Positions 1 through 64,000 of a DNA stretch of 64,000 nt are shown here, in pieces; positions within the stretch are counted from its first letter, which is position 1, and every line of letters starts with the position of its first letter. The translations under genes and the position numbers were made by a program. A model generated the notes under the pieces. That model made no database searches and had not been told where the DNA came from. It was given only the letters and a program-made list of their open reading frames with translations. This DNA is from a virus, in IMG/VR virus record IMGVR_UViG_3300008255_000111, positions 40,953 through 104,952 of that record, one strand, 5' to 3'.

Positions 1-270
1 AAGCGTGAGGGCGCCGCAGGCCGCAGTATAGATCGCGCAGTGTACTAGGCAGATCAAAGCCGCCTTGGCCTGTTCTGACGCTGTGGGCTCGTACCAGTGA
101 CCCCTTAGCTTGCTCTCGGGGTCGATCGGATGATCAAGATAACAATCACTCTCCTTGGGCAGCTCGATGAAGGTGCGCTTGCGCCTCGTCTTACCGTTGG
201 CCAAGTAGTCGTTTTGGAGCAGGTAGTCGCCAACAAAGTGAGCGACAAGCAGTGACGCGAGCATATCCAT
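1..270 (-). CDS. DUF3307-like membrane protein, partial (runs off window start)
   Basis: Not in the ORF track. My translation from ATG 270 gives MDMLASLLVAHFVGDYLLQNDYLANGK...ICLVHCAIY, matching the AHxxGDYxLQ...HxxIY pattern of DUF3307. Confidence 0.7.
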   Translation of the reverse strand, partial: MDMLASLLVAHFVGDYLLQNDYLANGKTRRKRTFIELPKESDCYLDHPIDPESKLRGHWYEPTASEQAKAALICLVHCAIYTAACGALTL

Positions 271-357
271 GACATGATCCTGATGGTGCGCGCAGGCATC
301 GCCTACGACGTGACAAAGCGCTCAAGATTAGCTTGAGCGCAGGGGTTGGCAGTCATG

Positions 358-1119
358 TTATAGCGCAGCAAGCATCGCTGCTGCAAGGCGATCGGAGTAT
401 TCCTGATGCGCTGCGCGAAGTTTACGCGCGTCCTTCTCGCCGCTTGTTTCGGGGTGCAGGGCTTGCGCATAGCGAGAGCACGCTGTGCTCAAGTCCATAT
501 CCAAGACGAAGATGATCACCGCGTGGAATGGCCACAGTTGAGGCTCCTCAAACGCTCTGGCAGGATCAAACCCAAGATCGTAAAGCCGCTCGAACACCTC
601 GTTGAGAGAAGCATTCTTAGCCTCAACGCTCTCCAGCGAGCCCGTGCCGCTCACAAATGCTTCCTGGGCATCAAGCGCCGCACTGACCGCTTGAATCGTC
701 TCAGCGCGCAGTTGAGCGCCGATTTCGCCATCTTGCCAGTGATGGAGCCAGGACGACGATTTACTGATCTTGGCGGCGACGACCTCGCGCTTCATTTTGA
801 CCACCTCGGCGCTCATCAAAGCAACAGCGTTGGGCACATCAAAAAGGTCGAACAAATTACCACCAATGTTGAGCGCGCCTTTGATGCTGGGCATATTACA
901 GGCCGGAGCGAGAGGGTAGCCGCTGATGGCGTGCAGCAACCTTTGGTCACTGCATTTGCCAACCCACTTGAATGGCAGATCGGTCAATCCAAGGCTCTTA
1001 AAACTCGTGACGTAATCACGAGCAATCTCTCCAGGGCCGTTAAAGCACTGGAGCGCGTGCCGCAGGCTTTCCATGCAGCCAACTTGACACGAGGATCGGA
1101 TGTCTCCAAAGCCTTCCAT
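358..1119 (-). CDS. hypothetical protein
   Basis: 253-aa ORF with a GGAG RBS and an upstream promoter-like motif at 1194-1221. Confidence 0.7.
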   Translation of the reverse strand: MEGFGDIRSSCQVGCMESLRHALQCFNGPGEIARDYVTSFKSLGLTDLPFKWVGKCSDQRLLHAISGYPLAPACNMPSIKGALNIGGNLFDLFDVPNAVALMSAEVVKMKREVVAAKISKSSSWLHHWQDGEIGAQLRAETIQAVSAALDAQEAFVSGTGSLESVEAKNASLNEVFERLYDLGFDPARAFEEPQLWPFHAVIIFVLDMDLSTACSRYAQALHPETSGEKDARKLRAAHQEYSDRLAAAMLAAL

Positions 1120-1193
1120 CTTAACTCCTTTATAGCAGCCGCTTTCGTTTAGCGGGGTTGGTTAAAGTGGAGTCGCGCGGACCCCATAAGTGA

Positions 1194-1221
1194 AGACTGA
1201 GGTAAACTATGGAGGGCGCAA
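1194..1221 (-). promoter_or_regulatory. sigma70-like promoter TTGCGC-N16-CAGTCT
   Basis: Intergenic, just past a terminator; same layout as the motifs at 3115, 6077, 9312, 15854, 22663 and 26240. Confidence 0.45.
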
Positions 1222-1222
1222 G

Positions 1223-1260
1223 AAAAAAACGACGCTCGGTGTTCCGAGCGTCGTTTTTTT
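1223..1260 (-). terminator. intrinsic terminator (symmetric A7/T7 hairpin)
   Basis: AAAAAAACGACGCTCGG-TGTT-CCGAGCGTCGTTTTTTT directly after the stop at 1259. Confidence 0.8.
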
Positions 1261-1582
1261 ACCTCGCCGCTTTCCTGGCTTTCCTGGCGGCTTTGGCCTT
1301 GGCTCTCGCCTTCTTCTGTCTCTTGCTCAAGGCTTGGCGAGCGTAGCCGGGATCAGGCGCTACTTGAGGCAGCAGCAGCCCATCAAGGCGCTCTAAAGCC
1401 TTTCTTCTTTCCTCGTCGTTTGCGGGAGGCGCTTGCGGACTGTCGTACACGTTCTTCACCTGTGGTTGAGGGGTCTTCTGACCGTCGCCCAAGGTGGCGA
1501 GAGGCGACGAACGCCCACTCCTCACCGTTGAGGTGACTGGAGGTGGTGAGACACATATCACCAACCTTGACTGAGGCAGCAT
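1259..1582 (-). CDS. small basic protein (Lys/Arg/Ala tail); start may be GTG near 1459
   Basis: C-terminus KRQKKARAKAKAARKARKAAR ends at the terminator; overlaps the next ORF. Confidence 0.45.
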   Translation of the reverse strand: MLPQSRLVICVSPPPVTSTVRSGRSSPLATLGDGQKTPQPQVKNVYDSPQAPPANDEERRKALERLDGLLLPQVAPDPGYARQALSKRQKKARAKAKAARKARKAAR

Positions 1583-1712
1583 TGGTGAGCCGCCTTATCT
1601 TGTGAGCGCTGACCTTGTTGGCTATTTTCCATGCTGAGTAGGCAAGGTCAAGCGTGGTGTGCCTGCTGGTCACGCGCCATCCGCGATCAACAACGACGTA
1701 GAGGTAAGTCAT
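1383..1712 (-). CDS. hypothetical protein
   Basis: Track ORF 1383..1811; ATG 1712 (MTYLYVV) avoids overlap with the DUF262 gene. Confidence 0.45.
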   Translation of the reverse strand: MTYLYVVVDRGWRVTSRHTTLDLAYSAWKIANKVSAHKIRRLTNAASVKVGDMCLTTSSHLNGEEWAFVASRHLGRRSEDPSTTGEERVRQSASASRKRRGKKKGFRAP

Positions 1713-1738
1713 GGCAGTGTCCAGCAGGCGGCCCGGCT

Positions 1739-2224
1739 CTAAGCTCGGTGCGAGTTGAGCCTTGAGGCGATCATGTCGAGTTCGGCGGTGCTTTTCCAGC
1801 CGCAGACGCACACCACCCTGAAGGGCGTGTTCATCACGCCCCTTAAGCTACCAAAGAAGTCTGCGCCCGAAAACTCTTTAAAGACCATGCCGTTGAGGTC
1901 GGGAAGCTGCTCAAGGCCAGTGAGCCTCAAAGACTCGCCAGGGTACTGCTTGTCGCGCCCGAGGAAGTTGACCAGTGTGAGCAGCACTTGCTTCCCATCG
2001 ACAGGGAAGTAGTAGCTGTCACCTGAGCCCGCATCGACTTTGGCGAGCACGATTTGGGGCAGGGGCAGCCCCAGAAGCATCGACTCGATCAGAAGGCTTT
2101 GGGCTGGGTCTTCCCAAGTCCTCGTGTTGAGGTTGACTTTGATTTTGCCCTTGGTGAGCTGCGATAAGATCGTCTGGACGGTCCAGTCCAGAGTCTCAAG
2201 GTAGATGTGGTTTGAGGCGGCCAT
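1739..2224 (-). CDS. stand-alone DUF262 (GmrS/ParB-Srx-like) domain protein
   Basis: W...QSLLIESMLLGLPLPQIVL...VDGKQVLLTL..F follows the DUF262 pattern; DGQQR is replaced by DGKQV. Confidence 0.7.
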   Translation of the reverse strand: MAASNHIYLETLDWTVQTILSQLTKGKIKVNLNTRTWEDPAQSLLIESMLLGLPLPQIVLAKVDAGSGDSYYFPVDGKQVLLTLVNFLGRDKQYPGESLRLTGLEQLPDLNGMVFKEFSGADFFGSLRGVMNTPFRVVCVCGWKSTAELDMIASRLNSHRA

Positions 2225-2271
2225 TGTCCTGCCAAGTGATAGGGGTTGGGTTGGTGATGATCTGGCTCAGG

Positions 2272-2595
2272 TTAGAGCACGTCGTCATCTGGCGTGTACT
2301 CGAAGCGCGCCAGGGCTTCTTCGCGCTCTTGAGCCTCATCGTCGCTGGAGGTTGAGCACTCCAGGGCCGCGATGGCGAGCGCAGCCAGCTTGACTAGCGC
2401 GCTGGTTTGCGTGCCGTTGAGGCTGTGGATGTGGCGGGGGCTGGCTTCCTCGAAGCGCTCTAGCTGCTTACTAAGGAAGTAAGCCCATTCAAATGTGGTG
2501 TGTTCGGAGTCGTGCCTGTGACCTCCCCATTGAGCGACCTGTTTTGCTCGCTCAGACTTGATCGCGTCGAGCACGCGTGTTGAAAGCTCTGACAT
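2272..2595 (-). CDS. MazG-like all-alpha NTP pyrophosphohydrolase-family protein (degenerate)
   Basis: ERAKQVAQWG..H...W...L and LVKLAALAIAALE resemble phage MazG-like proteins; AGGAGG RBS. Confidence 0.5.
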   Translation of the reverse strand: MSELSTRVLDAIKSERAKQVAQWGGHRHDSEHTTFEWAYFLSKQLERFEEASPRHIHSLNGTQTSALVKLAALAIAALECSTSSDDEAQEREEALARFEYTPDDDVL

Positions 2596-2617
2596 GGAAA
2601 CCTCCTGAAAGGTAGAG

Positions 2618-2633
2618 CTGCAATCGATTGCAG
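2618..2633. repeat. 16-bp palindrome CTGCAATCGATTGCAG, copy 1 (extends to 28 bp, 2612-2639)
   Basis: Exact match; flanks GTAGAG/CTCTAC. Confidence 0.95.
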
Positions 2634-2688
2634 CTCTACTGAGTAAAGCCCCCTAGAGAGGGGGCACTAGGTGGATTGACTAGATGGA

Positions 2689-3063
2689 CTAGGCGGCGCC
2701 CCACTTCTCAAGGGTGGTCTGGATGGAGTCGCGATGGAACTTGGGGCGCGTCTCAAATCGGTTGTTCTCACGCGTCGAGCATCGCATCACTGTACGATAG
2801 GACGCCACCTTGGGGGGGATTAAGTGAATCTCGAACACAACCCAATCCCAGCTCTGACTGATCGCAGAGCCCAAGATTTCGTACTCGAAGCCCGATAAGC
2901 TCTGCTCAAGCAGTCGGCGCGCTTCTGCGATGAGCAGATCGCGAGCATTGAGCCCGCTGATGAGGTCGTTCCAGACCTCCTCCCATTTCTTCGGGGCGAG
3001 CTTGATGTTTTGCTCCATGTACTCCAACTGATTCAGCTCAAACTCGTTCTTGGGGATTGCCAT
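2689..3063 (-). CDS. hypothetical protein
   Basis: 124-aa ORF with a GGAG RBS and an upstream promoter motif. Confidence 0.7.
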   Translation of the reverse strand: MAIPKNEFELNQLEYMEQNIKLAPKKWEEVWNDLISGLNARDLLIAEARRLLEQSLSGFEYEILGSAISQSWDWVVFEIHLIPPKVASYRTVMRCSTRENNRFETRPKFHRDSIQTTLEKWGAA

Positions 3064-3114
3064 TGTGTGCTCCGTTATGTTGTGTGGGCGACGTTGCCCC
3101 GTTTCGATAACTGA

Positions 3115-3142
3115 AGACTAAAACGCACTAGACTCGGCGCAA
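3115..3142 (-). promoter_or_regulatory. sigma70-like promoter TTGCGC-N16-TAGTCT
   Basis: Intergenic, with an A-rich AAAAAACGACA tract upstream. Confidence 0.55.
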
Positions 3143-3197
3143 GTGCTAAATGTCGTTTTTTGATTATTTTACTGACACTTAGCACCTAATTGGACGA

Positions 3198-3581
3198 TCA
3201 CTCATCATCAGCGTCGAGCCAACCTTCACCGCATGGTGATTGAACGAGGCCGGGCATGACCTTCAGCAGCTCGGGAGGGACAGGGCCGCGCTCATGGGCG
3301 AAGGCGCCTGCCTCGTTGATCATGATGTGGAGCTGCCATTGACAGACGACCTCACCGAGCTTGAGCGCGCCTTTGTCCGTGCGCCTCACTCGCATCAAGC
3401 ACATCGTCACCTCGGCGTCTACCTCCTCGGCAAACGCGCTGTCCAGCTTATCAGCAGCGTGATCCGCGCTCGCGTGCCAGCTCACGGCAGGGTCTTCATC
3501 AATAAAGATCGCATCATCGCCAAGCTGCGCGAAGCCCCAAAGCTCCTCAGAGCGCAGCTCGCTTAAGTATCCCATGAACAT
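3198..3581 (-). CDS. hypothetical protein
   Basis: 127-aa ORF, closely packed with neighbours. Confidence 0.65.
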   Translation of the reverse strand: MFMGYLSELRSEELWGFAQLGDDAIFIDEDPAVSWHASADHAADKLDSAFAEEVDAEVTMCLMRVRRTDKGALKLGEVVCQWQLHIMINEAGAFAHERGPVPPELLKVMPGLVQSPCGEGWLDADDE

Positions 3582-3591
3582 GATGTTGTCC

Positions 3592-4317
3592 TTAGATCAT
3601 TTGCCCGAGCAGCTTGTTTAGCGCTGCAACTAGGGCGGGGTCTTTGGGGGTTAGGTGGGCGTTTCCATTGGAGAACACTTTGATGCGCCAATGAGCGCTC
3701 TCGGACTGCCCGTCTCGCATCGCTTCTACCAGCGTCCCATCATCCCTAGTGCCAGGGATGGGCTGGCCTAAAGCCTGAGCCGTGATGGCGTCGATGTCGT
3801 GGAACAGAGCGACAATGTGCTCGCTCATGTAGCTCTCGCGGGCAACGCCAGGCAAGATCCACTTGTTTGGGAAGCTGGAGCCTCGGACGGCATCCTCTTT
3901 GGTCATGAGCCAGTACGCTCGCTTCAGCCTGTCTGCCAGCACATCGTCGAGTTGAGACTCGAAGTGCCTGAGCTGTTTGGCGATCGACTCAGCGCTGATT
4001 GCTTCAGGGTTCCTCGTGAAGCGCTGCTCGAAGGAGCGCAGACGCTCTCGATCAAGGAGGTCATCAAGCCCGCTCTCATTCATGACGCGCTGCCACAGTT
4101 GACGATCGACCATCGCGACGATGTGGGGCGTCACATGGTCTGCGCTGCTATATGTCCAGCGCAAGATGTTGTAGTCGAACACGATGCCATTTCGCCTAAG
4201 CTGAGCATCAAGATGATTGATCGCTTCTAACTGCTTGACGATAGCTGAGATCGCCGCGTTTCTATCATTGACGATCGTTGTGATCGCCGCTTGGCTCATT
4301 AAGCTCTGTTCCACCAT
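3592..4317 (-). CDS. DUF4942 domain protein
   Basis: VDRQLWQRVMNESGLDDLLD and C-terminal WRIKVFSNGNAHLT.KDPALVAALNKLL are typical of DUF4942; start at 4317 chosen from the AAGGAG RBS. Confidence 0.7.
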   Translation of the reverse strand: MVEQSLMSQAAITTIVNDRNAAISAIVKQLEAINHLDAQLRRNGIVFDYNILRWTYSSADHVTPHIVAMVDRQLWQRVMNESGLDDLLDRERLRSFEQRFTRNPEAISAESIAKQLRHFESQLDDVLADRLKRAYWLMTKEDAVRGSSFPNKWILPGVARESYMSEHIVALFHDIDAITAQALGQPIPGTRDDGTLVEAMRDGQSESAHWRIKVFSNGNAHLTPKDPALVAALNKLLGQMI

Positions 4318-4431
4318 ATCGCCGCTCCTTAATTGAGGTTTTGGGGTGAAGCTCGTTTGCACACAAAGACTTTGATGAACAAGACCTCGTGTCAAACGTT
4401 TTTCTATTAAAAACAACGACATGGGTGTTTT

Positions 4432-5625
4432 TTACCTCAAATCCCAAAACCTCATAGAGCGCGCCGCTATCTTAACTTTATCGTCAAGATGGTGAAGTAT
4501 CGAAGGCGACAACTCGAAAAAACACTTGAGCACAGTGCGCAACAATTTCTCCTGCTCAGGATATATCGCGTGCCCAGGCCAACAGTTCAAATGAAGGTCG
4601 ATGGTGTTAAAGACGGGAGAGCTGAGCCCGCCGCTTCGATCAGCGACAACGTAGTCCACATAAAGCGACGACACCTCGATGTTAGGCTCCAGCCTCAAGT
4701 TATGGTCCCAGACCTCGGAGCACCCCAGCAGGCCCCATGAGTCTACGTCGGGCCAGCCTACTATATCGCGAACGAGCTTGTCGGCTGAAGCTGACCTGAG
4801 CTTGTGATAACGAGACGCCATGTAAGCCCTGATTGACTGGATGGGGCAGAGCGAACAAAGCGCCAGGATCGAGTACAGGTAGGCCCGCTCGTCGGAGCCT
4901 GCTCGCTCGTTTGTTCGGATGGCGTCCACGACGTTTTCTTGAGCGGTCTGACAGCCTTCAACGCGATCCTGAGCCTCATCGTTCACAACACAGAAAGAGC
5001 CGTTGGGGTTGATCGCCCACTCAACGGGATCGTCGCAGTCTACTGGTACGGGATCAGTAGGGGCGCCGTCGCGCTGGATGGTGGGGCCAGCACTGTTGCC
5101 ACCAAAGCCATGATTGAGACACAGGGTGAGCATTAAGTGCGACTGGATGTCTCGCACGGTGAGCTGTTCAACGTAATGCCTGTTGGCGGTCTGATTCGGT
5201 TTATCATCGCCACGCCAGATGCTTTGTATCGCACGGCTCCTGATCTCACCAAAAGAGTAAGCCGAAGTCTGACCGTAAAAGTGCTGACTAAAGCCATGAA
5301 TGTCTGCATGAGCGTTCACGCTGCCGAAGGGGAACACCGACGAGTTGAGCGCGGCAGCGACCATTAACCAAAGGCGCGCCGCCTCGGTGTCGGTGAACTC
5401 CTTGTAGATGACCTTGTGGCGGCCCCTGTTACGGTAGCCTACCAGCCTGATGCGTCGCCTTGTCGCGGCATAGATGGTGCCGTCGAAGATGTCAGGCACC
5501 TCAAGGAAGACCTCGTTGTGCTCCGGCATGATGTATTCTGCGGCGGCTTGGTTGAGGTGCCAGCCATCAGGAAGCGGCTTCCTGTTTTCGATGGCTGACC
5601 TGATCTCTCCAAAGGTAGGGCTCAT
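4432..5625 (-). CDS. hypothetical protein
   Basis: 397-aa ORF with an ATGA overlap to the upstream gene. Confidence 0.75.
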   Translation of the reverse strand: MSPTFGEIRSAIENRKPLPDGWHLNQAAAEYIMPEHNEVFLEVPDIFDGTIYAATRRRIRLVGYRNRGRHKVIYKEFTDTEAARLWLMVAAALNSSVFPFGSVNAHADIHGFSQHFYGQTSAYSFGEIRSRAIQSIWRGDDKPNQTANRHYVEQLTVRDIQSHLMLTLCLNHGFGGNSAGPTIQRDGAPTDPVPVDCDDPVEWAINPNGSFCVVNDEAQDRVEGCQTAQENVVDAIRTNERAGSDERAYLYSILALCSLCPIQSIRAYMASRYHKLRSASADKLVRDIVGWPDVDSWGLLGCSEVWDHNLRLEPNIEVSSLYVDYVVADRSGGLSSPVFNTIDLHLNCWPGHAIYPEQEKLLRTVLKCFFELSPSILHHLDDKVKIAARSMRFWDLR

Positions 5626-5972
5626 CGCTTTACCTTCTCTTGCCGCACCAGCTCAGGGTGGCTCATCCTGAGCGCCACAATAAACTGAGGCACAGAGGTA
5701 CGATCGGGGAGGCGCTTGACCTGACCGACCACCCAAGAGCGGTCCACGACGTAATCTTCGTCATTCCACCTTGGACCCATCCTCATGGTGCTTTCGTACC
5801 AGTAGTAGAGCCGGACGATGGCCTCGTCTTCAGCTCCGCCATCGACCACCTCTGCGCAGCACATCTCGCAGCCTGGAGAGCCAAGCACAAGGTTCAGCTC
5901 GAAGTCTATGTCTTCATTAGATCGCATGTCTAAGTCCTTATTGCAGGAAACTGTGAAGATATGGAAGCTCAC
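5622..5972 (-). CDS. hypothetical protein
   Basis: 116-aa ORF with a GTG start and AGGAG RBS. Confidence 0.6.
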   Translation of the reverse strand: MSFHIFTVSCNKDLDMRSNEDIDFELNLVLGSPGCEMCCAEVVDGGAEDEAIVRLYYWYESTMRMGPRWNDEDYVVDRSWVVGQVKRLPDRTSVPQFIVALRMSHPELVRQEKVKR

Positions 5973-5995
5973 GGCGGCGCTCCTTTGAAGCAGTG

Positions 5996-6011
5996 CTGCA
6001 ATCGATTGCAG
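5996..6011. repeat. 16-bp palindrome, copy 2
   Basis: Exact match. Confidence 0.95.
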
Positions 6012-6076
6012 TCACGACGACAGCAGCTCAGGTGAGCTGCTGCCTGAATGTGCGCCACTGCGCGATGACTCCAAAA

Positions 6077-6104
6077 AGGCTAGCAAGAACAAAGCGGCAC
6101 GCAA
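6077..6104 (-). promoter_or_regulatory. sigma70-like promoter TTGCGT-N16-TAGCCT
   Basis: Intergenic, upstream of palindrome copy 2. Confidence 0.5.
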
Positions 6105-6132
6105 GCATTATGTGTCGCCTAATGGTGATTTG

Positions 6133-6999
6133 TCAGACGCCGCAAACGCCATCGCAGTCGTTATCGAGCCCGCCATCCCATTCAAACAGATCCGTCTGGG
6201 CAAGAGGGTTGTAGTCGCGCAGCGGCGTTCTGTTCCTCAAGACATAGGCGTGCGTCTCAAGGCCCGCGATCGGTTTGTCACCAGCTCGCAGCGCTTCGTC
6301 GAGAGCGACCGCCTTCGCCCAATCCTCGGGCACCTTGGCAACTTCTCGCCATTCGCCCTTGCTGTGGTAGGGGCAGTAAACGCAGCTCGACCTGATCGCT
6401 TGTATTGGTGAGCCGTCCAAGTACGTCAGCGACTCGATATAATTGGCGCAGTCGTGACGAGCCCAGCCCATATCTACAAGGGGGTAGGAGAAGCGGCGCC
6501 AGCTCTCATTAGACTCTCTAAGGCGCTGAAGCTCGTCGGTGCTCATCCCGTACCATTGGACGCAGCGCAGCTCCCACTTCTCCCCTTTAGGCGGACGACC
6601 ATGTTTGAAGCGCTCCCTCGCCCAACGATCAAGAGGTTGGACCTTCCAGCGCTTTGTGCAGCCCCGATTGACGGGCACCGCGATCTGATTCTTGTCCTCG
6701 ACAAAGACAGGCGGGAGATCGATCCCTGTTGTCTCCTGGGCGACTTGCTCAGCTAAGGTGCGCCAGTCCTTCCTGACGATGTAGAGCTTGAGGCCCGCGC
6801 TCGCCATCAGATCCGCCATCTTCCAGATGTGCTCGTAAGTCGCCAAGCGCTCGTCTCCAGTGTCCGCGAACACAAAGGCTTCGGGGAGCTGCCCGTTGGT
6901 GACAGACAGCAAGCGCTCGTCTTGGTTGGCGCATAGAAGCGCGATCGCTGTGCTCTGGACGCCGCCGCCCCAGCTCATATAAATCGGAACCCTATCCAT
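6133..6999 (-). CDS. PAPS-reductase-like (PP-loop) protein of the phage type, Cys-rich
   Basis: SWGGGVQSTA PP-loop, FADTGDE, CTKRWK, YPL...RHDC, SSCVYCPYHS and C-terminal CDGVCG. Confidence 0.8.
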   Translation of the reverse strand: MDRVPIYMSWGGGVQSTAIALLCANQDERLLSVTNGQLPEAFVFADTGDERLATYEHIWKMADLMASAGLKLYIVRKDWRTLAEQVAQETTGIDLPPVFVEDKNQIAVPVNRGCTKRWKVQPLDRWARERFKHGRPPKGEKWELRCVQWYGMSTDELQRLRESNESWRRFSYPLVDMGWARHDCANYIESLTYLDGSPIQAIRSSCVYCPYHSKGEWREVAKVPEDWAKAVALDEALRAGDKPIAGLETHAYVLRNRTPLRDYNPLAQTDLFEWDGGLDNDCDGVCGV

Positions 7000-7023
7000 G
7001 ACCTACTCCTGTGGTGAACGAAC

Positions 7024-7052
7024 AAAAGCCCTAGACCGCCAAGTCTAGGGCT
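7024..7052 (-). terminator. putative intrinsic terminator
   Basis: AGCCCTAGAC-CGCCAA-GTCTAGGGCT hairpin with a T-run on the minus strand. Confidence 0.6.
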
Positions 7053-7076
7053 GCGTCGCTTGAGCTTCAATGGGAG

Positions 7077-8318
7077 TTAGCTTTGATCAGCCAAATCGCC
7101 GCCGAGCTTTGTGAAGATGAAAGTGGCCAGCTCCTTAAGGTCCACGACTTCGCCGTTCATGTTGTCGAGCTTGTCGATCAGGCTCTTGGTCGCCTCAAGC
7201 ACTTCCTTGATGTTCGCGTCGTCGGTGTTGAGCGTGACGTTTGGGCGGTATTTGACAGTGGGGTGTTGAGCGCTGGCATCCATGCGATCAAAGACCACCG
7301 CAAGGTTCTCGTTGGCGTGGCGCTCTACTTCTTGAAGGGCTTGTTCAACGGTCGGGTAAATCCCGACGCAGATGTCGAGATCGCAGCGCACCTCGTAGCC
7401 AGAAAGGGCGCCCGGCTTGCCTGTGTCAAGTTTGTAGCTGCGGGAGGCTTCTAAGCTCACCAGCTTCCCTGTTTTGTAGTCGTACTGCCACTGTGGCTTG
7501 AACCGTGGTCGATCGCTCATGGGGTTGTCCTTGGGGGCTTGGGGTGTAGGTGGATCTTGAGGTTTGGGTTTTGGGGCGACTTGATCTGTCAAGATGACGG
7601 GCCAGCGCATGACTTCATCGACGCTTGCTCCAAGCACTATCCAGCCAAGCGCCTGAGTGAGCTGTTCAAGCTCATGATCGTTCTCGACCCCATCAAACTC
7701 AGGTGAATCCATATCTGGACCGTAGCAGCCCGCTGCGCGTGAGGCCCAAATGTAGGCGAAGCTCATAAGGGCGTCGCCTGGGTTGGATTGACAGCAGCCT
7801 CTAAGAAACACGTCGTCAAGGCTGCATCCTGAGATCATACTAAAGAAGGGCACGGCGTCTAACATGCAGCCGTGATCGACCCATGTGCTCCAGCTTTTGT
7901 TGATCTCAAGAGCCCGGCGCCGGGCCTGCTTACTCAAGCCTGTGAGGTGTTGGGTTAAGTATTCGCGCATCTTGTTCAGCGCCTTGACTACTTGGATCAA
8001 GGGACGCTCGATGTTGTCGTGCGCGAGGTAGTGGACTCGACCTATGCAGACCTCTGGCACCAAGGTTATCATCTGGCCGTAGTCAGAGAGCGCGCGCAGC
8101 GGGAAGTTGGCGCTTGTGGAATCGCTGTTGCGAAGTCGATACCACCCAAGCTCAACGCTCCAGCGCGAGGCTGGGCAGTAGCCGATCGACTTACGGATAA
8201 AGTCGATTGCGGCAACGGCTTCAGTGTCATCCACACTCATGTCGCGAAGAACTGCAAGGATCTTACCTTGGTCGCGCGATGCGAGCGCGTTGGTTAAGTC
8301 GAACTGAGCATAAGGCAT
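7077..8318 (-). CDS. hypothetical protein (two parts joined by a Pro-rich linker)
   Basis: 413-aa ORF with a GGGAG RBS. Confidence 0.75.
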   Translation of the reverse strand: MPYAQFDLTNALASRDQGKILAVLRDMSVDDTEAVAAIDFIRKSIGYCPASRWSVELGWYRLRNSDSTSANFPLRALSDYGQMITLVPEVCIGRVHYLAHDNIERPLIQVVKALNKMREYLTQHLTGLSKQARRRALEINKSWSTWVDHGCMLDAVPFFSMISGCSLDDVFLRGCCQSNPGDALMSFAYIWASRAAGCYGPDMDSPEFDGVENDHELEQLTQALGWIVLGASVDEVMRWPVILTDQVAPKPKPQDPPTPQAPKDNPMSDRPRFKPQWQYDYKTGKLVSLEASRSYKLDTGKPGALSGYEVRCDLDICVGIYPTVEQALQEVERHANENLAVVFDRMDASAQHPTVKYRPNVTLNTDDANIKEVLEATKSLIDKLDNMNGEVVDLKELATFIFTKLGGDLADQS

Positions 8319-8426
8319 CTTGACTCCCTATGAGTTAAAAGCGCCGCGCTCCAAAGCGCGCGGCGTTGAGTTGTGGCGAACGCCATGACAGAAAAACATT
8401 TACCAGCTACTATCAGAGTCGTCATC

Positions 8427-8903
8427 CTACTCGCAGATGCACGCGTCGGATTGGCGCTTTAGCTCTGCGTCAAGCGCGTCAACGCGCGCGGTGAGTTGGC
8501 GGATCTCATCGTCCTTCGCCTCAAGCTGCTCAATCAGTCCGTTTACAGCCTGGGCGGTGTAATAAGACTTGGGGAGCTTGAGCATGTTTTCAAGGTAAGG
8601 CTTGAACGCTTCAAGGGCCTTGGGCGGGGTCGCTTTGACAGCTTGTCGCATCGCCGCGTTGATGCTGAGCAAAAACGACTCATCGATCCTGGCCAGGGAG
8701 TCTTGGATGTAGCCCCAGGCGCGAGGATATACCTCGAACGTATCACCAATCGCGCACTGGCCGATCATGCTGCCCGTCTCATCGTTGACGACTGTGATCC
8801 CAAAGGTCGCCCCCACGTTTAAATCGGAGGTCTTGAAAGTGACATCGAGAGCGTTATCGCGGGCTGCCTCTTGGAACATCTCAAACAGCTTGGGAATGGG
8901 CAT
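8427..8903 (-). CDS. hypothetical protein with C-terminal coiled coil
   Basis: 158-aa ORF with an AGGAG RBS. Confidence 0.7.
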   Translation of the reverse strand: MPIPKLFEMFQEAARDNALDVTFKTSDLNVGATFGITVVNDETGSMIGQCAIGDTFEVYPRAWGYIQDSLARIDESFLLSINAAMRQAVKATPPKALEAFKPYLENMLKLPKSYYTAQAVNGLIEQLEAKDDEIRQLTARVDALDAELKRQSDACICE

Positions 8904-8940
8904 GACTGACTCCTGCGGGTAAAATGGGGGGTGAAGTGAG

Positions 8941-8956
8941 CTGCAATCGATTGCAG
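8941..8956. repeat. 16-bp palindrome, copy 3 (extends to 26 bp, 8936-8961)
   Basis: Exact match; flanks GTGAG/CTCAC. Confidence 0.95.
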
Positions 8957-8971
8957 CTCACCTTGGGGAGA

Positions 8972-9277
8972 CTAGGCGCACTCGCGGTCCTCGACATCCT
9001 CGCGAGAGAAGCCCGCTTGGCCGTCCACGAAAGTGAACACCGTTGTTTCGCCCGAGCTGAAGTTGTTATAGCCAAGCGACACTTGGCCCTCGCCATCACG
9101 ACGCGTCACTGTTGACTCGGGCTCGTCGCACCATTCCCAAGCTGCGGTTTCTTGGGACTCAAGATCGCCGCGCCCTCCATAGTAGCGGCAGGGCTGCCAA
9201 GTGAACGCGGGGAGGTGGAGGAGGAGTGAAACAAGCTCAAGCGTCGTCATCTTCGTGTACTGCATCATCGTCTCCAT
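8972..9277 (-). CDS. hypothetical protein
   Basis: 101-aa ORF downstream of the promoter-like motif at 9312-9339. Confidence 0.6.
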   Translation of the reverse strand: METMMQYTKMTTLELVSLLLHLPAFTWQPCRYYGGRGDLESQETAAWEWCDEPESTVTRRDGEGQVSLGYNNFSSGETTVFTFVDGQAGFSREDVEDRECA

Positions 9278-9311
9278 TTAGGGCGGCGTGTTGGCCGCCG
9301 TTGATGTTTAG

Positions 9312-9339
9312 ACTTTGGATCGACTACCAAGTAGGTCAA
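9312..9339 (-). promoter_or_regulatory. promoter-like TTGACC-N16-CAAAGT
   Basis: Same -10-like hexamer and spacing as 15854-15881. Confidence 0.4.
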
Positions 9340-9370
9340 CCCTAAAAACGACGCTGAGCGTATTTTTTCC

Positions 9371-9721
9371 CTAAACCTGTTCCAACAGCATCAAGAGCGA
9401 GTCAATGACTGTCTTGACGTGTTGGCGGGCCGCTTTCTGAGCGTGCCTTAGCGCGTCGTGGACACTTTCTTCGTCGCTTGTTATCTCGTAAGAGGTCGTC
9501 AGCGTCCTGCCAACAAAGTCCACTAAGACGCCATAGCACTTGAGATTCCTCGACGCGGGCCAGACACGGATCGAGAGCATCGCGAAGGGCACCACCTTGT
9601 TAAAGTGGTAGGCTGCCCTCATCACGTCGTCATCCCAATGCTGCTCAGTCACCTGCCAGTCACTCAGGTCTTCTGGTAGCGCTCTCTTGGCGTCGTCCGC
9701 CACACTCTTTAGCTCAGGCAT
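9371..9721 (-). CDS. hypothetical protein
   Basis: 116-aa ORF, translationally coupled to its neighbour. Confidence 0.65.
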   Translation of the reverse strand: MPELKSVADDAKRALPEDLSDWQVTEQHWDDDVMRAAYHFNKVVPFAMLSIRVWPASRNLKCYGVLVDFVGRTLTTSYEITSDEESVHDALRHAQKAARQHVKTVIDSLLMLLEQV

Positions 9722-10139
9722 CTTTACTTCTCCAGTTGAAGCTGTATCGCCAGAAGCGGCGACTTTTGTGAGGATGATTGCTCACAACAAAGCGGCGCCA
9801 GCCGTCTTTGTCGATGGGCACCGTTACCATATCCACAAAGAAGCCATCATCATAGTTTTGAAGCGCGATGCTATCCACATAGCCGCGCTCGGCCCTAAGC
9901 CAAGCCCAAGCGAAAGAGGATGCGTCGGCATAGGGACATCCTTGTTTGGTGGCCGCTTTGATGATCGTGACCAGACCCTCAAACCGGGGGAAGGCCCGGT
10001 AAACCCTGTGCGGGACAGGCAGGTAAGAGCGCTTGTACCAGTGCAGGAGCGCCCCGCCCATGTCGCAGTCTTCTATCGCCCTGTCCCAGCCCGCGTCGTA
10101 TTCAAGATCCCATTTCTGCTGCTGCGTCAGCTCATCCAT
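9714..10139 (-). CDS. hypothetical protein
   Basis: 141-aa ORF, coupled. Confidence 0.65.
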   Translation of the reverse strand: MDELTQQQKWDLEYDAGWDRAIEDCDMGGALLHWYKRSYLPVPHRVYRAFPRFEGLVTIIKAATKQGCPYADASSFAWAWLRAERGYVDSIALQNYDDGFFVDMVTVPIDKDGWRRFVVSNHPHKSRRFWRYSFNWRSKDA

Positions 10140-10369
10140 CAGATCCCCCCTTTTTCAAACCATTCTATTAGAAACGCTTCGCGCTCGATCCACATAGCTA
10201 AGTGGTAATCGTGAGCGCTTACCATCTCTCCAGTAGGACCAAACGGCACCTCAAGACCCAACTCACGCCCGCGCAATACAAAATCGCGAGAAAGATTGCG
10301 CGACCAAATCATGAGATCGATCAACTCATCAACGGATATTTGCTTTTGCTCGGTCACACCACACCTCAA
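10139..10369 (-). CDS. hypothetical protein
   Basis: 76-aa ORF, coupled. Confidence 0.55.
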   Translation of the reverse strand: MRCGVTEQKQISVDELIDLMIWSRNLSRDFVLRGRELGLEVPFGPTGEMVSAHDYHLAMWIEREAFLIEWFEKGGI

Positions 10370-10746
10370 AGCGGCAGTTTGACTGATAGGTGCTTGACCT
10401 CGGAGTTGAACGAGATCACCGAGCTGAACTGGTCGATCGGTCGCTCAAAGGCGCAGGTCAAAGAATCCCTCACAAGGCGCGCCATTTTGTCTGTGTGGGG
10501 CGCGGGCATCGCAAGGATACCATCGTCGAAGAACATCGCCTCAACGCAATCTGAGAGCATCTGGAGGCGATTCTGAGCTTGGTCAGGGGTGAGCCCGATC
10601 AGCTCAAGCTCTCCACGCATCTTGTAGTCGCCCGTGTCCGCCTGATATTCAATGCGGCGCCACAGCGCTCGAAGGTTGAAGCGCACCCCTGCACCATGCT
10701 CACTAGGCATCTCGAACTGATACAACTTACCCACGTCACACCTCAT
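10366..10746 (-). CDS. hypothetical protein
   Basis: 126-aa ORF, coupled. Confidence 0.6.
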   Translation of the reverse strand: MRCDVGKLYQFEMPSEHGAGVRFNLRALWRRIEYQADTGDYKMRGELELIGLTPDQAQNRLQMLSDCVEAMFFDDGILAMPAPHTDKMARLVRDSLTCAFERPIDQFSSVISFNSEVKHLSVKLPL

Positions 10747-11257
10747 CGTTAAAGGTCATCTTGTCGATCTCTCTCATGCGCCTGTACTCCTCAAGCGCTT
10801 TCTTTCGGGCTGAGTAAGACACTCGGTCAAAGATCAGAATCCCCTGAAGGTGGTCGAACTCGTGCTGAGCGATGACCGCCTCAACGCCAGAAAGCCTGTG
10901 CTTGATCGGCTCCCCCTCGGGGGTAAACCCCTCCAAGGTGATCGACTTGTGGCGCCGGATGCTCAGCTCAACGCCAGGGATGCTCAGGCACCCCTCGGTC
11001 CCAACCCGCACACCATAGCGCGAGGTGATCGATGGATTGACCACCATCAACTCGCCGCCGCTGCCAGTGATGATGCGCATGACGAACATCGCCACGTTAT
11101 GCCCCACCTGCGGAGCAGCGAGGCCCAGGCCGCCATTGTTGTGCATCAGCCCAACCATCTCAGAAGCGATCTGAGGCAGATCCAGCTCACCCGAGAAGTT
11201 CGCCTTGGCCACCTTGGTCTTCAAGATGTCGTTCGGGAACATGACAAGATCCATCAC
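10736..11257 (-). CDS. def: peptide deformylase
   Basis: All three PDF motifs are present: GLGLAAPQVG, EGCLS and QHEFDHLQG. Confidence 0.95.
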   Translation of the reverse strand: MMDLVMFPNDILKTKVAKANFSGELDLPQIASEMVGLMHNNGGLGLAAPQVGHNVAMFVMRIITGSGGELMVVNPSITSRYGVRVGTEGCLSIPGVELSIRRHKSITLEGFTPEGEPIKHRLSGVEAVIAQHEFDHLQGILIFDRVSYSARKKALEEYRRMREIDKMTFNDEV

Positions 11258-12107
11258 TTTCTCCTAAGCGCAAGAGATCAGCGCGCAAGCCATAGTAGCG
11301 CAGCTTGATCAGTTCATTGGTTTGACAGGGCAGTGACCAGCACAGCCATGACTTAGACTTCCACGCCAACGACAAGAAGTCCAATGTCCCGCTCTTTTTT
11401 ATTTTGCCATCCCAGAGCGCGACAAACGCGTCCACATGCTTGATCATCGCCCTATTTCGGACTGGTCCGGCTGACAGGTCAAGGTTGCCTTCCTCGTCTC
11501 TCCACTTGGCAGGGTGATCGATGGTGAGGATGCCCATCAGCTCGCCCCAGCGCTTTCCAAGAAGATCGGTCCCCTCGCAGGCCCCGTGGTGGAGGGTGCG
11601 CCAAAACCAAGGCGCCTCGCTCAGCGCACCATGCACCTCCTTATAGTCGGTCAGCGACCTTGAGCCGCTGATCGCTCCGTTCAATGGTGCGTGCCCATAA
11701 AGGCGACGCTCCACGAGCTGCGCGATGAGAAGGTTGAGCCACATCTTTGCTTGGACAGGCCCCGCCTCACTTGCCACAGACGCAAGCTCAGCGAGTACAT
11801 GGCCATGACACGCCTTGGGCTCGCAGAAGCAGCCCAAGCGCTTATCAGCCAGCTCACCAACTTCTTGCCAGAGCTTCTCGCGCTGAAGGTGCCCCATGTA
11901 GAGCAAGATGCACAGCTCGCGATCCCCATCGCAGTCCTCAAGCCTGAAGGGGTTGGCCCATTTGTTAGGAGGCTCACCAGCTCGCGAGCGCCCTATGTAC
12001 TGATCAAAGGGTTGCTTATGGTGAAGGTTCACAACAAAAGCGTGGGCAGCTTCCAACTGCCCACGCTTAAGCCCGTGATGACTCAGAAGATCATCCAGAA
12101 GGCTCAT
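11187..12107 (-). CDS. DUF4326 domain fused to a SLOG (YspA/DUF2493-like) domain
   Basis: N-half YIGR...KWANPF...LGCFCEPKACHGHVL; C-half ISGSRS...HHGACEGTD...AGPVRNRAM...ALWDG..KSGT. Confidence 0.8.
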   Translation of the reverse strand: MSLLDDLLSHHGLKRGQLEAAHAFVVNLHHKQPFDQYIGRSRAGEPPNKWANPFRLEDCDGDRELCILLYMGHLQREKLWQEVGELADKRLGCFCEPKACHGHVLAELASVASEAGPVQAKMWLNLLIAQLVERRLYGHAPLNGAISGSRSLTDYKEVHGALSEAPWFWRTLHHGACEGTDLLGKRWGELMGILTIDHPAKWRDEEGNLDLSAGPVRNRAMIKHVDAFVALWDGKIKKSGTLDFLSLAWKSKSWLCWSLPCQTNELIKLRYYGLRADLLRLGESDGSCHVPERHLEDQGGQGELLG

Positions 12108-12118
12108 GCCAAGTCACC

Positions 12119-12880
12119 TCAGTTCGCTTCAGGGCTGTCAAGGGCCGGAGAGAGAACACCACAGCCATCATGGATCTCAAAAGGCTCCCAAGCGTAGCCG
12201 TCCTCGTCTTCGGTGTCGCTCGGCTGGTAGCGATAGCGCGCCACACACTTCACGAGGTAGGGGATCATGTCATCGTCATGCCATTCCGTCTCGCCATAGT
12301 ACAGGTACTTGGAGGGCGCGGCGAAGCGATGCAGACGCCAGGGGATCTTGACCGTCTCAAAGACATGAAGATCGACAGGCTCGACATCGTGCTCGAAGTC
12401 GTAAAGATACTGCTCAAAATCCCGCACCGCTTCCCTGATCGTCGTGCCACGAGCGCAATCATCGAGGTCTTCAACACCAAGGTTTGCGACGAGCGGCCCA
12501 GGCTCGACCTTTACCCTATCCAAGATGTCATCGACCAAGGGGTTTCCGGCCAAAGCAGTCAGCGCCTTACCAAGCCCTGTCGAGAGCAGGTCTTGTTGCT
12601 TGAGGTGCCTGTGCATGAGCAGCAGCATGTCATTAAAGACGCTGAAGACATCCTCATCGACGCCGTTACTGCCCCCTTTAAGCGGCTCGCTGTGCTGCAC
12701 AAGCAAAGAGCCGTGCTTGTCCACAAAGTCATAGGTGAAGCGGCATCCACCTCGAAGGAGCTGCCACTGAAGGAACAGGCCACGACCTTCCATCGAGAAG
12801 TCGTCCAGCTCGTTCGCAGGGGTAGTGACGGGCGCCCCAATGAGCGCGGCGAAGTTTCTCACAAGTTCAGCACTAGACAT
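12119..12880 (-). CDS. hypothetical protein
   Basis: Track ORF 12119..12946; start moved to ATG 12880 from the AGGAG RBS. Confidence 0.7.
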   Translation of the reverse strand: MSSAELVRNFAALIGAPVTTPANELDDFSMEGRGLFLQWQLLRGGCRFTYDFVDKHGSLLVQHSEPLKGGSNGVDEDVFSVFNDMLLLMHRHLKQQDLLSTGLGKALTALAGNPLVDDILDRVKVEPGPLVANLGVEDLDDCARGTTIREAVRDFEQYLYDFEHDVEPVDLHVFETVKIPWRLHRFAAPSKYLYYGETEWHDDDMIPYLVKCVARYRYQPSDTEDEDGYAWEPFEIHDGCGVLSPALDSPEAN

Positions 12881-12894
12881 CGGGTGTTCTCCTG

Positions 12895-12910
12895 CTGCAA
12901 TCGATTGCAG
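12895..12910. repeat. 16-bp palindrome, copy 4
   Basis: Exact match. Confidence 0.95.
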
Positions 12911-12932
12911 TTGGGTTGGGGAGGTCGATCCA

Positions 12933-13529
12933 TCACTCGGCAACAACCTCGGGCTCGATCATCAAGTGAGCCATGCGGCTCATGTAGTAGGACACTTTGT
13001 CTTCGTCGGTCTTCTCGTGGCGGCGCTGGAGCTGGCGCTGAAACTCCAGACCGTCTTCGCTCCTGACTTGAAACCACCTGATGTCAGCCAAGCCAGCGAA
13101 GATGAACACGTCGTCATCCTGCGAGAGCAGCCGAGCATTTTCAGCGGCCAAATCCTCAGCGGTGGGGGCGTCGTAGAACAGGTGAACCAGATCGCCCTGG
13201 ACGCCGATAGCGGCCCCAGAACAGTACCCATGCACAGCGACCTGCTCGAAGTATTGAGCGAGGCCGAGCTTGATCTCATCACGCGTCTTGTCCATGCAGA
13301 CCATGATCTCAAGGCGTCGGCCCTCGTCAGCATTGACCAGCTCGCGACTAAGCTGCTCGACGCCCATCAGGCACTCAAGCGCGCTCAATCCACGATCCAC
13401 CTCGACTATGACCACAACGGGCTCGGGCTGGACGATCTCATCGTCGGCTCCCTCGGCATAGGGGGCAGGGTTAAAACAAGCGCTCAGCAGCGCAGCAGCT
13501 AGAACGGTGAGCATCTTGACGGTCTTCAT
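12933..13529 (-). CDS. putative lipoprotein
   Basis: From ATG 13529: MKTVKMLTVLAAALLSAC, a signal peptide with a lipobox; GGAG RBS. Confidence 0.65.
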   Translation of the reverse strand: MKTVKMLTVLAAALLSACFNPAPYAEGADDEIVQPEPVVVIVEVDRGLSALECLMGVEQLSRELVNADEGRRLEIMVCMDKTRDEIKLGLAQYFEQVAVHGYCSGAAIGVQGDLVHLFYDAPTAEDLAAENARLLSQDDDVFIFAGLADIRWFQVRSEDGLEFQRQLQRRHEKTDEDKVSYYMSRMAHLMIEPEVVAE

Positions 13530-13682
13530 GGCGTTTTCTCCAGGTCCAAGTTGTTGATTTTCAATGACGTTTACGATTGCCGCCTTGCAATCGTTCGATA
13601 CAATCAACCTAACGGATAGACCAAAGAAAGAAAGCCTCATCGACTTATTAACTAACGCTGATGGTGCTTTTTCCACACCGAG

Positions 13683-14507
13683 CTAAAACAGCGACACTTG
13701 CCCGCGCTCATCTATCTGGTAAGACACTGGAGGCTTGTCATAGGCGCTTGGCGGTGCGGGGGCGGCTCCCCAAGGCACATAGAGCATGAAGTTGGCCTTA
13801 GCACAGACCAGCACAGTGTGATCAATGTCCTGGCCGGTCAGGTGTAGAGCATGGTTGCCCGCCACCATAAGCGTTCGCCCTGTGCCGACGCACGGGTCGC
13901 AGACCTTGACATGCACGCCAACGTCGAACATGCCCATTTTAGCCATGCACTTCACGACCTCCATCGGAGTCGGAAAAAACGCCGTGGACGACTTGCCGTG
14001 GCCGCTCTCACTCAAGAGCGCTCCAAAGTAGTCGTAGGGCGCTCCGATCATGAGGTCCAGGCAGAACGTCTGATATAGCTCCTCGTGAAGCCCCTGCGTG
14101 ACATCAGCGGGCGGATGAGGCGTTCTGGAGTCAAGGCTCCAACTGATCCACTCGGCCAAGATGGGGACGGTTCGCGAGGCGCTGTAACCATACCTACTGC
14201 CGATTGCATCGAGACAACTCCTCAGCATCCCAATCGTCACATCGCAGGGCGACGACAAGAAGTCAATCTGCGGGATCTCTTTGATGCTGGCGACCGTGTT
14301 ATCACCAAGGTGCATGAGCCACCACATCCATCGACCCCATAGAACGTCGTCGAGCTGGAGCAAGAACTCAAAAGCCCAACCTGCACCATTCTCGATGCGC
14401 GGCGCGCTCGGGCATGGCAGGACCACCTTGTTAGGCTTCCACGACCGTCTGAACATCTCAAAGGATGCTTTCATGATGACACCTGCTTCAAAAATGGCGT
14501 CCTGCAT
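13683..14507 (-). CDS. N-6 DNA methylase-like protein lacking catalytic motif IV
   Basis: FFPTPMEVV, DPCVGTGRTL and GQDID...AKANF; the ORF ends without NPPF/Y. Confidence 0.7.
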   Translation of the reverse strand: MQDAIFEAGVIMKASFEMFRRSWKPNKVVLPCPSAPRIENGAGWAFEFLLQLDDVLWGRWMWWLMHLGDNTVASIKEIPQIDFLSSPCDVTIGMLRSCLDAIGSRYGYSASRTVPILAEWISWSLDSRTPHPPADVTQGLHEELYQTFCLDLMIGAPYDYFGALLSESGHGKSSTAFFPTPMEVVKCMAKMGMFDVGVHVKVCDPCVGTGRTLMVAGNHALHLTGQDIDHTVLVCAKANFMLYVPWGAAPAPPSAYDKPPVSYQIDERGQVSLF

Positions 14508-14531
14508 CGTCGATACAGGACGCCATTGAGA

Positions 14532-14927
14532 CTAAACGCGGTTGGAAGCGTAGGGCAGCGGCGGCATGATTGTTGCTGTGCGCCTCCAGCGAGGCAGCGG
14601 CCCGCCTCCACGAGCTTGACCTTGCGGCAGCAGCTCAGGTCGGGTGAAGCGCCGGACGATCTCATCGTCAAAGCTGCGCGCGAGCATGAGGTGATGCTTT
14701 TCGCTCATGGGCTGACCATCGACCACGACGCGATAACCAAGGTGGTAAGCCTTCATGATCTCGGCATCGGTGTAGTCGAAGTGCGCCATGATGGCGACAA
14801 GATCGAAGGGCTCAACGCCCACAACACGGCCACTAAGCGCTCCCCCAGCGGTGAAGTAGTCGTAGAGCGCCACGGTGAGCGCATCCCGAACACTGACGTA
14901 GAGTCCATCAAGATAAGTCGAAGCCAT
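14532..14927 (-). CDS. hypothetical protein
   Basis: Track ORF 14532..14984; likely start MASTY after a GGGAG RBS. Confidence 0.55.
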   Translation of the reverse strand: MASTYLDGLYVSVRDALTVALYDYFTAGGALSGRVVGVEPFDLVAIMAHFDYTDAEIMKAYHLGYRVVVDGQPMSEKHHLMLARSFDDEIVRRFTRPELLPQGQARGGGPLPRWRRTATIMPPLPYASNRV

Positions 14928-15552
14928 CAGATTCTCCCTTGAGAAAGGACCGAAGGTAAAAGCAAGGCGACCTGCCCACACCATCCTCGGGTCGTTTACG
15001 GTCTTTGATCAGGAAGTCGCGCTCCTCGGGAGTGAGCGATGCCACCCAAGAGAAGCCACGACTTGTCATCCAGACATCGGCTCGGATCAACACTGGACCA
15101 ACATCAGGATCAACGTAGAGCACACCGCTTAATCGGGCGCCATGATGCAGCATGACAAACCCTTTGGGCTGGACATGCAGGAGCTTTTCACTAAAGGCCC
15201 GCGTCGGGTCCGCCCCTGGAAGGCTTCCAGATAGCACAGTGCGCGCCTTGTGAAGCGGCGCGCTGTGAAAGCCACCTGTGGCGCCTCGTTGAATGAGGTA
15301 GATCCCCTCACGCGGGGCGCCAAAAGACTTGCGAAGGACAAAGTATACCTTCTTGCCAACGCGAAAGTCCTTCAAATCAGCCTGCTTGACTCGCTGCTTC
15401 TTATTAACTACTGGCGGCACGCGCTCATCGAGCTTGATCAAGTGCTGGCCGCCGACCTTGAGACAAAGCCCAAGGCTCGTCGTATCCTCTAACTGAGCAC
15501 CTGCTCGCAGCTCCCATTGAGAGCCTGCGGCAACTGCCTCGTAAATCTTCAT
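14908..15552 (-). CDS. hypothetical protein
   Basis: Track ORF; likely start MKIYE at 15552. Confidence 0.6.
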   Translation of the reverse strand: MKIYEAVAAGSQWELRAGAQLEDTTSLGLCLKVGGQHLIKLDERVPPVVNKKQRVKQADLKDFRVGKKVYFVLRKSFGAPREGIYLIQRGATGGFHSAPLHKARTVLSGSLPGADPTRAFSEKLLHVQPKGFVMLHHGARLSGVLYVDPDVGPVLIRADVWMTSRGFSWVASLTPEERDFLIKDRKRPEDGVGRSPCFYLRSFLKGESDGFDLS

Positions 15553-15553
15553 A

Positions 15554-15781
15554 TCACCACTCAATTCGGGGCTCCTCAAGGGAGTACCCGAAGAACTCGT
15601 AGGGGTCGTCCAGCATGAGCGCGTCCTCATCGTCCATGTGCTCATCCATGACACAAGAGTGACAGGTGAGGCCGAGCTTGCCCTTATAAGCGCGCGTCAA
15701 GCGCTTCATCGGAAAGCCGCAAGAGGCGCAGATCGTCTCCTTCCTCAACTTCACCGTCTTAAGCTCGTGCTGCTCAGTCAT
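15554..15781 (-). CDS. small zinc-finger-like protein
   Basis: CASC...CHSC; AAGGAG RBS. Confidence 0.6.
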   Translation of the reverse strand: MTEQHELKTVKLRKETICASCGFPMKRLTRAYKGKLGLTCHSCVMDEHMDDEDALMLDDPYEFFGYSLEEPRIEW

Positions 15782-15853
15782 TTTCTACTCCTTCGCTGCC
15801 GCCTTTATTTGGCGGGTGTCGTTTGAGTCGCTTCGATGTGAAGCGATAAGATG

Positions 15854-15881
15854 ACTTTGAGCGACACTAGCCTTGTGGCAA
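15854..15881 (-). promoter_or_regulatory. promoter-like TTGCCA-N16-CAAAGT
   Basis: Upstream AAAAAAACGACA tract, as at 3115. Confidence 0.45.
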
Positions 15882-15904
15882 GGGGAAAATGTCGTTTTTT
15901 TGAT

Positions 15905-16336
15905 TTAAAGGACTGTCACGTCAAAGCCCGAGTACCTGACGGCCCGAGCCTCGTCATGACAGATCACTGTCTCAATGCAAGAGACGCCTTGAGCGCTCTC
16001 TCTTACGTCGTCGAGCGCTCGCTTGATGGATGAAGTGTTCAGCTCACCTAGCAGTCTCGTAGCGGCGCTGAGCGCGCGTTCACGACTGATCTCACGGCCT
16101 TCCACCTGACTCTCAAAGAGCGTGGTCAGCGCTGTGATCATCAGCAGACCCAAGCTAAAGCTCCCGGCCAACTTAATCACTGCGTTAATGAGCTGCGCGA
16201 TCTGATCGCTCGGGATCTGGTAGGTGTTCCATCGATCTTCATGGTCAACGGAGGGCATGACAAGAAAGAGCGCGTCATCGTCCATGTAAAGGAACGGCCT
16301 GCGCTCCAATTCAGGCGTGGTCATCTCAGACAACAT
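15905..16336 (-). CDS. hypothetical protein
   Basis: 143-aa ORF. Confidence 0.6.
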   Translation of the reverse strand: MLSEMTTPELERRPFLYMDDDALFLVMPSVDHEDRWNTYQIPSDQIAQLINAVIKLAGSFSLGLLMITALTTLFESQVEGREISRERALSAATRLLGELNTSSIKRALDDVRESAQGVSCIETVICHDEARAVRYSGFDVTVL

Positions 16337-16354
16337 ATAAGCACCTTCAGCGGA

Positions 16355-16870
16355 TTATGTGCGTGACAGCATTACCCTATCCCAAAGCTCACTGCGTGAA
16401 CAAGCAAACAGAAGCGGCCTAAGATGCTCTCCAGTAAGCTCTTTGTGAAAGTAGCGCAGATGTGCGCAGCGACGATCGCTGCTCTCAAGGAAGGCGAAGG
16501 TTGACTCACCATGCGATTCATGGAGGACGACCGATTCCTCAAAGAACTTGCCGTCTGATGACTTCGCAACGTTGATGCGCGCGGCCACAAACTTTGTGAT
16601 GTCGAACGCGACACCCTCAAGAGGATACCTTGAGGCGAAGCTGGGGAAGTCGGCCCGGCTCTTGACAAGCTCTTGGCCTTTGCGCCAGCGCTCGCGGAAA
16701 TCTTCGGCGTCGAACAGCAGCGCGTTGGGCTGGTCAACCAGCGCTGACCCAAACACTGCGATCATCGTTTTGTCATAGGGCGGGTCAGTCAGCTCGATGA
16801 CTTCAGGGTGGATCGTTCCCACCTCGCTTGAGGTGGTCGGCGGATTCAGAAAGAGCGTCGGGGTCTTCAT
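16355..16870 (-). CDS. hypothetical protein
   Basis: 171-aa ORF. Confidence 0.6.
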   Translation of the reverse strand: MKTPTLFLNPPTTSSEVGTIHPEVIELTDPPYDKTMIAVFGSALVDQPNALLFDAEDFRERWRKGQELVKSRADFPSFASRYPLEGVAFDITKFVAARINVAKSSDGKFFEESVVLHESHGESTFAFLESSDRRCAHLRYFHKELTGEHLRPLLFACSRSELWDRVMLSRT

Positions 16871-17126
16871 CGGGTTGAACCTTTACTATGGGTTGAATAT
16901 AGACTCGATATTTAACGCGGGACGTGCCGGGCTCTGGGAACTCCCCATGAACCCTAACAACGTGGAAAGGGCCGCGTCCTCCTAGACTTACGAAAGACCC
17001 CACGGGAGGCAAGAGGCCAAGACCTGCCGTGGTAAAAAAAATGCTGTGAACGATGGTGCTTGTCTTCGCGTCCACAAACTCAAGAACCAGATAGGCTCCC
17101 GCCTTTACCGTTTCTAACTCGTCCAC
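16803..17126 (-). CDS. hypothetical protein
   Basis: 107-aa ORF with an AGGAG RBS. Confidence 0.5.
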   Translation of the reverse strand: MDELETVKAGAYLVLEFVDAKTSTIVHSIFFTTAGLGLLPPVGSFVSLGGRGPFHVVRVHGEFPEPGTSRVKYRVYIQPIVKVQPDEDPDALSESADHLKRGGNDPP

Positions 17127-17243
17127 CCTTTACTCCTTTGGTTCATAGTCGCGCTAACAACTCAAACCATAGTGCAAGTGCGGCCAGAAAACAGCTCAGA
17201 CAAGCATCGGGATGGTGGTTCGGGCAGGGGGAGGACTCAGCCT

Positions 17244-17975
17244 CTAGCGCGCCAGACCATGACGAACCAGCTTCGCTCGATAGGTGTTGAACATGCGCTC
17301 CTCATCAATCTGGGCGTCGCCGGGGATGGGGCGGTCGAACGACTGACCAAACTTGTCGATCAGCTTGAAGCGAGTCGCGCCAGCAGCTCGACACGTCTCC
17401 ATCAGCTTCATGTCAAAGATGACATCTCCAAGGTCTTTGTTCTCGGGCTCCAAGTACAGGGCAAGCTCCATGTTCAACTCGTAGAAGATAGTCGTGCCAT
17501 CAAGCCTGCCGCTGAGGCGCCCGTCTGTCCTCTCGCTCACCTTGTTCAACTGGCGAGCTGCTTCAGCTCTAAAGACTTCTCTAAGGGAAGCCTTATCCAC
17601 GTCGTTACAGGTCTTGATCACGCCGTATAGGCGCTTTTTATAGTCATCCTTGCTCGGCCACGAGTAGAGCTTGGCGTTGATCTTGTAGAGGTCGGCAGCG
17701 GCCCCCATTTCATCAGCCTCAAACCAACACGTTGCCGCTGTGGCATCGTTTCGGATCATAAGGTAAGCCTCGGCCTTGCGCAGCGTTGACTCAGTTTGAG
17801 CGTCTGGGCTCGGTTTGGGGTCGTAGAAGCTGATCAAGAGGACCGCCAAAGCGAGCGCTCCCAAGATGAGGGCGATCATCGCCGCACGTCTACTTTCAGC
17901 TCTGGCAAGACGCCTCTCAATGAAGGACAGACGGTCTACTGAGTCCTGAATCTCTCGATCTGAATCTGACATCAT
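17244..17975 (-). CDS. membrane-anchored hypothetical protein
   Basis: Hydrophobic segment AMIALILGALALAVLLISFY near the N-terminus. Confidence 0.7.
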   Translation of the reverse strand: MMSDSDREIQDSVDRLSFIERRLARAESRRAAMIALILGALALAVLLISFYDPKPSPDAQTESTLRKAEAYLMIRNDATAATCWFEADEMGAAADLYKINAKLYSWPSKDDYKKRLYGVIKTCNDVDKASLREVFRAEAARQLNKVSERTDGRLSGRLDGTTIFYELNMELALYLEPENKDLGDVIFDMKLMETCRAAGATRFKLIDKFGQSFDRPIPGDAQIDEERMFNTYRAKLVRHGLAR

Positions 17976-18021
17976 CGTTCATCTCCTCCGAGGGCATCAT
18001 CGCCCCAGGCTCGGGTTGGGG

Positions 18022-19338
18022 TTAGTGTTTGATGATCAAGCCATTCATGGCGCGCGAGTAGGCGACGTACAGCAGCCTCGCCCTCATGTTGAGGTCGTAG
18101 CGCGTGGTGCCCATGATGTCGCTGTAATCCACAGCGCAATATTTAAAGCTGGAGCCTTGGCTCTTGTGGACCGTGCAGGCGAAGGGCGGCTTGAGCCACG
18201 CGAACTGCTCCTTGAGCGCGTAAAAGTCCTTCCAGTTGCGCTTCTTGATCGCCTTAGCTTTGAGTTGCGCGAGGGCCTTGTTGTAGGCGCCCATGTCCTC
18301 GGGCGCGACGGTCAAGACTTGGCAGGTGCTTCCATCATCAGCTTTGAGGCTCAGCTTCCAGACCGAGGCTGTGAAGTCAGGGCTGTGGAAGGGGCTGCGC
18401 TCAGCTTCCATGACCTCGACCTGCTGCTCGTTATACAGGACGATCGAGTCATTAACGACATACGACTCATTGGCCACAAGGCGCTCACCGACCAAGTAGT
18501 CTTCCACGTCGCCGCCGTATAGCTCACGGCGCACGACCCTGTTGAGCGCGTCAACTGTCCTGTTCGTGTATGCGATGATCTTCACGTCCTCACCAGCTCG
18601 CACAAGCTCCATGACGCGATCTTTAAAGGGTGCGCCTTTGTGCAGCTCGACGAAGGACTCAGGCGTCCCTCCAGCTCCAGGCAGCATATTCCTGTCCAAG
18701 ACGTTATCAATGAGCGCGTTGCGGGGCATGGCCACGGCGTCGCTGATGATGCCGTCATAGCGCATGATCTGACTTAGGGTTTTGCTCTCCACGTCGAATG
18801 ACTCGGAAAGCTCCATGCTGTCACTTACCGGGGGGAGCTGAAGCGGATCGCCCATGCAAATGACCTTGGTGCCATAAGCGGCGGCTGCGTCGGTGATGTG
18901 TGTCCACAGCTTAGTGTCAAGCATCGAGCACTCATCCACGACAAGCACCCTGAAGTTATGGACCTTGACGGCCCGGTGATTGACCTCAAAGGTCATCTCA
19001 CCAGAGGTCTTGTTCTTGGCGGGGCGAAGCCCTAGCAGGCTGTGGACGGTGTTATATTCTGGCGTCCACGACGTACTGGCTAGCTTCTTTCCATCGATGA
19101 GCGAGGTGGAGCCGAGCGCTTCTGCCTTACTGCCCATGCCAGCGAGCACGCCCACCGCTTTATGCGTCGGAGCGGTCATCGCCATAGAGACAGTAGGGAA
19201 CTCTCTAAGGACCGCTGCCACGGTGGCGCTTTTGCCTGTGCCAGCGTAACCGAAGACGCCGACGAACTTCTGGGCCGGATCTAGCATAAACTCCTGAAGG
19301 CGGAGCGCCGCCCCAAGCTGATCTGGGTTGAGCTTCAT
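18022..19338 (-). CDS. dda: Dda/RecD-like SF1B DNA helicase
   Basis: GYAGTGKS, TAPTHKAV, VVDECSM, GDPLQLPPV, TVHKSQGSSF and LLYVAYSRA. Confidence 0.92.
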   Translation of the reverse strand: MKLNPDQLGAALRLQEFMLDPAQKFVGVFGYAGTGKSATVAAVLREFPTVSMAMTAPTHKAVGVLAGMGSKAEALGSTSLIDGKKLASTSWTPEYNTVHSLLGLRPAKNKTSGEMTFEVNHRAVKVHNFRVLVVDECSMLDTKLWTHITDAAAAYGTKVICMGDPLQLPPVSDSMELSESFDVESKTLSQIMRYDGIISDAVAMPRNALIDNVLDRNMLPGAGGTPESFVELHKGAPFKDRVMELVRAGEDVKIIAYTNRTVDALNRVVRRELYGGDVEDYLVGERLVANESYVVNDSIVLYNEQQVEVMEAERSPFHSPDFTASVWKLSLKADDGSTCQVLTVAPEDMGAYNKALAQLKAKAIKKRNWKDFYALKEQFAWLKPPFACTVHKSQGSSFKYCAVDYSDIMGTTRYDLNMRARLLYVAYSRAMNGLIIKH

Positions 19339-19352
19339 TTAAACTCCATGAG

Positions 19353-19368
19353 CTGCAATCGATTGCAG
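19353..19368. repeat. 16-bp palindrome, copy 5
   Basis: Exact match, 14 nt upstream of the helicase ATG. Confidence 0.95.
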
Positions 19369-19546
19369 TCGAGTCAATCCCTGCGTGACATTTAAGATGC
19401 CAAGCAGGTTGTGTTGAGGGGCCGCAAGAGCGCGGCAGATGACATGAGTAGACTGGCAGGTAACTGACCAGAGGCAAGTGTGTTTTTCAAAAAAACACGC
19501 CCCTATGGTGAAAAAACAAGAGGCGGACAAGCCGCCTTTCCATCAT

Positions 19547-20551
19547 CTAAGCTAACAGGGGCGATGAACGCTCACTTGGAGGCGCGAGGTCTAAAGCTCC
19601 AAGCATATACCTGTCAATGAGATAGCCGTACTTCCAGAACTTCTTGAGCGTGGCCACCATGAACGCTCGGGCGGGCAGCGGGGATAGGTGACTGATAGCA
19701 ACCATCTGCATCACAGCAGACAGCAACGCTTGACTCGACGAGCCCGTCTCAAACTGGCTGCGTGGGCGAAAGCCAGCCTCGGGCGGCACGATCATGTTGT
19801 TCTCGGCCACCTCTTTCTCGAAGATCATTGCCACGATCTCAGCGGCGAACCAGCCCACCGCGTTGCCTTCAAGGTGGTCGATGTTCTCCATCAGGAACCA
19901 ATGGCCTTCCAACTTATCTGGAAGCGCTCCTGATGGTGTAGGGATGAGCTGGATCAGATCGCCTCCAGTGAGATACTGGCGCTCAATATGCTCCGAGCTG
20001 TTGAACATGCGCGAGGTGCGATCGTCGCCTTCTTGGCTGATGTAGAAGACGGGATTCTCAGTCACCTGCACAGCCTCAACCTTAAGGCGGACGGTCGGAA
20101 AGGCGCTATGACCGGGCTTGTGTGGGGGCCAGTTGATCAGCTCACACCATTCAAAGCGTGCCTCGCCAAAGATCACGCCGATCGGCACGCCAAGCGCGAC
20201 AGGACAGTGAAAGTCGCCAAGCGACTCGGTGAGCTTGATGCGCTCGCGACCGAGATTCAACACCTCTCCAGGCTTCAGGCTGTTATGGCGAGTTCTCCAC
20301 CACACGCCTGAGTGCCTGTCGTCACCAGTGAAGGGCGGGGCCGTCTCCAAGAACGCTTGCTTACCTTTCGCAAGCTCCTCAAAGCAAGCAAGCTCCTCGG
20401 CTGTTGGTGGTGTGGGGTAGAGCTTCTTGGTTGAGTGGTTGACGATCTCAAGCTCGTCAACAACCCCTCGCGCGAGCAAGTAAGAGGCGATCGGGCTGAG
20501 GCGCAAGCCTTGCTTGGGAAACGTGGCCAAAGGCGGGTTAGAAGCGCTCAT
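19547..20551 (-). CDS. hypothetical protein
   Basis: Track ORF 19547..20614; likely start MSASN at 20551. Confidence 0.7.
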   Translation of the reverse strand: MSASNPPLATFPKQGLRLSPIASYLLARGVVDELEIVNHSTKKLYPTPPTAEELACFEELAKGKQAFLETAPPFTGDDRHSGVWWRTRHNSLKPGEVLNLGRERIKLTESLGDFHCPVALGVPIGVIFGEARFEWCELINWPPHKPGHSAFPTVRLKVEAVQVTENPVFYISQEGDDRTSRMFNSSEHIERQYLTGGDLIQLIPTPSGALPDKLEGHWFLMENIDHLEGNAVGWFAAEIVAMIFEKEVAENNMIVPPEAGFRPRSQFETGSSSQALLSAVMQMVAISHLSPLPARAFMVATLKKFWKYGYLIDRYMLGALDLAPPSERSSPLLA

Positions 20552-20579
20552 GTCTTTGTCCTTAGAGGTGATAAGGGCG

Positions 20580-21473
20580 TTAAGTGGGAACGACACCGCG
20601 CTCCCAATTGACAATGAAAAAGGTGGTGCTGACAGCGTTGCGAACGTAAAGCCACGATTGATCTATTGGATCAATGAGAAGATCAAGCGGGTTCTTACCG
20701 GGGAAGCTGGGGGAGGCGCCTTGTGGCGCAGTCTTAAACCAAATGCTTGGTCCGAGATCAAGATCAATACTGCTGTTAATGTTGGCAGCCGACATCATGA
20801 TACCACGCGTGGGACGCAAAGTGCCATCCACACTTGTAGACATTCCAGTAGAAGGGAACGAAGCAAACGCCTGATACCATTGGGCGACACCACCCTCATC
20901 AAGACCCCTGATTCGACTCCCGTTGGTTTGAGTGGTCGTGTTGAACCAACAATTGGTGCCGCTGCTTGCGGGCGCGCCAACAAGAACAGCGTGACCATCT
21001 ATACCCCTAAGCTCGTCGCCATCCTCCATTGGATTGAACAACTTGCCAACCATGATGCCGCTCGGAAGTAACGATTTGCCTGGGTCTTGAAAGAGGACTG
21101 CGATGGCGCTGTCATACTCGCAGACAAAGAACCTCGTTGAGATCGACGGGAAAGAGCCGCCAGACCTGCACTCGGGCGACATGTTGGCAGATCCTGTCGG
21201 CTCGGTTGAAGCATCACCTGCGCTGTCAATCGAGCTATCTGGATCGAGCACAGCTCCAAGCTGAGTCGTGCCAACCCTCCTTATGGCGATGTGACTGATA
21301 GAGTCTGCTTTTGCTCGGATCGCAAGCGACTCACCAGCGACAGGTGGTGCGCCTGGGACAAGCTCCCATCTCCCTGGAGCAGTCGTAAAGTGAGCGATGA
21401 GCGCGGCCATCACATCTGACAGCGCAGTCGTGGCCGCATCAAGCGTGTAAGTCTTTGTGTCACTGTATCCCAT
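20580..21473 (-). CDS. hypothetical protein, possibly virion-associated
   Basis: 297-aa Gly/Ser/Thr-rich ORF with a GAGG RBS. Confidence 0.7.
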   Translation of the reverse strand: MGYSDTKTYTLDAATTALSDVMAALIAHFTTAPGRWELVPGAPPVAGESLAIRAKADSISHIAIRRVGTTQLGAVLDPDSSIDSAGDASTEPTGSANMSPECRSGGSFPSISTRFFVCEYDSAIAVLFQDPGKSLLPSGIMVGKLFNPMEDGDELRGIDGHAVLVGAPASSGTNCWFNTTTQTNGSRIRGLDEGGVAQWYQAFASFPSTGMSTSVDGTLRPTRGIMMSAANINSSIDLDLGPSIWFKTAPQGASPSFPGKNPLDLLIDPIDQSWLYVRNAVSTTFFIVNWERGVVPT

Positions 21474-21500
21474 ACCTCTCGCCTCTCATTGGTGAGCGTT

Positions 21501-21764
21501 TCAACTAAAGTCCAGCGAGGACTCAGGCAGCTTGGTCGTCGTGGGTTCGCCAGAAGCGAGCACGGCGCTTGCTCCTGCGTTGACAACAGATGACTCAAAG
21601 CCTCGGGCGATCCTATCGGGATAGACCGCGATCACCACAACCCCTTCAAGCTCACCAAAGGGAACAGGCCCGGCATAATCGTCCCCATCAGGGTCAAACC
21701 CGCGCGACTGCCAGTTGTAGTAGGTGTTGCTTATTGCGTGATAGCCCCTGTTCGTCGCTGCCAT
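21501..21764 (-). CDS. hypothetical protein
   Basis: Start MAATN after a GAGGTG RBS. Confidence 0.6.
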   Translation of the reverse strand: MAATNRGYHAISNTYYNWQSRGFDPDGDDYAGPVPFGELEGVVVIAVYPDRIARGFESSVVNAGASAVLASGEPTTTKLPESSLDFS

Positions 21765-21776
21765 ATTCACCTCTCG

Positions 21777-21792
21777 CTGCAATCGATTGCAG
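21777..21792. repeat. 16-bp palindrome, copy 6
   Basis: Exact match. Confidence 0.95.
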
Positions 21793-21820
21793 TTGGAGCA
21801 TAAGGCATCCCTAAGAACTG

Positions 21821-21847
21821 AGAAAGCCCTAGTGGCATACTAGGGCT
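21821..21847 (-). terminator. putative terminator hairpin
   Basis: AGCCCTAGT-GGCAT-ACTAGGGCT; the stem is nearly identical to the one at 7027. Confidence 0.5.
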
Positions 21848-21865
21848 CTCACTGGTCAATCTAGG

Positions 21866-22063
21866 TCAGTTGGGCGAGGGTGCGATCGGCATGTCGTCAA
21901 AGAACTTGTCCTCACCCTCATCGTAGGCGAAGACGATCTTAGCGCACTCGACGTTTGATCCTAAGACCTTGAGCTGGTCGATGATGGCAGCTCGTTCCTC
22001 GTCACTAGGGCGCCTGGAGACTTCGACTGTGAGCGTGAGCGAGAGAATAGGGTTATCGGTCAT
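21866..22063 (-). CDS. hypothetical protein
   Basis: 65-aa ORF. Confidence 0.55.
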   Translation of the reverse strand: MTDNPILSLTLTVEVSRRPSDEERAAIIDQLKVLGSNVECAKIVFAYDEGEDKFFDDMPIAPSPN

Positions 22064-22128
22064 GTTTGAACCTGCGATGCAAGAGAAGGGGCACTAGGCC
22101 CCTTCTAGCTGAAGTTATGGATGATGTA

Positions 22129-22578
22129 TTAGATCGACTGGCGCTCGGCCAGCTCGGCTGCGCCCTTGGGGCCGATGCCGCGCATGACACTATCGTAGGA
22201 GGTCAGGGGGCGCCCCGTCACGGGGCAGAAGAACTTGACCTTGACCTCGATGCCAGCAGCGCGAGCAGCGGGGATGGCGTTGATCAACTTGGCATATTTG
22301 CGCAGCTTGCCGCCCTCGGGCAAGCGCTTGAATGGATGGATGCGCCCGTCGCTGCCGCAGACAGCGAAGGGGTGCATCTTGCCATTAGTGACCTTCCACA
22401 AGAAGGGCACGTCTGCGCCGTCTGCGTGGAAGATCCTGAACTCGCGCAGCTCACCCGTCTTGGGGTTGAACAAGACGATCTGGGCGTCGTGCTTGGCGGG
22501 ATCAAGCAGCTCAGGGAATGCGCTAAAGTTGGCGGTGTCGATCGAGGAAGAAATCATGGCGTCGATGATGGTTTTCAT
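22129..22578 (-). CDS. DUF6011-like protein
   Basis: C-terminal CPVTGRPLTSYDSVMRGIGP matches the GRxLTxxxSxxRGIGP pattern; Cys ligands are partly lost. Confidence 0.65.
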   Translation of the reverse strand: MKTIIDAMISSSIDTANFSAFPELLDPAKHDAQIVLFNPKTGELREFRIFHADGADVPFLWKVTNGKMHPFAVCGSDGRIHPFKRLPEGGKLRKYAKLINAIPAARAAGIEVKVKFFCPVTGRPLTSYDSVMRGIGPKGAAELAERQSI

Positions 22579-22662
22579 GGGGTGTTCTCTTTTGTGTGTC
22601 CGCCGTCATTTGGCGGGGTGCGTTGAGATGTGAGCGGCTTCGTTGCCGCCCGTCATGTTTTA

Positions 22663-22690
22663 AACATCGCATCGACTAGACTGAGCGCAA
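22663..22690 (-). promoter_or_regulatory. promoter-like TTGCGC-N16-GATGTT
   Basis: Spacer shares AGTCTAGT with the 3115 motif. Confidence 0.4.
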
Positions 22691-22744
22691 GGGGTTTTTG
22701 TCGATTTTCCTTAAAAAAAGACAACTTGCGCTCATTTTGATGCC

Positions 22745-23053
22745 CTATAAAGGCTGCGGCTCCTCGGGCTCGTCAGGATGATGCCTATCCCATTCAAGCG
22801 CTAAGCGGCTGAGCGGGATCATGACCTTGTGAGGCATATCTGAGCGAACGCCTACAACATAGAGCGTGCCCGCTTTACCTTCGCGCTTAATGTCGGAGGC
22901 CCTAAAGGTTACGTCGCCCCTAGACCACACTGAGCGCGCTAAGCGCTCCTCCTCTTTTTTACGCGACTTCATGCGCTCCATGCCGACTCGGCTGGAGAGC
23001 ATAAGCGCTCCAAGCATCCCCATGTCAAAGGGTGGCGAATCTTGACCTCTCAT
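22745..23053 (-). CDS. hypothetical protein
   Basis: 102-aa ORF with a GAGGTG RBS. Confidence 0.6.
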   Translation of the reverse strand: MRGQDSPPFDMGMLGALMLSSRVGMERMKSRKKEEERLARSVWSRGDVTFRASDIKREGKAGTLYVVGVRSDMPHKVMIPLSRLALEWDRHHPDEPEEPQPL

Positions 23054-23063
23054 CGTTCACCTC

Positions 23064-23099
23064 AAAAGAAAGGCGGTAGCCCTTGGGGGCTACCGCCTT
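23064..23099 (-). terminator. putative intrinsic terminator
   Basis: AAGGCGGTAGCCC-TTGG-GGGCTACCGCCTT followed by TCTTTT on the minus strand. Confidence 0.65.
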
Positions 23100-23107
23100 G
23101 TTCATAT

Positions 23108-23335
23108 TCAAGCCTGGGGGCCTGACCTCCCAGACGCCATTAAAGATGCGACGTATCCTGCTTTTGTGCGCCACGTCGCCAAGCACACCTCACACTTCAC
23201 TGACGAGTAGTCTGATGGTGTGCGGTGGTATCCGTTAAAGGCGGATCGGTTATGCTTAAAGCGAACCACGATCCAACGGCGCTGCTCTAAGGGTTTGGCT
23301 CGCTCATCGCAGCGACAGTAGACGCCGCCGCTCAT
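23108..23335 (-). CDS. small Cys-containing protein
   Basis: CRC...CEVC; coupled to its neighbour. Confidence 0.6.
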   Translation of the reverse strand: MSGGVYCRCDERAKPLEQRRWIVVRFKHNRSAFNGYHRTPSDYSSVKCEVCLATWRTKAGYVASLMASGRSGPQA

Positions 23336-23604
23336 TCTTCTTCTTCTTCTTCTTCTGCTTCTTCTCTAAGCTCAGCCTCGATCTCAAACAAGCGCTCAGC
23401 CACCTCTTGGCCACACGTCTCATAACTCTCGCCTGGATCGAGCGACATCTGAGGCGTGAACTTGTACTCGCGGTGGGCGAAGACAATATCACCATCATCA
23501 TTGAGCTTAGCCCAGACCTCGGTTCCGCACGGCACTGGACCATCGACTTTGAAAGGCTTGAAGCCCTTCTCCATTAAACGACTTTCTTCTAGTGATGAGA
23601 TCAT
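23332..23604 (-). CDS. hypothetical protein with poly-Glu tail
   Basis: Likely start MISSL at 23604; ends in a GAA run. Confidence 0.6.
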   Translation of the reverse strand: MISSLEESRLMEKGFKPFKVDGPVPCGTEVWAKLNDDGDIVFAHREYKFTPQMSLDPGESYETCGQEVAERLFEIEAELREEAEEEEEEE

Positions 23605-23662
23605 CTCAACGTCCTCACTTGGGGTAGGCGCCCGAACAAGGTCAGGCAGGGTTGGGGGGGGA

Positions 23663-23944
23663 CTATGCAAGGCCAACGTCAAGCATGATCTGCTTGACGA
23701 CGCCTTTGAGCCATTCATCTGCCAGCTCACAGGCTTTGTCGATCGGCCCGTCATCATCCATGATCACTGTGCTCTGGATGGTGCCGCTCACCGTCTTCCA
23801 GTGAGCGCGCAGATGATACTGGTTTGAGTAGGGCTTTGTGACCCTTATGATTGAGAGCCATTGACCAGCGTTGATCAAGCGACGTTCGGCGGGCTCTCTC
23901 AAGTCGCCTGTTTTGGTCCATCCAGCGGGCAGCTTATCAGCCAT
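23663..23944 (-). CDS. hypothetical protein
   Basis: 93-aa ORF. Confidence 0.6.
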   Translation of the reverse strand: MADKLPAGWTKTGDLREPAERRLINAGQWLSIIRVTKPYSNQYHLRAHWKTVSGTIQSTVIMDDDGPIDKACELADEWLKGVVKQIMLDVGLA

Positions 23945-23996
23945 GACATTCTCGCTCTGGGGGCGCAGGGCGCTTTGTGCGCCCTGCTTTGTGGGA

Positions 23997-24752
23997 TTAG
24001 GCGTCGAGCACGACTAGGGCGGTGTTGACCTTGGTGCCGCTCTCTTTGAATGAGTCGGGAGGCAGCATGAGCGCGTCTCCATTCTCATTGATCAGGGCGC
24101 TAAGCTCAGCGTAAGCGCCTGTGGTCCTGAACAAGACCCCTGCGCTGGCCACTGAGATCAATCGCCCCCCTTCCTTCAGGAAGCGGCGGGCGTGCAAAAT
24201 GTGCTTGGCGTCATGGCTTTTCGAGAAGGGCGGGTTCATGAAGATCAAATCGAAGCCAGAGAACTCGTCGGGCTCGACTTCAAGGAAGTCAGCCTTGATC
24301 TGGAGGTCAGTGAGCGCGCTGCTGAGGTTGCACCTACCCTCGTCAACCTCGATGCCGACGATCGTGGCGTCTGGGCAAGCTGCGCGCAGAGCTTTGACCA
24401 AGGCTCCATCACCCGAGCTTGGCTCAAGCACATGGATACAACCTGCGCGCAGGCCATCGGGGATGGCGTTGATCATCTGGGCCTGGACCGCAGCGGGCGT
24501 CGGGAAGTAGCCCATATCCTGCCGGGTCGTGACTTCGCCCGTGTTGAAGACCGACTCCAGGGCGTCTGCGAGCGCTTCTGCGCTGTCAAACAGGTGCGCT
24601 TTGCGCGTCCTGTTCCATTTGCCGCCCATCGCTTCGATGACCTTGTTGAGCGCGAGGTAATCCTTGCGCTCAAGCTGCTCAGTGATCCTGAGCTGTGGGC
24701 CGATGACATTTCCGTTATTGAGCTGAGCGAGCTGTGCTTCTGTGACTTTCAT
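23997..24752 (-). CDS. N6-adenine DNA methyltransferase (phage type)
   Basis: YFPTP, VLEPSSGDG (motif I), MNPPF (motif IV) and FKESGTKVNT. Confidence 0.88.
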   Translation of the reverse strand: MKVTEAQLAQLNNGNVIGPQLRITEQLERKDYLALNKVIEAMGGKWNRTRKAHLFDSAEALADALESVFNTGEVTTRQDMGYFPTPAAVQAQMINAIPDGLRAGCIHVLEPSSGDGALVKALRAACPDATIVGIEVDEGRCNLSSALTDLQIKADFLEVEPDEFSGFDLIFMNPPFSKSHDAKHILHARRFLKEGGRLISVASAGVLFRTTGAYAELSALINENGDALMLPPDSFKESGTKVNTALVVLDA

Positions 24753-25091
24753 GCGGGTGTTCCTATCGGGTTGAGCCCTCCTTTATTTGGAGGGGTAAGG
24801 GGAGGTTTGGGCGGGGGCTGTGGTTTCTGGCGAAAGCAACCACAGCCCCCTGGCCGTTCATTTGCAACCAAGCAGCAAACCAAGTGGACCAACTTCGATG
24901 CTCACCGCCTGAACGGCGTACAAACGGAGCGCGGCGCATCTTGCAGCGGTTACAACGCCAACGCTGCTGGGCTTGTTTGATTCGGTTCGCGGGGTGCCGC
25001 TGACAAGAACAAGACTCGCAGCTACATCGCCAATGGCAAGAGAAAAACAACTCACGTCGTCGTTTTTTTGCGAGACGTAAGACCTGTCATC

Positions 25092-26171
25092 TTAATCGGA
25101 TGACTTCGCCCATTGGTCAATGCCTGTGTGGCCCATGAAATAGTTTCTGTACTCGTCCAGAAAGCATTGGTGGAACATCGGCTCGATCTCATCACAGATC
25201 GTCATCAACTCAGTAACATTGTCAGCGTTCGCAAAGCTGGCCAGGATTCGATCCTTGAACGTGATCGCACCCAAGATCATGTGGATCACTAGACAGTTCA
25301 AGAGGTCAGGGAAAGAGGGGGAGCGACTGCTGTTCAAATTCCTTAACAGGTTCGTCGCCTCGATCGAACGAGTGATCGAGAGGTCATCAGAAAAGAACAG
25401 ATGGTGCTCCTTTGATTCAGGGAACGAGACTGAGTATGTCTGGAACAAGGCGAGCCTGTGGACACTTTCGTGTGAATTAAAGTCTGATGGAGGGTCAGGC
25501 AGCATCATGGTGAAGGTCGTATGGAGATCGCTATGTGTGGTCTGCCTCCAAATGGCTCGACTTGTAGCAGCAGCGCCCTTCTCATTGAACAGCAAGTTAT
25601 TCAGCAGATTCAAAGCCTCTGGGTTGTCCTTTGCTCGCTCGCAAATGCGAACACTAAGCCTAAACAGCGCTGAGATCACCACATGAAGGAACGGCGCAAA
25701 CTCAAAAGGACGCCGTACCTCGTGGATACGATTTACCACAGCCACCTTGGTGTCCATCGTTGTCGTAGAGTAGTTGCGCCTTTCGATCAGAAAGCCTTTC
25801 AAGGATTCGAGAAGACCCTCGCGGGCCGCCCTGCTCCAGAACAGCTCGACAATCTCCACATTGGGAGCTTCTTGAAAGTCTCGCTGGTGACGATGCCACG
25901 CCAAGAAGTCATTGTTTCGGCGCCTGATGTGGTCAAAGTCACAAGGGCCACATTCATTGTTGCACACGAAGATGCCGTCAAAGCGCTGCTTTGCCAAAGC
26001 GCTTGAGCCGAAGATATAGTCGCGAAGCTCAGCTCCATACCCTGAGCTTTTGTCCATCGCATTGTCGATCAGGCGCGAAAGATCCCTCACGCCTTTATCC
26101 AAGACAAGCGGGTCGCTCTTACCCTTGAGGTTGGCGAGGATTGAGCGTGCTTCACCATAAAAGTCAGACAT
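25092..26171 (-). CDS. hypothetical protein
   Basis: 359-aa ORF with its own promoter and palindrome upstream. Confidence 0.75.
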   Translation of the reverse strand: MSDFYGEARSILANLKGKSDPLVLDKGVRDLSRLIDNAMDKSSGYGAELRDYIFGSSALAKQRFDGIFVCNNECGPCDFDHIRRRNNDFLAWHRHQRDFQEAPNVEIVELFWSRAAREGLLESLKGFLIERRNYSTTTMDTKVAVVNRIHEVRRPFEFAPFLHVVISALFRLSVRICERAKDNPEALNLLNNLLFNEKGAAATSRAIWRQTTHSDLHTTFTMMLPDPPSDFNSHESVHRLALFQTYSVSFPESKEHHLFFSDDLSITRSIEATNLLRNLNSSRSPSFPDLLNCLVIHMILGAITFKDRILASFANADNVTELMTICDEIEPMFHQCFLDEYRNYFMGHTGIDQWAKSSD

Positions 26172-26201
26172 GAGCTGGCCTTAAGTTGAAAAGGGGAGTC
26201 A

Positions 26202-26217
26202 CTGCAATCGATTGCAG
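26202..26217. repeat. 16-bp palindrome, copy 7
   Basis: Exact match, lying between the promoter and the ATG. Confidence 0.95.
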
Positions 26218-26239
26218 CCTCCAGTTAATGACAAGACAA

Positions 26240-26267
26240 ACCATACCCTTGACAAGCCAACGGTCAA
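26240..26267 (-). promoter_or_regulatory. sigma70-like promoter TTGACC-N16-TATGGT
   Basis: Near-consensus hexamers in an intergenic gap. Confidence 0.55.
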
Positions 26268-26288
26268 CGCATTTGAGCGCGTCGTGCC

Positions 26289-27260
26289 TTAATAACACCT
26301 GCCGCAGTTGAAGACGTTGACCCTTTTGGGAACTGGGCGAACGAAACCCCTTAGTCGAGCATAAAACTCCTCTAAGAAGTGGTGGTGAAAGACGATGGGC
26401 GTCAACAAGCTGATCGCATTGAGAGTGAGCATGTTGGCATTTCCAATGTCAGTGACAATATCGGGATCGTAATGCCCTGGGACTTTTGCCAGCTCCCCTT
26501 TCAGGATAGAAGGCAGATCAACGGCTCTCTGGAGCACTTTTGACAATCCTGTAAACGGCAGGTTGCTCGGGTCAGCTTCTCCGTCAACATCCTGAACCTC
26601 TGGACGGTCCAAGTCATACAGAAGCTCAGATGGTGGCCGCTTATGCGAATCAGCACGTTGAAACATCTCGGGGCGCGCCATGTAGTAGCTCAAAGCCCCA
26701 TACACAAAGTACAGCCGTAGAGGCCAACGGTCGCGCCAGTCAGGAGGTAGATCGGCCTCGCGCCCTTTGAATATCTGCTCACTATAAGCATAGGCGTCAT
26801 TGGCGATCTTGCGATCGATGCTTGAGCTGAGCTGATACATGGTCGCTTCAAGCACCTCGTGGAATGAGAGGTCGGCTGTCACGTTTCCAAGGAAGTCTGT
26901 AAGCGTCGCGCGCGTCTGCCTGTCCTCAACCATGTAGTAAAGACTAGAGCGCTCTCGCACATTAACTATCGAGTGTAGCATCCCTGGCCCCTGCAACAGC
27001 ATCGAGCGGTGGCCTGGGCGATGAAGGTTGATCTGGCTGAGTAGGTCTTGCTTAAGCTGCCTGTGACTCGCCAAGAACGAGTAGATGGCTTCGACATCTG
27101 CCCCGCCTTTACTTTCAAGCATTCTGAGCTGAGCGTTAAGGTGCTCATAGAGCATGGACAGGTTGCTCAAGTTCCGGCCTGCCGACACGATTTCATGTAC
27201 GGTGGAGCGCACGTCACCGAACGTCACGACTGACATAAACATCTCCCTTGGTGATGCCAT
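26289..27260 (-). CDS. hypothetical protein
   Basis: 323-aa ORF. Confidence 0.75.
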   Translation of the reverse strand: MASPREMFMSVVTFGDVRSTVHEIVSAGRNLSNLSMLYEHLNAQLRMLESKGGADVEAIYSFLASHRQLKQDLLSQINLHRPGHRSMLLQGPGMLHSIVNVRERSSLYYMVEDRQTRATLTDFLGNVTADLSFHEVLEATMYQLSSSIDRKIANDAYAYSEQIFKGREADLPPDWRDRWPLRLYFVYGALSYYMARPEMFQRADSHKRPPSELLYDLDRPEVQDVDGEADPSNLPFTGLSKVLQRAVDLPSILKGELAKVPGHYDPDIVTDIGNANMLTLNAISLLTPIVFHHHFLEEFYARLRGFVRPVPKRVNVFNCGRCY

Positions 27261-27275
27261 GAATGAAACAGGCTA

Positions 27276-27291
27276 CTGCAATCGATTGCAG
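27276..27291. repeat. 16-bp palindrome, copy 8 (extends to 32 bp, 27268-27299)
   Basis: Exact match; flanks ACAGGCTA/TAGCCTGT. Confidence 0.95.
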
Positions 27292-27368
27292 TAGCCTGTG
27301 TATGACAACTTGTTGTCTGCCCCACCAAGAGCCAGTGTCAAGGCAATTGATGGTTAATTGATGGTGCC

Positions 27369-27875
27369 CTAGTCCTTCTTGGCGATAGGGCTCTTGATCG
27401 CACCATCCCAGCAGCGCACGTCGCCGCCCTTGTCACGGGCATCACGCCCGCAATCTTTGGGCGCGCCGGTCAGGCTCGGCTTGCGCTTGCCTGTCTTGCG
27501 GTCCAGCTTAGAGCCTTTGTATTTGTAGCGCTCACCCTTCTTATAGATGAGGCTCCAAGTGCCCTTCTTCAGCTCAGGCCCCCCAAACTTACCAGTATCA
27601 GGGTCGTGATACGGGTTGGCCTCGTCCAAGTGATCTGGATCATACGTCTCGTCTTTCATGCTGCCCTCTTTGAGAGGCACCCATTTACCTGATGCCTCGT
27701 CCTTCTTGTAGTGGTTGTTGATCACACCCCACGCCTTAGCGTAGTGCGCTCCTTCCTCTGCGTCTGGCTCCTTATTGTAAGACGAGTTGAAGACAGCAAG
27801 CCACTGTTTTTGAGCTTTTGTGGGGAGCGCGGCTTGGACTGCTTTGGGGAGGTCTTTTAGGGAGTCGAAAGGCAT
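27369..27875 (-). CDS. ChaB-family protein with basic C-terminal extension
   Basis: MPFDSLKDLPKAVQAALPTKAQKQWLAVFNS...AWGVI..HYKK...GKW. Confidence 0.8.
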   Translation of the reverse strand: MPFDSLKDLPKAVQAALPTKAQKQWLAVFNSSYNKEPDAEEGAHYAKAWGVINNHYKKDEASGKWVPLKEGSMKDETYDPDHLDEANPYHDPDTGKFGGPELKKGTWSLIYKKGERYKYKGSKLDRKTGKRKPSLTGAPKDCGRDARDKGGDVRCWDGAIKSPIAKKD

Positions 27876-27876
27876 A

Positions 27877-28416
27877 TCACTGTCTCCTTGTGGATCGCTT
27901 GCCGACGCGGCTGCTCAGCAAGTATTGGTGGCGGTTGATCGTGTTGCATATTTTGGCCGTGGTGTCGCGCAGACCCTCACTCACGTCATGACGCTCTCGC
28001 TTCATATCACCGATCAGCCCCTCCGCCACGATCTCAAGGTCGATGGTGAGGTCCAACATGATCTCGGCAAGCTCCGTTGCTCCGACATCGTGATTCATCT
28101 TGCGAGCCTTAATCTCACAAAGCTCGGCCAAGCCAAAGTACATCGACTTGGGGTGAAGCGCATCTCGTCCAAATTGGCCGATGATGATCTCGGCGTACTC
28201 GTCCACAAACGGATCAAGCTCCTCATACATCTGCTTATAGAGCAGGTGGTCTTGATAGAAGGTCGGTCCCTCGACCTGCCAGTGCATCGTCTGAAGGTCC
28301 AGCCGATGCGAGATGAGCTGACTGAGAAACCTCACAAAGCGCTTAGACAGGTCGTGATCTGCGTGATAGGTGCCAACGACACCAATAGACTCGTGGAGCT
28401 TACTTCTCAATGACAT
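27877..28416 (-). CDS. Dps/ferritin-like protein
   Basis: HWQVEGPTFYQDHLLYKQMYEEL...VDEYAE matches the Dps ferroxidase-centre pattern. Confidence 0.8.
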   Translation of the reverse strand: MSLRSKLHESIGVVGTYHADHDLSKRFVRFLSQLISHRLDLQTMHWQVEGPTFYQDHLLYKQMYEELDPFVDEYAEIIIGQFGRDALHPKSMYFGLAELCEIKARKMNHDVGATELAEIMLDLTIDLEIVAEGLIGDMKRERHDVSEGLRDTTAKICNTINRHQYLLSSRVGKRSTRRQ

Positions 28417-28479
28417 CGCGCACCTCGCTGATGGGGTTGTTCATTACCACTCCAATAAACTACTCAATGCGGGCGCAAG

Positions 28480-28526
28480 AACAAAAAACAAAAGAGGGTT
28501 GGAGCCTGCCCAGCTCCAACCCTCTT
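28480..28526 (-). terminator. intrinsic terminator after the RNR gene
   Basis: AAGAGGGTTGGAGC-loop-GCTCCAACCCTCTT followed by long T-runs on the minus strand. Confidence 0.75.
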
Positions 28527-28592
28527 GCTTCCCATTCCCCATCGAACATCGAGTTAAGACCACACTAGGGGATTAGGATCGCGCTGTCAACA

Positions 28593-31500
28593 CTACCCGC
28601 AACCAGTTGTGCTCCCGCACTGCGTGCAGACTTGGCAGGCCCCTGACTGGACAAGCTGACCGCCACAGCTCAGGCAGAGCGCACCAAGGTACTCATCAGT
28701 GCGCTTGGCCTCAGTCAAGTAGATCGGCTTTGGTGCTGGCGTGGGCTCGTTTTGGTCAACAGCTCCCGTAGATTCTGCGAGTTGACCAAATCGAAGGTCC
28801 ATCCAGCGCACAACATAGTCCATGAGCGACGATGCAAACCTCACATCCGGGTTGGACGTGTAGCCGCTCGGCTCATATTTGGTGTGCTTGAACTTGTCCA
28901 CGATGACCTGAAGCGGCACCCCATACTGAAGGCAGATCGAGATGAGCGTGGCCGCTGCGTCCAGAAGGCCGTTGATGGTGCTCCCCTGCTTGCTTGAGGT
29001 GATGAACACCTCGCCGGGCGAACCATCAGGGTAGAGGCCAACCGTGATGTAGCCCTCATGCCCACCGATCGAGAACTTGTGCGTCTTTGAGTCGCGCTCG
29101 TCAGAGAGGCGGCGGCGCACGCCATTAGACACTGCTGCAATCGATTGCAGCTGGTCGATAGAGGCTTGGGCTTGGGCTTGGGCGTCATCTTCGCTCGTGC
29201 CATTTGAAGCTGTGAGCGGCTGGCTTCCTTTGGAGTTGTCGCGGTAGATCGCGACCGCCTTGAGCCCTTTACGCCAAGCGTCGATGTAAATATCAAATAT
29301 CTCCTCGGGCGTAATGTCCTCGGGAGCGTTGACTGTCTTAGAGATCGCACCACTGATCGCGGGTTGAGCAGCGGCCATCGCGTTGACGTGTGCCTGCCAG
29401 GGGAGCGCGTCGGCGCCAAAGGACACGTCAAAGACGGGAAGGTCGGCAGACCTGATCCCTGTGCCCTTCACATCGTCGCCGTAAATGCCATCGTAGACAA
29501 AGCTCTTAAGGTTGCCATGCTCTAGGATGTGCTCCACCGCGTGATCGATCACGAACTGGTCATACCCTAGAGCCTTAAGAGCGCGCGGCACCGCTTGGTT
29601 GATGATGCTTATCTTGCCACCACCCACAAGCGTCTTGCTCTTGATGAGTGACAGCTCAGGCTCGATCCCTGTGGTGTCGCAGTCCATGATGAACGAGATT
29701 GTGTTGTGAGACACAAACCCGTCCGCGACATAGGTGTTTCGGGTCGGCACAGAGAGGTCATAGGTCGGACGCAATCCGATGCAGTCGTTACTCTGCACCT
29801 CAACAAACTCAAGGTTGCCTAGCTCAAGAAGCTGCCCGATCTTGCTCGACTTGAGTTGAGGGTGTTGACCAATAACGTCTCGCAACCAACCCACGTTGAC
29901 GCTGCCTTGCGTCTTGCGCGCGGCGATGTTTTGACGAACATCATTCGGAAGGCCCACAGAAGACTCATACAGGTCGTCAATGAGCGCTTGTGACCGCAGC
30001 GTATGGCCACGCCATTCACAAGCCATATCAGCGCCCAAGCCTTGACTCAGGACGGCCCGCTTGCGCGTGGAGAGGAAGCCGACCTTTGACGCAAACACTT
30101 TCACATCTCCAAACGAAGCGCACGACACCCTGTACTTTGGCCGATCGCCAAAGCTATCAACCCTGGGGGGCGTCACACCGATCGTCGTCCTGATGCCTAG
30201 AGCCATGAGCGCTGCACTTACTTGCTTGGCAAGTTGGCTGCTGGTCGTGCTCAAGGACACCGTAGGCGAGTTGTTGCGCTGGAGATGGACCGTTCCATCT
30301 GCCTCGAACAAACCTGCCAAGAACGCTCCAAGGACGCGACTGTTGGAGCGAAGAACCTGCGTGGGGATGCGCGCCGAAGCTGCGCCCTCACCGTGATTGC
30401 CGACACTCTTGTCTAGGTCGTTAGCCTTCATCCATCGGTACAGCCTTCGGCTGTTATAGTGGGCGATGACGCAACCTTGGCGCTCCTCGATCGCTGCGCC
30501 TCGATCTAACGTGCTGCCAAAGAGCCCAACCAAGTCGGTGTCCTGCTCATTGATCACCATGTGAAGGCCACCCTTCTCTTTGAGGTAGCCATCACCAACA
30601 TAGTAGCCGAGCAACGCAGCAAAGCGCTCATCAAGGTGATCAGGGATGTAGATGTCCTTCTCGTTACTGTGCGCAGGATCATCCACGCGGACAAACTTAA
30701 CGAGCGGGGCGGACCCCAAGACATCCTCGTGGCCACCGATGTTGCGAACAACGATGTCACCGGGGCAGATGTCTTCCATTCGACGCCAGACATATTCCCC
30801 AGCCTCATTGATCACTCGGAGCTGGTGCTTCCAAGTCGCCTGAATCTCATGACCACGAGTCGTCACGAGCTGGAAGGTACGATCCTCACCGTTGACATAG
30901 AACTTGGTTGCAGGCTGCGTGCCAGACTCTTGCGACACTTGAACGTCAAGATGCTGCCACTGCTCACCATCAACGTCCCCAAGCTCATCAATCGGAAGCA
31001 AGCCCGCTGAGGTTAACAGCATGGTTTCAGCGACCACACAACCTGTTGGCGCCAAGACCGTCGCCTGAGCGTTGCGCAGCCCATAGTCGCTGACGCCATC
31101 TAAGGCGCGCTGCCAGTCTGCTTCGATGGAGGAAATGCAAGTGTCGATAAACGACCTCACGCGATCTGGCAGCGCATCTGGAGCATCATCTTTAAGCTGC
31201 CAGTATTTGATGTGCTCGGTGTCCATGTCGGGTTGACGGGCATAGCACATGCCATGCCTGAACAGGTCATAGTGGCGCTTGATCAGATCCGTCATCCCAA
31301 CCTTATTAGAATGATCAAAGGCGGGGAACGGCCCAAGCACCTCAGCAAGATCCGCACTGGCGGCGTAAGCGGCTGCCGTCATGGTGTGGCTCAGGAGGTT
31401 GATCATTACCTCAGCCGCGTGGCTGTAATAGGGAATGCCCATGCACATCAGCATAGCGCCAAGGTTCGTGAAGCCAAGGCCGACTGTGCGATATTCTTTG

Positions 31501-33821
31501 GTCTTCTTGGCAATATCCTCGGTCGGGTATTCGCTGAAGTCCAGCAGGTAGTCTTGCGTCAAGAAGATGAGGATGCAGTCGCGCCTGAACAGCTTGTGGT
31601 CAAACACACCATCTTCGCTCAGGTATTTGAGCAGGTTGGTCGAGGCCAGATTGCAGGCCGTGTTGTTCAGGAAAAGATACTCAGAGCAGTTGTGGATCGT
31701 CAGGCCGTTGCCTACGAAGTGATGCGTGTCGGGCTCGGTCAGATCGTAGACCGTCTGCACACCAAGGGGCTCAATGCCCTTTACCGTGTCAACCATCAAC
31801 TCAGGATAAGCTGAGACGTTTGCATTGAGTTGGGTGAGCGCTTCATTCTTGATGTTGCCGCTAACAAAGCCGATCTCACGCTCAAAAACGAGGCGCGAAG
31901 ATCGTGAGATCCGCAGGCTGTGCATTTGGTGCACAGGATATTCCTTGGTGCCGCCTTGGCCATCTGGAAGCATCGCCGTGGTTTGACCGAGTGGGCGACG
32001 GTCCTTGTAGAGCTTGGATTTGATCCCGAAGCTCAAGAGCATAAGTTGCACCTGCTGTAAGAGAGGCAGGGCCGTGGAGTCTAGGGCAACATATTGTGAC
32101 TTGGAGCCATAGTTGGCCACTGTGCCGTCAGCGGTGAACAGACCTCGCAGGAGCGCGGCTGTCGTCTCTTTGTTTGCTGAGAGCGCCTTGGCTGTGAACA
32201 GCTTTCCTAGGCTTTTTTCGTCAAGCACTGCCCATTCATTACAGGCGTTGACGATCTCTTTAGACGACGTGCGCACCTGAATGCCTGTGGCCACATCGAT
32301 CGGCACCACCTCGCGCGCGCTACGCCCATCATTGATGGTGCGCTCGAACTCATTGATGCTGTTTGCCCACTTGAGCGCCAGGGCTTTTTCTTCTGTTGAC
32401 ATGCTGATTGATAGCGTGCCGTCTTGACCTACACAGCCGTCACCTATTGCAAAGCCGATCAGCTCAGCAAAGTCTTGGCTCTCGATGGCAAACTCACCGA
32501 AGCCAGCGCCTTGAAGTAAGAGCTGATCATCTTTAGTCAACTCAACCAACGGAACATCGCCCCTATTGAGGGTGAAGACCTTGTGGTCGCCCGTCGCATT
32601 CAGCGAGTAGCCGCATTTCGTCGTGAGCGCGTAGACAGGCTTCTCACCTGTCACAAAAGCTGGGGCGATCGCGTGAAACTTGCCGTCCAAGCCAGCGACC
32701 ATAGAAGGGCGACCCACAAGGCTCTCAATGGCAACCAAGCCATCAGACGTGGCCACTAGAGTGTCACCCGTCACACAAGGATTAGACGCCGTGATTCGAC
32801 CATCAGCGCAGCAGCCGTGCATCCTTTGGATCTCGCCGTCGTATTGGAGGCCCGGATCGCCGCACTCCCAAGTCGTCTTAGAGATCGTATCAAGCAGGTC
32901 GCGCGCGTCAATCTGGTCCGTCACCTTGCCATCTAAGCGCGAGATCAGGTCATAAGGTGCGCCGTTGACCACAGCCTCCATGAACTTGTCGTCAACCCTC
33001 ACAGAGTGATTGGCGTTCTGAAAGAAGACAGACGCGTAGGCGCCATTCTCATCGGTGAAGTCGCTGCTGTACCCTGCGTCGATCAGAGCACGCGCTTTCT
33101 TGTCCTCGACGCTCTTGCACAAGGTGAACTCGTAGATGTCCGGGTGATCGGCGTCGAGAACGATCATCTTTGCAGCGCGGCGCTTCTTACCACCGCTCTT
33201 GACGACTCCAGCAAAAGCATCAAAGCCACGCATGAAGCTCACAGGCCCCGATGCCGTGCCACCGCCTGCGAGCTTGGCGTTGCGCTCCCTCACAGCGCTC
33301 ATACTCACACCTGCACCTGAGCCCCATTTGAAGATTTGCGCTTCCTCGGTCTGAAGCTGGCAGAGTGACTTGATGTTGTCGTTCACTTCATTGATGAAGC
33401 AAGCGCTTGAGCGCTGCTCACCTGGGGTTCCGATGTTGAACCAGACAGGGCTGTTCCACGCGAAGCGCTGATCGCAGAGCATGAACAGAAGCTCATCGCG
33501 CAGCACGTCATAGGAGCCGCCAAGCATATAGCTCTTGTCGTAGGAGAGGATCTTGTCCACGACTCGACAGCAAAGCTGCCAGAAGCTCGTCTCGCGCTCA
33601 GGCGTGTCGCGCTGACCGTAAAAATACTTCTCCGAGATGACGTTGACAGCTCGATCGGAGAACGTCGTGGGGAACTCGACCCCCTTCTGCTCAAAAGCCA
33701 AGCCGCCCGTCATGTGGTTGACGATCTTAGCGTCGCGCAGCGACCACTCGAACATCTCTTTGACGCGACCCTCGTAACCGACCGTGTAGTGACGATCAAG
33801 CACACCATTAAAGACCTGCAT
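28593..33821 (-). CDS. nrdJ: class II (AdoCbl-dependent) ribonucleotide reductase with two inteins, TSCPD domain and C-terminal Zn ribbon
   Basis: NSPVWFN, SSACFI, SNP(intein)CSEY, ACNLAS, APTG(intein)TISF, CDTTGIEP, SGAISKTVN and C-terminal CLSC...CTQCG; start at 33821 from the AGGA RBS. Confidence 0.93.
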   Translation of the reverse strand: MQVFNGVLDRHYTVGYEGRVKEMFEWSLRDAKIVNHMTGGLAFEQKGVEFPTTFSDRAVNVISEKYFYGQRDTPERETSFWQLCCRVVDKILSYDKSYMLGGSYDVLRDELLFMLCDQRFAWNSPVWFNIGTPGEQRSSACFINEVNDNIKSLCQLQTEEAQIFKWGSGAGVSMSAVRERNAKLAGGGTASGPVSFMRGFDAFAGVVKSGGKKRRAAKMIVLDADHPDIYEFTLCKSVEDKKARALIDAGYSSDFTDENGAYASVFFQNANHSVRVDDKFMEAVVNGAPYDLISRLDGKVTDQIDARDLLDTISKTTWECGDPGLQYDGEIQRMHGCCADGRITASNPCVTGDTLVATSDGLVAIESLVGRPSMVAGLDGKFHAIAPAFVTGEKPVYALTTKCGYSLNATGDHKVFTLNRGDVPLVELTKDDQLLLQGAGFGEFAIESQDFAELIGFAIGDGCVGQDGTLSISMSTEEKALALKWANSINEFERTINDGRSAREVVPIDVATGIQVRTSSKEIVNACNEWAVLDEKSLGKLFTAKALSANKETTAALLRGLFTADGTVANYGSKSQYVALDSTALPLLQQVQLMLLSFGIKSKLYKDRRPLGQTTAMLPDGQGGTKEYPVHQMHSLRISRSSRLVFEREIGFVSGNIKNEALTQLNANVSAYPELMVDTVKGIEPLGVQTVYDLTEPDTHHFVGNGLTIHNCSEYLFLNNTACNLASTNLLKYLSEDGVFDHKLFRRDCILIFLTQDYLLDFSEYPTEDIAKKTKEYRTVGLGFTNLGAMLMCMGIPYYSHAAEVMINLLSHTMTAAAYAASADLAEVLGPFPAFDHSNKVGMTDLIKRHYDLFRHGMCYARQPDMDTEHIKYWQLKDDAPDALPDRVRSFIDTCISSIEADWQRALDGVSDYGLRNAQATVLAPTGCVVAETMLLTSAGLLPIDELGDVDGEQWQHLDVQVSQESGTQPATKFYVNGEDRTFQLVTTRGHEIQATWKHQLRVINEAGEYVWRRMEDICPGDIVVRNIGGHEDVLGSAPLVKFVRVDDPAHSNEKDIYIPDHLDERFAALLGYYVGDGYLKEKGGLHMVINEQDTDLVGLFGSTLDRGAAIEERQGCVIAHYNSRRLYRWMKANDLDKSVGNHGEGAASARIPTQVLRSNSRVLGAFLAGLFEADGTVHLQRNNSPTVSLSTTSSQLAKQVSAALMALGIRTTIGVTPPRVDSFGDRPKYRVSCASFGDVKVFASKVGFLSTRKRAVLSQGLGADMACEWRGHTLRSQALIDDLYESSVGLPNDVRQNIAARKTQGSVNVGWLRDVIGQHPQLKSSKIGQLLELGNLEFVEVQSNDCIGLRPTYDLSVPTRNTYVADGFVSHNTISFIMDCDTTGIEPELSLIKSKTLVGGGKISIINQAVPRALKALGYDQFVIDHAVEHILEHGNLKSFVYDGIYGDDVKGTGIRSADLPVFDVSFGADALPWQAHVNAMAAAQPAISGAISKTVNAPEDITPEEIFDIYIDAWRKGLKAVAIYRDNSKGSQPLTASNGTSEDDAQAQAQASIDQLQSIAAVSNGVRRRLSDERDSKTHKFSIGGHEGYITVGLYPDGSPGEVFITSSKQGSTINGLLDAAATLISICLQYGVPLQVIVDKFKHTKYEPSGYTSNPDVRFASSLMDYVVRWMDLRFGQLAESTGAVDQNEPTPAPKPIYLTEAKRTDEYLGALCLSCGGQLVQSGACQVCTQCGSTTGCG
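29135..29150. repeat. 16-bp palindrome, copy 9 (in-frame in the RNR linker, LQSIA)
   Basis: Exact match. Confidence 0.95.
29703..31040 (-). mobile_element. intein 2 (446 aa) with LAGLIDADG homing endonuclease
   Basis: Starts CVVAET, ends VSHN/T; contains LLGYYVGDG and FLAGLFEADG. Confidence 0.92.
31689..32777 (-). mobile_element. intein 1 (363 aa) with LAGLIDADG homing endonuclease
   Basis: Starts CVTGDT, ends TIHN/C; contains LIGFAIGDG and LLRGLFTADG. Confidence 0.92.
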
Positions 33822-33875
33822 CGTGTTCCTTTTGTTGGGCAGGAGATAAAAAAATAGGGCGTAGTTGCCCATCGA

Positions 33876-33891
33876 CTGCAATCGATTGCAG
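33876..33891. repeat. 16-bp palindrome, copy 10
   Basis: Exact match, upstream of the RNR gene. Confidence 0.95.
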
Positions 33892-34016
33892 CAAGACCTA
33901 TGCCCTATGTTGTGGGGATGCGCCAACAAACCCACAACCTATTGTGCATTATGAGTCTGTTGGCTTGAAGATAGTAAGAGCCTTGCGCTAAGGCGCGCAA
34001 GTCAAAAACAAGCGAT

Positions 34017-34832
34017 TTAATCACCAAGCGGCGGGAGCGAGGCCGCATTGTCCAGAAGGTTGTAAACCCTTGCGATCTCAAGGTTACGCGCTCGCGTCTG
34101 CGGGATGATGAGGTCGCCTAACTGGATCGTCTCGATGAAGCTCAGGCTCACCCTGGCAATCCTGGGCAAACCAGACGGAAAGCTCTGAACATAGGTCGTA
34201 TTGAGCGACGACAACACGCCGTAGAAGTCTTGCGTCGTCTGACTTAACGTCAACCCCCTGGACCTTGAGTTGGGAGCGCTCACCGACACAGCTCGATCCA
34301 GGCTCTCTAGGGCATTCACTGTCGAGTTGAGCACACCACCCAGCGCGGGAGCGATCTCAGTCGCATAACTCGCATCGAGCCCATCAGGGGGCAGGTATTC
34401 TGCGACGATCTGAATCACAGGCGGCGGCTTGACCTGCCTCACGCCGTTGATCACGGCGATGTCAGGGTTGGTGCAAGCTGTAAGCCACGCAAGGCCCGCG
34501 TTAATGTCAACGTTCCTGTCATCTGGATAGGCGATCTTATCGTCCACCAAGAGATAGGCAGGGTCCGTGTCTGCCGTAAGCTCAAGCTCAAACGATAACG
34601 TTGGCAGACCGTTGGACGACCACGACAAAAGAGCGCCCATCCCAGGCACCTCTTTCGTCTGCCAGCCGACCGTGCCCCGATCTAGGGTGATCGTCTCAGG
34701 CCAGTATTGAAGCCTCATCGGCTCAAACCCAGGGATCGGCTGAGCTGTGGCGGCGTCAAGTGGGATAAGCCACATGCGCGCCACCTTGTCTTCTGTGCCA
34801 TCAGGCACGTCAAGAAGTTTACTCAAGCTCAT
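34017..34832 (-). CDS. CIS-tube/GpU-like tail tube initiator protein
   Basis: QYWPETITL..W..KEVPG...TLSFEL and GVLSSLNTTY..F.SGLPRIARVSLSFIE. Confidence 0.65.
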   Translation of the reverse strand: MSLSKLLDVPDGTEDKVARMWLIPLDAATAQPIPGFEPMRLQYWPETITLDRGTVGWQTKEVPGMGALLSWSSNGLPTLSFELELTADTDPAYLLVDDKIAYPDDRNVDINAGLAWLTACTNPDIAVINGVRQVKPPPVIQIVAEYLPPDGLDASYATEIAPALGGVLNSTVNALESLDRAVSVSAPNSRSRGLTLSQTTQDFYGVLSSLNTTYVQSFPSGLPRIARVSLSFIETIQLGDLIIPQTRARNLEIARVYNLLDNAASLPPLGD

Positions 34833-34843
34833 CGCGCTCCTCC

Positions 34844-37822
34844 TTAGACCTTCTTGATCGCGCCACCAATCTCAAGCGACGCGGAGCTATCTGTGTAGCC
34901 TGTGCCACCTCCGTTTTGGATGATCAGGTTGTTGATCAGTCCGTTGCCCGCCGCCGCCTCAAAGACGATCGCTTGATCGTTACTGCCACCGTTGACGCTG
35001 AGGTTAGCCACCAGCGCTCGCGCGCCCGTTGCCGTCAAGAGGCGGGCAGACACCGTGTCAGCCGTCACGAGCCGCCCACCGTTGACCACGCAGTCTGCGC
35101 CTGCAACAACAACGTTGCTCCCGCCAGCCGTGAGGGCCGCCGTGTAAACCTGCACGTTGTTTAAGCAGACGTTATCGCTCTCGATGAGCACACCTGCCGC
35201 GCAGTCCGCAGAGTCCACGAACACTTGCAGGTTACTGACGTTGAGCCCGCTACCTAATGGTGAGTTATTATTGAGCTTCACTGGCGTGACGCTTGAGACA
35301 GTCGCGATGGCGCCGGGGTAGCGCGCCTCGACGTTGACGATAGAGCCGCCCAAGCCAGACGCGTTAAGCAGCGTCTCGTAGTGCGTGCCGTTCGCTGCCA
35401 AGAACACAAGGTTGCTCAGTTGGCCACCAAGCGAAGGCGCATCTGCCTCAAGCGGGCAGTCGAGAAAGCGACACCCATCGACCAAGAGGCGCGCGGCGTT
35501 AAGGAACACGCCGTTGTTTCCACCAAGCGCGGTGACGTTGCGGCAATCAAAGGTGCATCCCCTAAAGAGGATGGACCCTGTGTTGCTCCCCCCAAGCGCT
35601 AAGAATGCCGTGCCCGGCCCGCTCCCGGTCCCGACCTCAAAGTGACAGTCCTCGAAGATCACCTCTTGGTTGGCATCCAAGGTCGATGAGTCCACGATCT
35701 TGTCCCCATAGAGACGACACCTTCTCAGCGTAAGGGGAAGCCCTGATGCGTTGGAGGGGATGCGCAAGGCTTCATCCCAGACCGCTGTACTTGGCGTGCC
35801 CGAGTAGTAGAGGTCCACGTCTTCGATCAGGATGTTGGCGCCATCTGCGTTAATCAGCTCGCCCGCTCCAAAGATGCCAGACCCGGAGTACCTGAAGCTC
35901 AGGTTGCGCAGAACTGAGTTGTCATTGAGCTTGATCTTGGTGCCAGAGAAGCCGTCCACAAGCACAGTCACCAAGCTGCCATCTCCCTCGATGATCACGT
36001 TGCGCGTCAACGTACCTGATGCCACGTCGGAGGCGGCGAGCGTAAAGCCCTGCATGATCTTGATCGTGGCGCGCGGCTGCACCAGAGATGGGTTAGAGCT
36101 TGTCGTGAGCGCCACATAAAGCAACGCCTGAGACAGCGACGTGAAGTGAGGCTGTTGGTTCGGGTGGTTGGGCGTCAGTGATGGACCAACAAGGATCTCG
36201 GGTGCAATCGATTGCAGCGGCGTCCCGAAGGTTCGCAAGTCAACAATCGAGATGATGGTGCCCACAGACACCTCGACATAAAACAGCGGGATGCGATCAG
36301 CGGTGGTGGTGTACGCCCCAAACGTTGAGAACGACTTAACCCCTGCCGTCGTCACATAGACCACATAGAAGTCATCGACCGCTGGAAGCACCACAGAGCC
36401 CGCAGTCACTACAACGTTGTCGTCGTACTCGGTGGCGCCCGATTCACGCCTCAGAAGCCCCTGAGTGAGCGAGAGCGTCCTCGGAGCGACAAATGTGGGC
36501 TCAAGGCCGCTCAAGAGCTGACGGCCAAGCAGCGGGCTCGTGGCGCCGTAGAGCGCAGAGCCCCTCACGGCATCCCTGATGAGCGAGTCCTCAATCGTCT
36601 TGCCGTAACCTGCCTCGGTCAGCGTCGCCAGCAAGGAGCCTGCATAGCTGCGCGGATCACCAAAGCCGGGAAGCTCCACGAAGGTGTTGTGATCCATGAA
36701 GCCTAAGCGCCCGTCGTTTGTCCCCACAAGCGAGATGCGCGCGTCAGTGTAGCTCAACTCAGTATCACCAGCGATCAGCTCAACAGCCCTAAGCGGCGCT
36801 TGGGCCGCAAGCCCTGAGAAGGCCGTCCCGTCTGGTCTGGTGATGTAGACCTCGCAGTTGTCGATCACATACTGGCCCGAACCACCGGGCGGGTTGAAGG
36901 CGAAGACCGACAGGGTGAAAAGCTCAGCATCGGTGCTCACAGCGGGCACCTCGATCATAAAGCCGTAGCTCTCGAAGCCCGCGACCGAGCCCCCCTCAAG
37001 GTACGTCTGCGAGAACAAGATCCCCTCAGAGCCCGCTGCCCATTCCGAGAGCCTGACGTTGAGGTTAGTCGTCGCGCTCAGCACGCCTTGAGTCTTAATC
37101 CTAAAGCGCACGAACAAGAGATCGTTCTCCCTGACATCGAAGATGCTCACCCTCAGCGCGCTGGTTGTCGGAGGGCCGACTGCCACAGAAGACCCAAGGA
37201 TGGCGCTATAATCATCACCATCGCCAGCAGTCGTGTCGAGCTGGTAGACGCCGCCTTGTTGGATGTCCCAGCCCGCAAAGCCAGCGCGGAAGCTGCTGTT
37301 AGGGGCAAGCGACTGCCAGCCCTGAAGGCCGTTCCTGAAGACCCCTGCCCATTGTGCTGTGGCGTGGTCACAGTGCTCGTTTGTGATGGCGCCCACAGAA
37401 GGCACTCGGACGCTTCCGAGCGAGATCGCGGAGTTGATCCAGAGCGCGCCAAGCTCGGCTGCGTCCACAACCCTATATTCTGCGCTGGTGGCCCCAGCCG
37501 TCGTATAGTTCACATAGATGAAGAAATAGACGCGCGTGCCTGCGAAGGCGGCCAAGTCAAACGAGGGCTCAGCAGTCTCAAGAATCGTCAGCGCAAGTCG
37601 GTTCACCTCGTCAGGCACGAAGGCGAGCGAGTCATTGAAGACCGCAGACCTCGCCAACTTCACCACTGCGCCAGCGACAGGCACAAGCCTAAACCCTCGG
37701 GCCAAGCCCATGCGACCGCTGACGAACAAGCCTCTATTTAGCGACTCGGAGGTGTACGTCTCCTCGAAGCGAGTCCTGATCTTAGACGGCGTGATCACTG
37801 CCGTGGGCGCTAGAATGGTCAT
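34844..37822 (-). CDS. tail fibre/spike with probable C-terminal beta-helix
   Basis: 992 aa; position after the baseplate genes; repeated beta-helix-like strings (VIFEDCHFE, ILFRGCTFD, LLVDGCRF, LNVSNLQV). Confidence 0.7.
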   Translation of the reverse strand: MTILAPTAVITPSKIRTRFEETYTSESLNRGLFVSGRMGLARGFRLVPVAGAVVKLARSAVFNDSLAFVPDEVNRLALTILETAEPSFDLAAFAGTRVYFFIYVNYTTAGATSAEYRVVDAAELGALWINSAISLGSVRVPSVGAITNEHCDHATAQWAGVFRNGLQGWQSLAPNSSFRAGFAGWDIQQGGVYQLDTTAGDGDDYSAILGSSVAVGPPTTSALRVSIFDVRENDLLFVRFRIKTQGVLSATTNLNVRLSEWAAGSEGILFSQTYLEGGSVAGFESYGFMIEVPAVSTDAELFTLSVFAFNPPGGSGQYVIDNCEVYITRPDGTAFSGLAAQAPLRAVELIAGDTELSYTDARISLVGTNDGRLGFMDHNTFVELPGFGDPRSYAGSLLATLTEAGYGKTIEDSLIRDAVRGSALYGATSPLLGRQLLSGLEPTFVAPRTLSLTQGLLRRESGATEYDDNVVVTAGSVVLPAVDDFYVVYVTTAGVKSFSTFGAYTTTADRIPLFYVEVSVGTIISIVDLRTFGTPLQSIAPEILVGPSLTPNHPNQQPHFTSLSQALLYVALTTSSNPSLVQPRATIKIMQGFTLAASDVASGTLTRNVIIEGDGSLVTVLVDGFSGTKIKLNDNSVLRNLSFRYSGSGIFGAGELINADGANILIEDVDLYYSGTPSTAVWDEALRIPSNASGLPLTLRRCRLYGDKIVDSSTLDANQEVIFEDCHFEVGTGSGPGTAFLALGGSNTGSILFRGCTFDCRNVTALGGNNGVFLNAARLLVDGCRFLDCPLEADAPSLGGQLSNLVFLAANGTHYETLLNASGLGGSIVNVEARYPGAIATVSSVTPVKLNNNSPLGSGLNVSNLQVFVDSADCAAGVLIESDNVCLNNVQVYTAALTAGGSNVVVAGADCVVNGGRLVTADTVSARLLTATGARALVANLSVNGGSNDQAIVFEAAAGNGLINNLIIQNGGGTGYTDSSASLEIGGAIKKV
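36202..36217. repeat. palindrome variant GTGCAATCGATTGCAG, copy 11 (in-frame LQSIA)
   Basis: One terminal mismatch. Confidence 0.85.
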
Positions 37823-37850
37823 GATTCACCTCTTGAGTCGATTCCAGATA

Positions 37851-38387
37851 TTAGGTGGAGGCCGGGATGTGGGCGCGCGCTTCAAGACCCCTGGTCACAT
37901 CTTTGGTCGTCGGGTCGAACGTGCCATACAAGATCATCGTATCGTCTACGCGGCCCGTTGCAGCTTGGACTAAGGCTACCGCTGAGGCGTTGTCAAAAAC
38001 ACCCCACTCAGCAAACCGATAGTTGGGCGCGTTGTTTTCTTCGGCCTTCTCTAGTCGCGCGAGCACGGTCGTGAAGTTGGCGCCAGGAGCACCAACGACC
38101 GAGGCATTAAACTGCACCTCTGTCGCGAGATCCAACGGATAAAGAGCGCTGGCATGACTATACCCAGGGTAAAGCCCTGGGTTGGTGATGATCTCAAGGT
38201 CGGTGTTAGTCACGAACAGATCAGGATCACGCGCCACATCAACGCCAGATACCGTCTCCCAACCACCCTCACCATACTTGATCCCATAGAACAAGCGGTA
38301 GCCAGCGGGATACCAAGTGTCGTAGTTCGCCAGGAAGCGCGCGATCATCTCACGCCCAAAATCCGTTATCACTGCTCGCGTTGTCAT
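37851..38387 (-). CDS. tail-fibre attachment/collar-like protein
   Basis: VITDFGREMIA N-terminus, FAEWGVFD and MILYGTF..TTKD resemble fibre N-terminal domains. Confidence 0.55.
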   Translation of the reverse strand: MTTRAVITDFGREMIARFLANYDTWYPAGYRLFYGIKYGEGGWETVSGVDVARDPDLFVTNTDLEIITNPGLYPGYSHASALYPLDLATEVQFNASVVGAPGANFTTVLARLEKAEENNAPNYRFAEWGVFDNASAVALVQAATGRVDDTMILYGTFDPTTKDVTRGLEARAHIPAST

Positions 38388-38397
38388 CTCAAACTCC

Positions 38398-40110
38398 TCA
38401 GAAGATCGTTAGGCTTGCGCTCACGACGTGCAAGTTGGTGTCAACTGGTTGAACGTCTGCCGGGATCTGGTCAAACCTGTCACCAAGGAGGTGTCCAGGC
38501 AAAAGACCGTCCAGCTCGATGAACAGCTCTCCAGTCAGCGCTTGCGCCAATAGTCCTGTTACTACCGCTGAGACGGTCACATCCTTTGACACAAGGCGGA
38601 TATGCAGCGGGATATATCGATCGAGCTTGTCTGATATTCTCTGCACCAACAAGCTCAGATCAGCGGCCCCGTCAACTAACACGTCTGTGGGCGTGATCTC
38701 AAAGAAGTAGACCGCCGCTCTCTTATAGTTTGGCAGGCAAGCAAACTGCGGCTTAGCGATCAGCGAGGCCGCACCTACTGCCGGGGGAGCGGGGGCCGTC
38801 CCGCCAGCAGGACCGAGCACGCACACCCCAACCCCGTCCGCCGTCACGACCACATCTGAGCCCACCTGAACGCCAGGGATCGTCACCGCTGAGAATACCC
38901 CCGTTAGATAGTCGATGGTGCCTGCTGCGGGCACGCCATTAAGCGGGCTCACAAGCTGACCTTGGCCGTTGTCCAACCAAGTGATCGTATCGCCCGTCAC
39001 ATCATAGACCACCTCGACAACAACGCTGCCGGGCCTGATGCGAGTCATTGCTCCAAGTAGGCCGTTGAGCACGACCATTGAGGCTGCCGCAACAATAACC
39101 TCACGCTCAGGGTAAGAGATGCGCTCGATGTAGTAGGTGGCGCCAAGACTGTCTTGAATCTGCCAGTTTGTTGAGGCAAGGATGTTCTTCCAGTCTGCTT
39201 CAGGAAGGCGCAGGCAGTAGAGCCCGTCTACCTCATCAATTGAAGAAAGCGTCGTCGGCAGCACAACGTCTGTCCGGCGATCCACGGGGATCAAGTCGGC
39301 AGGAAGCTGATCGAAGAAATGAAACAGCGGCGGCGCCGAGGTGAAGTACCTCATCACACCATCAATCTCGACCTTGAAGGCGGCGTTGGCGTCGATCGCG
39401 ATCATGTTCAGGTAGCGCGACTGATCGATGCAGTAAGCTGTCGTGAGCTGCACCTGAAAGCCGTATATCTTGCCCAGGAGCGTGAAAAGGCGCTCGCACA
39501 CCTTCAAGTCTCGGATCAGCGGCTCACGGTAAAGCAGGCGCCTTGTGTATTTTGGAGGATCAACCCTGTCAGCGTAGAGCCCAAGGTTATCGCCAAGCCT
39601 CACAAGGAGGTCTGGAGGTCGAACCCCTATCGTCGCCCCGATCGTCTCCCGCGTGTAGATGTCGATCGTTCGCTCATAAGCATCCACAGCTCTCACTGGC
39701 GCCAAGCTCTGACCCACGACGGCGATCCAGCCGTCTTGCTGATAGACGCCATCGCTCAAGCTCTGAGGCCACATCGCGAACAAAGCGGCGTCATCGGAGG
39801 ACGACAATCTGACACGCCAGAGGTTCGGCTCCAGCTCAACCGCGCTCGTCACCGTCAACGTCCTCTCCAACTCCTGCCCAGAAGGCGCAAGCGTCGGATC
39901 TCTCAGCTCGACGAACGCCCACGCTTTGACCAACGACTCCATCAGGATGTCCGCCACAACATAGAGATACGTCTTGAGGTCGCCGCCAAAGTTGGCGTCA
40001 TCCTCCTGCTGCTGTAACGGGATCGTCCTGTCGTAGATCGCAGCGTGGGTCGTTTCTTCTATCCCAAAGTAGCCAGACCCAAAAGGTCGTCCGCCAAAGC
40101 CAAAGCTCAT
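38398..40110 (-). CDS. baseplate wedge protein (P2 gpI/T4 gp7-like)
   Basis: Follows the J-like gene; LVRLGDNLG...RRLL...LFTLLGKIYG and KLDRYIPLHIR. Confidence 0.6.
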   Translation of the reverse strand: MSFGFGGRPFGSGYFGIEETTHAAIYDRTIPLQQQEDDANFGGDLKTYLYVVADILMESLVKAWAFVELRDPTLAPSGQELERTLTVTSAVELEPNLWRVRLSSSDDAALFAMWPQSLSDGVYQQDGWIAVVGQSLAPVRAVDAYERTIDIYTRETIGATIGVRPPDLLVRLGDNLGLYADRVDPPKYTRRLLYREPLIRDLKVCERLFTLLGKIYGFQVQLTTAYCIDQSRYLNMIAIDANAAFKVEIDGVMRYFTSAPPLFHFFDQLPADLIPVDRRTDVVLPTTLSSIDEVDGLYCLRLPEADWKNILASTNWQIQDSLGATYYIERISYPEREVIVAAASMVVLNGLLGAMTRIRPGSVVVEVVYDVTGDTITWLDNGQGQLVSPLNGVPAAGTIDYLTGVFSAVTIPGVQVGSDVVVTADGVGVCVLGPAGGTAPAPPAVGAASLIAKPQFACLPNYKRAAVYFFEITPTDVLVDGAADLSLLVQRISDKLDRYIPLHIRLVSKDVTVSAVVTGLLAQALTGELFIELDGLLPGHLLGDRFDQIPADVQPVDTNLHVVSASLTIF

Positions 40111-40556
40111 GCCCTTTCCCCTATCACGTTGCTCTCGACAAAGCCGACCGCCTCAGCGACGACTGCCGTGGTGTTGCCGACTGTCCTCAGCACGAGTGCG
40201 TCGCCAGGAAGTAAGACCAGATCAAGATCAAGCCTCACCAAGTTAGAGCCCTCGGTCGCTGAGTCGGTCAGTGCTGTCTCTTTGACAAGCTGGTCTTTAA
40301 GTACGTCGTGGTAAACCCCAAGCGTCCAGCTCACTGCGTCGCCCGCTGAGATCAACATTCGGCGCACGTTCACCGCTCGCGTGATAGAGAACCTAAAGTA
40401 GCCGTTTTCGGTCCTACCTTCATAGGTGGCGATGGCATTGTTGACTGAGCGGGCTGGGGCCGCCGCTGGAGGCGCGCCATTGAATGCAACACCAGCTCCA
40501 CCTATGAAGCGAATAGCGATCGGATCGTAAGCCTGCGGCCTAGAGTAACTTGACAT
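40107..40556 (-). CDS. hypothetical virion protein
   Basis: 149-aa ORF in the baseplate operon. Confidence 0.6.
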   Translation of the reverse strand: MSSYSRPQAYDPIAIRFIGGAGVAFNGAPPAAAPARSVNNAIATYEGRTENGYFRFSITRAVNVRRMLISAGDAVSWTLGVYHDVLKDQLVKETALTDSATEGSNLVRLDLDLVLLPGDALVLRTVGNTTAVVAEAVGFVESNVIGERA

Positions 40557-40573
40557 GATTGAACCTCGTGTGG

Positions 40574-41434
40574 TCAGAACGTTGTCACGATGTGAAGGGC
40601 GGCATTCCAGATGACCACGCTCTCACCAAGCCCATAGGGCGCGCCCAACGGATCGAGCCCAGCTTGAAGCTCGTAAGCCCGCTCACCTGCCGCCTGGAGC
40701 GTAAAGGCCGATGAGAACTTGGCAGGCTGATCACTGTTGAAGTCAAACGATGCCAGCTCGACCGGGGCGCCTGTGGTGTCGTAGAGCTTGACGAAGGCGG
40801 TCTGGCCGTCAACAAGGACGTTTGCTTCGATGTGGATCTCGTAGGTCTGCCCTTGAGCTTCGGCAAAGGTGTAGTTGGTTGCAGGATCAAGGCGAACGCG
40901 GCCAAGCACAGCAAGACCTTCCCCCTGATAGCCTGCCGTCACGAGCGGGATAACTTGGCGAAGCACATCCCCTTCAGTCACGCCACCGCTAGCGCCGCCC
41001 GCTGAGGTCTGGCCCGTCAAGACAAGCTGGCCGCCCATGATCCACAGCCGTTCGCCGTTGCGATAAAAGAGAAGCTGCGCGCTGTCTGAGTTCGGCACGT
41101 TGCCCGCAAGGATCTGTGGCACCAGGGAGTAGTTCTTGCTCGGAGGGTGCGGGATGTTCACATAGAGCCCGGCCCCGTCTGCAAGCAACAAAGACCCTGC
41201 TGCGATGGTGCCGATGAAACCCTTGGCGCCGTGAAAGAGCTTCATCTCGGGCCACGTCACAACGTAATCGACCCCAAACTCAATGTCATCCTGATGCACA
41301 AGCGCGAGGTTGCGGTGAGAGCGAGCTGAAAAGAGCATCTGATCGATAGAGTCGATCATCGACTTAAACTTGCCCCACCAGTTCACCTCGCCTTCTGATG
41401 GATAGGTGATGAGGGTTCTATTCGTCTGGGCCAT
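40574..41434 (-). CDS. hypothetical virion protein
   Basis: 286-aa ORF in the baseplate operon. Confidence 0.65.
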   Translation of the reverse strand: MAQTNRTLITYPSEGEVNWWGKFKSMIDSIDQMLFSARSHRNLALVHQDDIEFGVDYVVTWPEMKLFHGAKGFIGTIAAGSLLLADGAGLYVNIPHPPSKNYSLVPQILAGNVPNSDSAQLLFYRNGERLWIMGGQLVLTGQTSAGGASGGVTEGDVLRQVIPLVTAGYQGEGLAVLGRVRLDPATNYTFAEAQGQTYEIHIEANVLVDGQTAFVKLYDTTGAPVELASFDFNSDQPAKFSSAFTLQAAGERAYELQAGLDPLGAPYGLGESVVIWNAALHIVTTF

Positions 41435-43662
41435 TAGATCGCCTCCCTAGAGCCGTTAGGCAGTCTTCTGAAAAAATTGAAGGTTGGGCGATGAACGATC
41501 TCTCGCTCATCCACAGACAAGTTGCCCTCGCTGTCGATGAACGACTTAAGAAAGGCGGCACCTGTAAAGCCTGTGATCGTGATATTAACGCGCTCAAGCT
41601 CAAGAGACTCCAGCTCTTTATAAAGCTCGTCTAGATCGAGGTCACTGCCAAATGTCTTGCCCTTGATCAGCGCCTCAATCCTCGACTGGATGTCTGATTT
41701 GATCTTGAGCGGCTTGTCTCCTGGGATCTCCTGAAAGACCACGGTGAGCGTGGGAGCGACGAAGTAACCATCTCCAGATAGGACGCGAAACACCACGGAA
41801 GGCTCCTTGCGCGCATCAAGATACGCCTCAAGCGACTTCACAAGACCGTTGGGGGCCGCAGCATAGTAACCATCACTGTCGCGCGTCAAAATGGGCACCG
41901 TGATCAGGTTGGGGCCACACACGTCAGCGAAGACTCCATCAAGATGCTGCTCAAGCTCGGTGAGCTTATCAAGAGCGCCATTGTACGGGTTCACGAGGCG
42001 CTGCTGAAGGTCGTCAACCTCGTCATTGAAGCCGGACACCAACGGACCAACAAGCGCAAGAGCCGCGATCTCGTCCACAAGATCCGCCTGGGCGGTGGTT
42101 CGGCTCTGCGTCGCCGCATCAATCTGCGTCTCTTGCGATGACACCAGCGATCGTATCGTGGCCGTGCTCGCGATCACGCTACCCAACGAGTTGCTAACTG
42201 CCCCCGATGGTGATGTGACCTTTGAGACTTGCTCAGTGGCGCTGTCAGCCTGATCCAACAAGGCGATCAGTGAGCTGTACGTCGCTGGCGCGATCGTGCC
42301 GCCTGAGCCCACACCTACGATGGCCGACCTGATGCTGCTGAGCTGTGACTGAATCTGCGAGACGCTGTTGTCTGCTGTCGATACGCTTGTCTGGACAAAA
42401 GATGCCTCAGTAGAGAGGCCGTTTGACGCATCCCTAAGATCCACCACGTCGGAGTCGATCTGAGTGAGCGCTACATCTAGGGGAGAGCCCGCGTCAAGAT
42501 CATCTGCAATCGATTGCAGCGCTGCTCCAGTCGCAGTCAGCCGGGCTTGAATGTCAGTAGCAAGCGCAGCGATGGCCGTGTCGCTCAAAGCAATCTCAGC
42601 GAGCGCATCCACGATGAGGCCGCGAAGTTGCGTGATGATGCTCAAGCTCACCATGTCGTTATCGATCGAGGTCGCCAAAACAGCGCGCGCTGCCTCGACC
42701 GCCCCAAAGACAGGATCTCGATAGACGCCAACCAAGCCGTCAAAGTCACTCTTGACCACAACTGCGCCGTCGCTGTGCTTGGCGAGTGGGAGGCGCGCTT
42801 TTGTGATCACTGCCGTTTCTGGCGCCTTGCCGCCCCTCATGTCCGACGATTCTACCGTAAGAGGCAGCGGCGTCCCTAGCACGAGCAGATCGTCTGCCGC
42901 CCCTGTGATCTCACCTGCCGGAATGATGCCTTGCTCAGCTCGGGTAACTGCAAACTTCACAGCGATCGAAGCCCCATCAGGAGGGATGAGCCCAACGGCC
43001 CCGTCTCCAAACTCGATGTAGGGCGTGCTCGGCGTATAGGCGACTCGATAGACCGTCGTGTCTGTGTCAAGGAACGCGTCGCGCTCGGTCCACGTCACAC
43101 CATCGATCACAACCTCAAGCGATCGATATGCCAGGAACTCACCTACCGCCAAGCTGCCAAGGTTGAAGACCTGAAAAGGGGAGCCATCCGATCCAAAGGT
43201 CAGGTTCCTCGTCTCGCGCTGAGAGACATCGATCACCTGGGAAGCCGTTGAGCCCAGGGGGAACGTATAAGACTGCACAGCCTCATAGCGAAGGCCTTGC
43301 GGCCCAAGGAAGCCAAAGCCATTCGGCATGATCGCCGTTGAGACGGGGGCGGCCTGGGGTGTCACCACGAGCTGACCAGACGAAGGCACTGCACCTGCTG
43401 GGTTATAGGCGCGGGCCGCCGCATAGCGATCTAGCGCCTCTCGGCTTTGGATCGTGGGCAGGTAGACATCGTTGGCCTGCAAGTCCTGAAAGAAGTTGAC
43501 CAGCTCGGCCACATAGGACGCCTGATCCAAGAGCAGCGAGGTCAGATCATTGGTGAAGTCAAACGTCACACCCTTGGGCTCGTAGACCGCGCGCAGCTTG
43601 GATTTAACCTGCTGCACCAGGGTGTCAAAATCCTTACCCGCATAGAGTCGTTTAGTGGCCAT
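41434..43662 (-). CDS. baseplate wedge J/gp6-like protein with coiled-coil insertion
   Basis: KDFDTL, DVYLPT, YIEFGDGAVGLIPPDG, GGKAPET and AVVVKSDF. Confidence 0.85.
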   Translation of the reverse strand: MATKRLYAGKDFDTLVQQVKSKLRAVYEPKGVTFDFTNDLTSLLLDQASYVAELVNFFQDLQANDVYLPTIQSREALDRYAAARAYNPAGAVPSSGQLVVTPQAAPVSTAIMPNGFGFLGPQGLRYEAVQSYTFPLGSTASQVIDVSQRETRNLTFGSDGSPFQVFNLGSLAVGEFLAYRSLEVVIDGVTWTERDAFLDTDTTVYRVAYTPSTPYIEFGDGAVGLIPPDGASIAVKFAVTRAEQGIIPAGEITGAADDLLVLGTPLPLTVESSDMRGGKAPETAVITKARLPLAKHSDGAVVVKSDFDGLVGVYRDPVFGAVEAARAVLATSIDNDMVSLSIITQLRGLIVDALAEIALSDTAIAALATDIQARLTATGAALQSIADDLDAGSPLDVALTQIDSDVVDLRDASNGLSTEASFVQTSVSTADNSVSQIQSQLSSIRSAIVGVGSGGTIAPATYSSLIALLDQADSATEQVSKVTSPSGAVSNSLGSVIASTATIRSLVSSQETQIDAATQSRTTAQADLVDEIAALALVGPLVSGFNDEVDDLQQRLVNPYNGALDKLTELEQHLDGVFADVCGPNLITVPILTRDSDGYYAAAPNGLVKSLEAYLDARKEPSVVFRVLSGDGYFVAPTLTVVFQEIPGDKPLKIKSDIQSRIEALIKGKTFGSDLDLDELYKELESLELERVNITITGFTGAAFLKSFIDSEGNLSVDEREIVHRPTFNFFRRLPNGSREAI
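42504..42519. repeat. 16-bp palindrome, copy 12 (in-frame LQSIA in the coiled-coil insertion)
   Basis: Exact match. Confidence 0.95.
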
Positions 43663-43673
43663 CAGACACCTCT

Positions 43674-44036
43674 TTAAATCTGGTTCACGCGCTGGCGCGT
43701 TGCATAAGTCTTGCCCCTAAACGACCAGACAACTTCGATATCAAGGTAGCGCACATCGCCCGATTGAATATACCCCGCCAACACCGCCTCGACAGTTAAC
43801 CGGGGCTCGTTGCGTGTCAGCCCAAGCGTGATCTCTCGACGCACGCTGGCTTTGACCAGCTCAGATTCATTCTCAAAGAGATAGGCATCAAGGCGTTGAC
43901 CGTTGCTATCACTATAAACTCGCTCCCCGAAGCGCTGGCTCAGAAACTGCGACACAGCTGAAGCGACAAGATCCTCATCAGCGGCAGCAACGGGAGCGCC
44001 CGCGTTTATCCTGAACGGGTAGGCAATTCCAAGCAT
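43674..44036 (-). CDS. gp25/GPW-like baseplate protein
   Basis: GIAYPF, FGERV, YLFEN and NEPRLTV. Confidence 0.85.
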   Translation of the reverse strand: MLGIAYPFRINAGAPVAAADEDLVASAVSQFLSQRFGERVYSDSNGQRLDAYLFENESELVKASVRREITLGLTRNEPRLTVEAVLAGYIQSGDVRYLDIEVVWSFRGKTYATRQRVNQI

Positions 44037-44052
44037 ATCGCGCTCCTTCAAG

Positions 44053-44068
44053 CTGCAATCGATTGCAG
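44053..44068. repeat. 16-bp palindrome, copy 13 (extends to 20 bp)
   Basis: Exact match; occupies much of the short gap between the spike stop and the gp25 RBS. Confidence 0.95.
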
Positions 44069-44965
44069 CTAGCTGGTGAAAGTCTTTTTGGAGATCATCC
44101 CTGCGTTGGGCGAAGGCGGAGGAACAATCGGTGGGGTCGTGGGCGAGCCTGGAGCGGGAGTCACGATATTATGAACGTGAGTGGCCTTCCAGATAAAGTC
44201 CTGCAAGAGATACGACAACAGCAGCTCACCATAAACAAGCGGGTGAGATGCTGAGGCGTCACCAAGCCTTACCAGGGCAGCGCTCATGACTGCCAAGCGC
44301 GATTTAAGCTCAATCTCGCGCGCTGCTTCCAAGAGCGCTTTGCCCGATGCGAGTTTTATACTGTCGCCGCTTGAGTCTTTCACCTCAACATCTTTGTCGA
44401 GCGCGACCTGAGCGCCCTGCCTATGCAGCACGGTCAGCTTACCATCAGGATCGATCTTCACTGAGTCGCCGTTGGCCGTCTTTAAAGTGAGCAGGCCCGT
44501 TGGCGAGATCACAACCTCAGTCCCGGTCTTGTGCTTGATCTGGATCTGCTCATCACCATCAGCGTCTCGCACCTTGAAGGTGTGGCCCCCACGCGTGACG
44601 AAGCCCCTATCCTCCACATCAGTAAACCCTGGCGGTTTGCTGGCGCCAGGGGCGAAGCTGAGGTGGAAGTACATCAGGTCTTTGACCTCCCCCTGTCTGA
44701 ACCAAGCCCACACCTTCTCGCCAACCCGAGGCACGTTGTAGCTGCCGTAACCATCCCCAAAGGGCACCGGCCCAACCACAGGGTTAGCCCACGCAGGATG
44801 GGCCGCGTTGTTCTCAAGGTTAAGCGATGGGATCTTGAGCTTCACCCTACCCCGCTGGTCGGGATCTTCATTGTTCACAACCTCAGCAGGGTAGAGCGAG
44901 TAATAGCGCTGAAAATGCTCCAGCCCAAAGCGCTTCACTGACGAGATAAACCTCTCAATCGTCAT
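44069..44965 (-). CDS. baseplate central spike (gp5/gpV-like, OB-fold)
   Basis: EDPDQRGRVK..IP, VPRVGEKVWAWF..G and C-terminal THVH. Confidence 0.85.
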   Translation of the reverse strand: MTIERFISSVKRFGLEHFQRYYSLYPAEVVNNEDPDQRGRVKLKIPSLNLENNAAHPAWANPVVGPVPFGDGYGSYNVPRVGEKVWAWFRQGEVKDLMYFHLSFAPGASKPPGFTDVEDRGFVTRGGHTFKVRDADGDEQIQIKHKTGTEVVISPTGLLTLKTANGDSVKIDPDGKLTVLHRQGAQVALDKDVEVKDSSGDSIKLASGKALLEAAREIELKSRLAVMSAALVRLGDASASHPLVYGELLLSYLLQDFIWKATHVHNIVTPAPGSPTTPPIVPPPSPNAGMISKKTFTS

Positions 44966-46368
44966 CGGATCACCCCGTCAATTGACTTCACAGCAAGCTC
45001 ACCTGGGTTTGTGACAGCGTTCGTCGTCGCGTCAAGAGTAGCGCGCGTGTTCGGCTCAGAAGGCACACTGGAGGAAACTAGGCGCTGTGGGATGTCGGTC
45101 AGGATGTCAGTCTGCGCGGGCGCCTGCCCAGGAGAGTAAGCTGAGATCGAAAGATCAAGACCCTGGCCACCATAGCTGTAAGTCAGCTCGCTGATCTGAT
45201 AGCGCCCATCGTAGAGGAAGGACAAGCCACTGACATGCGCGATATGCCCAGGCAAGATCGTAGGGAGCGGCAGCGTTTGCCACGTCATACTCGACCCGCT
45301 CACATCCTCGGCGCGCGCTTTGAGGTAGGCCAGCTTCGCATCATAAGAAGGATCACTTTTAGAGAGCGTCGGTTGCACTGAGGTGGTGCCCGAGCGATCA
45401 CCAAAGACCTGACTTGAGCCGCCAAGCGAGTCGTCCCTTACCCCAGGTCTGAGGTGGACAACGTTGACGCGCGGATCGTTCCTCGTGATCACGTCTTCAG
45501 CCGTCTCAGCGCCGCTCTCAAGATCAATGTCCTTCGCACCGAGCGCTCCAGTCCCCTTCGCGAAGGCAAGCCCTGAGTTCTTCACTGAGGGGCCGATGAT
45601 CGGCATGATGCCACTGTCGATGTCGATCCGAGCTTTACGGTACTCGAAGCGCCATTCACTCCTGTTGTTGACTCGCTGCTCAGTCGGATCAAAAACCACG
45701 ATGCGATTGCCGTTGATATAAAAGCCAAGCTGGGCGCGCACCGAGATGAGATCCTTGATCAGCATGAACTCGTTGTCTTTAAAGACTTCATTGAGCCGGA
45801 CGCCCATCCTAGACGCAAACCTCACGTTCCCATCGTTGAGTGGGCGCTCGTCCCCTGTCGAAGCGTCAACGTAATAAACGACTGTCCCATAGGCCGCGCA
45901 GATGTCCACGATCAGCTCGTAGATGGTGCGACCATTAGCATTGAGCGAGCGTTCGTTGCGTGAGCTGAACCAAAGCGAGCCCTTCCCCTCGACCGACAAC
46001 ACCACTGAGTCTGGTTGAAACGTCGCGCTTGGAAGGCCAATGACTGTCGCGGAGAACTCGCGCGTCAAGAAGTTGCCGCTTGAGAAGCCAAACTGCACCT
46101 TAAGCGTCTGGCCCGGCGTGAACAGATCGAACCACGCCCCCATGAACGCTTCAAAGTTCAGCGCAGGAACCTCAAGACCAAGGCTAATGTCATTTGACGT
46201 GCCCAGGCGCGTCGTGACTGTCAACGTCTTCATGTAAGGCAGTGAGACGCTACCTTGCGTGCGCCCCACATCGTAAGATGCCCTGTTTGGTGAGAAGTCA
46301 ATAAAGCGACCTGGGTTGTTTCTATCCTCCAGGCGGCAGAGCGCGATCGGATCGATAAAGTTTGTCAC
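44962..46368 (-). CDS. baseplate hub (gpD/gp27-like)
   Basis: Position in the operon; GQTLKVQFGF, ICAAYG and PG..AHVSGL..LYDGRYQI..LTY. Confidence 0.75.
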   Translation of the reverse strand: MTNFIDPIALCRLEDRNNPGRFIDFSPNRASYDVGRTQGSVSLPYMKTLTVTTRLGTSNDISLGLEVPALNFEAFMGAWFDLFTPGQTLKVQFGFSSGNFLTREFSATVIGLPSATFQPDSVVLSVEGKGSLWFSSRNERSLNANGRTIYELIVDICAAYGTVVYYVDASTGDERPLNDGNVRFASRMGVRLNEVFKDNEFMLIKDLISVRAQLGFYINGNRIVVFDPTEQRVNNRSEWRFEYRKARIDIDSGIMPIIGPSVKNSGLAFAKGTGALGAKDIDLESGAETAEDVITRNDPRVNVVHLRPGVRDDSLGGSSQVFGDRSGTTSVQPTLSKSDPSYDAKLAYLKARAEDVSGSSMTWQTLPLPTILPGHIAHVSGLSFLYDGRYQISELTYSYGGQGLDLSISAYSPGQAPAQTDILTDIPQRLVSSSVPSEPNTRATLDATTNAVTNPGELAVKSIDGVIR

Positions 46369-46727
46369 CTGTTCCTCGACGGGCTTTCAGTGCCGCTCGT
46401 GAGCGTCGCCACATAGTCGGCAGCGGGGATGCGCAGTTGCGTCCCTGGTGCAAACTGACTGAAGGGCAAGCGCATGTCATTAGCCAAGGCAATCACCCAC
46501 CACAGCCTAGAATCGCCGTAGACGGCCTGCGCCACATTCTGAGGGTAAAGGGGGCGGGTGACGTCAAAGGTCGTGTCTCCGTTGCGAGGGGATAGGTCAG
46601 GCTGCTTAAAATAGCCCCAGGTCTGTGTCCCGTCCTCCAGCTTGAGCGCGCTCGACTGGTTAAGCCAAGATCCGGCCTTAACCACAAAAGGAGAGCTGCC
46701 GCTCACTGTCTGCTTTCTCGTCGCCAT
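46365..46727 (-). CDS. LysM-like tail X/gp53-like protein
   Basis: VAQAVYGDSRLWWVIALAN...PGTQLRIP. Confidence 0.8.
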   Translation of the reverse strand: MATRKQTVSGSSPFVVKAGSWLNQSSALKLEDGTQTWGYFKQPDLSPRNGDTTFDVTRPLYPQNVAQAVYGDSRLWWVIALANDMRLPFSQFAPGTQLRIPAADYVATLTSGTESPSRNR

Positions 46728-46738
46728 CTAATCACCTC

Positions 46739-49700
46739 CTAGAATAAGCCGCCATCCTCGCTATCTTCTTTCCTTTTCCCGAGCCTGTTGATCGCATCGA
46801 CGATCGCCTTGCCACTCTCGGTCGTCGCTGAGGCGATCGTAGCAAAGCCCTTGCGATTCATCTCGACGACTGGCGTGTCGTCGGCTGCGGGCACACCCAG
46901 CGCCGCTTGAGGTGCCACGGCCCTCGTCTGCTTCACAGATGCCACTGGCGTGACTGATGCCGGGTTGCTTCTGGCGAGGTAGTTGGCATTGAACTCGCGC
47001 TCGCTGGCACCAACACCACTCAGATAAGCTGAGCCAATACCCTGCACGTTCGCACCCGTGTTGCGCTCAAGATCCGCCCTTCTCGACTCAAGGTTGCGCT
47101 TGTTGTAGTAGGCCACGCCTCTGAGCTGGCCCTGCATGATAGACAGGTTCTCAGCCATCTTAGACGCCATCGTGACACCCTGCGCTGAGTTATTCGCGCT
47201 CACCGCCGCCTCATAGTCGCCAACAATGCGCGCTCGCTCCTCAGCAAGCTGCTCGCTCGACTTCTTACGGGCGTCCTCGATCAGCTTCGCGTCGAACATG
47301 GTCCCCTTGGTGAAGCCAAACTCAGACGCGTTCATCCCGAGGAACGCTTCTGCTGAGGCAGGCAGCAGACCTCTTGGAATCTTGCGAGCGATCTTCTGGA
47401 TGGTGATGATCTGCGACACCACGAACTGCTCGATCGCCTGGACGATCGGCGCCAGCACGTCAAACACGACCGTCTGCTTAAAGCCAGTGAATGAGGCCGT
47501 CAGGTTGAGCAGCATCATCTTGCCACCCATCTTAAAGCCTTCAAAGAAATTCTTGCTGCTCTTGTGAAGCTCGTTAAAGACGCCCTGGGCGATCTCAAGA
47601 CCCTTTACAAAGCGCTCGATCACACCGAGCAGCGCACCACCGCCTACCTCAGCGATCGTCCAGAACACCTCCATTGAGGTGATCTTAAAGCGCTCAAACG
47701 CATACTTGCCACCCTCAATCGCGAGGTCAAAGATCATGATCGCCTTGAGCATCCAGCCCTCGGCCTGCATCACAAGAGAGTCGTAGAAGTTCTGAAAGTC
47801 CTTCTTACCGATCCCTAGCGACTTAGAGATCATGCCGGGGATGCCCAAGAACATCGCGTTCAAGATGGAGGTGAAGCTCGATGCGATGTTAAACCCTGTG
47901 TCATTCATCTCCTTGAGCGACATCTCGCCATATTTGTTGATCAGCTTGGCGCTGTTCTTCGCGATCGATGGTGCTTGCTCATAGATCGCGACGGCGCCCA
48001 TCACGCCGCCTGCGACCTTGGCGATACGACCCGCACCCTTGAGCTTGGAGCCGCCCCCCGCTTTCGCAGCGAGCTTACCTGCCCCACCAAGAATGCCTCG
48101 GCCCGCTTTGCCCGCCAGCTTCCCTCCAGGCAGTTTGCCCATCGCAGCGAGGCCCACGCCTGCCACGAGCGCACCTCCCACAAACTTACCCGCACCTTCT
48201 GCTTTCTTGCTCGCGGGCATGTTGGGGTCCGCGACGTACTGAAACGCCTTAGAGAGCATCCCTGAGATTGACCCTCCCAGCGCTCGAAGCGTTGAGGTGC
48301 CCAGCTTGGCAAACGCATCAGTCAGCCTAGATGTGGTTTTTTCGGCAAGGCTCTTGGTGGGGTCGGCCAGGGCGGCATCCCCAGAAGGCCCTGAGATCAT
48401 CTTCTCTAAGATGTCAGTCGCGAAGTCGAAGGCCCCGATGAACGCATCGCCCATGAAGCCGCCAACCTTCTCTCCAAGGCTCTCCCAATCCACTTTATCA
48501 AGAAGCCCACTGAGCCCGTTGAGGATCTTCGTTCCCATGTAGCTCAGGCCAGAGATGATCTTAGGCGCGATCTCAACGGCCTGCGTCCAAGCAGCTCCGA
48601 GCGCTTTCTCGATCTTGGGCCAGTTTTTCTTGATCGTCTTCTCAGCGTTATCAACAAAGCCCTTGATCCCGCCTTTGAAGTTCTTTTCAAGGTGGATGAG
48701 GCCATAGATGAGCGCAGCTCCCCCGCCGATAAGACCCAACGGACCCATCAGGAACTTGGTGAAGTTGAAGCCCATGAACTTCATCGCCGCTGCGACCGCC
48801 AAGAGCTGAGGCGCGAAGCTCGCAAGAGCACCCACCGCGCCAAGCACCTTGCTCTCGTTCTCGTCAAAGAAGGCATTGAGGAATTTAAACTGCCTCATTG
48901 AGTCGATGATTGAGATCGCGACGCCTTGGATACCAGCCACACGGAAGGCAAGGAAAGCTCGCGTCGCCGCGCCGACTGGTCCCGTGTCCTTGCTCCACTT
49001 CTCTAGCTGATCACCTATCGCCTTATAAGCCTTGTTGTTGAGTTTAAGGAACTTCGACTGCACACCTGAAGCCGCTGCCATGTGGCTGAGGCGTGTGTTG
49101 AACTTCTCCTGCATCCTGCTGAACATATCAGCGGCGGTGAAGCCTGTTCGATACGCTTTGGCGAGGTTGTTGGCGCTGCCCGCTGCGTTGGTGAGCGACT
49201 TCTGAACGCGATCGATCTCCCCCGCCACTTTGGAGAAGTTGCCCTTGATCAACCAGTCAGGCGAGGCGTTCATCGACTGCAAGAGATTCTTGTCTACAAA
49301 CTTCTTCTGCGCGTCGGTCAGGTTGGTGTAGTTGGCAGCGAGCGCCTTCACAAAGTCAAGCGGGTTGGCTCTCATTAGCTCAGTAGCCGACCCAAAGTCG
49401 CCCATGCTCAGGTTAAGGCGCTGAAGCATGTCAGGCAGATCGGCGCCCACGCCCTGCGCAAGCGACTCGAAGTCGTTACGCGTATCGGCAAGCATCGAGA
49501 ACAGATCCGTCGCCTTGCTGATGGCTTCAGACGGCTTGTCCCCCGTCTTAATCATCGCGCCTGCCAACAGCAGCACTTGGTCGTTAAGCTCGGTCATCTC
49601 CTTGGCAGTGACGTTGGGGTTGATCTTCCTGAGCTTGTCGTCAAACGTGCTCAGCGTACTCCCCATTGACTGCATCACCGTGTCGGCAAAACCAAGCTCT

Positions 49701-50290
49701 TGACCGATCTTCACGCTGCGATCCAAGAACTTCTTGGCCTCAGTCTCGCTGAAGCCATAAGACTTGGTGAGGAGTCTGATGTTTGTCACCAGATCCTTGC
49801 CGCTGACGCCCGCCACCTCTGCAAACTTCGTGAACTCTTGGAGGTTTTTAAAGCCGAGGTTTTGGAGTGACAGGCCAGAGCGCTCAAGCTCAACCCACGT
49901 CTCCTGCACCGCCTTAGAGTCAACGTTCAAATCGTAGAAGAACGCCGTCTCTTTCTTCATCTGCCGGAGCTGCTTAGAGGTCAGGCCAGCATTAGCGCCA
50001 AGAGCGGCGGCTGATTTCCCTGCACTGGCGAAGGTTGAATCAAGGCTTGTGCTGAGGTTGATATTGGAGGAGGCGGCGTCACCTACTGAGTCTAGCTTCT
50101 TCACAAGCTGGTCGAGCTTGGCGAGGCTCACCGCGTCAATCAAGCTGTTGAGCGAGTTGACCTTGCCGATCTTGGTCAGGACAGACTCGATCGACTCTAG
50201 CTTCTTATAGAGCAGAGCGATCTCTTTCTTTGCGCTATCTGCCTTCGCAAAGAAAGAGACGCCGAGGCCACCATAATTTCTGTCACCCAT
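46739..50290 (-). CDS. tape measure protein
   Basis: 1183 aa, Ala/Gly/Lys-rich and helical with hydrophobic segments; canonical position. Confidence 0.85.
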   Translation of the reverse strand: MGDRNYGGLGVSFFAKADSAKKEIALLYKKLESIESVLTKIGKVNSLNSLIDAVSLAKLDQLVKKLDSVGDAASSNINLSTSLDSTFASAGKSAAALGANAGLTSKQLRQMKKETAFFYDLNVDSKAVQETWVELERSGLSLQNLGFKNLQEFTKFAEVAGVSGKDLVTNIRLLTKSYGFSETEAKKFLDRSVKIGQELGFADTVMQSMGSTLSTFDDKLRKINPNVTAKEMTELNDQVLLLAGAMIKTGDKPSEAISKATDLFSMLADTRNDFESLAQGVGADLPDMLQRLNLSMGDFGSATELMRANPLDFVKALAANYTNLTDAQKKFVDKNLLQSMNASPDWLIKGNFSKVAGEIDRVQKSLTNAAGSANNLAKAYRTGFTAADMFSRMQEKFNTRLSHMAAASGVQSKFLKLNNKAYKAIGDQLEKWSKDTGPVGAATRAFLAFRVAGIQGVAISIIDSMRQFKFLNAFFDENESKVLGAVGALASFAPQLLAVAAAMKFMGFNFTKFLMGPLGLIGGGAALIYGLIHLEKNFKGGIKGFVDNAEKTIKKNWPKIEKALGAAWTQAVEIAPKIISGLSYMGTKILNGLSGLLDKVDWESLGEKVGGFMGDAFIGAFDFATDILEKMISGPSGDAALADPTKSLAEKTTSRLTDAFAKLGTSTLRALGGSISGMLSKAFQYVADPNMPASKKAEGAGKFVGGALVAGVGLAAMGKLPGGKLAGKAGRGILGGAGKLAAKAGGGSKLKGAGRIAKVAGGVMGAVAIYEQAPSIAKNSAKLINKYGEMSLKEMNDTGFNIASSFTSILNAMFLGIPGMISKSLGIGKKDFQNFYDSLVMQAEGWMLKAIMIFDLAIEGGKYAFERFKITSMEVFWTIAEVGGGALLGVIERFVKGLEIAQGVFNELHKSSKNFFEGFKMGGKMMLLNLTASFTGFKQTVVFDVLAPIVQAIEQFVVSQIITIQKIARKIPRGLLPASAEAFLGMNASEFGFTKGTMFDAKLIEDARKKSSEQLAEERARIVGDYEAAVSANNSAQGVTMASKMAENLSIMQGQLRGVAYYNKRNLESRRADLERNTGANVQGIGSAYLSGVGASEREFNANYLARSNPASVTPVASVKQTRAVAPQAALGVPAADDTPVVEMNRKGFATIASATTESGKAIVDAINRLGKRKEDSEDGGLF

Positions 50291-50293
50291 CGT

Positions 50294-50635
50294 TCACCAC
50301 CGCAGTACAAGAAAGACCCTCTTGTGCTTGATCATCAAGTCTTGCGGTAAAGTGTCGTTCAACTCAGGGTCGGGAACAAGGACCACATGATCGCGCTCTG
50401 CGTCGTCCTCGTCTTCTTTGAGGTAGAGCAGGTAATAATAAGAGCGGCCCTCAAACACCATCATGATGTCGCGCTCAAAGCCATGCTCCTCAAGCGCGTC
50501 CCAGGCAGCGGCGAAGATCGGACTATCTGCGATCGCCAAGCTCAAGACGCCTGAGTCCCCAAAGGGCTCAACCTTGACGTTCGGGATGATAATGAACGGG
50601 CAGGTCGTATCCTGATCGAACTCAAGCCTGAACAT
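50294..50635 (-). CDS. hypothetical protein
   Basis: 113-aa ORF with a GAGG RBS. Confidence 0.6.
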   Translation of the reverse strand: MFRLEFDQDTTCPFIIIPNVKVEPFGDSGVLSLAIADSPIFAAAWDALEEHGFERDIMMVFEGRSYYYLLYLKEDEDDAERDHVVLVPDPELNDTLPQDLMIKHKRVFLVLRW

Positions 50636-50653
50636 GGGAACCTCTCTCTCTTG

Positions 50654-50959
50654 TCACTTGCCGCCGAAGATCCTGCCAAGCAGCTTGCTGAGTCCTTTGA
50701 ACTTGAGGCTTTCTTGCTCTGCTTCGTTTTGGCGGCGCTTATTGATCCAGTGCAGCATCAACGACCTCTCAGCGACGCTCATGTCAAGCACGTCATCAAG
50801 ACGCACACCAAGCTCAAGCGCAATCTCGCCTGAAGTCTCGATCACATCTGAGACGTGATCTGCGCTGCCATGAGGCATGAAGAATGAGGCGCCTGCGTAG
50901 TAGAATGCCTCGATCGCTGTGTGTGGACGCTTTTTTAAGTCTGGACCGACTCGGCTCAC
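50654..50959 (-). CDS. tail assembly chaperone C-terminal part (probable -1 frameshift extension)
   Basis: Lies in the -1 frame of the upstream chaperone and is open back through the T8 run; LDDVLDMSVAERSLML. Confidence 0.55.
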   Translation of the reverse strand: MSRVGPDLKKRPHTAIEAFYYAGASFFMPHGSADHVSDVIETSGEIALELGVRLDDVLDMSVAERSLMLHWINKRRQNEAEQESLKFKGLSKLLGRIFGGK

Positions 50960-51987
50960 ACTTCCAAGTCGGTAGGGTAAAAAAAAGCGGGGTCTTGCGG
51001 GTGAAGCAAGAACTCAAGGTTGGCGCCACACGAGTTGCACGACAGGTAAACGTTGTGATCGAAGTAGGGCTCATAGGAGGTGAACTCCTTGAAGATGAGA
51101 AGCCTCACCGCCTCGGGGAGCGTCAGCAGCTTGTCGATACTGTCGAGCTTAGACAAGACCAGCGCTCCGTCGTCTGTTTGCCCTCCCGTGTGGCGGCGGC
51201 CCAGATAGACCGTCTCGACCTCATCGTCTTTGTTGAGCTTAGGGAAGGTGATATTATCGATCCTGGCGACGCACGCTGATGTCACAATATCAAGGCTGCG
51301 CTCGTTTGGATCTGCGACATCTTGGCGGTTGGCCACTTCTTTCCTTCGGTGACGCTTGCGGTCCACAGCGGCGGCCTTCGTGCGACTTTCCTCCCTCAAC
51401 TGCTTGTCCACGTCAAAGAGGTACTTGGCGTCGTGCTGAGTCATCATGTGCCAAGTGACTTCCCAGACATAGCCGTGAACGTTGATGCTGGAGGTGATCG
51501 GCTCAAAGTGGTCCACGTCTAGCCCCTCGACGCCCATCTCCTCCATGTTCGCCGTGTAGCGCGCGTCGTGGCCACACTTCTCACATTCAATCCTGAACGT
51601 GTATTTGCTGCCCAAGCTCATCTGACGCAGCTTAAACAGCAGATAGGTGTAGTCCGCCAAGAGGATGCGCCCTTTAAGGATCTCTAGGATCTCGTGCCTG
51701 CTCGTATAGTTTCCAAAGGCGGCGATCGACTCTAGCAGGAGCCGATCGAGCGCCACGTCGCCAGCGATCTTGCCCGATGTAGCATCTGACAGGACCATAT
51801 CACCCTTACCTGTGATGCCTTTAAGGAGCACAGTCGGCAGGCGCTCGCCCTTATAGAGCGGCCCACCAAAAGGAAGCTCCACCGTTGCAAGGAAGTCTTT
51901 GCCGTCAAACTTAATCTCAGGCAGCTCACCGAGCGTCTTGGTGGCGTGCATCTCCAGCTTTTCGAGAACGTCTTTTTTATCACTCAT
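50956..51987 (-). CDS. tail/baseplate assembly chaperone (gp26-like, Zn-binding)
   Basis: DYTYLLFKLRQMSLG, CEKCG, CNSCG and C-terminal AFFYP; start MSDKK. Confidence 0.7.
   Translation of the reverse strand: MSDKKDVLEKLEMHATKTLGELPEIKFDGKDFLATVELPFGGPLYKGERLPTVLLKGITGKGDMVLSDATSGKIAGDVALDRLLLESIAAFGNYTSRHEILEILKGRILLADYTYLLFKLRQMSLGSKYTFRIECEKCGHDARYTANMEEMGVEGLDVDHFEPITSSINVHGYVWEVTWHMMTQHDAKYLFDVDKQLREESRTKAAAVDRKRHRRKEVANRQDVADPNERSLDIVTSACVARIDNITFPKLNKDDEVETVYLGRRHTGGQTDDGALVLSKLDSIDKLLTLPEAVRLLIFKEFTSYEPYFDHNVYLSCNSCGANLEFLLHPQDPAFFYPTDLEV
50979..50986 (-). other. putative -1 slippery site (GCT TTT TTT TAC)
   Basis: T8 run a few codons before the chaperone stop, with the -1 frame open. 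Confidence 0.55.
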
Positions 51988-52007
51988 GGGAAACCTCGGG
52001 AAAGCGA

Positions 52008-52023
52008 CTGCAATCGATTGCAG
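52008..52023. repeat. 16-bp palindrome, copy 14 (extends to 20 bp)
   Basis: Exact match; flanks GA/TC. Confidence 0.95.
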
Positions 52024-52187
52024 TCCAACGTGGGGAGCTTTCAAGCTCGTAAATGGTGACTTCACCTTGGGCGGCCCGCTCACACACCTTGAGCCAAAGC
52101 TCGATCGCGGCGTCGCGCGTGCCTGCCTTGTGGTGAATAAAGCAACGACCACCCTCCTGCCAGAACACCTGGAAGCCTAAAGGCGTC

Positions 52188-52928
52188 TCACCTGTGGCGA
52201 TCATTCTTCTCATGAGTCCCATCCAACACAGCTAACCTTGACTTGGCAACACTAATGGCCTCAGCCGATATATCATTAACAATGAAGCGACGGCCATGTC
52301 GAGCTGCACATACTGCTGTGGTGCCGCTGCCGACGAACGGGTCAATGACCATATCGCCTGCGTTGGTGCTGTTGAGCAAAAGCGTGCTCACAAGCTCCTC
52401 CGGCTTCTGTGTGGGATAGCCCTTGTGAATCGGAGGCACCAAGAGCACGTCAGGCACAGACAAATCATTGAGGCGCCGCTTGTCCCTCTTTCCAGGCTTA
52501 GGGCCGCGCCCGAACATCAGGATGTTCTCGCTGGTGCGGCGGTAGTGATAGCCCATACCCATCTTGAGCTTGCCCGGCTCTTTCGCTGCCTTCACCCATG
52601 TCAGGCTGTTCCAGAACCAGAAGCCCGCTGCCACAGCCATCGGATGTGCGACAAAGGCTGTCTCATCATCACAGAAAAAATAGAAGTGCGTGTTCGGCTT
52701 CATGACGCGGTAAATCTCGCTCATGAGCGAGGGGATGTTTTCGTTTTTAAAGACCTGAAACCAGTCGTTACTACTTGCGTCGCTATGACTAAGGCGCGTG
52801 GTCGTCCCAACGCTTCGGTGCTTCTCTAGTGACTCGTAAGCAATATCTGTGATCACGCAGTCAGCGACCCCTGACTCAAGGCCCGACAAAAACTCAATGG
52901 CGTCCTTCGTCGCAAAGGTGCGATCCAT
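52188..52928 (-). CDS. beta-class N4/N6 DNA methyltransferase with variant motif IV (DIAY)
   Basis: DCVITDIAY, YPTQKPEEL and VIDPFVGSGTT. Confidence 0.85.
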   Translation of the reverse strand: MDRTFATKDAIEFLSGLESGVADCVITDIAYESLEKHRSVGTTTRLSHSDASSNDWFQVFKNENIPSLMSEIYRVMKPNTHFYFFCDDETAFVAHPMAVAAGFWFWNSLTWVKAAKEPGKLKMGMGYHYRRTSENILMFGRGPKPGKRDKRRLNDLSVPDVLLVPPIHKGYPTQKPEELVSTLLLNSTNAGDMVIDPFVGSGTTAVCAARHGRRFIVNDISAEAISVAKSRLAVLDGTHEKNDRHR

Positions 52929-53093
52929 TAGACCCTCGTTCGCTGAGGTTTGATATGACAAGAACCGAGACAGGCCGTGATGTGAAATCACGGCCTGTCC
53001 CTGCAACCCATAAGGAAAGACACCCGCAGCCATTTCCTTATATGTTGAAGATGACGACGCGCCCTTGTTCGCGCCGCCGTCCTCACCATTAAG

Positions 53094-53282
53094 CTACCCA
53101 ACAGGAAAGAGGGGCACAACCCATATTTTACCAAGGGCCGTTTTATTTTGGTCTTTCACCTTCTCCAAGTCCTCACTGTTCCAGACCGTGCTCAGCCCTG
53201 GACTTGCAACCAACAACGGGGTGTTGGCCGTCGTCGTGGTGACACTCTCCTCTTGCTCTTGCTTGTGTTCATCTGAGCGCAT
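53094..53282 (-). CDS. small hypothetical protein
   Basis: 62-aa ORF with a GAGGA RBS. Confidence 0.4.
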   Translation of the reverse strand: MRSDEHKQEQEESVTTTTANTPLLVASPGLSTVWNSEDLEKVKDQNKTALGKIWVVPLFPVG

Positions 53283-53931
53283 TCCTCACCTCTCTAAGTC
53301 TAAGCGGCGTCCCCAGCACAAACTCGCTAAAGCTGGAGATGCTGATGTCCAGCTCCGCCACGCTGATCTCCTCGCCACTTCCATCGAAGTCCTGAGCTGC
53401 TTTATAGCGCGTCGGCACGCAGCCCTTCAAGAGCCAGACACGAGCCGACCAGTCCAGCGCTGAGGCAGCGAGGCCCGTCGCCGCTGAGATCACTGGACGG
53501 TCGCGCTGGTTGCTCGCAAGCGCTGACACAAGAAGGCTTGAGACGATGCCTATCTTCTCGATGTCGCTTTTCCTACTGTCGATCTGACCGTGGATCTGGA
53601 TGAGCGCCAAGTCGCGACGATAGATGCCTCGACCATGCTGAGCTTTTCTGATCCACTGGTAGAACTCATCGTCGCCTGTGAGCACCCCTCGTTGAAGCGT
53701 CAGCGCATCGACCTTGCCACGCTTAATCACATCGATCGAGTAAGGCAAGTTGCCCGGCCTAACCTCCTGCGTCTCAAGCGAGATCGATGGTGCTGTGATC
53801 GACTTGAAGCCGATCTGCGGCGTCAGCGCCAGAAAAGGCACGTTGAGGTTGCTAAAGCCGCCTGTGCGCGTCACGTCAAGCAAGTGGAAGTTGAAGCTGT
53901 TGAAGTAGTCTTCTGATGTCGTGCGCGCCAT
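53269..53931 (-). CDS. tail tube protein 2 (gp19-like)
   Basis: FNFHL, GFKSITAP, LTLQRGV..GD.EFYQWI, WLLKGCVP.RY and ISVAELDI. Confidence 0.85.
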   Translation of the reverse strand: MARTTSEDYFNSFNFHLLDVTRTGGFSNLNVPFLALTPQIGFKSITAPSISLETQEVRPGNLPYSIDVIKRGKVDALTLQRGVLTGDDEFYQWIRKAQHGRGIYRRDLALIQIHGQIDSRKSDIEKIGIVSSLLVSALASNQRDRPVISAATGLAASALDWSARVWLLKGCVPTRYKAAQDFDGSGEEISVAELDISISSFSEFVLGTPLRLREVRNALR

Positions 53932-53955
53932 AGTCTCACCTTCAAATGATAAGGG

Positions 53956-53971
53956 CTGCAATCGCTTGCAG
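53956..53971. repeat. palindrome variant CTGCAATCGCTTGCAG, copy 15 (arms extend 53950-53977)
   Basis: One mismatch within the central 4 nt; flanks TAAGGG/CCCTTA. Confidence 0.9.
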
Positions 53972-53980
53972 CCCTTAAGA

Positions 53981-54523
53981 TCAGGTGGGGAGGCGGGAGT
54001 CGTCAACCGTGAACTGCTCAAACTTCAGATCGACCTCTTGCATAGAGGCGTCCTCGCTCGTGGCGTCAAGGTCAGACCCAGGCTTGGCCCTCACCACAAA
54101 CGCTTCGTTCACGCTGATGATTCGAGCCGCCTGTGGGTTGTAGGCGGGCTGGCGTTGACGAAGGTTGGGCGCCGTGTCTTGAGTGAACTGATAGATCGTA
54201 AGATCCATCCTGTATTCAAGCCTTTCGAGGTAGCGCTCGATCATCCTTAAGAACGTGGTGTCAAGCCTGACTACGCCGCGCGTCATGCTGATCTCGTTCG
54301 TGCTTAAGAGGCCGGGCTGGTGGATGGGGAAGGGGCTTAAGCCGTGGCGATACTCAATCTGCCCAACCGTATATTCAGGATAGGTGACTGACTGAAAGCC
54401 CGCCTCGGCCCCGTCTGGACCCTTGTTGAAGCCCACGGGATTTGAGGTGTTAGGGTCCGCGCTCACCGAGGTGACGTGGAACCTGAAGTTTTGCATGAAG
54501 TCGTCTGTGCTCGCGCGTGGCAT
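53981..54523 (-). CDS. tail tube protein 1 (gp19-like)
   Basis: NFRFHV, AGFQSVT.PE, IEYRHG, ISMTRGV and SDLDATS. Confidence 0.9.
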   Translation of the reverse strand: MPRASTDDFMQNFRFHVTSVSADPNTSNPVGFNKGPDGAEAGFQSVTYPEYTVGQIEYRHGLSPFPIHQPGLLSTNEISMTRGVVRLDTTFLRMIERYLERLEYRMDLTIYQFTQDTAPNLRQRQPAYNPQAARIISVNEAFVVRAKPGSDLDATSEDASMQEVDLKFEQFTVDDSRLPT

Positions 54524-54552
54524 TCAAGCCTCCTTTTGATCAGCTCTAAGAT

Positions 54553-55191
54553 TTAAGGCATCCAGCCTGACGTGCCCATATAGGGAGCGGCCAAGCGATT
54601 TAACACATCACCAAAGGTCAACGTCTCTCGGTCTTCTCCCGTGAGCGCACCTCTCAAGCCATTAAAGACCTGATACCACTCATAGGTCGTCAGGGCGTCT
54701 CTAGGCAGAAGACCCAAGCCGTAGGGGTGCGCGGCGGCGGCGTCGATAGCCTGGACATACTGGACCACCGAGTTATAAGAGTTGCGCCCCACTAGGCTCT
54801 TGAAAATCGCGTTGTAACGACCACCTTGCAGAAGCTCTCGGAGGTCGGTCGTGGTGTAGACCTGAACCTCCTGCGCCGGAGGATAAGCCCAACTCCGATT
54901 CTGAACCGCCTGGAAAAGCCGGACGAGCTGAGGCGCGTAGATGGGCAAGCCATCATAAGGCAGCAGCGAGTCAAGCTCTAGGGCGACTGGTCCCTTCATC
55001 GGAGTCGAAGGGCGATCGACTATCCTAAAGCGCACATTACAACCATCCTTAACGCGGCGCTTTAAGGATGTGAGCGCATCCACGATCTCTGCCCAGCCTT
55101 CCCCATTAGGATCGTCGGGTTGAGCATAGCTTTGCCGGGCGTCTGTCGTCCTATTGATCAAGGACTCGGATAAAAGTTTGGACAGGCTCAT
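54553..55191 (-). CDS. hypothetical protein
   Basis: 212-aa ORF between the sheath and tube genes; AGGAG RBS. Confidence 0.7.
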   Translation of the reverse strand: MSLSKLLSESLINRTTDARQSYAQPDDPNGEGWAEIVDALTSLKRRVKDGCNVRFRIVDRPSTPMKGPVALELDSLLPYDGLPIYAPQLVRLFQAVQNRSWAYPPAQEVQVYTTTDLRELLQGGRYNAIFKSLVGRNSYNSVVQYVQAIDAAAAHPYGLGLLPRDALTTYEWYQVFNGLRGALTGEDRETLTFGDVLNRLAAPYMGTSGWMP

Positions 55192-55203
55192 GGATGCGCT
55201 CCT

Positions 55204-57858
55204 TTAGGTGTTCGCGAGGATTTGGCGATGACGGGTCACGATAAACTCGCCAGGGGTGTTCAACGCGACGCCATAATCCAAGAAGACAAAGCCACTGGCA
55301 ATCGTATCTGGCGTGTTATTGGTCTGATCGCAGATCACAAAGAACGCCTCATCTGGAGTCGCACCCGCAAGCACACCCTGCTTGAAGTAGCTGTTCAAGA
55401 TGCCTCGGGTCGTGCGCTCAATCTCAGAAAAGAGCTGAGGCCCGCTGCTCTCAAAGACAGCCCACCACATCGAGCGATTCACTTGGATAGAGATCGCATC
55501 CATCGAGCGGCGCTTGTTAATGTAGACGTACTCGCCGCCCGTACTATCAAGCGTGCGCGCTCCCCAGACGCAGTTGGTTTGGCGTGGCGGCGCCCAAAGC
55601 GCGTTGACCGACGCAGCAAACAACGTCGTCAGCCCTTCTGGCTTGAGCTGGAAGGTCAGCCCCCTAAGCCCCTGAAGCGCGCCGTCGCGAACACCTGCCG
55701 GAGCCTTGCCCACGTTGCGCTGGCGATCGACCGTCGAGATCACGCCGCCAACATGCCCATCAGGCGGGATGCGAACCGTAAGGCCCGTGAGCGGATCTTC
55801 GACAAAGATCCAAGGCCAATAGACCGCGCCACGCTCGTTGTTCGACTGGAGCGCAAAGCGCTTCCACGAGGCGGCAGTGGTGGGCGTCAAGCCATCAGGC
55901 GTACTGAAGATGAACTGGCCGTCCTCGCGGTTGCCTAAGTAGCCAAGAGCTGCGCGCGCGGCGTCCACGTCTCCAGCGAGGTCTGGGATGCTAAAGTGCA
56001 GGAGGTCATCGAAGCCATTGAGCGCGAAGATGCCCTTCTCGTCCAGCTCAAGCAGCGGGCCAGTCACGTCAGCTCGCGTGAGCGCGGCGCCATCTGCTCC
56101 ACCTGTGAACGCAGCCGTAACCGACGCCTCGGGGCTCGTCAGCGTGTAAGCTGCGAGCACATCGGGCACAGCGCGGGGCACGTCACTCAATGCGAGGTTG
56201 ACAAGCCCCGTCTGGTAGTTGACCGAGGACGAGACAGACGTGGACAAGCCCGTGCCTGTCACGGCATCTTGAAGGAAGCCACCCTGAGCATCGTCTACGA
56301 GCGTGTAGGCTTGGCCCGTCGTATCTGTGTAGGTCACTTGAAGCGTGCCTGGGACAATCTCGCCGCCGCTCAAAGGAAGCTGGCAGACCACGGGCGGGTT
56401 GGTCAGCCCGTCAGTCGTCAAGAGCTTCACGTTAGACTTCAGCGAGCCCTCAAGACCCGTTGGCGTGGCAGCGGTGAAGTCAGGCACGAACTTCACCGTA
56501 GCCGAGCCGCTGAACTCATCGTTCACTTGCTGCGCCAGGAAGCGAGCATTCGAGATGTCGCCCAGGGAGATGCGCGAGAAGTTGCCGACCACGTTGGTGA
56601 CGTTGCCAGACTGCTCAAGCAGCTCAAAGATGAAGAAGTCGTACAAGCCAGTTACTGAGTTGATCGAGTTGGCATCTCGCGTCAGGCGCATGGTGAAGTT
56701 GTCACCAGCTTCGCCTTCCCAGCGCACCTCGGCAGGGTGGATCACCATGTCAAAGGAGGCGTAGAAGGTCTGCGCGTCTGCGACGGTGGCCGCCAGGATC
56801 ACGTCGATCTCCCCTGTCTCATAATCGACCGTGCCGGGAGCTGTCAGGATCGAGCCCGTCACTGCACCGTCTCCATCATCGACCGCTTCGCTCATCGACA
56901 GCGCGAAGTAATCGCAGAGCACGTCGGTGCCAGTGTCAGGAACGTTTGCACCAAAGTCGATGTCAAACTCACCTGTCACAAGGTTGATCGTGCCATCAGC
57001 GTCGCCGCTGATCACAGACCCAGCGACGGTAGCCGTCTGCGCGACCGAGCCGGATGTCCACTTGAAGGTGATCGACTGATCATGGGCGTGCCTGTTGTTG
57101 AGCTGCCCATAATAGATGACGGCGCCTGGGATCTCGTCCAAGACCTTCTCATTTGGATAGGCCGTACCGAGGCGGTAACTGTAATCGACAGTCACGTTGC
57201 CTGCCGCTGGGTTGATCAGCGCGTTGAGCGTGATCACTCCAGTGAAGTAGTCGATCGTGGCCACCTCGGTCGTGTCAACCAAGTTACCAGCACCATCGTC
57301 GGTCAAGCTCACAGTGCCAGGTGTGGCGTCGGGATACGTCAACACCATAGAGCCAGGGATGACATAGCGCCCTGGCGCCACCCTGAAGGTATAGGGGCCG
57401 GTCGAAACAGTGATCGCCCCAACAGCCTCGGCCACTTGGCCAAGCTGGTCGTTCAAGAAGATGCTGACGCTGCCTGGGCGTAAGGGGTAGAGGCCGCCTA
57501 GCGTGGTGCTGAAAGGCGTCGGGATCGCGTTAGAGGTCACAGACTGAGCCTCGTCGCGACGCTCAATGCTGAACCCAGCTTGAGATGGGATGGCGCCAGC
57601 GCCAACGACTCGGACAACGACCAAATTTTGGCCGCCGTTCTCAAAGTAAGCCTTGGTGATCAAGGGGCTGATGCTCTTGGGCGTAAACTCGCCAAAGATG
57701 CGGTAGTGCTCAGCCGAGCCCCTCACCAACACTGCTTGGTTAGTTGGCCCCTTCGGAAAGAAGCCGACCACGCCAAAGTTGCCCACGGACACCTGCGCGG
57801 CGATGGGACGCTGTTGGCGCAATTCCTGCCGAATCACACTTGGATAACCAAAATCCAT
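55204..57858 (-). CDS. contractile tail sheath protein
   Basis: KGPTN, YFENGG, AVYWPWI, PPDGHVGG, VGKAPAG, VWGARTL, YINKRR and PGEFIV. Confidence 0.95.
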   Translation of the reverse strand: MDFGYPSVIRQELRQQRPIAAQVSVGNFGVVGFFPKGPTNQAVLVRGSAEHYRIFGEFTPKSISPLITKAYFENGGQNLVVVRVVGAGAIPSQAGFSIERRDEAQSVTSNAIPTPFSTTLGGLYPLRPGSVSIFLNDQLGQVAEAVGAITVSTGPYTFRVAPGRYVIPGSMVLTYPDATPGTVSLTDDGAGNLVDTTEVATIDYFTGVITLNALINPAAGNVTVDYSYRLGTAYPNEKVLDEIPGAVIYYGQLNNRHAHDQSITFKWTSGSVAQTATVAGSVISGDADGTINLVTGEFDIDFGANVPDTGTDVLCDYFALSMSEAVDDGDGAVTGSILTAPGTVDYETGEIDVILAATVADAQTFYASFDMVIHPAEVRWEGEAGDNFTMRLTRDANSINSVTGLYDFFIFELLEQSGNVTNVVGNFSRISLGDISNARFLAQQVNDEFSGSATVKFVPDFTAATPTGLEGSLKSNVKLLTTDGLTNPPVVCQLPLSGGEIVPGTLQVTYTDTTGQAYTLVDDAQGGFLQDAVTGTGLSTSVSSSVNYQTGLVNLALSDVPRAVPDVLAAYTLTSPEASVTAAFTGGADGAALTRADVTGPLLELDEKGIFALNGFDDLLHFSIPDLAGDVDAARAALGYLGNREDGQFIFSTPDGLTPTTAASWKRFALQSNNERGAVYWPWIFVEDPLTGLTVRIPPDGHVGGVISTVDRQRNVGKAPAGVRDGALQGLRGLTFQLKPEGLTTLFAASVNALWAPPRQTNCVWGARTLDSTGGEYVYINKRRSMDAISIQVNRSMWWAVFESSGPQLFSEIERTTRGILNSYFKQGVLAGATPDEAFFVICDQTNNTPDTIASGFVFLDYGVALNTPGEFIVTRHRQILANT

Positions 57859-57891
57859 GCTCGCTTCTCCTTTCCTAAGTTGGCCTGAGTC

Positions 57892-58419
57892 TCATGATTT
57901 GTCGCTGAGGAAGTCCATGATCGCGGTGAGCGTCTTGGAGCCGATGCCGTCAAGGTCTTTGAGCATGTTGGCGTCGGCGTAGTCGCGCAGCTCCCTCAGT
58001 GTCTTCACGTTGTTATTAGCAAGCGTGTTCACGATGCGCTCAGAGAGTGCTGTGTCTGCGAGCGCGATCTCATCGTCCTCATCATCTTGGGGCTGACCTT
58101 GCTCATCAATCAAGACAACTTCATCCTCAGCCTCAACTAATGGCTCAAAGGTCGGCTCGGGGACAGCTGCTGATGCCTCAAACTTCTCCTCAGACGGCGC
58201 TGGAGGTGCAGGGGTGGCTTGTGGGGCGTCTTTGGCGATGACGCCCCTGAACGGCTGCACTAGGCCCCTCTTGCGATACCCTGTGAACACTCGGTCGATC
58301 ACAGGCACAAAGGGAGGATGCTTATGACTCACCGATGTCTGAACCTGCTGACCATTATCGTCAATCAAGGTGATCAAGATCGGGGTGCGGCCTACGACGA
58401 TCCATTTCTGCTGACTCAT
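57892..58419 (-). CDS. protein with C-terminal RNAP alpha-CTD-like (HhH) domain
   Basis: LADTALSERIVNTLANNNVKTLREL...LKDLDGIGSKTLTAIMDFL after an acidic/Pro-rich linker. Confidence 0.6.
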   Translation of the reverse strand: MSQQKWIVVGRTPILITLIDDNGQQVQTSVSHKHPPFVPVIDRVFTGYRKRGLVQPFRGVIAKDAPQATPAPPAPSEEKFEASAAVPEPTFEPLVEAEDEVVLIDEQGQPQDDEDDEIALADTALSERIVNTLANNNVKTLRELRDYADANMLKDLDGIGSKTLTAIMDFLSDKS

Positions 58420-58422
58420 CTA

Positions 58423-59124
58423 CTACTCCTTGGTGATTATGCGTCCTTGCGCATTGATTTGACGGGCGGCGACTTCGACAACCTCATCATGATCGTCGAG
58501 TTGACCCTGAACCTTATAACTAATGACATAACTACTAAAGCGCTGAAGCACATCAGCAAGCTCACTAGTATTCGTCATTCCTGTCCTGAAAAGCGCAAAT
58601 CGACCGCGCTCGCCTTGCGAGTCCAGCACCAAGAGGTCTGACTGATGCACAAGCCTCGACCTGACGAATCGAGCCATGATTTGTGCATCACGATGAAAGC
58701 GCGCTCTGACCTCAATCTCATAAAAGATGTTGGTGGGCTCAGCGTGGCGGCGCGTCACATAGTGCGAGGCTCCATGACGACCATCAACCTCAACGTCATC
58801 AGACTCGGGCGCCTTGTATCTGTACTTTCGACCGCTGATGTAGCCAAATCGCCTTGTCGGATCATCCTCGTCGGAGGTGTTGCGTATGTTGATGAAAGGA
58901 AGCGGCAGCGCTCCAAGCTCCTCTGGAGGCGTATTAACAGTCACCACAACGCGCTCATCAAGGCCGCTCCCGCACACGCCAGGAACTCCAACTTGGTTGA
59001 TTGGTTGGCTTAGAGCTGGGTTGTTCTGCGGGTTGGGGTAGGGCAAGAAGTCGGCCCCAAGGTTCGTCACCATCGCGTCGTCAAAGTGCGCCAACCAGTA
59101 GTACCCCTTCACCTCATCACTCAT
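58423..59124 (-). CDS. tail terminator/completion protein (gp15-like)
   Basis: Position before the sheath gene; LPFINI...DPTRR...PTNIFYEIEV. Confidence 0.6.
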   Translation of the reverse strand: MSDEVKGYYWLAHFDDAMVTNLGADFLPYPNPQNNPALSQPINQVGVPGVCGSGLDERVVVTVNTPPEELGALPLPFINIRNTSDEDDPTRRFGYISGRKYRYKAPESDDVEVDGRHGASHYVTRRHAEPTNIFYEIEVRARFHRDAQIMARFVRSRLVHQSDLLVLDSQGERGRFALFRTGMTNTSELADVLQRFSSYVISYKVQGQLDDHDEVVEVAARQINAQGRIITKE

Positions 59125-59139
59125 CACAGCCTCCATTTG

Positions 59140-59155
59140 CTGCAATCGATTGCAG
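59140..59155. repeat. 16-bp palindrome, copy 16
   Basis: Exact match, between a terminator and a GGAGG RBS. Confidence 0.95.
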
Positions 59156-59165
59156 TCGTCATCAT

Positions 59166-59203
59166 AACAAAAACCCTCGGTCGATAAACCGAGGGTTTTT
59201 GTT
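59166..59203 (-). terminator. intrinsic terminator
   Basis: AACAAAAACCCTCGGT-CGATAA-ACCGAGGGTTTTTGTT. Confidence 0.75.
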
Positions 59204-59219
59204 TTAGGGAGCGCTGAGC

Positions 59220-59885
59220 TTAAGCCGCCTGAGCGGGGAACTTCTTGAACAGCTCGCGCTTGACCAGTGCCGCGAAGTTGATCGAGTAAGCGGCAGACAC
59301 AAACTCGGAGTAGTGCGAGAGCACGTTAGAGTCATCCGGGGGCTCTGGCAGCATGTTCTTGGCCGCGCACTCATCTGCCACCTGATAGATCATGTCGATG
59401 ATCTCGTCCTCGTTGGCCGTCAGCTCGCTGTCAGTCAAGAAGCCGTTGGTGAGCTGGTTCATGAACTCCTCGTAGTTGGCCACCTCGATCGAATCGGGGG
59501 AGCCGTCATCGATCAGCGAGGCGTCCATCATCAGCTTGGAGTTGATGTGCCTCAGCGCGTCCTGCGCTTTGAGCACATCAAGGCGCTTTGTCTCAGGAAG
59601 CCTTGAGTAGTCGATCCCACGATCAAGCTCACCTAGGCCCTTGTCCTTGCTGTCCTTGAGCGCTTGGCCCTCATCCTGAGCGAGAACGCCCACTAAGCCC
59701 TCAGCTCGGAGCGCTGCGCTGAGCTGGCTTGGGAGCATGTTGGTGTCCCCCATCGCCTTCATGCAGTAGAACTTCCCGCTCGTCTTCGGCATCATCTCCT
59801 GCGAGTCGATGCCCAGCTTATCGAGCGCCTTGCGCAGCTTCCCTTCGTCGCCTGATTTCAGGAAGTAGATCATGTAATTGTTCAT
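59220..59885 (-). CDS. hypothetical protein
   Basis: 221-aa ORF. Confidence 0.75.
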   Translation of the reverse strand: MNNYMIYFLKSGDEGKLRKALDKLGIDSQEMMPKTSGKFYCMKAMGDTNMLPSQLSAALRAEGLVGVLAQDEGQALKDSKDKGLGELDRGIDYSRLPETKRLDVLKAQDALRHINSKLMMDASLIDDGSPDSIEVANYEEFMNQLTNGFLTDSELTANEDEIIDMIYQVADECAAKNMLPEPPDDSNVLSHYSEFVSAAYSINFAALVKRELFKKFPAQAA

Positions 59886-59907
59886 CGTCTCATCACCTTG
59901 TTGTTTT

Positions 59908-60666
59908 TCACGCTGTTGTTAAGACAAGCACAAAGGGCTCGTGACGCTCTAACCATTCATCGTCACGATCTTCAAACTCTACGCTCAAGAGAGGCACCTT
60001 TGCTGCGATCATCGCCTCAATCGCCTCGTCCATTATTTTCGGGACGCGCTCTTTAATCAACTGACGCAACGCTGGCTTCCAGACCGGCCCCTGTGTTGAA
60101 CCTGAGCTGAGCTTCGCGCCAAGGTCAAAGCCAAACTCAGCGCGCGCCTGATTGTACTGCTCATCCTCAACACACCAAACCGAAAGCGACGCGGTTGTCG
60201 TCGGTTGATAGAAGCCACGATTCTTATCAAGGTACTCTTGGTTATAAGCGCTGATGGCGTCTAGCTCGCTCTGCGACACATCACGCAGGAACCAGAAGCC
60301 CTCGTCCTTGTTAATGCCAAGACCTCGTGGCGCTTTAGAGGCGATCCAGGGGTTGCCGCGCTCTGCCCACTTCCCCAGCTTGGAGGTCGAGCCTTTGCTG
60401 TCGGTCAAGACGTAAATGAGCGCCTTGTCTTCGATCTGCTTAAAGCTGCGGCGCTCCAACGGGGGCTCCAGGCTGATGCCATAGTAGTCATCGGCGCCCC
60501 TCGTGACTTTGACGTAGTGAAGGTGCTCGGGATTATTGAGCAGATCGGCCAACTCCTCACATAAGCGCTGGAGCGTATATCGGCGGACCTCGCCAAGATT
60601 CTCCTCCAGCCACTTAAGGCGGCCCATCACGTTGTCCTTATCTTCGAGCTTGGCCTCGATCTTCAT
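59908..60666 (-). CDS. hypothetical protein (possible tail completion)
   Basis: 252-aa ORF in the neck region; PVWKPAL near the C-terminus. Confidence 0.65.
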   Translation of the reverse strand: MKIEAKLEDKDNVMGRLKWLEENLGEVRRYTLQRLCEELADLLNNPEHLHYVKVTRGADDYYGISLEPPLERRSFKQIEDKALIYVLTDSKGSTSKLGKWAERGNPWIASKAPRGLGINKDEGFWFLRDVSQSELDAISAYNQEYLDKNRGFYQPTTTASLSVWCVEDEQYNQARAEFGFDLGAKLSSGSTQGPVWKPALRQLIKERVPKIMDEAIEAMIAAKVPLLSVEFEDRDDEWLERHEPFVLVLTTA

Positions 60667-60884
60667 CCGAGCCTCGACATAACTCGCGCCAGGGCGCTGT
60701 CAAGGTCGTAGCAGCTTGAGAACTGGCGCCAGTCTCCAAGCTCCTCCAGCAGCGCTGCTCGCTTTGATGGATGCACACCTTTAAGGGCAGCATCTATTCG
60801 CTCAAGGCAGTAGCTTCGGTGAAGACGCTCCACATTCGACCTACTGGTGAGCGCTTCTGACAGATGTTCACTCAACCCCTTCAC
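60663..60884 (-). CDS. hypothetical protein
   Basis: 73-aa coupled ORF. Confidence 0.5.
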   Translation of the reverse strand: MKGLSEHLSEALTSRSNVERLHRSYCLERIDAALKGVHPSKRAALLEELGDWRQFSSCYDLDSALARVMSRLG

Positions 60885-61299
60885 TCAACACCTCACTCAA
60901 GACCTTGCGGCCCTTCAGCTCAACAACTTGATTCATCACAGCTGGCGTGGCAGCCCACACCACAAGCAGATCCCTTGACGCGGCTGTTTTATGGAAGTTA
61001 CTCAGTAAGCTCAAGCCAATGCGGCGACCGTTCAAGCTCACCTGATAGTCGGCAGGAGCACCAGTGATCGCGCAATGAGAGGCTAACACGTCATCGGAGG
61101 TCAGTGAATCGCGCTCTGGCCACGCAAGGCCCGGCAACAAGCCTCGATACAAGTTCGCAATAGGATCGTTGCATGGCTTGCCGCAGAGCGCGTCGAGGCT
61201 AGACTGCGCCTTCACTGCCGACTGCTTGTGCTTGCAGCTCGCACAAGCAAAGCAAACTCCATGCTTCACAAGCTCAGCCGCCAGTTGACCAGACATCAA
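60868..61299 (-). CDS. Cys-rich hypothetical protein
   Basis: CFACASC...CGKPC. Confidence 0.6.
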   Translation of the reverse strand: MMSGQLAAELVKHGVCFACASCKHKQSAVKAQSSLDALCGKPCNDPIANLYRGLLPGLAWPERDSLTSDDVLASHCAITGAPADYQVSLNGRRIGLSLLSNFHKTAASRDLLVVWAATPAVMNQVVELKGRKVLSEVLSEGVE

Positions 61300-61997
61300 A
61301 TACCTCCAGGTGGGCAGCCAAGCAAGCGCTGCTCAGGCGGGTAGTCGCTGCGGCGCGACAGCTCAAGCACCCACTGAACAAAGAAGTTGGAGTCGTTAAT
61401 AAACCCGTCGCGAGACACCTTCACCACGTCAAAGAAGATCCCCAACGTCTCCCAGCTATCAGCCCAGAACTCGACGAGATCACCGATCTTCGGCGGCTTA
61501 AGCTCATAGTAGAGAAAGTGAAGGTAAGGGATCGTCATGCGCGCCGTCGAGACTGCGAGCAGGCCCGTTTGTTCTGACGTGACTGAACGGTCTGACTTCT
61601 CGTCATACTCAACATAGCCCAGAATCACGTTGGGGGGATCTGGAAAAGTAGAGCCGCGCGCCAGCGGCTCACCATAGATCGGGTCCACGGCGGCAGGTCC
61701 ACTAACCCAATGCCTCACACCGAGGCTAGCCAGGGGGTCGATGGGCTGGAGTGAAGATGGGCGCGTTCTGTTCAGGCCATAGGTGATGTCATTCTCCTGA
61801 TAGCCGTCTGAAAGCGTGTTTGGCGGGTAGGGAGGGCGCGGGCCAAGATCGTCATCAAGACCACCTTTGGGGCTTATGCCGACGTGGTAGATGTACTCAT
61901 AGGCAAGCGTCCACTGATAGACCACCTCGCTCGGGTGCGCTCTCATCAGCTTGTCGATCTTGCCATGCTTGAAAACGTCTGGGATCTTCGCGCGCAT
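61296..61997 (-). CDS. neck/head-closure protein (gp14-like)
   Basis: DPIYGE and PKIGDLVEF...FFDVVKV; position in the neck module. Confidence 0.6.
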   Translation of the reverse strand: MRAKIPDVFKHGKIDKLMRAHPSEVVYQWTLAYEYIYHVGISPKGGLDDDLGPRPPYPPNTLSDGYQENDITYGLNRTRPSSLQPIDPLASLGVRHWVSGPAAVDPIYGEPLARGSTFPDPPNVILGYVEYDEKSDRSVTSEQTGLLAVSTARMTIPYLHFLYYELKPPKIGDLVEFWADSWETLGIFFDVVKVSRDGFINDSNFFVQWVLELSRRSDYPPEQRLLGCPPGGI

Positions 61998-62521
61998 TAC
62001 GACTCCCCGCCAATAGGCAGCGTCATCAAGATCGCATCGTTCCTTACGAGCGCCAAGTGCTCAGGCTCCCAAGGAGGTAGGTCGAGGCGCTGAAGCCAGC
62101 TCGACAGCTTGGTGCTCATGTTCGGCTTGTAGCTCAGCGTGATGTGCGGGACGAACCCATATTCTTTAGGACGGCTCAAGATCGTCTGGTCGATCAAATC
62201 CTCCAAAGAAGCTCTCATCCTTGGCAGGTCCGGGCCGTTGACTAGCAATACCGACACAGGCGACTTGCCCGCATTAAAGATCGCCTGACCTGACAAGGTG
62301 AGCCGCTGCTCAGGAAAGCGCATCTTCGCCAACGCTTGCTTTAAGTGCGGCACGAGGTATTCGTTGACCTGACCAATGTATAGGACCGTCAAGTGAGTGA
62401 AGTCTGCGAGGTCTTCATCCATAAGGGGTTTAAGCGCGTCTCGCCACGACTTCGGCGGGTAGAGCGCCAGCATCATGCTCTCGCTCGTGACCCCTGGCGC
62501 CTGCTCTTGGATGATCTTCAT
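61997..62521 (-). CDS. 2H phosphoesterase (2'-5' RNA ligase/Acb1-like)
   Basis: Two HxT motifs: THLTVLYIG and FVPHITLSY. Confidence 0.85.
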   Translation of the reverse strand: MKIIQEQAPGVTSESMMLALYPPKSWRDALKPLMDEDLADFTHLTVLYIGQVNEYLVPHLKQALAKMRFPEQRLTLSGQAIFNAGKSPVSVLLVNGPDLPRMRASLEDLIDQTILSRPKEYGFVPHITLSYKPNMSTKLSSWLQRLDLPPWEPEHLALVRNDAILMTLPIGGES

Positions 62522-63306
62522 TCTTCTTCGTCTCCAGCGTCTTCATCTTCTTCGTCATCGTCGCCATAGTCTTTCGACGTAGCGCTCGGGATGTTCTTTT
62601 TAGGGCGGGGCTCAGGACCATCATCTCTGCCGTCGTCCTTGTCGTCATCGATCGGAGGCGGCATCTCATCTGCAATCTCATCGGAGCTTAGCTTAAGGTA
62701 GCTGCGCATCAAAGGTCGCTTAGGGAAGGTCGGGAAGTCTTTAGAGACGCGGGAGAAGACGCCAGACTGCACAAAGACTGAGCGGCTGGCTTTGGCTGAT
62801 GGTGAATTAGCGACCTTGGACAGCTTGCCCCTCGCCTCCTTATAGGCGTTGGGGAAGTCGCCTGCATCCTTGATCACGCCCTTATCTCGAAGGTCGGCAA
62901 ACTCTTGCCACGTCAGCACAACCTGCGCTTCGTTGTGTTCTCCACCTCGCACCAGAAAGGCCATCTCGGAGTTGGCGAGCGTGTCCCTATATTCGAGCTG
63001 AGCGCCCACATCAAGATCGACCGTCCCAGGGTCAAACGCGCTGGACATCTTCCTGAATGCCGCGCGCTTGAGCACGTTGAGACGCTGGCCTCGATCCGGG
63101 GACGGGCCGCCATAAACCATGTCATCAAACACCACATTAAGCACGGCGGGCTCGTGCTCAGTCTCAATGATCACAGAAGGGCGATGGCGCTCATTGAGCC
63201 CCATCCTGATCGTCTTGACCTCAATCCCGAGCGCTTCAAAGCAGCTCCTCACCTCGTCGAGATTCCACAGATCCAAGTCTGGCAGCTCGCGCGTCACATT
63301 AGCCAT
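62518..63306 (-). CDS. hypothetical protein with acidic tail
   Basis: 262-aa ORF with a D/E-rich C-terminus. Confidence 0.7.
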   Translation of the reverse strand: MANVTRELPDLDLWNLDEVRSCFEALGIEVKTIRMGLNERHRPSVIIETEHEPAVLNVVFDDMVYGGPSPDRGQRLNVLKRAAFRKMSSAFDPGTVDLDVGAQLEYRDTLANSEMAFLVRGGEHNEAQVVLTWQEFADLRDKGVIKDAGDFPNAYKEARGKLSKVANSPSAKASRSVFVQSGVFSRVSKDFPTFPKRPLMRSYLKLSSDEIADEMPPPIDDDKDDGRDDGPEPRPKKNIPSATSKDYGDDDEEDEDAGDEEE

Positions 63307-63325
63307 CGTCTCTCACCTCTTTTGG

Positions 63326-64000
63326 TTAACCTGTGATGATCCAGCCAGCGCCTGCCATTTGCTTGATCTCCTCGTCGAGCTGGCGCTTCATCTCAACGGC
63401 CTCAGCCGTCAAAGAATCGCCGTCTAGGCTCCTCTCACCCTGCGCAGTGGCGTAGCCCGAGAACTTGCGACGGATCACACCGAGCGCCTGCTTGCACTCC
63501 GCCAGGGTATACTCCATCAGGTAGTATTCTTCTGTCGGATTCATGTTGTCGGTGTTGACCCTTGACGAGCTGTAATCCACGAACACTTTGAGCGAGCGAT
63601 CGGGTACTGGAAAGATCCACAGCTCACGATCGTCTTCTCTCCACTCCCAGCTTGGGTCGCCATTGAGCACGCGGCGGCCCATGTCGGCATACTGGAGCGA
63701 CTGCACAAGGCTTGAGTATGTGCCCTGGGCGCCACCTTTACCATAGAGATCAGCAGCGGGGATGTTGGAGAGGCCAAGCTGAGTAAAGCCCCAGATCCCA
63801 AAGGCCCCAAGCGCTTCGGTCGTTTGCGTGCGTTGCCCTTCAAAGTAGACATTGGTGACGTAGAAGCAGTCATCAGGCATCACATAGATGCCCTGGCTTG
63901 GCAAAAGGTTAAAAGACGTGCGGCGCTTCTGGCCCTTGCGCATCGCATACCACGTCTTTGCTTTCCTCAGCGCAATATCAAAGGTATGCGCGGGCAGGCC
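63326..64000 (-). CDS. neck protein (gp13-like), 5'-truncated by the window edge
   Basis: Frame is open to 64000; EYTLAECKQALGVIRRKF.G......SLDGDSL..EA is typical of gp13-like adaptors. Confidence 0.75.
   Translation of the reverse strand, partial: GLPAHTFDIALRKAKTWYAMRKGQKRRTSFNLLPSQGIYVMPDDCFYVTNVYFEGQRTQTTEALGAFGIWGFTQLGLSNIPAADLYGKGGAQGTYSSLVQSLQYADMGRRVLNGDPSWEWREDDRELWIFPVPDRSLKVFVDYSSSRVNTDNMNPTEEYYLMEYTLAECKQALGVIRRKFSGYATAQGERSLDGDSLTAEAVEMKRQLDEEIKQMAGAGWIITG

Follow-up and report, generated by a model that had tools for sequence, protein, structure and literature searches.

An evenly spaced palindrome recurring throughout a phage genome and in its distant relatives, a possible site of a Noc/ParB-like protein

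A 16-base palindrome (TGCAATCAATTGCA) occurs about every 3.7 kb through the phage genome IMGVR_UViG_3300008255_000111, and its core, TGCAAT-NN-ATTGCA, recurs in distantly related phages, including three cultured ones, as an evenly spaced and apparently undescribed DNA site that may be read by a Noc/ParB-like protein. The core is found 20-45 times per genome in a deep clade of roughly 80-135 kb phages with 38-62% GC, to which belong the cultured Stenotrophomonas phage DLP5 (35 copies), Rhodobacter phage RcZahn (21 copies) and, in degenerate form, Vibrio phage SIO-2. The sequence and its even spacing are conserved within the clade, while the hairpin and the position before ribosome-binding sites are not.

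Distribution of the palindrome in the analysed genome

The analysis was performed on a 64,000-nucleotide stretch of the genome (hereafter the window; positions 40,953 to 104,952 of the record) and extended to the whole 104,952-bp contig, termed G000, which is 81% complete. The initial annotation had listed 14 exact and two one-mismatch copies in the window, and this observation was confirmed, since all 16 coordinates are correct, the mismatched copies being GTGCAATCGATTGCAG at 36202 and CTGCAATCGCTTGCAG at 53956. Shuffled sequences gave an expectation of 0.03 matches and none of the shuffles reached 16. When genes were called independently (all of them on the minus strand), 13 copies were found to be intergenic and to lie 12-54 nt upstream of the next start codon, as had been claimed, while the other three (29135, 36202 and 42504) lie inside large genes. 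The genes that follow the copies include a Dda-like helicase, NrdJ, gp25-like, gp19-like tail tube and T4_baseplate-like proteins, as well as unknowns. The copies in the window are as follows (gene coordinates on the minus strand; fold energies are those of predicted RNA structures).

2618-2633: exact copy, intergenic, 22 nt upstream of the start of a 107-aa gene (2272-2595); flanks extend the palindrome by 6 bp (gtagag/ctctac); fold -19.6 kcal/mol, z -7.0
5996-6011: exact copy, intergenic, bare, 23 nt upstream of the gene at 5622-5972
8941-8956: exact copy, 15 nt after the upstream stop and 37 nt before the gene at 8427-8903; flanks add 5 bp (gtgag/ctcac)
12895-12910: exact copy, bare, 14 nt upstream of the gene at 12119-12880, directly followed by the SD (AGGAG); fold -8.8 kcal/mol
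19353-19368: exact copy, bare, 14 nt upstream of the Dda-like SF1 helicase gene (18022-19338)
21777-21792: exact copy, bare, 12 nt upstream of the gene at 21501-21764 and 32 nt downstream of a separate terminator-like hairpin
26202-26217: exact copy, bare, 30 nt upstream of the gene at 25092-26171
27276-27291: exact copy, 39 nt upstream of the gene at 26289-27236; flanks add 8 bp (caggcta/tagcctg); fold -23.9 kcal/mol, z -8.4
29135-29150: exact copy inside the intein-bearing NrdJ gene (28593-33821), read in frame as LQSIA near residue 1557, between the RNR barrel and the TSCPD domain
33876-33891: exact copy, bare, 54 nt upstream of the NrdJ start
36202-36217: one-mismatch copy (outermost base) inside a 992-aa gene (34844-37822), read in frame as LQSIA
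42504-42519: exact copy inside the baseplate-wedge gene (41434-43662), read in frame as LQSIA in the variable central region; the closest homolog carries LQSIA about 140 residues away, at a non-orthologous position
44053-44068: exact copy abutting the upstream stop codon (0 nt), 16 nt upstream of the gp25-like gene (43674-44036)
52008-52023: exact copy, 20 nt upstream of the T4_baseplate-like gene (50956-51987)
53956-53971: one-mismatch copy (central position), 9 nt after the upstream stop and 24 nt before the gp19-like tail tube gene (53269-53931); flanks add 6 bp (taaggg/ccctta)
59140-59155: exact copy, bare, 15 nt upstream of the gene at 58423-59124 and 14 nt downstream of a canonical hairpin-plus-T-run terminator

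The initial annotation had also warned that degenerate copies might have been missed, yet there are none: the full contig contains 24 exact, five one-mismatch and no two- or three-mismatch copies, and AATCGATT never occurs outside the motif. In G000, 25 of the 29 copies are intergenic, and 24-25 lie between a stop codon and the next SD. Ten of 29 carry copy-specific stem extensions, whereas the random expectation for 5 bp or more is 0.15%, and three copies, none of which is in the window, are followed by T-runs and constitute textbook terminators. The extended copies fold at -20 to -30 kcal/mol, while the bare 16-mer folds at only -5.1 kcal/mol, and no Rfam family matches. No conserved -35/-10-like signal was found upstream of the copies, only a CTCCCCA word and separate terminators, and the 1724-aa protein gave no RNA-polymerase-like hit, so that a promoter reading was rejected.

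An adapter or assembly artefact, one of the conditions that had been set beforehand as a refutation, is excluded, since the copies sit in frame inside intact ORFs and the same motif occurs in many independent metagenomes and in three GenBank phage genomes. A host repeat was likewise not supported: a partial scan of 596 Gb of cellular genomes with the exact 16-mer (not with the looser 14-mer) showed only scattered single copies, at about chance level. The loss of copies at orthologous loci was proposed as a further refutation, but this criterion is not apt, because positions turn over while the motif and its density persist. No close relatives of G000 were found in IMG/VR when it was searched through the gene g024.

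Conservation and spacing across the clade

Positions 3-6 of the motif (GCAA) are at least 98% conserved over 83 copies in six genomes, and the variation falls on the outer two and the central two positions, which is the pattern expected for two half-sites. The spacing of the copies in G000 is more even than random (CV 0.53, P<=1e-4 under both uniform and intergenic-gap nulls), with a maximum gap of 8 kb against 14-17 kb expected. This was reproduced in the motif-bearing IMG/VR genomes G001 (0.51), G006 (0.49), G008 (0.64) and G007 (0.71), as well as in DLP5 (0.47, P<5e-5). The identical 16-mer occurs in phages that share almost no genes and differ by 24 GC points.

Copies are written into coding sequence where no intergenic gap is available. 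The three intragenic copies of the window sit in three of its largest genes (742-1742 aa), always as LQSIA, and the closest homolog of g024 has LQSIA at a different place. In DLP5, 25 of 35 copies (71%) are intragenic and 15 of those read LQSIA or LQLIA. The hairpin is not conserved, as RcZahn copies are often imperfect palindromes without flank extension and the relatives G001, G002 and G003 show no such extension. Asymmetric variants occur in both orientations upstream of same-strand genes. On the other hand, G001, G002 and G004 show the same position next to the SD. The distribution among relatives is patchy, since the genomes L201 and L202 lack the motif, although L201 contains a variant palindrome (ATGCAAC-S-GTTGCAT) with the same layout.

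The candidate reader

A full-length protein family is encoded in the IMG/VR genomes G002, G003, G004, G006 (three copies), G007 and G008, and by DLP5 (gp114) and RcZahn (gp1). A profile of this family hits Noc (7nfu) at E 1e-18 over positions 13-147, as well as ParB (6t1f), Spo0J (1vz0) and KorB (8qa8), which are its closest solved relatives. The gene lies just upstream of TerL (within about 0.4-0.7 kb) in G004, G007, G008, DLP5 and RcZahn. However, no ParB_N protein was found in G000, an incomplete contig that lacks the TerL block altogether, nor in the complete motif-bearing genomes G001 (21 copies) and G009 (six copies), so the candidate reader is not universal, unless it has been replaced in those genomes. 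G000 encodes only a weak DUF262-like (ParB-fold) 161-aa protein (window positions 1739-2224), which scores below the family cut-off, and no DUF262 was detected in G001, G006, G007, G008 and G009. At the place where CTP-binding ParB proteins have the arginine patch GERRxRA, the five aligned members read GGHHR, SGHHR, GGEHR, GGAHR or AGHGR. The AlphaFold model of the family is confident only for residues 20-100, its helical C-terminal half has pLDDT below 60, the putative DNA-binding region could not be modelled (mean pLDDT 58), and the model was too uncertain for a fold search. No ParA partner was seen.

Other potential readers were rejected. An O-like initiator as universal reader was rejected, because phrog_9773 is found only in G003 and the weakly O-like g138 of G000 shows no similarity to the initiator of L012, another motif-bearing genome. 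No DNA-site reader was found among the genes shared by G000 and G001 outside the tail module (MTase, HNH, endolysin and two membrane proteins), and g105 (HTH_23) and g009 (alpha-CTD-like) have no homologs in the other motif-bearing genomes.

Interpretation

It is proposed that the motif is a genome-wide recognition site on double-stranded DNA, whose core places two TGCA elements one helical turn apart, and which would be read by a symmetric (dimeric) phage-encoded protein. In this view selection keeps one copy roughly every 2.5-6 kb and avoids long gaps, so that the function would depend on coverage of the whole genome and not on individual genes. The most likely reader is the Noc/ParB-like protein which, by analogy with ParB, Noc and KorB, would load at each site and spread or bridge, and this could mark, organise or hand over phage DNA for packaging or replication, or dampen transcription. 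In the phage studied here the sites would be parked where they cost least, in the short gaps between stop codon and ribosome-binding site, and because the site also folds as an RNA hairpin, about a third of the copies would have been secondarily extended into strong hairpins. We give this reading a probability of roughly 0.55. What the analysis demonstrates is the sequence, the copy number, the even spacing, the in-frame coding copies, the clade-wide conservation and the co-occurrence with the Noc/ParB-like gene in most genomes, whereas it is only inferred that a protein binds the site, which protein it is and what the binding achieves. The array of L012, where the motif is repeated with a 22-bp period beside an AT-rich tract, also speaks for a double-stranded DNA binding site.

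The initial annotation had offered two options, a site for a dimeric phage protein acting on the whole genome (with parS- or Noc-like logic) or a hairpin signal at gene junctions, and this interpretation was partly supported: the comparative evidence favours the former without proving it, while the hairpin holds only as a secondary feature of this lineage. The claim that the motif is undescribed holds for the literature library that was searched, where searches by sequence returned only unrelated primers.

An RNA-level intercistronic hairpin, acting as a terminator or attenuator, as a 3' or 5' stabiliser or processing site, or as the operator of a translational repressor that blocks the adjacent ribosome-binding site, would explain the position of the copies in G000 and the flanks that pair with different sequences at each copy, which is covariation, and an RNA-level role in this lineage is therefore real or at least plausible. 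As a general explanation it seems unlikely, given the weak fold of the bare motif, the intragenic copies of DLP5, the imperfect palindromes of RcZahn and the absence of extension in G001, G002 and G003. Moreover, the loop itself is palindromic, the stem is sequence-invariant while a separate hairpin family in the same genome shows the opposite pattern, and even spacing and in-frame coding copies are not expected of a junction signal. A role in DNA replication is about as doubtful. The sites could be bound by the phage replication initiator (distributed origins), or serve as hairpin signals on single-stranded DNA for the clade's DnaG-type primase and DnaB helicase, with even spacing limiting replicon or Okazaki-fragment length, as origin or priming sites would need. 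In L012 the array is placed inside an O-like/DnaA_N initiator gene, as in lambda ori. Motif copies lie inside the gene just upstream of the loader or DnaB in G001, G007 and G008, an overlapping double copy abuts g138 in G000 (outside the window), and the initiator gene of G006 holds an array of related TGCAAAC/GTTTGCA half-sites. In addition, the only module shared by all near-complete genomes is the replication module of DnaB, DnaG, SSB and RecA. Yet the initiators are too divergent to share one exact 16-mer specificity, the G007 initiator gene carries different tandem repeats, the dispersed single sites have no adjacent AT-rich unwinding element, and a 16-nt primase signal repeated through a genome has, to our knowledge, no precedent.

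The least likely possibility is a selfish or recombination-driven element, i.e., a mobile REP/MITE-like mini-palindrome or a shared linker that spreads by gene conversion between co-infecting phages and has no function of its own. The identity of the 16-mer in otherwise dissimilar phages, its patchy distribution and its non-orthologous positions would fit this view, and the repeats of Cluster O phages are reported to mediate deletions. However, the copies inside genes keep the reading frame although 16 is not a multiple of 3, so they are not insertions, the spacing is more even than random in six genomes, and there are no target-site duplications. No transposase-type family appeared among 25 families of a Pfam survey of the genome, which comprised eight further ones, and the sharp exact/one-mismatch profile with no decayed copies argues for ongoing purifying selection.

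Comparison with described systems

In the Noc-NBS, ParB-parS and KorB-OB systems, ParB-family proteins load at dispersed 13-16 bp palindromes and the function depends on coverage of the replicon and not on single genes. The motif shares with them the short palindromic site in many dispersed copies (29 on the 105-kb contig), and most motif-bearing phages encode a protein related to these readers, but the sequence is unrelated to parS, NBS or OB, the setting is a clade with at least one virulent member (RcZahn) and not a chromosome or plasmid, and the candidate gene sits next to the terminase.

The 17-bp dyad repeat of Cluster O mycobacteriophages, TGTTCGG-NNN-CCGAACA (PMC4351075), is likewise present in more than 30 invariant copies per genome, in short intergenic gaps and inside genes, and is absent from the host. 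Those phages are not obviously temperate and also encode a ParB-like domain protein, a beta-clamp and an HNH endonuclease, and the function of the repeat is unresolved, its authors having doubted a transcriptional role. The sequence, the host phylum and the phage group differ, and that repeat is confined to one tight cluster, whereas the motif described here spans hosts from Alpha- to Gammaproteobacteria; even spacing and a preferred reading frame were not reported there. The stoperators of Cluster A mycobacteriophages (PMC9283540; PMC4351075) are also dozens of near-identical short sites, many in short intergenic gaps, bound by one phage protein, but they are asymmetric, oriented with transcription, bound by a monomeric immunity repressor and belong to temperate phages, while the present motif is palindromic, orientation-free and occurs in the virulent RcZahn. 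The start-associated sequences (SAS/ESAS) of Cluster K (PMC3203893) lie immediately upstream of the start codons of many genes, some with inverted repeats, and are of unknown function, yet SAS are asymmetric, include the ribosome-binding site and are conserved at orthologous genes, while here positions turn over and relatives carry most copies inside genes.

The lambda-type origin iterons inside the O initiator gene resemble the L012 arrangement, in which three to four copies lie in the linker of the O-like gene, but in G000 and most relatives the copies are single and dispersed and the initiators are not conserved between motif-bearing genomes. A functional analogy only can be drawn with the DNA uptake sequences of Neisseria and Haemophilus, short self-marking words kept at roughly kilobase density and often paired as an inverted repeat that doubles as a terminator, which are bacterial, non-palindromic as single units and read by the competence machinery.

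Implications

Dispersed dyad repeats in phage genomes, such as those of Cluster O, have stayed unexplained for a decade. To these the present case adds one core sequence conserved far more deeply than the phages' proteins, across host classes, together with a statistically even spacing and copies written into coding sequence, both of which point to a function that needs coverage of the whole DNA molecule. Since the motif is present in cultured phages (DLP5 and RcZahn) whose Noc/ParB-like gene sits next to the terminase, the question is accessible at the bench. A more far-reaching, and rather unlikely, possibility that remains compatible with the data is that a large clade of phages including virulent members marks its own DNA with evenly spaced loading sites for this protein. 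This would be a distributed self-recognition system coupling genome-wide coating or clamping to packaging, or to replication or silencing, conserved with the same core across hosts from Alpha- to Gammaproteobacteria under selection strong enough to force the peptide LQSIA into many proteins. If the ParB-like link holds, it would extend ParB/Noc/KorB-type biology from chromosome and plasmid maintenance to the infection cycle of lytic phages, and it would also supply a ready sequence signature for recognising this clade in metagenomes.

Copies of the palindrome and their location in the contig

The observation of the initial annotation, that a 16-bp palindrome is dispersed through the analyzed DNA, is correct, since the window contains CTGCAATCGATTGCAG at all 14 positions that had been listed, together with one-mismatch copies at 36202 and 53956, while dinucleotide-preserving shuffles expect 0.03 matches. 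The IMG/VR viral contig from which the window is taken (bases 40953-104952; the contig is termed here G000) is linear, 104,952 bp long and 81% complete by CheckV. The whole contig has 24 exact and 5 one-mismatch copies and none with two or three mismatches, and AATCGATT occurs in it 26 times and never outside the motif. Nearly all genes are located on the minus strand.

With simple ORF-based gene calls made for this study, 24-25 of 29 copies lie in short gaps between minus-strand genes, despite the fact that 87% of the sequence is coding. The 13 intergenic copies in the window lie 12-54 nt upstream of the next start codon, usually just 5' of the Shine-Dalgarno sequence, and many are also only 0-34 nt from the preceding stop. 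The genes that follow encode, among others, a Dda-like helicase, an intein-bearing class II ribonucleotide reductase, gp25-like, gp19-like tube and T4_baseplate-like proteins, and unknowns. No single functional class is marked. The three intragenic copies in the window sit in three of its largest genes (NrdJ, a 992-aa protein and the 742-aa baseplate wedge) and all are read in the same frame as LQSIA. The spacing of the copies is more even than chance, with a CV of 0.53 against about 1.0 (P<=1e-4 whether sites are drawn uniformly or from the 81 intergenic gaps) and the largest gap of 8 kb against 14-17 kb expected.

Ten of 29 copies have flanks that extend the palindrome by 5-11 bp, with a different sequence at each copy, whereas the random expectation is 0.15%. 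These extended copies fold as RNA at -20 to -30 kcal/mol, and three of them, all outside the window, are followed by T-runs and are textbook intrinsic terminators. The bare 16-mer, however, folds at only -5.1 kcal/mol, and several bare copies lie 14-32 nt downstream of a separate canonical terminator. The contig also contains a second repeat family, i.e., hairpins with a fixed AAAUGAA loop and copy-specific stems upstream of genes (for example ccgagcAAATGAAgctcgg, at L196:320-345, a stretch of G000 outside the window), which shows the reverse conservation pattern to that of the palindrome. The Pfam survey of the whole contig revealed peptide deformylase, ChaB, thymidylate kinase, 2'-5' RNA ligase/LigT, several DNA methyltransferases and a beta-clamp-like protein, which is an aquatic-phage-like accessory set, and no close cultured relative was found through the sheath protein. 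Further features of the window are as follows:

1739-2224, minus strand: a 161-aa protein with a weak DUF262/GmrSD_N (ParB-fold) match of 30.2 bits, below the 33.2-bit cut-off, the only ParB-superfamily signal in this contig.
8957-8975, 12911-12925, 52024-52040 and 53972-53995: flanks upstream of the motif in sense orientation with the word CTCCCCA, enriched 6-15 nt upstream of the motif (5 of 24 intergenic copies against 0.4 expected), which could pair with the downstream Shine-Dalgarno sequence or be a separate signal.
28593-33821, minus strand: the class II ribonucleotide reductase (NrdJ, 1742 aa), which carries inteins, with LAGLIDADG_3 and an intein splicing domain around residues 386-711 and a second Hom_end homing-endonuclease domain near 1152-1216, followed by a C-terminal TSCPD domain.
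57892-58419, minus strand: a 175-aa protein with an RNA polymerase alpha C-terminal-domain-like region (PF03118, 28.6 bits), encoded just upstream of the tail sheath gene.

Distribution in cellular and viral genomes

In a partial scan of one genome per species of 185,579 prokaryotes, the exact 16-mer appeared only as scattered single copies, about what chance gives for 596 Gb. In IMG/VR, in contrast, it is multi-copy in many contigs, which share no nucleotide similarity with G000 and only a few proteins at 25-34% identity. Counted within two mismatches over the full records of these motif-bearing genomes, there are 21 copies in G001 (134 kb, complete), 5 in G002 (48 kb, 38% GC), 11 in G003, 10 in G004, 24 in G006 (106 kb, 61% GC), 24 in G007, 32 in G008 and 6 in G009. 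G001 and G003-G008 share a replication and recombination module composed of DnaC-like loader, DnaB, DnaG primase, gp32-like SSB, SNF2 helicase, RecA-like, RuvC, Cas4-type exonuclease, phrog_17202 and TerL. G002 shares with them the portal, terminase, protease and one other family, while G000 shares the tail module with G001 and lacks the block that would hold the replication and terminase genes.

Through phrog_17202 the clade reaches cultured phages. Rhodobacter phage RcZahn (MW677529) has 21 copies of TGCAAT-YA-AYTGCA, against about 0.1 in shuffles, Stenotrophomonas phage DLP5 (NC_042082) has 35 copies, 26 of them exactly TGCAATCAATTGCA or its complement, and Vibrio phage SIO-2 has a degenerate version. 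Yet, two relatives at 37-38% baseplate identity (L201 and L202) lack the motif. L201 (Ga0100403_1000032), whose baseplate protein is 38% identical, has its own palindrome, ACATGCAAC-S-GTTGCATGT, in the same kinds of places; of the copies at L201:6231 and L201:9762, one lies before an SD and ATG and one is at the tip of an 11-bp copy-specific extension.

Conserved and variable features of the motif

Over 83 copies in six genomes, positions 3-6 (GCAA) are at least 98% conserved, whereas the outer two and the central two positions vary. In DLP5 none of the 26 exact copies has a CG centre (all are CA/TG), while 26 of 29 G000 copies have CG; the central dinucleotide seems free to drift, or is shaped by host restriction or methylation. 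Hairpin strength is not conserved, since G001, G002, G003 and RcZahn show no flank extension and many RcZahn copies are imperfect palindromes. Position before ribosome-binding sites is not conserved either: in DLP5, 25 of 35 copies are inside genes, 15 of them in the LQSIA/LQLIA frame, and the closest homolog of the baseplate protein carries LQSIA about 140 residues from where G000 has it. Even spacing, however, is conserved, with CV values of 0.47 in DLP5 (P<5e-5), 0.49 in G006, 0.51 in G001, 0.64 in G008 and 0.71 in G007, all of them significantly below random expectation.

Candidate proteins recognizing the motif

The survey of G000 proteins found few DNA-binding candidates, i.e., an HTH_23 protein, an alpha-CTD-like protein and the weak DUF262-like protein at window 1739-2224, none of which is shared with the other motif-bearing genomes. 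One family stands out in the wider clade, a 260-310-aa protein present in G002, G003, G004, G006 (three copies), G007, G008, DLP5 (gp114) and RcZahn (gp1). Its profile is closest to Noc (E 1e-18), ParB/Spo0J and KorB, and its gene lies just upstream of TerL (within about 0.4-0.7 kb) in G004, G007, G008, DLP5 and RcZahn. Noc, ParB and KorB are protein families that load at dispersed 13-16-bp palindromes. No ParB_N hit was found in G000, but the absence is uninformative, because the contig lacks the terminase block. Three points count against this candidate. The complete genomes G001 and G009 lack the family; their motif copies are fewer or more degenerate, which is suggestive but rests on few genomes. 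Furthermore, the CTP box of the family reads GGHHR, and its C-terminal half could not be modelled. The identity of the protein reading the site, its binding and the consequence of such binding are inferences made from sequence alone.

A second lead is replication. In L012 (IMGVR_UViG_3300037722_001341) 3-4 motif copies at a 22-bp period, together with an AT-rich tract, form a lambda-ori-like arrangement (L012:2283-2415) inside the linker of a 439-aa O-like (N-terminal)/DnaA_N (C-terminal) initiator gene. Copies lie inside or beside the gene upstream of the loader or DnaB in G000, G001, G007 and G008. The O-like/DnaD-like initiator gene of G006 (G006:74280-74400, i.e., L209:14280-14400) contains an array of GTTTGCAC/GTGCAAAC half-sites, including TGCAAACGGTTTGCA, which resemble the dispersed motif but are distinct from it. 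However, the initiators are not conserved between genomes.

Comparison with described repeats and interpretation

The nearest described phenomenon is the 17-bp dyad repeat of Cluster O mycobacteriophages, which has 34 invariant copies, both intergenic and coding, and the function of which is unresolved; those phages also carry a ParB-like domain protein. Stoperators and start-associated sequences differ from the present motif in symmetry, orientation and positional conservation. In the literature search no paper was found that contains the core sequence in a phage context, and the RcZahn paper does not mention it.

The initial annotation proposed either a site for a dimeric phage protein acting on the whole genome or a hairpin signal at gene junctions, and this interpretation is partly supported. 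An RNA-level junction hairpin explains the anatomy of G000 but not the clade-wide features, while a mobile mini-palindrome is contradicted by in-frame coding copies, by the absence of decayed copies and by the even spacing. A host factor is unlikely, given hosts from two proteobacterial classes and no enrichment of the 16-mer in the partial scan of cellular genomes, although this rests on the exact 16-mer and not on counts of the looser core in host genomes. A site that keeps its sequence and spacing, is tolerated in either orientation and is forced into coding sequence is best read as a signal on the DNA molecule as a whole. The intergenic parking and the hairpin extensions in G000 and G004 then look like economy and secondary co-option.

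Follow-up and report, generated by a model that had tools for sequence, protein, structure and literature searches.

Palindrome copies in the window and the genes that contain them

The window is a 64,000-nt stretch of a 105-kb phage record, and all genes in it lie on the minus strand. We found the 14-mer TGCAATCGATTGCA in 15 exact copies and one 1-mismatch copy, where 0.25 copies are expected; none of 100 shuffles of the window (0/100) reached the observed count. Three exact copies are located inside genes:

28593..33821, minus strand: nrdJ, encoding a class II ribonucleotide reductase that contains two inteins and, at the C-terminus, a TSCPD domain
29136..29149, no strand: in-gene palindrome, nrdJ, linker before the TSCPD domain, in frame as LQSIA
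34844..37822, minus strand: putative tail fibre / receptor-binding protein, 992 aa, role from position
36203..36216, no strand: in-gene palindrome, 992-aa tail-fibre-like gene, in frame as LQSIA
41434..43662, minus strand: baseplate wedge (J-like) protein, 742 aa (phrog_219, E 2.6e-15)
42505..42518, no strand: in-gene palindrome, variable central region of the baseplate wedge (J-like) gene, in frame as LQSIA

The nrdJ product matches the domains Ribonuc_red_lgC, Intein_splicing, LAGLIDADG_3, Hom_end and TSCPD. Its start is likely the ATG near 33821, and the reading frame is open as far as 33935. The 992-aa protein matched no family, and its putative tail-fibre role was assigned solely from gene position. 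The phrog_219 (baseplate wedge) match agrees with the earlier identification of the third gene as baseplate J.

All three in-gene copies read CTG CAA TCG ATT GCA, encoding LQSIA, in the protein contexts ..AQAQAQASIDQLQSIAAVSNG.. (nrdJ), ..FGTPLQSIAPEIL.. (tail-fibre-like protein) and ..TGAALQSIADDLD.. (baseplate wedge protein). The original prediction had placed them at 29135, 36202 and 42504. These copies are real, and the coordinates are those of the 16-mer; the 14-mer starts at 29136, 36203 and 42505. The nrdJ copy (29136-29149) has the complete 18-mer, GC-core-GC, and at 36203 one side of the 16-mer is imperfect (15/16 for CTGCAATCGATTGCAG). A possible fourth in-frame copy is located outside the window, at record position 19191, in an uncertain gene model.

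The other copies in the window are intergenic, none with a strand:

2619..2632: 7-bp extended arms, ATG 23 nt on
5997..6010: exact copy
8942..8955: 6-bp extended arms
12896..12909: Shine-Dalgarno and ATG directly after
19354..19367: exact copy
21778..21791: exact copy
26203..26216: ATG 31 nt on
27277..27290: 9 extra perfectly paired bases on each side, giving a 32-bp palindrome; ATG 40 nt on
33877..33890: nrdJ leader
44054..44067: adjoins the upstream TAG stop, ATG 17 nt on
52009..52022: ATG 21 nt on
53957..53970: one-mismatch copy (central A to C), 6-bp complementary arms
59141..59154: exact copy

A genome-wide, evenly spaced array

The full record contains 25 exact copies of the 14-mer, about one per 4 kb, and near-misses are scarce (about three one-mismatch copies). 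The whole phage genome thereby carries more than 20 near-invariant inverted-repeat sites, as in the Cluster O type. Only 3-4 of the 25 copies are inside genes and 88% are intergenic, with 22/25 in a gap that separates a stop codon from a Shine-Dalgarno; the gap from a copy to the next start codon varies from about 5 to 148 nt. The extended form of the word spans 14-18 bp, R-C-TGCAAT-CG-ATTGCA-G-Y. Its dyad symmetry is continuous across the centre, there is zero information beyond the 18-mer, and the 18-mer flanks in this phage are R/Y-symmetric; the site is a perfect palindrome.

We also found that the sites are evenly spaced. The coefficient of variation (CV) of the gaps over the whole array was 0.49, compared with 0.95 for random positions (P 4e-4) and 0.97 for 25 random gene junctions (P 1e-4). 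Spacing is likewise even in three other phages, G003, G009 and G014.

LQSIA as a probable by-product of the DNA word

LQSIA was expected 0.03 times in the proteome and was seen 3-4 times, always from the identical 15 nt (P 3.6e-4 per copy, given the codon usage of this genome). Its codons are non-preferred and invariant at synonymous positions, contradicting the outcome of a conserved peptide with freely varying codons. The peptide is also missing at the aligned positions of orthologues without the motif, for nrdJ, fibre and baseplate alike. The G014 orthologue of nrdJ has SLREH at this position in the linker, plus a 5-aa indel, and in P0017, the sole homologue of the tail-fibre-like protein, VSMLA stands there, between indels. 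In the baseplate alignment A1, LQSIA falls in the non-conserved central region and is present at the aligned position in 0/12 homologues. The copies thus sit at tolerant positions, as had been suggested. In the closest relative the word lies elsewhere in the same two genes: LQSIA is at residue 528 of the baseplate protein (P0004), about 146 residues beyond the aligned position, and AIDC at residue 710 of the fibre. Taken together, the rare expectation, the same non-preferred codons, the other residues in orthologues and the shifted copies indicate that LQSIA is a by-product of the DNA word, the harmless price of a site inside long genes.

As predicted, the motif has no stop in any frame and is read through as LQSIA, CNRLQ or AIDC. 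The claim of a single frame holds for the three in-gene copies but not as a rule, since nine phages together use roughly 9-15 LQSIA, 3-7 AIDC and 2 CNRLQ.

We consider it extremely improbable that LQSIA is a selected protein motif, or that the in-gene copies are internal promoters or internal translation starts. The use of one frame in all three genes would fit such a role, as would the position of the nrdJ copy just ahead of TSCPD, which is a separate 135-aa ORF in phage G001. However, the codon identity and the orthologue absence contradict a selected peptide, and other phages use other frames. Furthermore, no promoter-like site was found near the in-gene copies (promoter-like sites were fewer than in shuffles), and no Shine-Dalgarno, start codon or terminator-like feature was found at them. 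The even spacing, the lack of a Shine-Dalgarno at the in-gene copies and the invariant non-preferred codons support the earlier proposal of a DNA-level density or spacing function over control of translation initiation.

The motif family in other phages

Phages of 38-61% GC that have no BLAST-detectable protein in common with this record are also enriched in the word. In other uncultured phages it is often inside genes, in all frames. Across phages a pyrimidine-purine step (CG, CA/TG or TA) invariably forms its centre, with CA/TG and TA common. Closer relatives have 0 copies of this word and carry instead their own TGCA...TGCA palindrome in the same architecture; across the lineages, the palindromes are TGCAAT-YR-ATTGCA, TGCAAC-S-GTTGCA and GCACCCGGGTGC. 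G014 has about 40 copies of TGCAAC-S-GTTGCA, one of them within nrdJ, and the odd centre base on the sense strand is C or G at 18:22. A polar variant of the site was found in an unrelated phage, G009. Within a broad group of uncultured phages, then, the word is either shared or exchanged for a different one.

The putative binder could be a host protein, either a nucleoid-associated factor or a LacI-type regulator, with phages of one host group converging on the word. The identical word in phages that have no BLAST-detectable protein in common with this record is in line with this, as is the complete G001, which has sites yet no ParB N-terminal-domain protein. The word, with its central CG, also fits TGNAANCGNTTNCA, the generic LacI-family operator consensus. 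However, non-CG centres are common, and the word-bearing phages share, by synteny, a replication-packaging module with a ParB-fold helix-turn-helix (HTH) protein. Closely related phages also switch both palindrome and half-site spacing, which suggests a co-evolving, phage-encoded specificity. Among the matches listed from a search of 185,579 species genomes for the 16-mer, there were scattered single matches at about chance level and no host genome enriched in it. PF00356, the LacI-type HTH regulator, is absent from four phage records. We regard a host binder as distinctly unlikely.

RNA folding at the copies

An RNA element is also unlikely, if less so. On this reading the palindrome would top a hairpin with a role in terminating, pausing, processing or stabilising the polycistronic mRNA, or in modulating how the next gene is initiated; copies within genes would be weak internal forms of it. 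The genes on one strand and the 22 copies between stop codon and Shine-Dalgarno are what this reading expects. Eight of the 25 copies have 6-12 further perfectly paired bases in arms whose sequence is locus-specific, and T-runs resembling intrinsic terminators end three or four of these eight. Folding energies of the long-arm copies are -20 to -24 kcal/mol (z -6 to -8), that of the 32-bp palindrome at 27277..27290 being -23.9 kcal/mol, and in G014 the palindrome of that phage also serves as a terminator apex.

Against this, the invariant part is just a 6-bp stem (-5.1 kcal/mol for the core alone as RNA), and two of the three in-gene copies (36203 and 42505) fold no better than shuffles, with z about +0.2. 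The 4-nt 'loop' is itself an invariant palindrome, a property that a hairpin would not require, and the odd centre base of G014 is nearly as often C as G on the sense strand. Sense-strand G-U pairs at the arm boundary are not in excess over A-C (5 vs 6 in G000, 7 vs 13 in G014), and extended arms were not found in G001 and G007. Many copies in other phages are inside genes in any frame, and an Rfam search of the motif gave no match. As a set, the copies do not fit the class of intrinsic terminators or structured RNAs, given a stem with a U-tract in just 3-4/25 copies, the weak core and the Rfam result. The long, locus-specific, perfectly paired arms of eight copies go beyond what protein binding alone explains.

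Mutational bias or selfish spread

Mutational or repair bias and selfish spread have been proposed for HIP1 and REP elements. A functionless word might likewise persist by such bias or as a tiny selfish element, with palindrome-templated strand switching lengthening the arms. Template switching at a pre-existing palindrome could produce perfect locus-specific arms, and codons are shaped by HIP1-like words too. However, the significantly even spacing is not predicted by drift or selfish spread, the site is kept beside a conserved promoter across many divergent phages, and one-mismatch copies are far fewer than exact ones. No Y1/RAYT transposase was found in G000, G001, G006 and G014; the absence of PF01797 (Y1, IS200/IS605-type transposase) from these four led us to reject REP elements with RAYT. 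We therefore hold a functionless word to be highly improbable.

A candidate binder

Their symmetry, the pyrimidine-purine step at the centre and the copies that adjoin promoters in relatives suggest that the sites are dispersed operators or parS-like sites bound by a protein, and we infer such binding. It is rather probable that a symmetric dimeric protein binds the array on double-stranded DNA, with a ParB-type HTH phage protein as the candidate.

At about 280 aa, the candidate binder carries an HTH domain of the ParB/Noc type (phrog_17202, weakly DUF3102-like), and its family was found in all ten other phage records examined, in the replication-packaging module. The AF2 core of the phrog_17202-like protein of G006 superposed on the DNA-binding domains of Spo0J, ParB and Noc with Z 10.6, 10.2 and 9.5 (rmsd 2.5-2.9 A over 110-117 residues). 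Helical folds easily reach middling Z scores; in the same comparison unrelated rows scored about 4 and the Rubisco factor Raf1 7-8.7. Foldseek E-values for the candidate were weak (0.4-2). A motif copy is located 66-125 bp upstream of the candidate gene in 13/36 loci (P about 6e-14), and in at least nine loci the motif lies 5-8 bp upstream of a sigma-70-like promoter, TTGACA-N16-17-TAnnnT. This copy resembles an autoregulatory site.

The upstream motif site is the sole gene-specific clue to the candidate. Motif-bearing phages have the whole module in common, and the association with one gene is for that reason not independent. The promoter setting of relatives cannot be transferred directly to this window, where no sigma-70-like promoter accompanies the sites and no conserved flanking promoter element was found.

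This record is 81%-complete, and roughly 25 kb is missing, including the replication-packaging module with the candidate gene. The candidate is presumably present in this phage by synteny with G001 and G006. PF02195, the ParB N-terminal domain, was found in G002, G003, G005, G006, G007, G009 and G010; it is absent from this incomplete record and from the complete G001.

Comparison with known systems

Cluster O mycobacteriophages (Corndog) carry 17-bp dyad-symmetric repeats, TGTTCGG-N3-CCGAACA, as tens of invariant sites, many intergenic and about a third or fewer in genes, with no promoter tie; the authors predicted a dimeric protein as the binder (Cresawn et al. 2015, PMC4351075). In that report there is no test of even spacing, no lineage-specific switch of motif and no candidate for the binder (PMC4351075). 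Both arrays comprise tens of invariant inverted-repeat sites genome-wide, intergenic and coding, and not promoter-tied. They differ in word, host and phage lineage, and here most copies are intergenic and some are terminator apexes.

The KorB operators (OB) of the IncP plasmid RK2, ParB-parS and Noc-NBS are dispersed 13-16-bp palindromes bound by a ParB-type-HTH dimer, some adjoining promoters and others far from any or inside genes. Our array is likewise a dispersed palindrome with symmetry through the centre, and the predicted model of the candidate matches the ParB/Spo0J/Noc DNA-binding domains. Unlike ParB, the candidate has no N-terminal CTPase domain, and a separate ParB_N protein is encoded by seven motif-bearing phages; site density is far higher in this phage than for parS. 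Arrays of this kind are thus already familiar from Cluster O mycobacteriophages and KorB/ParB sites.

In Cluster A stoperators (L5 gp71), many copies of a short site in short intergenic gaps give one protein genome-wide control. The array shares with them many copies of one short site in short intergenic gaps through the phage genome. Stoperators are asymmetric and oriented with transcription (PMC4351075). We rejected this class, the site here being a perfect palindrome with symmetric R/Y flanks.

Start-associated sequences of Cluster K mycobacteriophages are asymmetric and lie at a fixed short distance from start codons. This class was also rejected, given the palindromic site, its variable distance to the start and the copies in genes.

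Uptake sequences (USS/DUS) and cyanobacterial HIP1 are words of host genomes, present hundreds to thousands of times and linked with competence or with methylation and repair. Like them, the palindrome is a short DNA-level word, evenly spread and fitted into genes at tolerant positions in preferred frames; unlike them, it is phage-borne. The HIP1 word itself is scarcely enriched in this DNA (8 copies vs 1.6 expected). The likeness to these words drawn earlier extends to codon shaping only; symmetry, the pyrimidine-purine centre and the promoter-adjacent copies in relatives set the array apart.

Proposed model and implications

We propose that selection holds site density fairly even, at about one site per 4 kb. 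Most sites would fall in short gaps between stop codon and Shine-Dalgarno, because a 14-base word is cheapest there. In long, tightly packed genes such as nrdJ, tail fibre and baseplate, substitutions would have built the word into the coding sequence, at linker positions that are not conserved and tolerate indels, and in the frame giving the least harmful peptide, LQSIA. The three in-gene copies would then be ordinary members of the genome-wide array. The array could serve in global transcriptional control or insulation, or in organising the phage chromosome.

This case is a clean demonstration of DNA-level selection on a word, with invariant non-preferred codons, positional turnover within genes and even spacing. 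Corndog already showed that phage genomes can contain dispersed palindromes, and this case adds a concrete candidate binder. For annotation, a short peptide such as LQSIA in a phage linker can be the trace left by a DNA signal and not a protein feature. More tentatively, many uncultured tailed phages might carry evenly spaced arrays with one site per 1.6-4 kb, putatively bound by a protein that has only the ParB-type HTH, lacks the CTPase and switches specificity by lineage. Such arrays would organise or insulate the chromosome and would not work at single promoters, and would alter even conserved enzyme cores, as in the nrdJ of G014.

Organization and spacing of the palindrome array

The phage record (G000), whose right-hand 64 kb form the window, is 104,952 bp long with 56% GC and an estimated completeness of 81%, and its genes lie on the minus strand throughout. 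In the window, we identified 15 exact copies and one single-mismatch copy of the palindrome TGCAATCGATTGCA, while 0.25 were expected under a dinucleotide-preserving null and no shuffle matched the observed count. The mismatched copy is as follows:

53957-53970, one-mismatch copy; only a central base is changed and the 6-bp complementary arms are kept

The whole record carries 25 copies. Their information content defines a symmetric 18-bp site, R-C-TGCAATCGATTGCA-G-Y, with no conservation beyond it. Most copies (21-22 of 25) follow a stop codon and precede the Shine-Dalgarno sequence and start codon of the next gene, with a usual distance of 13-40 nt to the ATG. Right at the left end of the contig (G000:C1:442-469, outside the window), two copies overlap or stand in tandem.

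The copies are also evenly spaced. The coefficient of variation of the gaps between the 25 copies was 0.49, compared to 0.95 for uniform random placement (P = 4e-4). Since 25 random picks from the 131 gene junctions gave 0.97 (P = 1e-4 against the observed value), gene structure does not explain this evenness. The largest gap is 8.0 kb, and it grows to 10.2 kb if the three copies inside genes are removed. Equally even spacing was found in the motif arrays of three other phage records (G003, G009, and G014). The original prediction proposed a density or spacing function at the DNA level, and the even gaps, set against both random placement and random junctions, support it.

Copies inside genes are selected as DNA

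Three copies are located well inside long genes:

28593-33821, minus strand, nrdJ, encoding two inteins and a TSCPD domain at the C-terminus; one palindrome copy
minus strand, tail-fibre-like gene (992 aa); one palindrome copy
minus strand, baseplate wedge gene (phrog_219 match); one palindrome copy

We confirmed that all three are in frame as CTG CAA TCG ATT GCA, encoding LQSIA, and that the palindrome has no stop codon in any frame. For the copy at 36202, the predicted position and peptide held, but identity to the 16-mer did not, with 15 of 16 positions matching. The idea that this tail-fibre copy marks a mosaic junction was rejected, as the alignment to the sole homologue extends to either side of it. 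Outside the window, a fourth copy (G000:C1:19191-19204) may also encode LQSIA in frame; its frame runs without a stop over 201 codons upstream and 72 codons downstream.

The nrdJ precursor (28593-33935, minus strand) has 1760-1780 aa and hits Intein_splicing, LAGLIDADG_3, and Hom_end. Just past its stop codon lies a strong intrinsic terminator with a 15-bp stem and a T-run, which does not contain the palindrome (28492-28526, minus strand). In the phage record G001, the TSCPD part is a 135-aa ORF of its own, and BLAST did not find the RNR core there.

From amino-acid composition, LQSIA is expected 0.03 times in the G000 proteome; it was seen three times, or four if the copy at 19191 of the record is coding. 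Every occurrence uses the identical 15 nt, so that the synonymous positions are invariant, and none of the five codons is preferred. Given the peptide, the probability of this codon string is 3.6e-4 per copy under G000 codon usage.

Alignment with orthologues showed that LQSIA is absent at all three aligned sites. The baseplate site has unrelated sequence in 12 homologues (33-45% identity), in a non-conserved central region. The nrdJ site reads SLREH beside a 5-residue indel in the NrdJ of the phage record G014 (47% identical around the site), and the fibre site reads VSMLA in the sole homologue, with indels on either side. These differences indicate that the in-gene positions are tolerant and that substitutions, rather than conservation of a peptide, produced the word. 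In the closest relative known, a 29.8-kb Logan contig with 45% and 27% protein identity to this phage, the baseplate protein carries LQSIA (residue 528) and the fibre carries AIDC (residue 710), each expected by chance about 1e-3 times per protein. Both peptides are probably encoded by the palindrome, in the same two genes as in this phage at other places and in another frame. The predicted selection on the word at the DNA level was thus borne out by invariant, non-preferred codons, orthologues with other residues, and the other places in the closest relative.

Double-stranded DNA or RNA

A role in translation initiation was not expected for the in-gene copies, and indeed no Shine-Dalgarno sequence or start codon was found after them. 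Neither promoter-like nor terminator-like sites were found at these copies, and promoter-like sites over 26-45 kb are fewer than in shuffles. The copy at 26203 is the only one with a sigma-70-like promoter match nearby (26240-26267, minus strand), some 24 nt upstream.

If the sites were read as RNA, the invariant core would make a stem of 6 bp with a folding energy of just -5.1 kcal/mol, and shuffled sequence folds as well as two of the three in-gene copies do (z about +0.2). The four bases at the centre never vary and form a palindrome in their own right, a property that a hairpin loop would not need. At the first non-Watson-Crick pair outside the core, G-U pairs on the sense strand show no excess over A-C pairs, the respective numbers being 5 and 6 in G000, and 7 and 13 in G014. 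Rfam returned no match. A pure DNA reading is nevertheless opposed by eight of the 25 copies, which have 6-12 extra perfectly paired, locus-specific bases; in 3-4 of these eight, a T-run follows, as in intrinsic terminators. We take the long-armed copies with a T-run to be terminators that formed around an existing palindrome where intergenic space is limited, a reading that does not account for the long-armed copies lacking a T-run.

The word in distant and closer phages

The exact 16-mer was found in 52 IMG/VR stretches. We analysed nine records over their full length; each has 5-25 exact copies, and their GC content is 38-61%. Structural genes in common with this phage (about 30% identity) were seen in G001 alone, and the other word-bearing records have nothing detectable in common with G000. 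A replication-packaging module (DnaB, primase, helicase, RecA-like, TerL-like, portal, and major head protein) is common to G001 and all the others, and synteny suggests that it is exactly what the G000 record misses. In-gene copies and near-copies are many in these phages and occur in all three frames (LQSIA about 9-15, AIDC 3-7, and CNRLQ 2). The palindrome centre is CG, CA/TG, or TA only, all pyrimidine-purine steps. G009 (IMGVR_UViG_3300035181_000829) has about 54 sites in 90 kb with an asymmetric 20-mer consensus, GCT-TGCAATCGATTGTA-GCG, and a strand bias of about 20:3, so that the word has a polar form in this record. G006 was considered as the missing end of this phage and rejected; since the motif is the sole nucleotide similarity, it was treated as a relative only.

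Against known phages, megablast of 10 kb gave no match and tblastn with the baseplate protein gave remote matches only. Viral and metagenome scans with the protein P0003 alone found nothing. In genome contigs, the 16-mer gave at least 120 scattered single matches, with no enriched host among the matches listed. A literature search on the core word found nothing relevant.

Relatives closer by baseplate protein (37-41% identity) have zero copies of this word. G014 has about 40 copies of TGCAAC-C/G-GTTGCA, located after a stop codon and before a Shine-Dalgarno sequence, sometimes at a terminator apex, and G012 carries GCACCCGGGTGC instead. The nrdJ-like ORF of G014 (52614-55367) holds its own palindrome in frame at 53444, in a conserved region of the RNR core, where YATVAF replaces the YASVFF of this phage (GAYATVAFQNANHS and GAYASVFFQNANHS, respectively) with two residues changed. 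The exactness of the word in very distant phages, together with its replacement in closer ones, suggests that it is recognized by a protein able to switch specificity.

A candidate binder with a predicted ParB-type fold

The phrog_17202 family (about 280 aa, weakly DUF3102-like) was found upstream of a TerL-like gene in 10 of 10 other phage records. The AlphaFold model of a phrog_17202-like protein has a mean pLDDT of 72, and about 90 in the core. It matched the DNA-binding domains of Spo0J-parS, ParB-parS, and Noc-NBS with Z of 10.6, 10.2, and 9.5, respectively (rmsd 2.5-2.9 A over 110-117 residues), compared to about 4 for unrelated entries. Since Foldseek E-values were weak and helical folds score easily, this match is support and not proof.

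We fetched 36 loci via the phrog_17202-like protein (alignment subset A3). About 20 of them have at least four TGCAAT-NN-ATTGCA sites per 20 kb, and in 13 the phrog_17202-like gene is preceded by a site at a distance of 66-125 bp (P about 6e-14). At nine or more loci, this site is followed after 5-8 bp by a TTGACA-N16-17-TAnnnT promoter. This layout looks like that of an autoregulated operator.

A separate ParB N-terminal-domain protein is encoded by seven motif-bearing phages. It was rejected as the universal reader because it is missing from the complete G001, G012, and G014. Two of these ParB_N genes have the motif in their own coding sequence (G005 at 3041, ..VLQSIAKG..; G009 at 34390, ..DLQSIVAS..), which recalls parS within spo0J. 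No Y1 transposase is encoded in G000, G001, G006, or G014, and no LacI-type HTH in four phage records.

Relation to known systems

Cluster O mycobacteriophages provide the closest described counterpart of this array, a 17-bp dyad repeat with 34 copies in Corndog, about one third of them in genes; its function is not known, and its authors predicted dimer binding (PMC4351075). In working principle, KorB operators and ParB/Noc sites are the nearest models. The proposed resemblance to uptake sequences and HIP1 held for codon shaping and failed beyond it. HIP1 itself (GCGATCGC) occurs 8 times in G000 with 1.6 expected, and GATC, for which base composition predicts about 400 occurrences, is present 942 times in its 105 kb; GATC is comparably frequent in G006, G003, G012, and G014.

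Taken together, the three in-gene LQSIA copies and the genome-wide array are real, and the interpretation first placed on them is supported. Dispersed phage palindromes are a known yet unexplained kind of element, of which this word is a new version. We infer that the palindromes would serve for protein docking on double-stranded DNA, and that their reader may be a protein with a predicted ParB fold.
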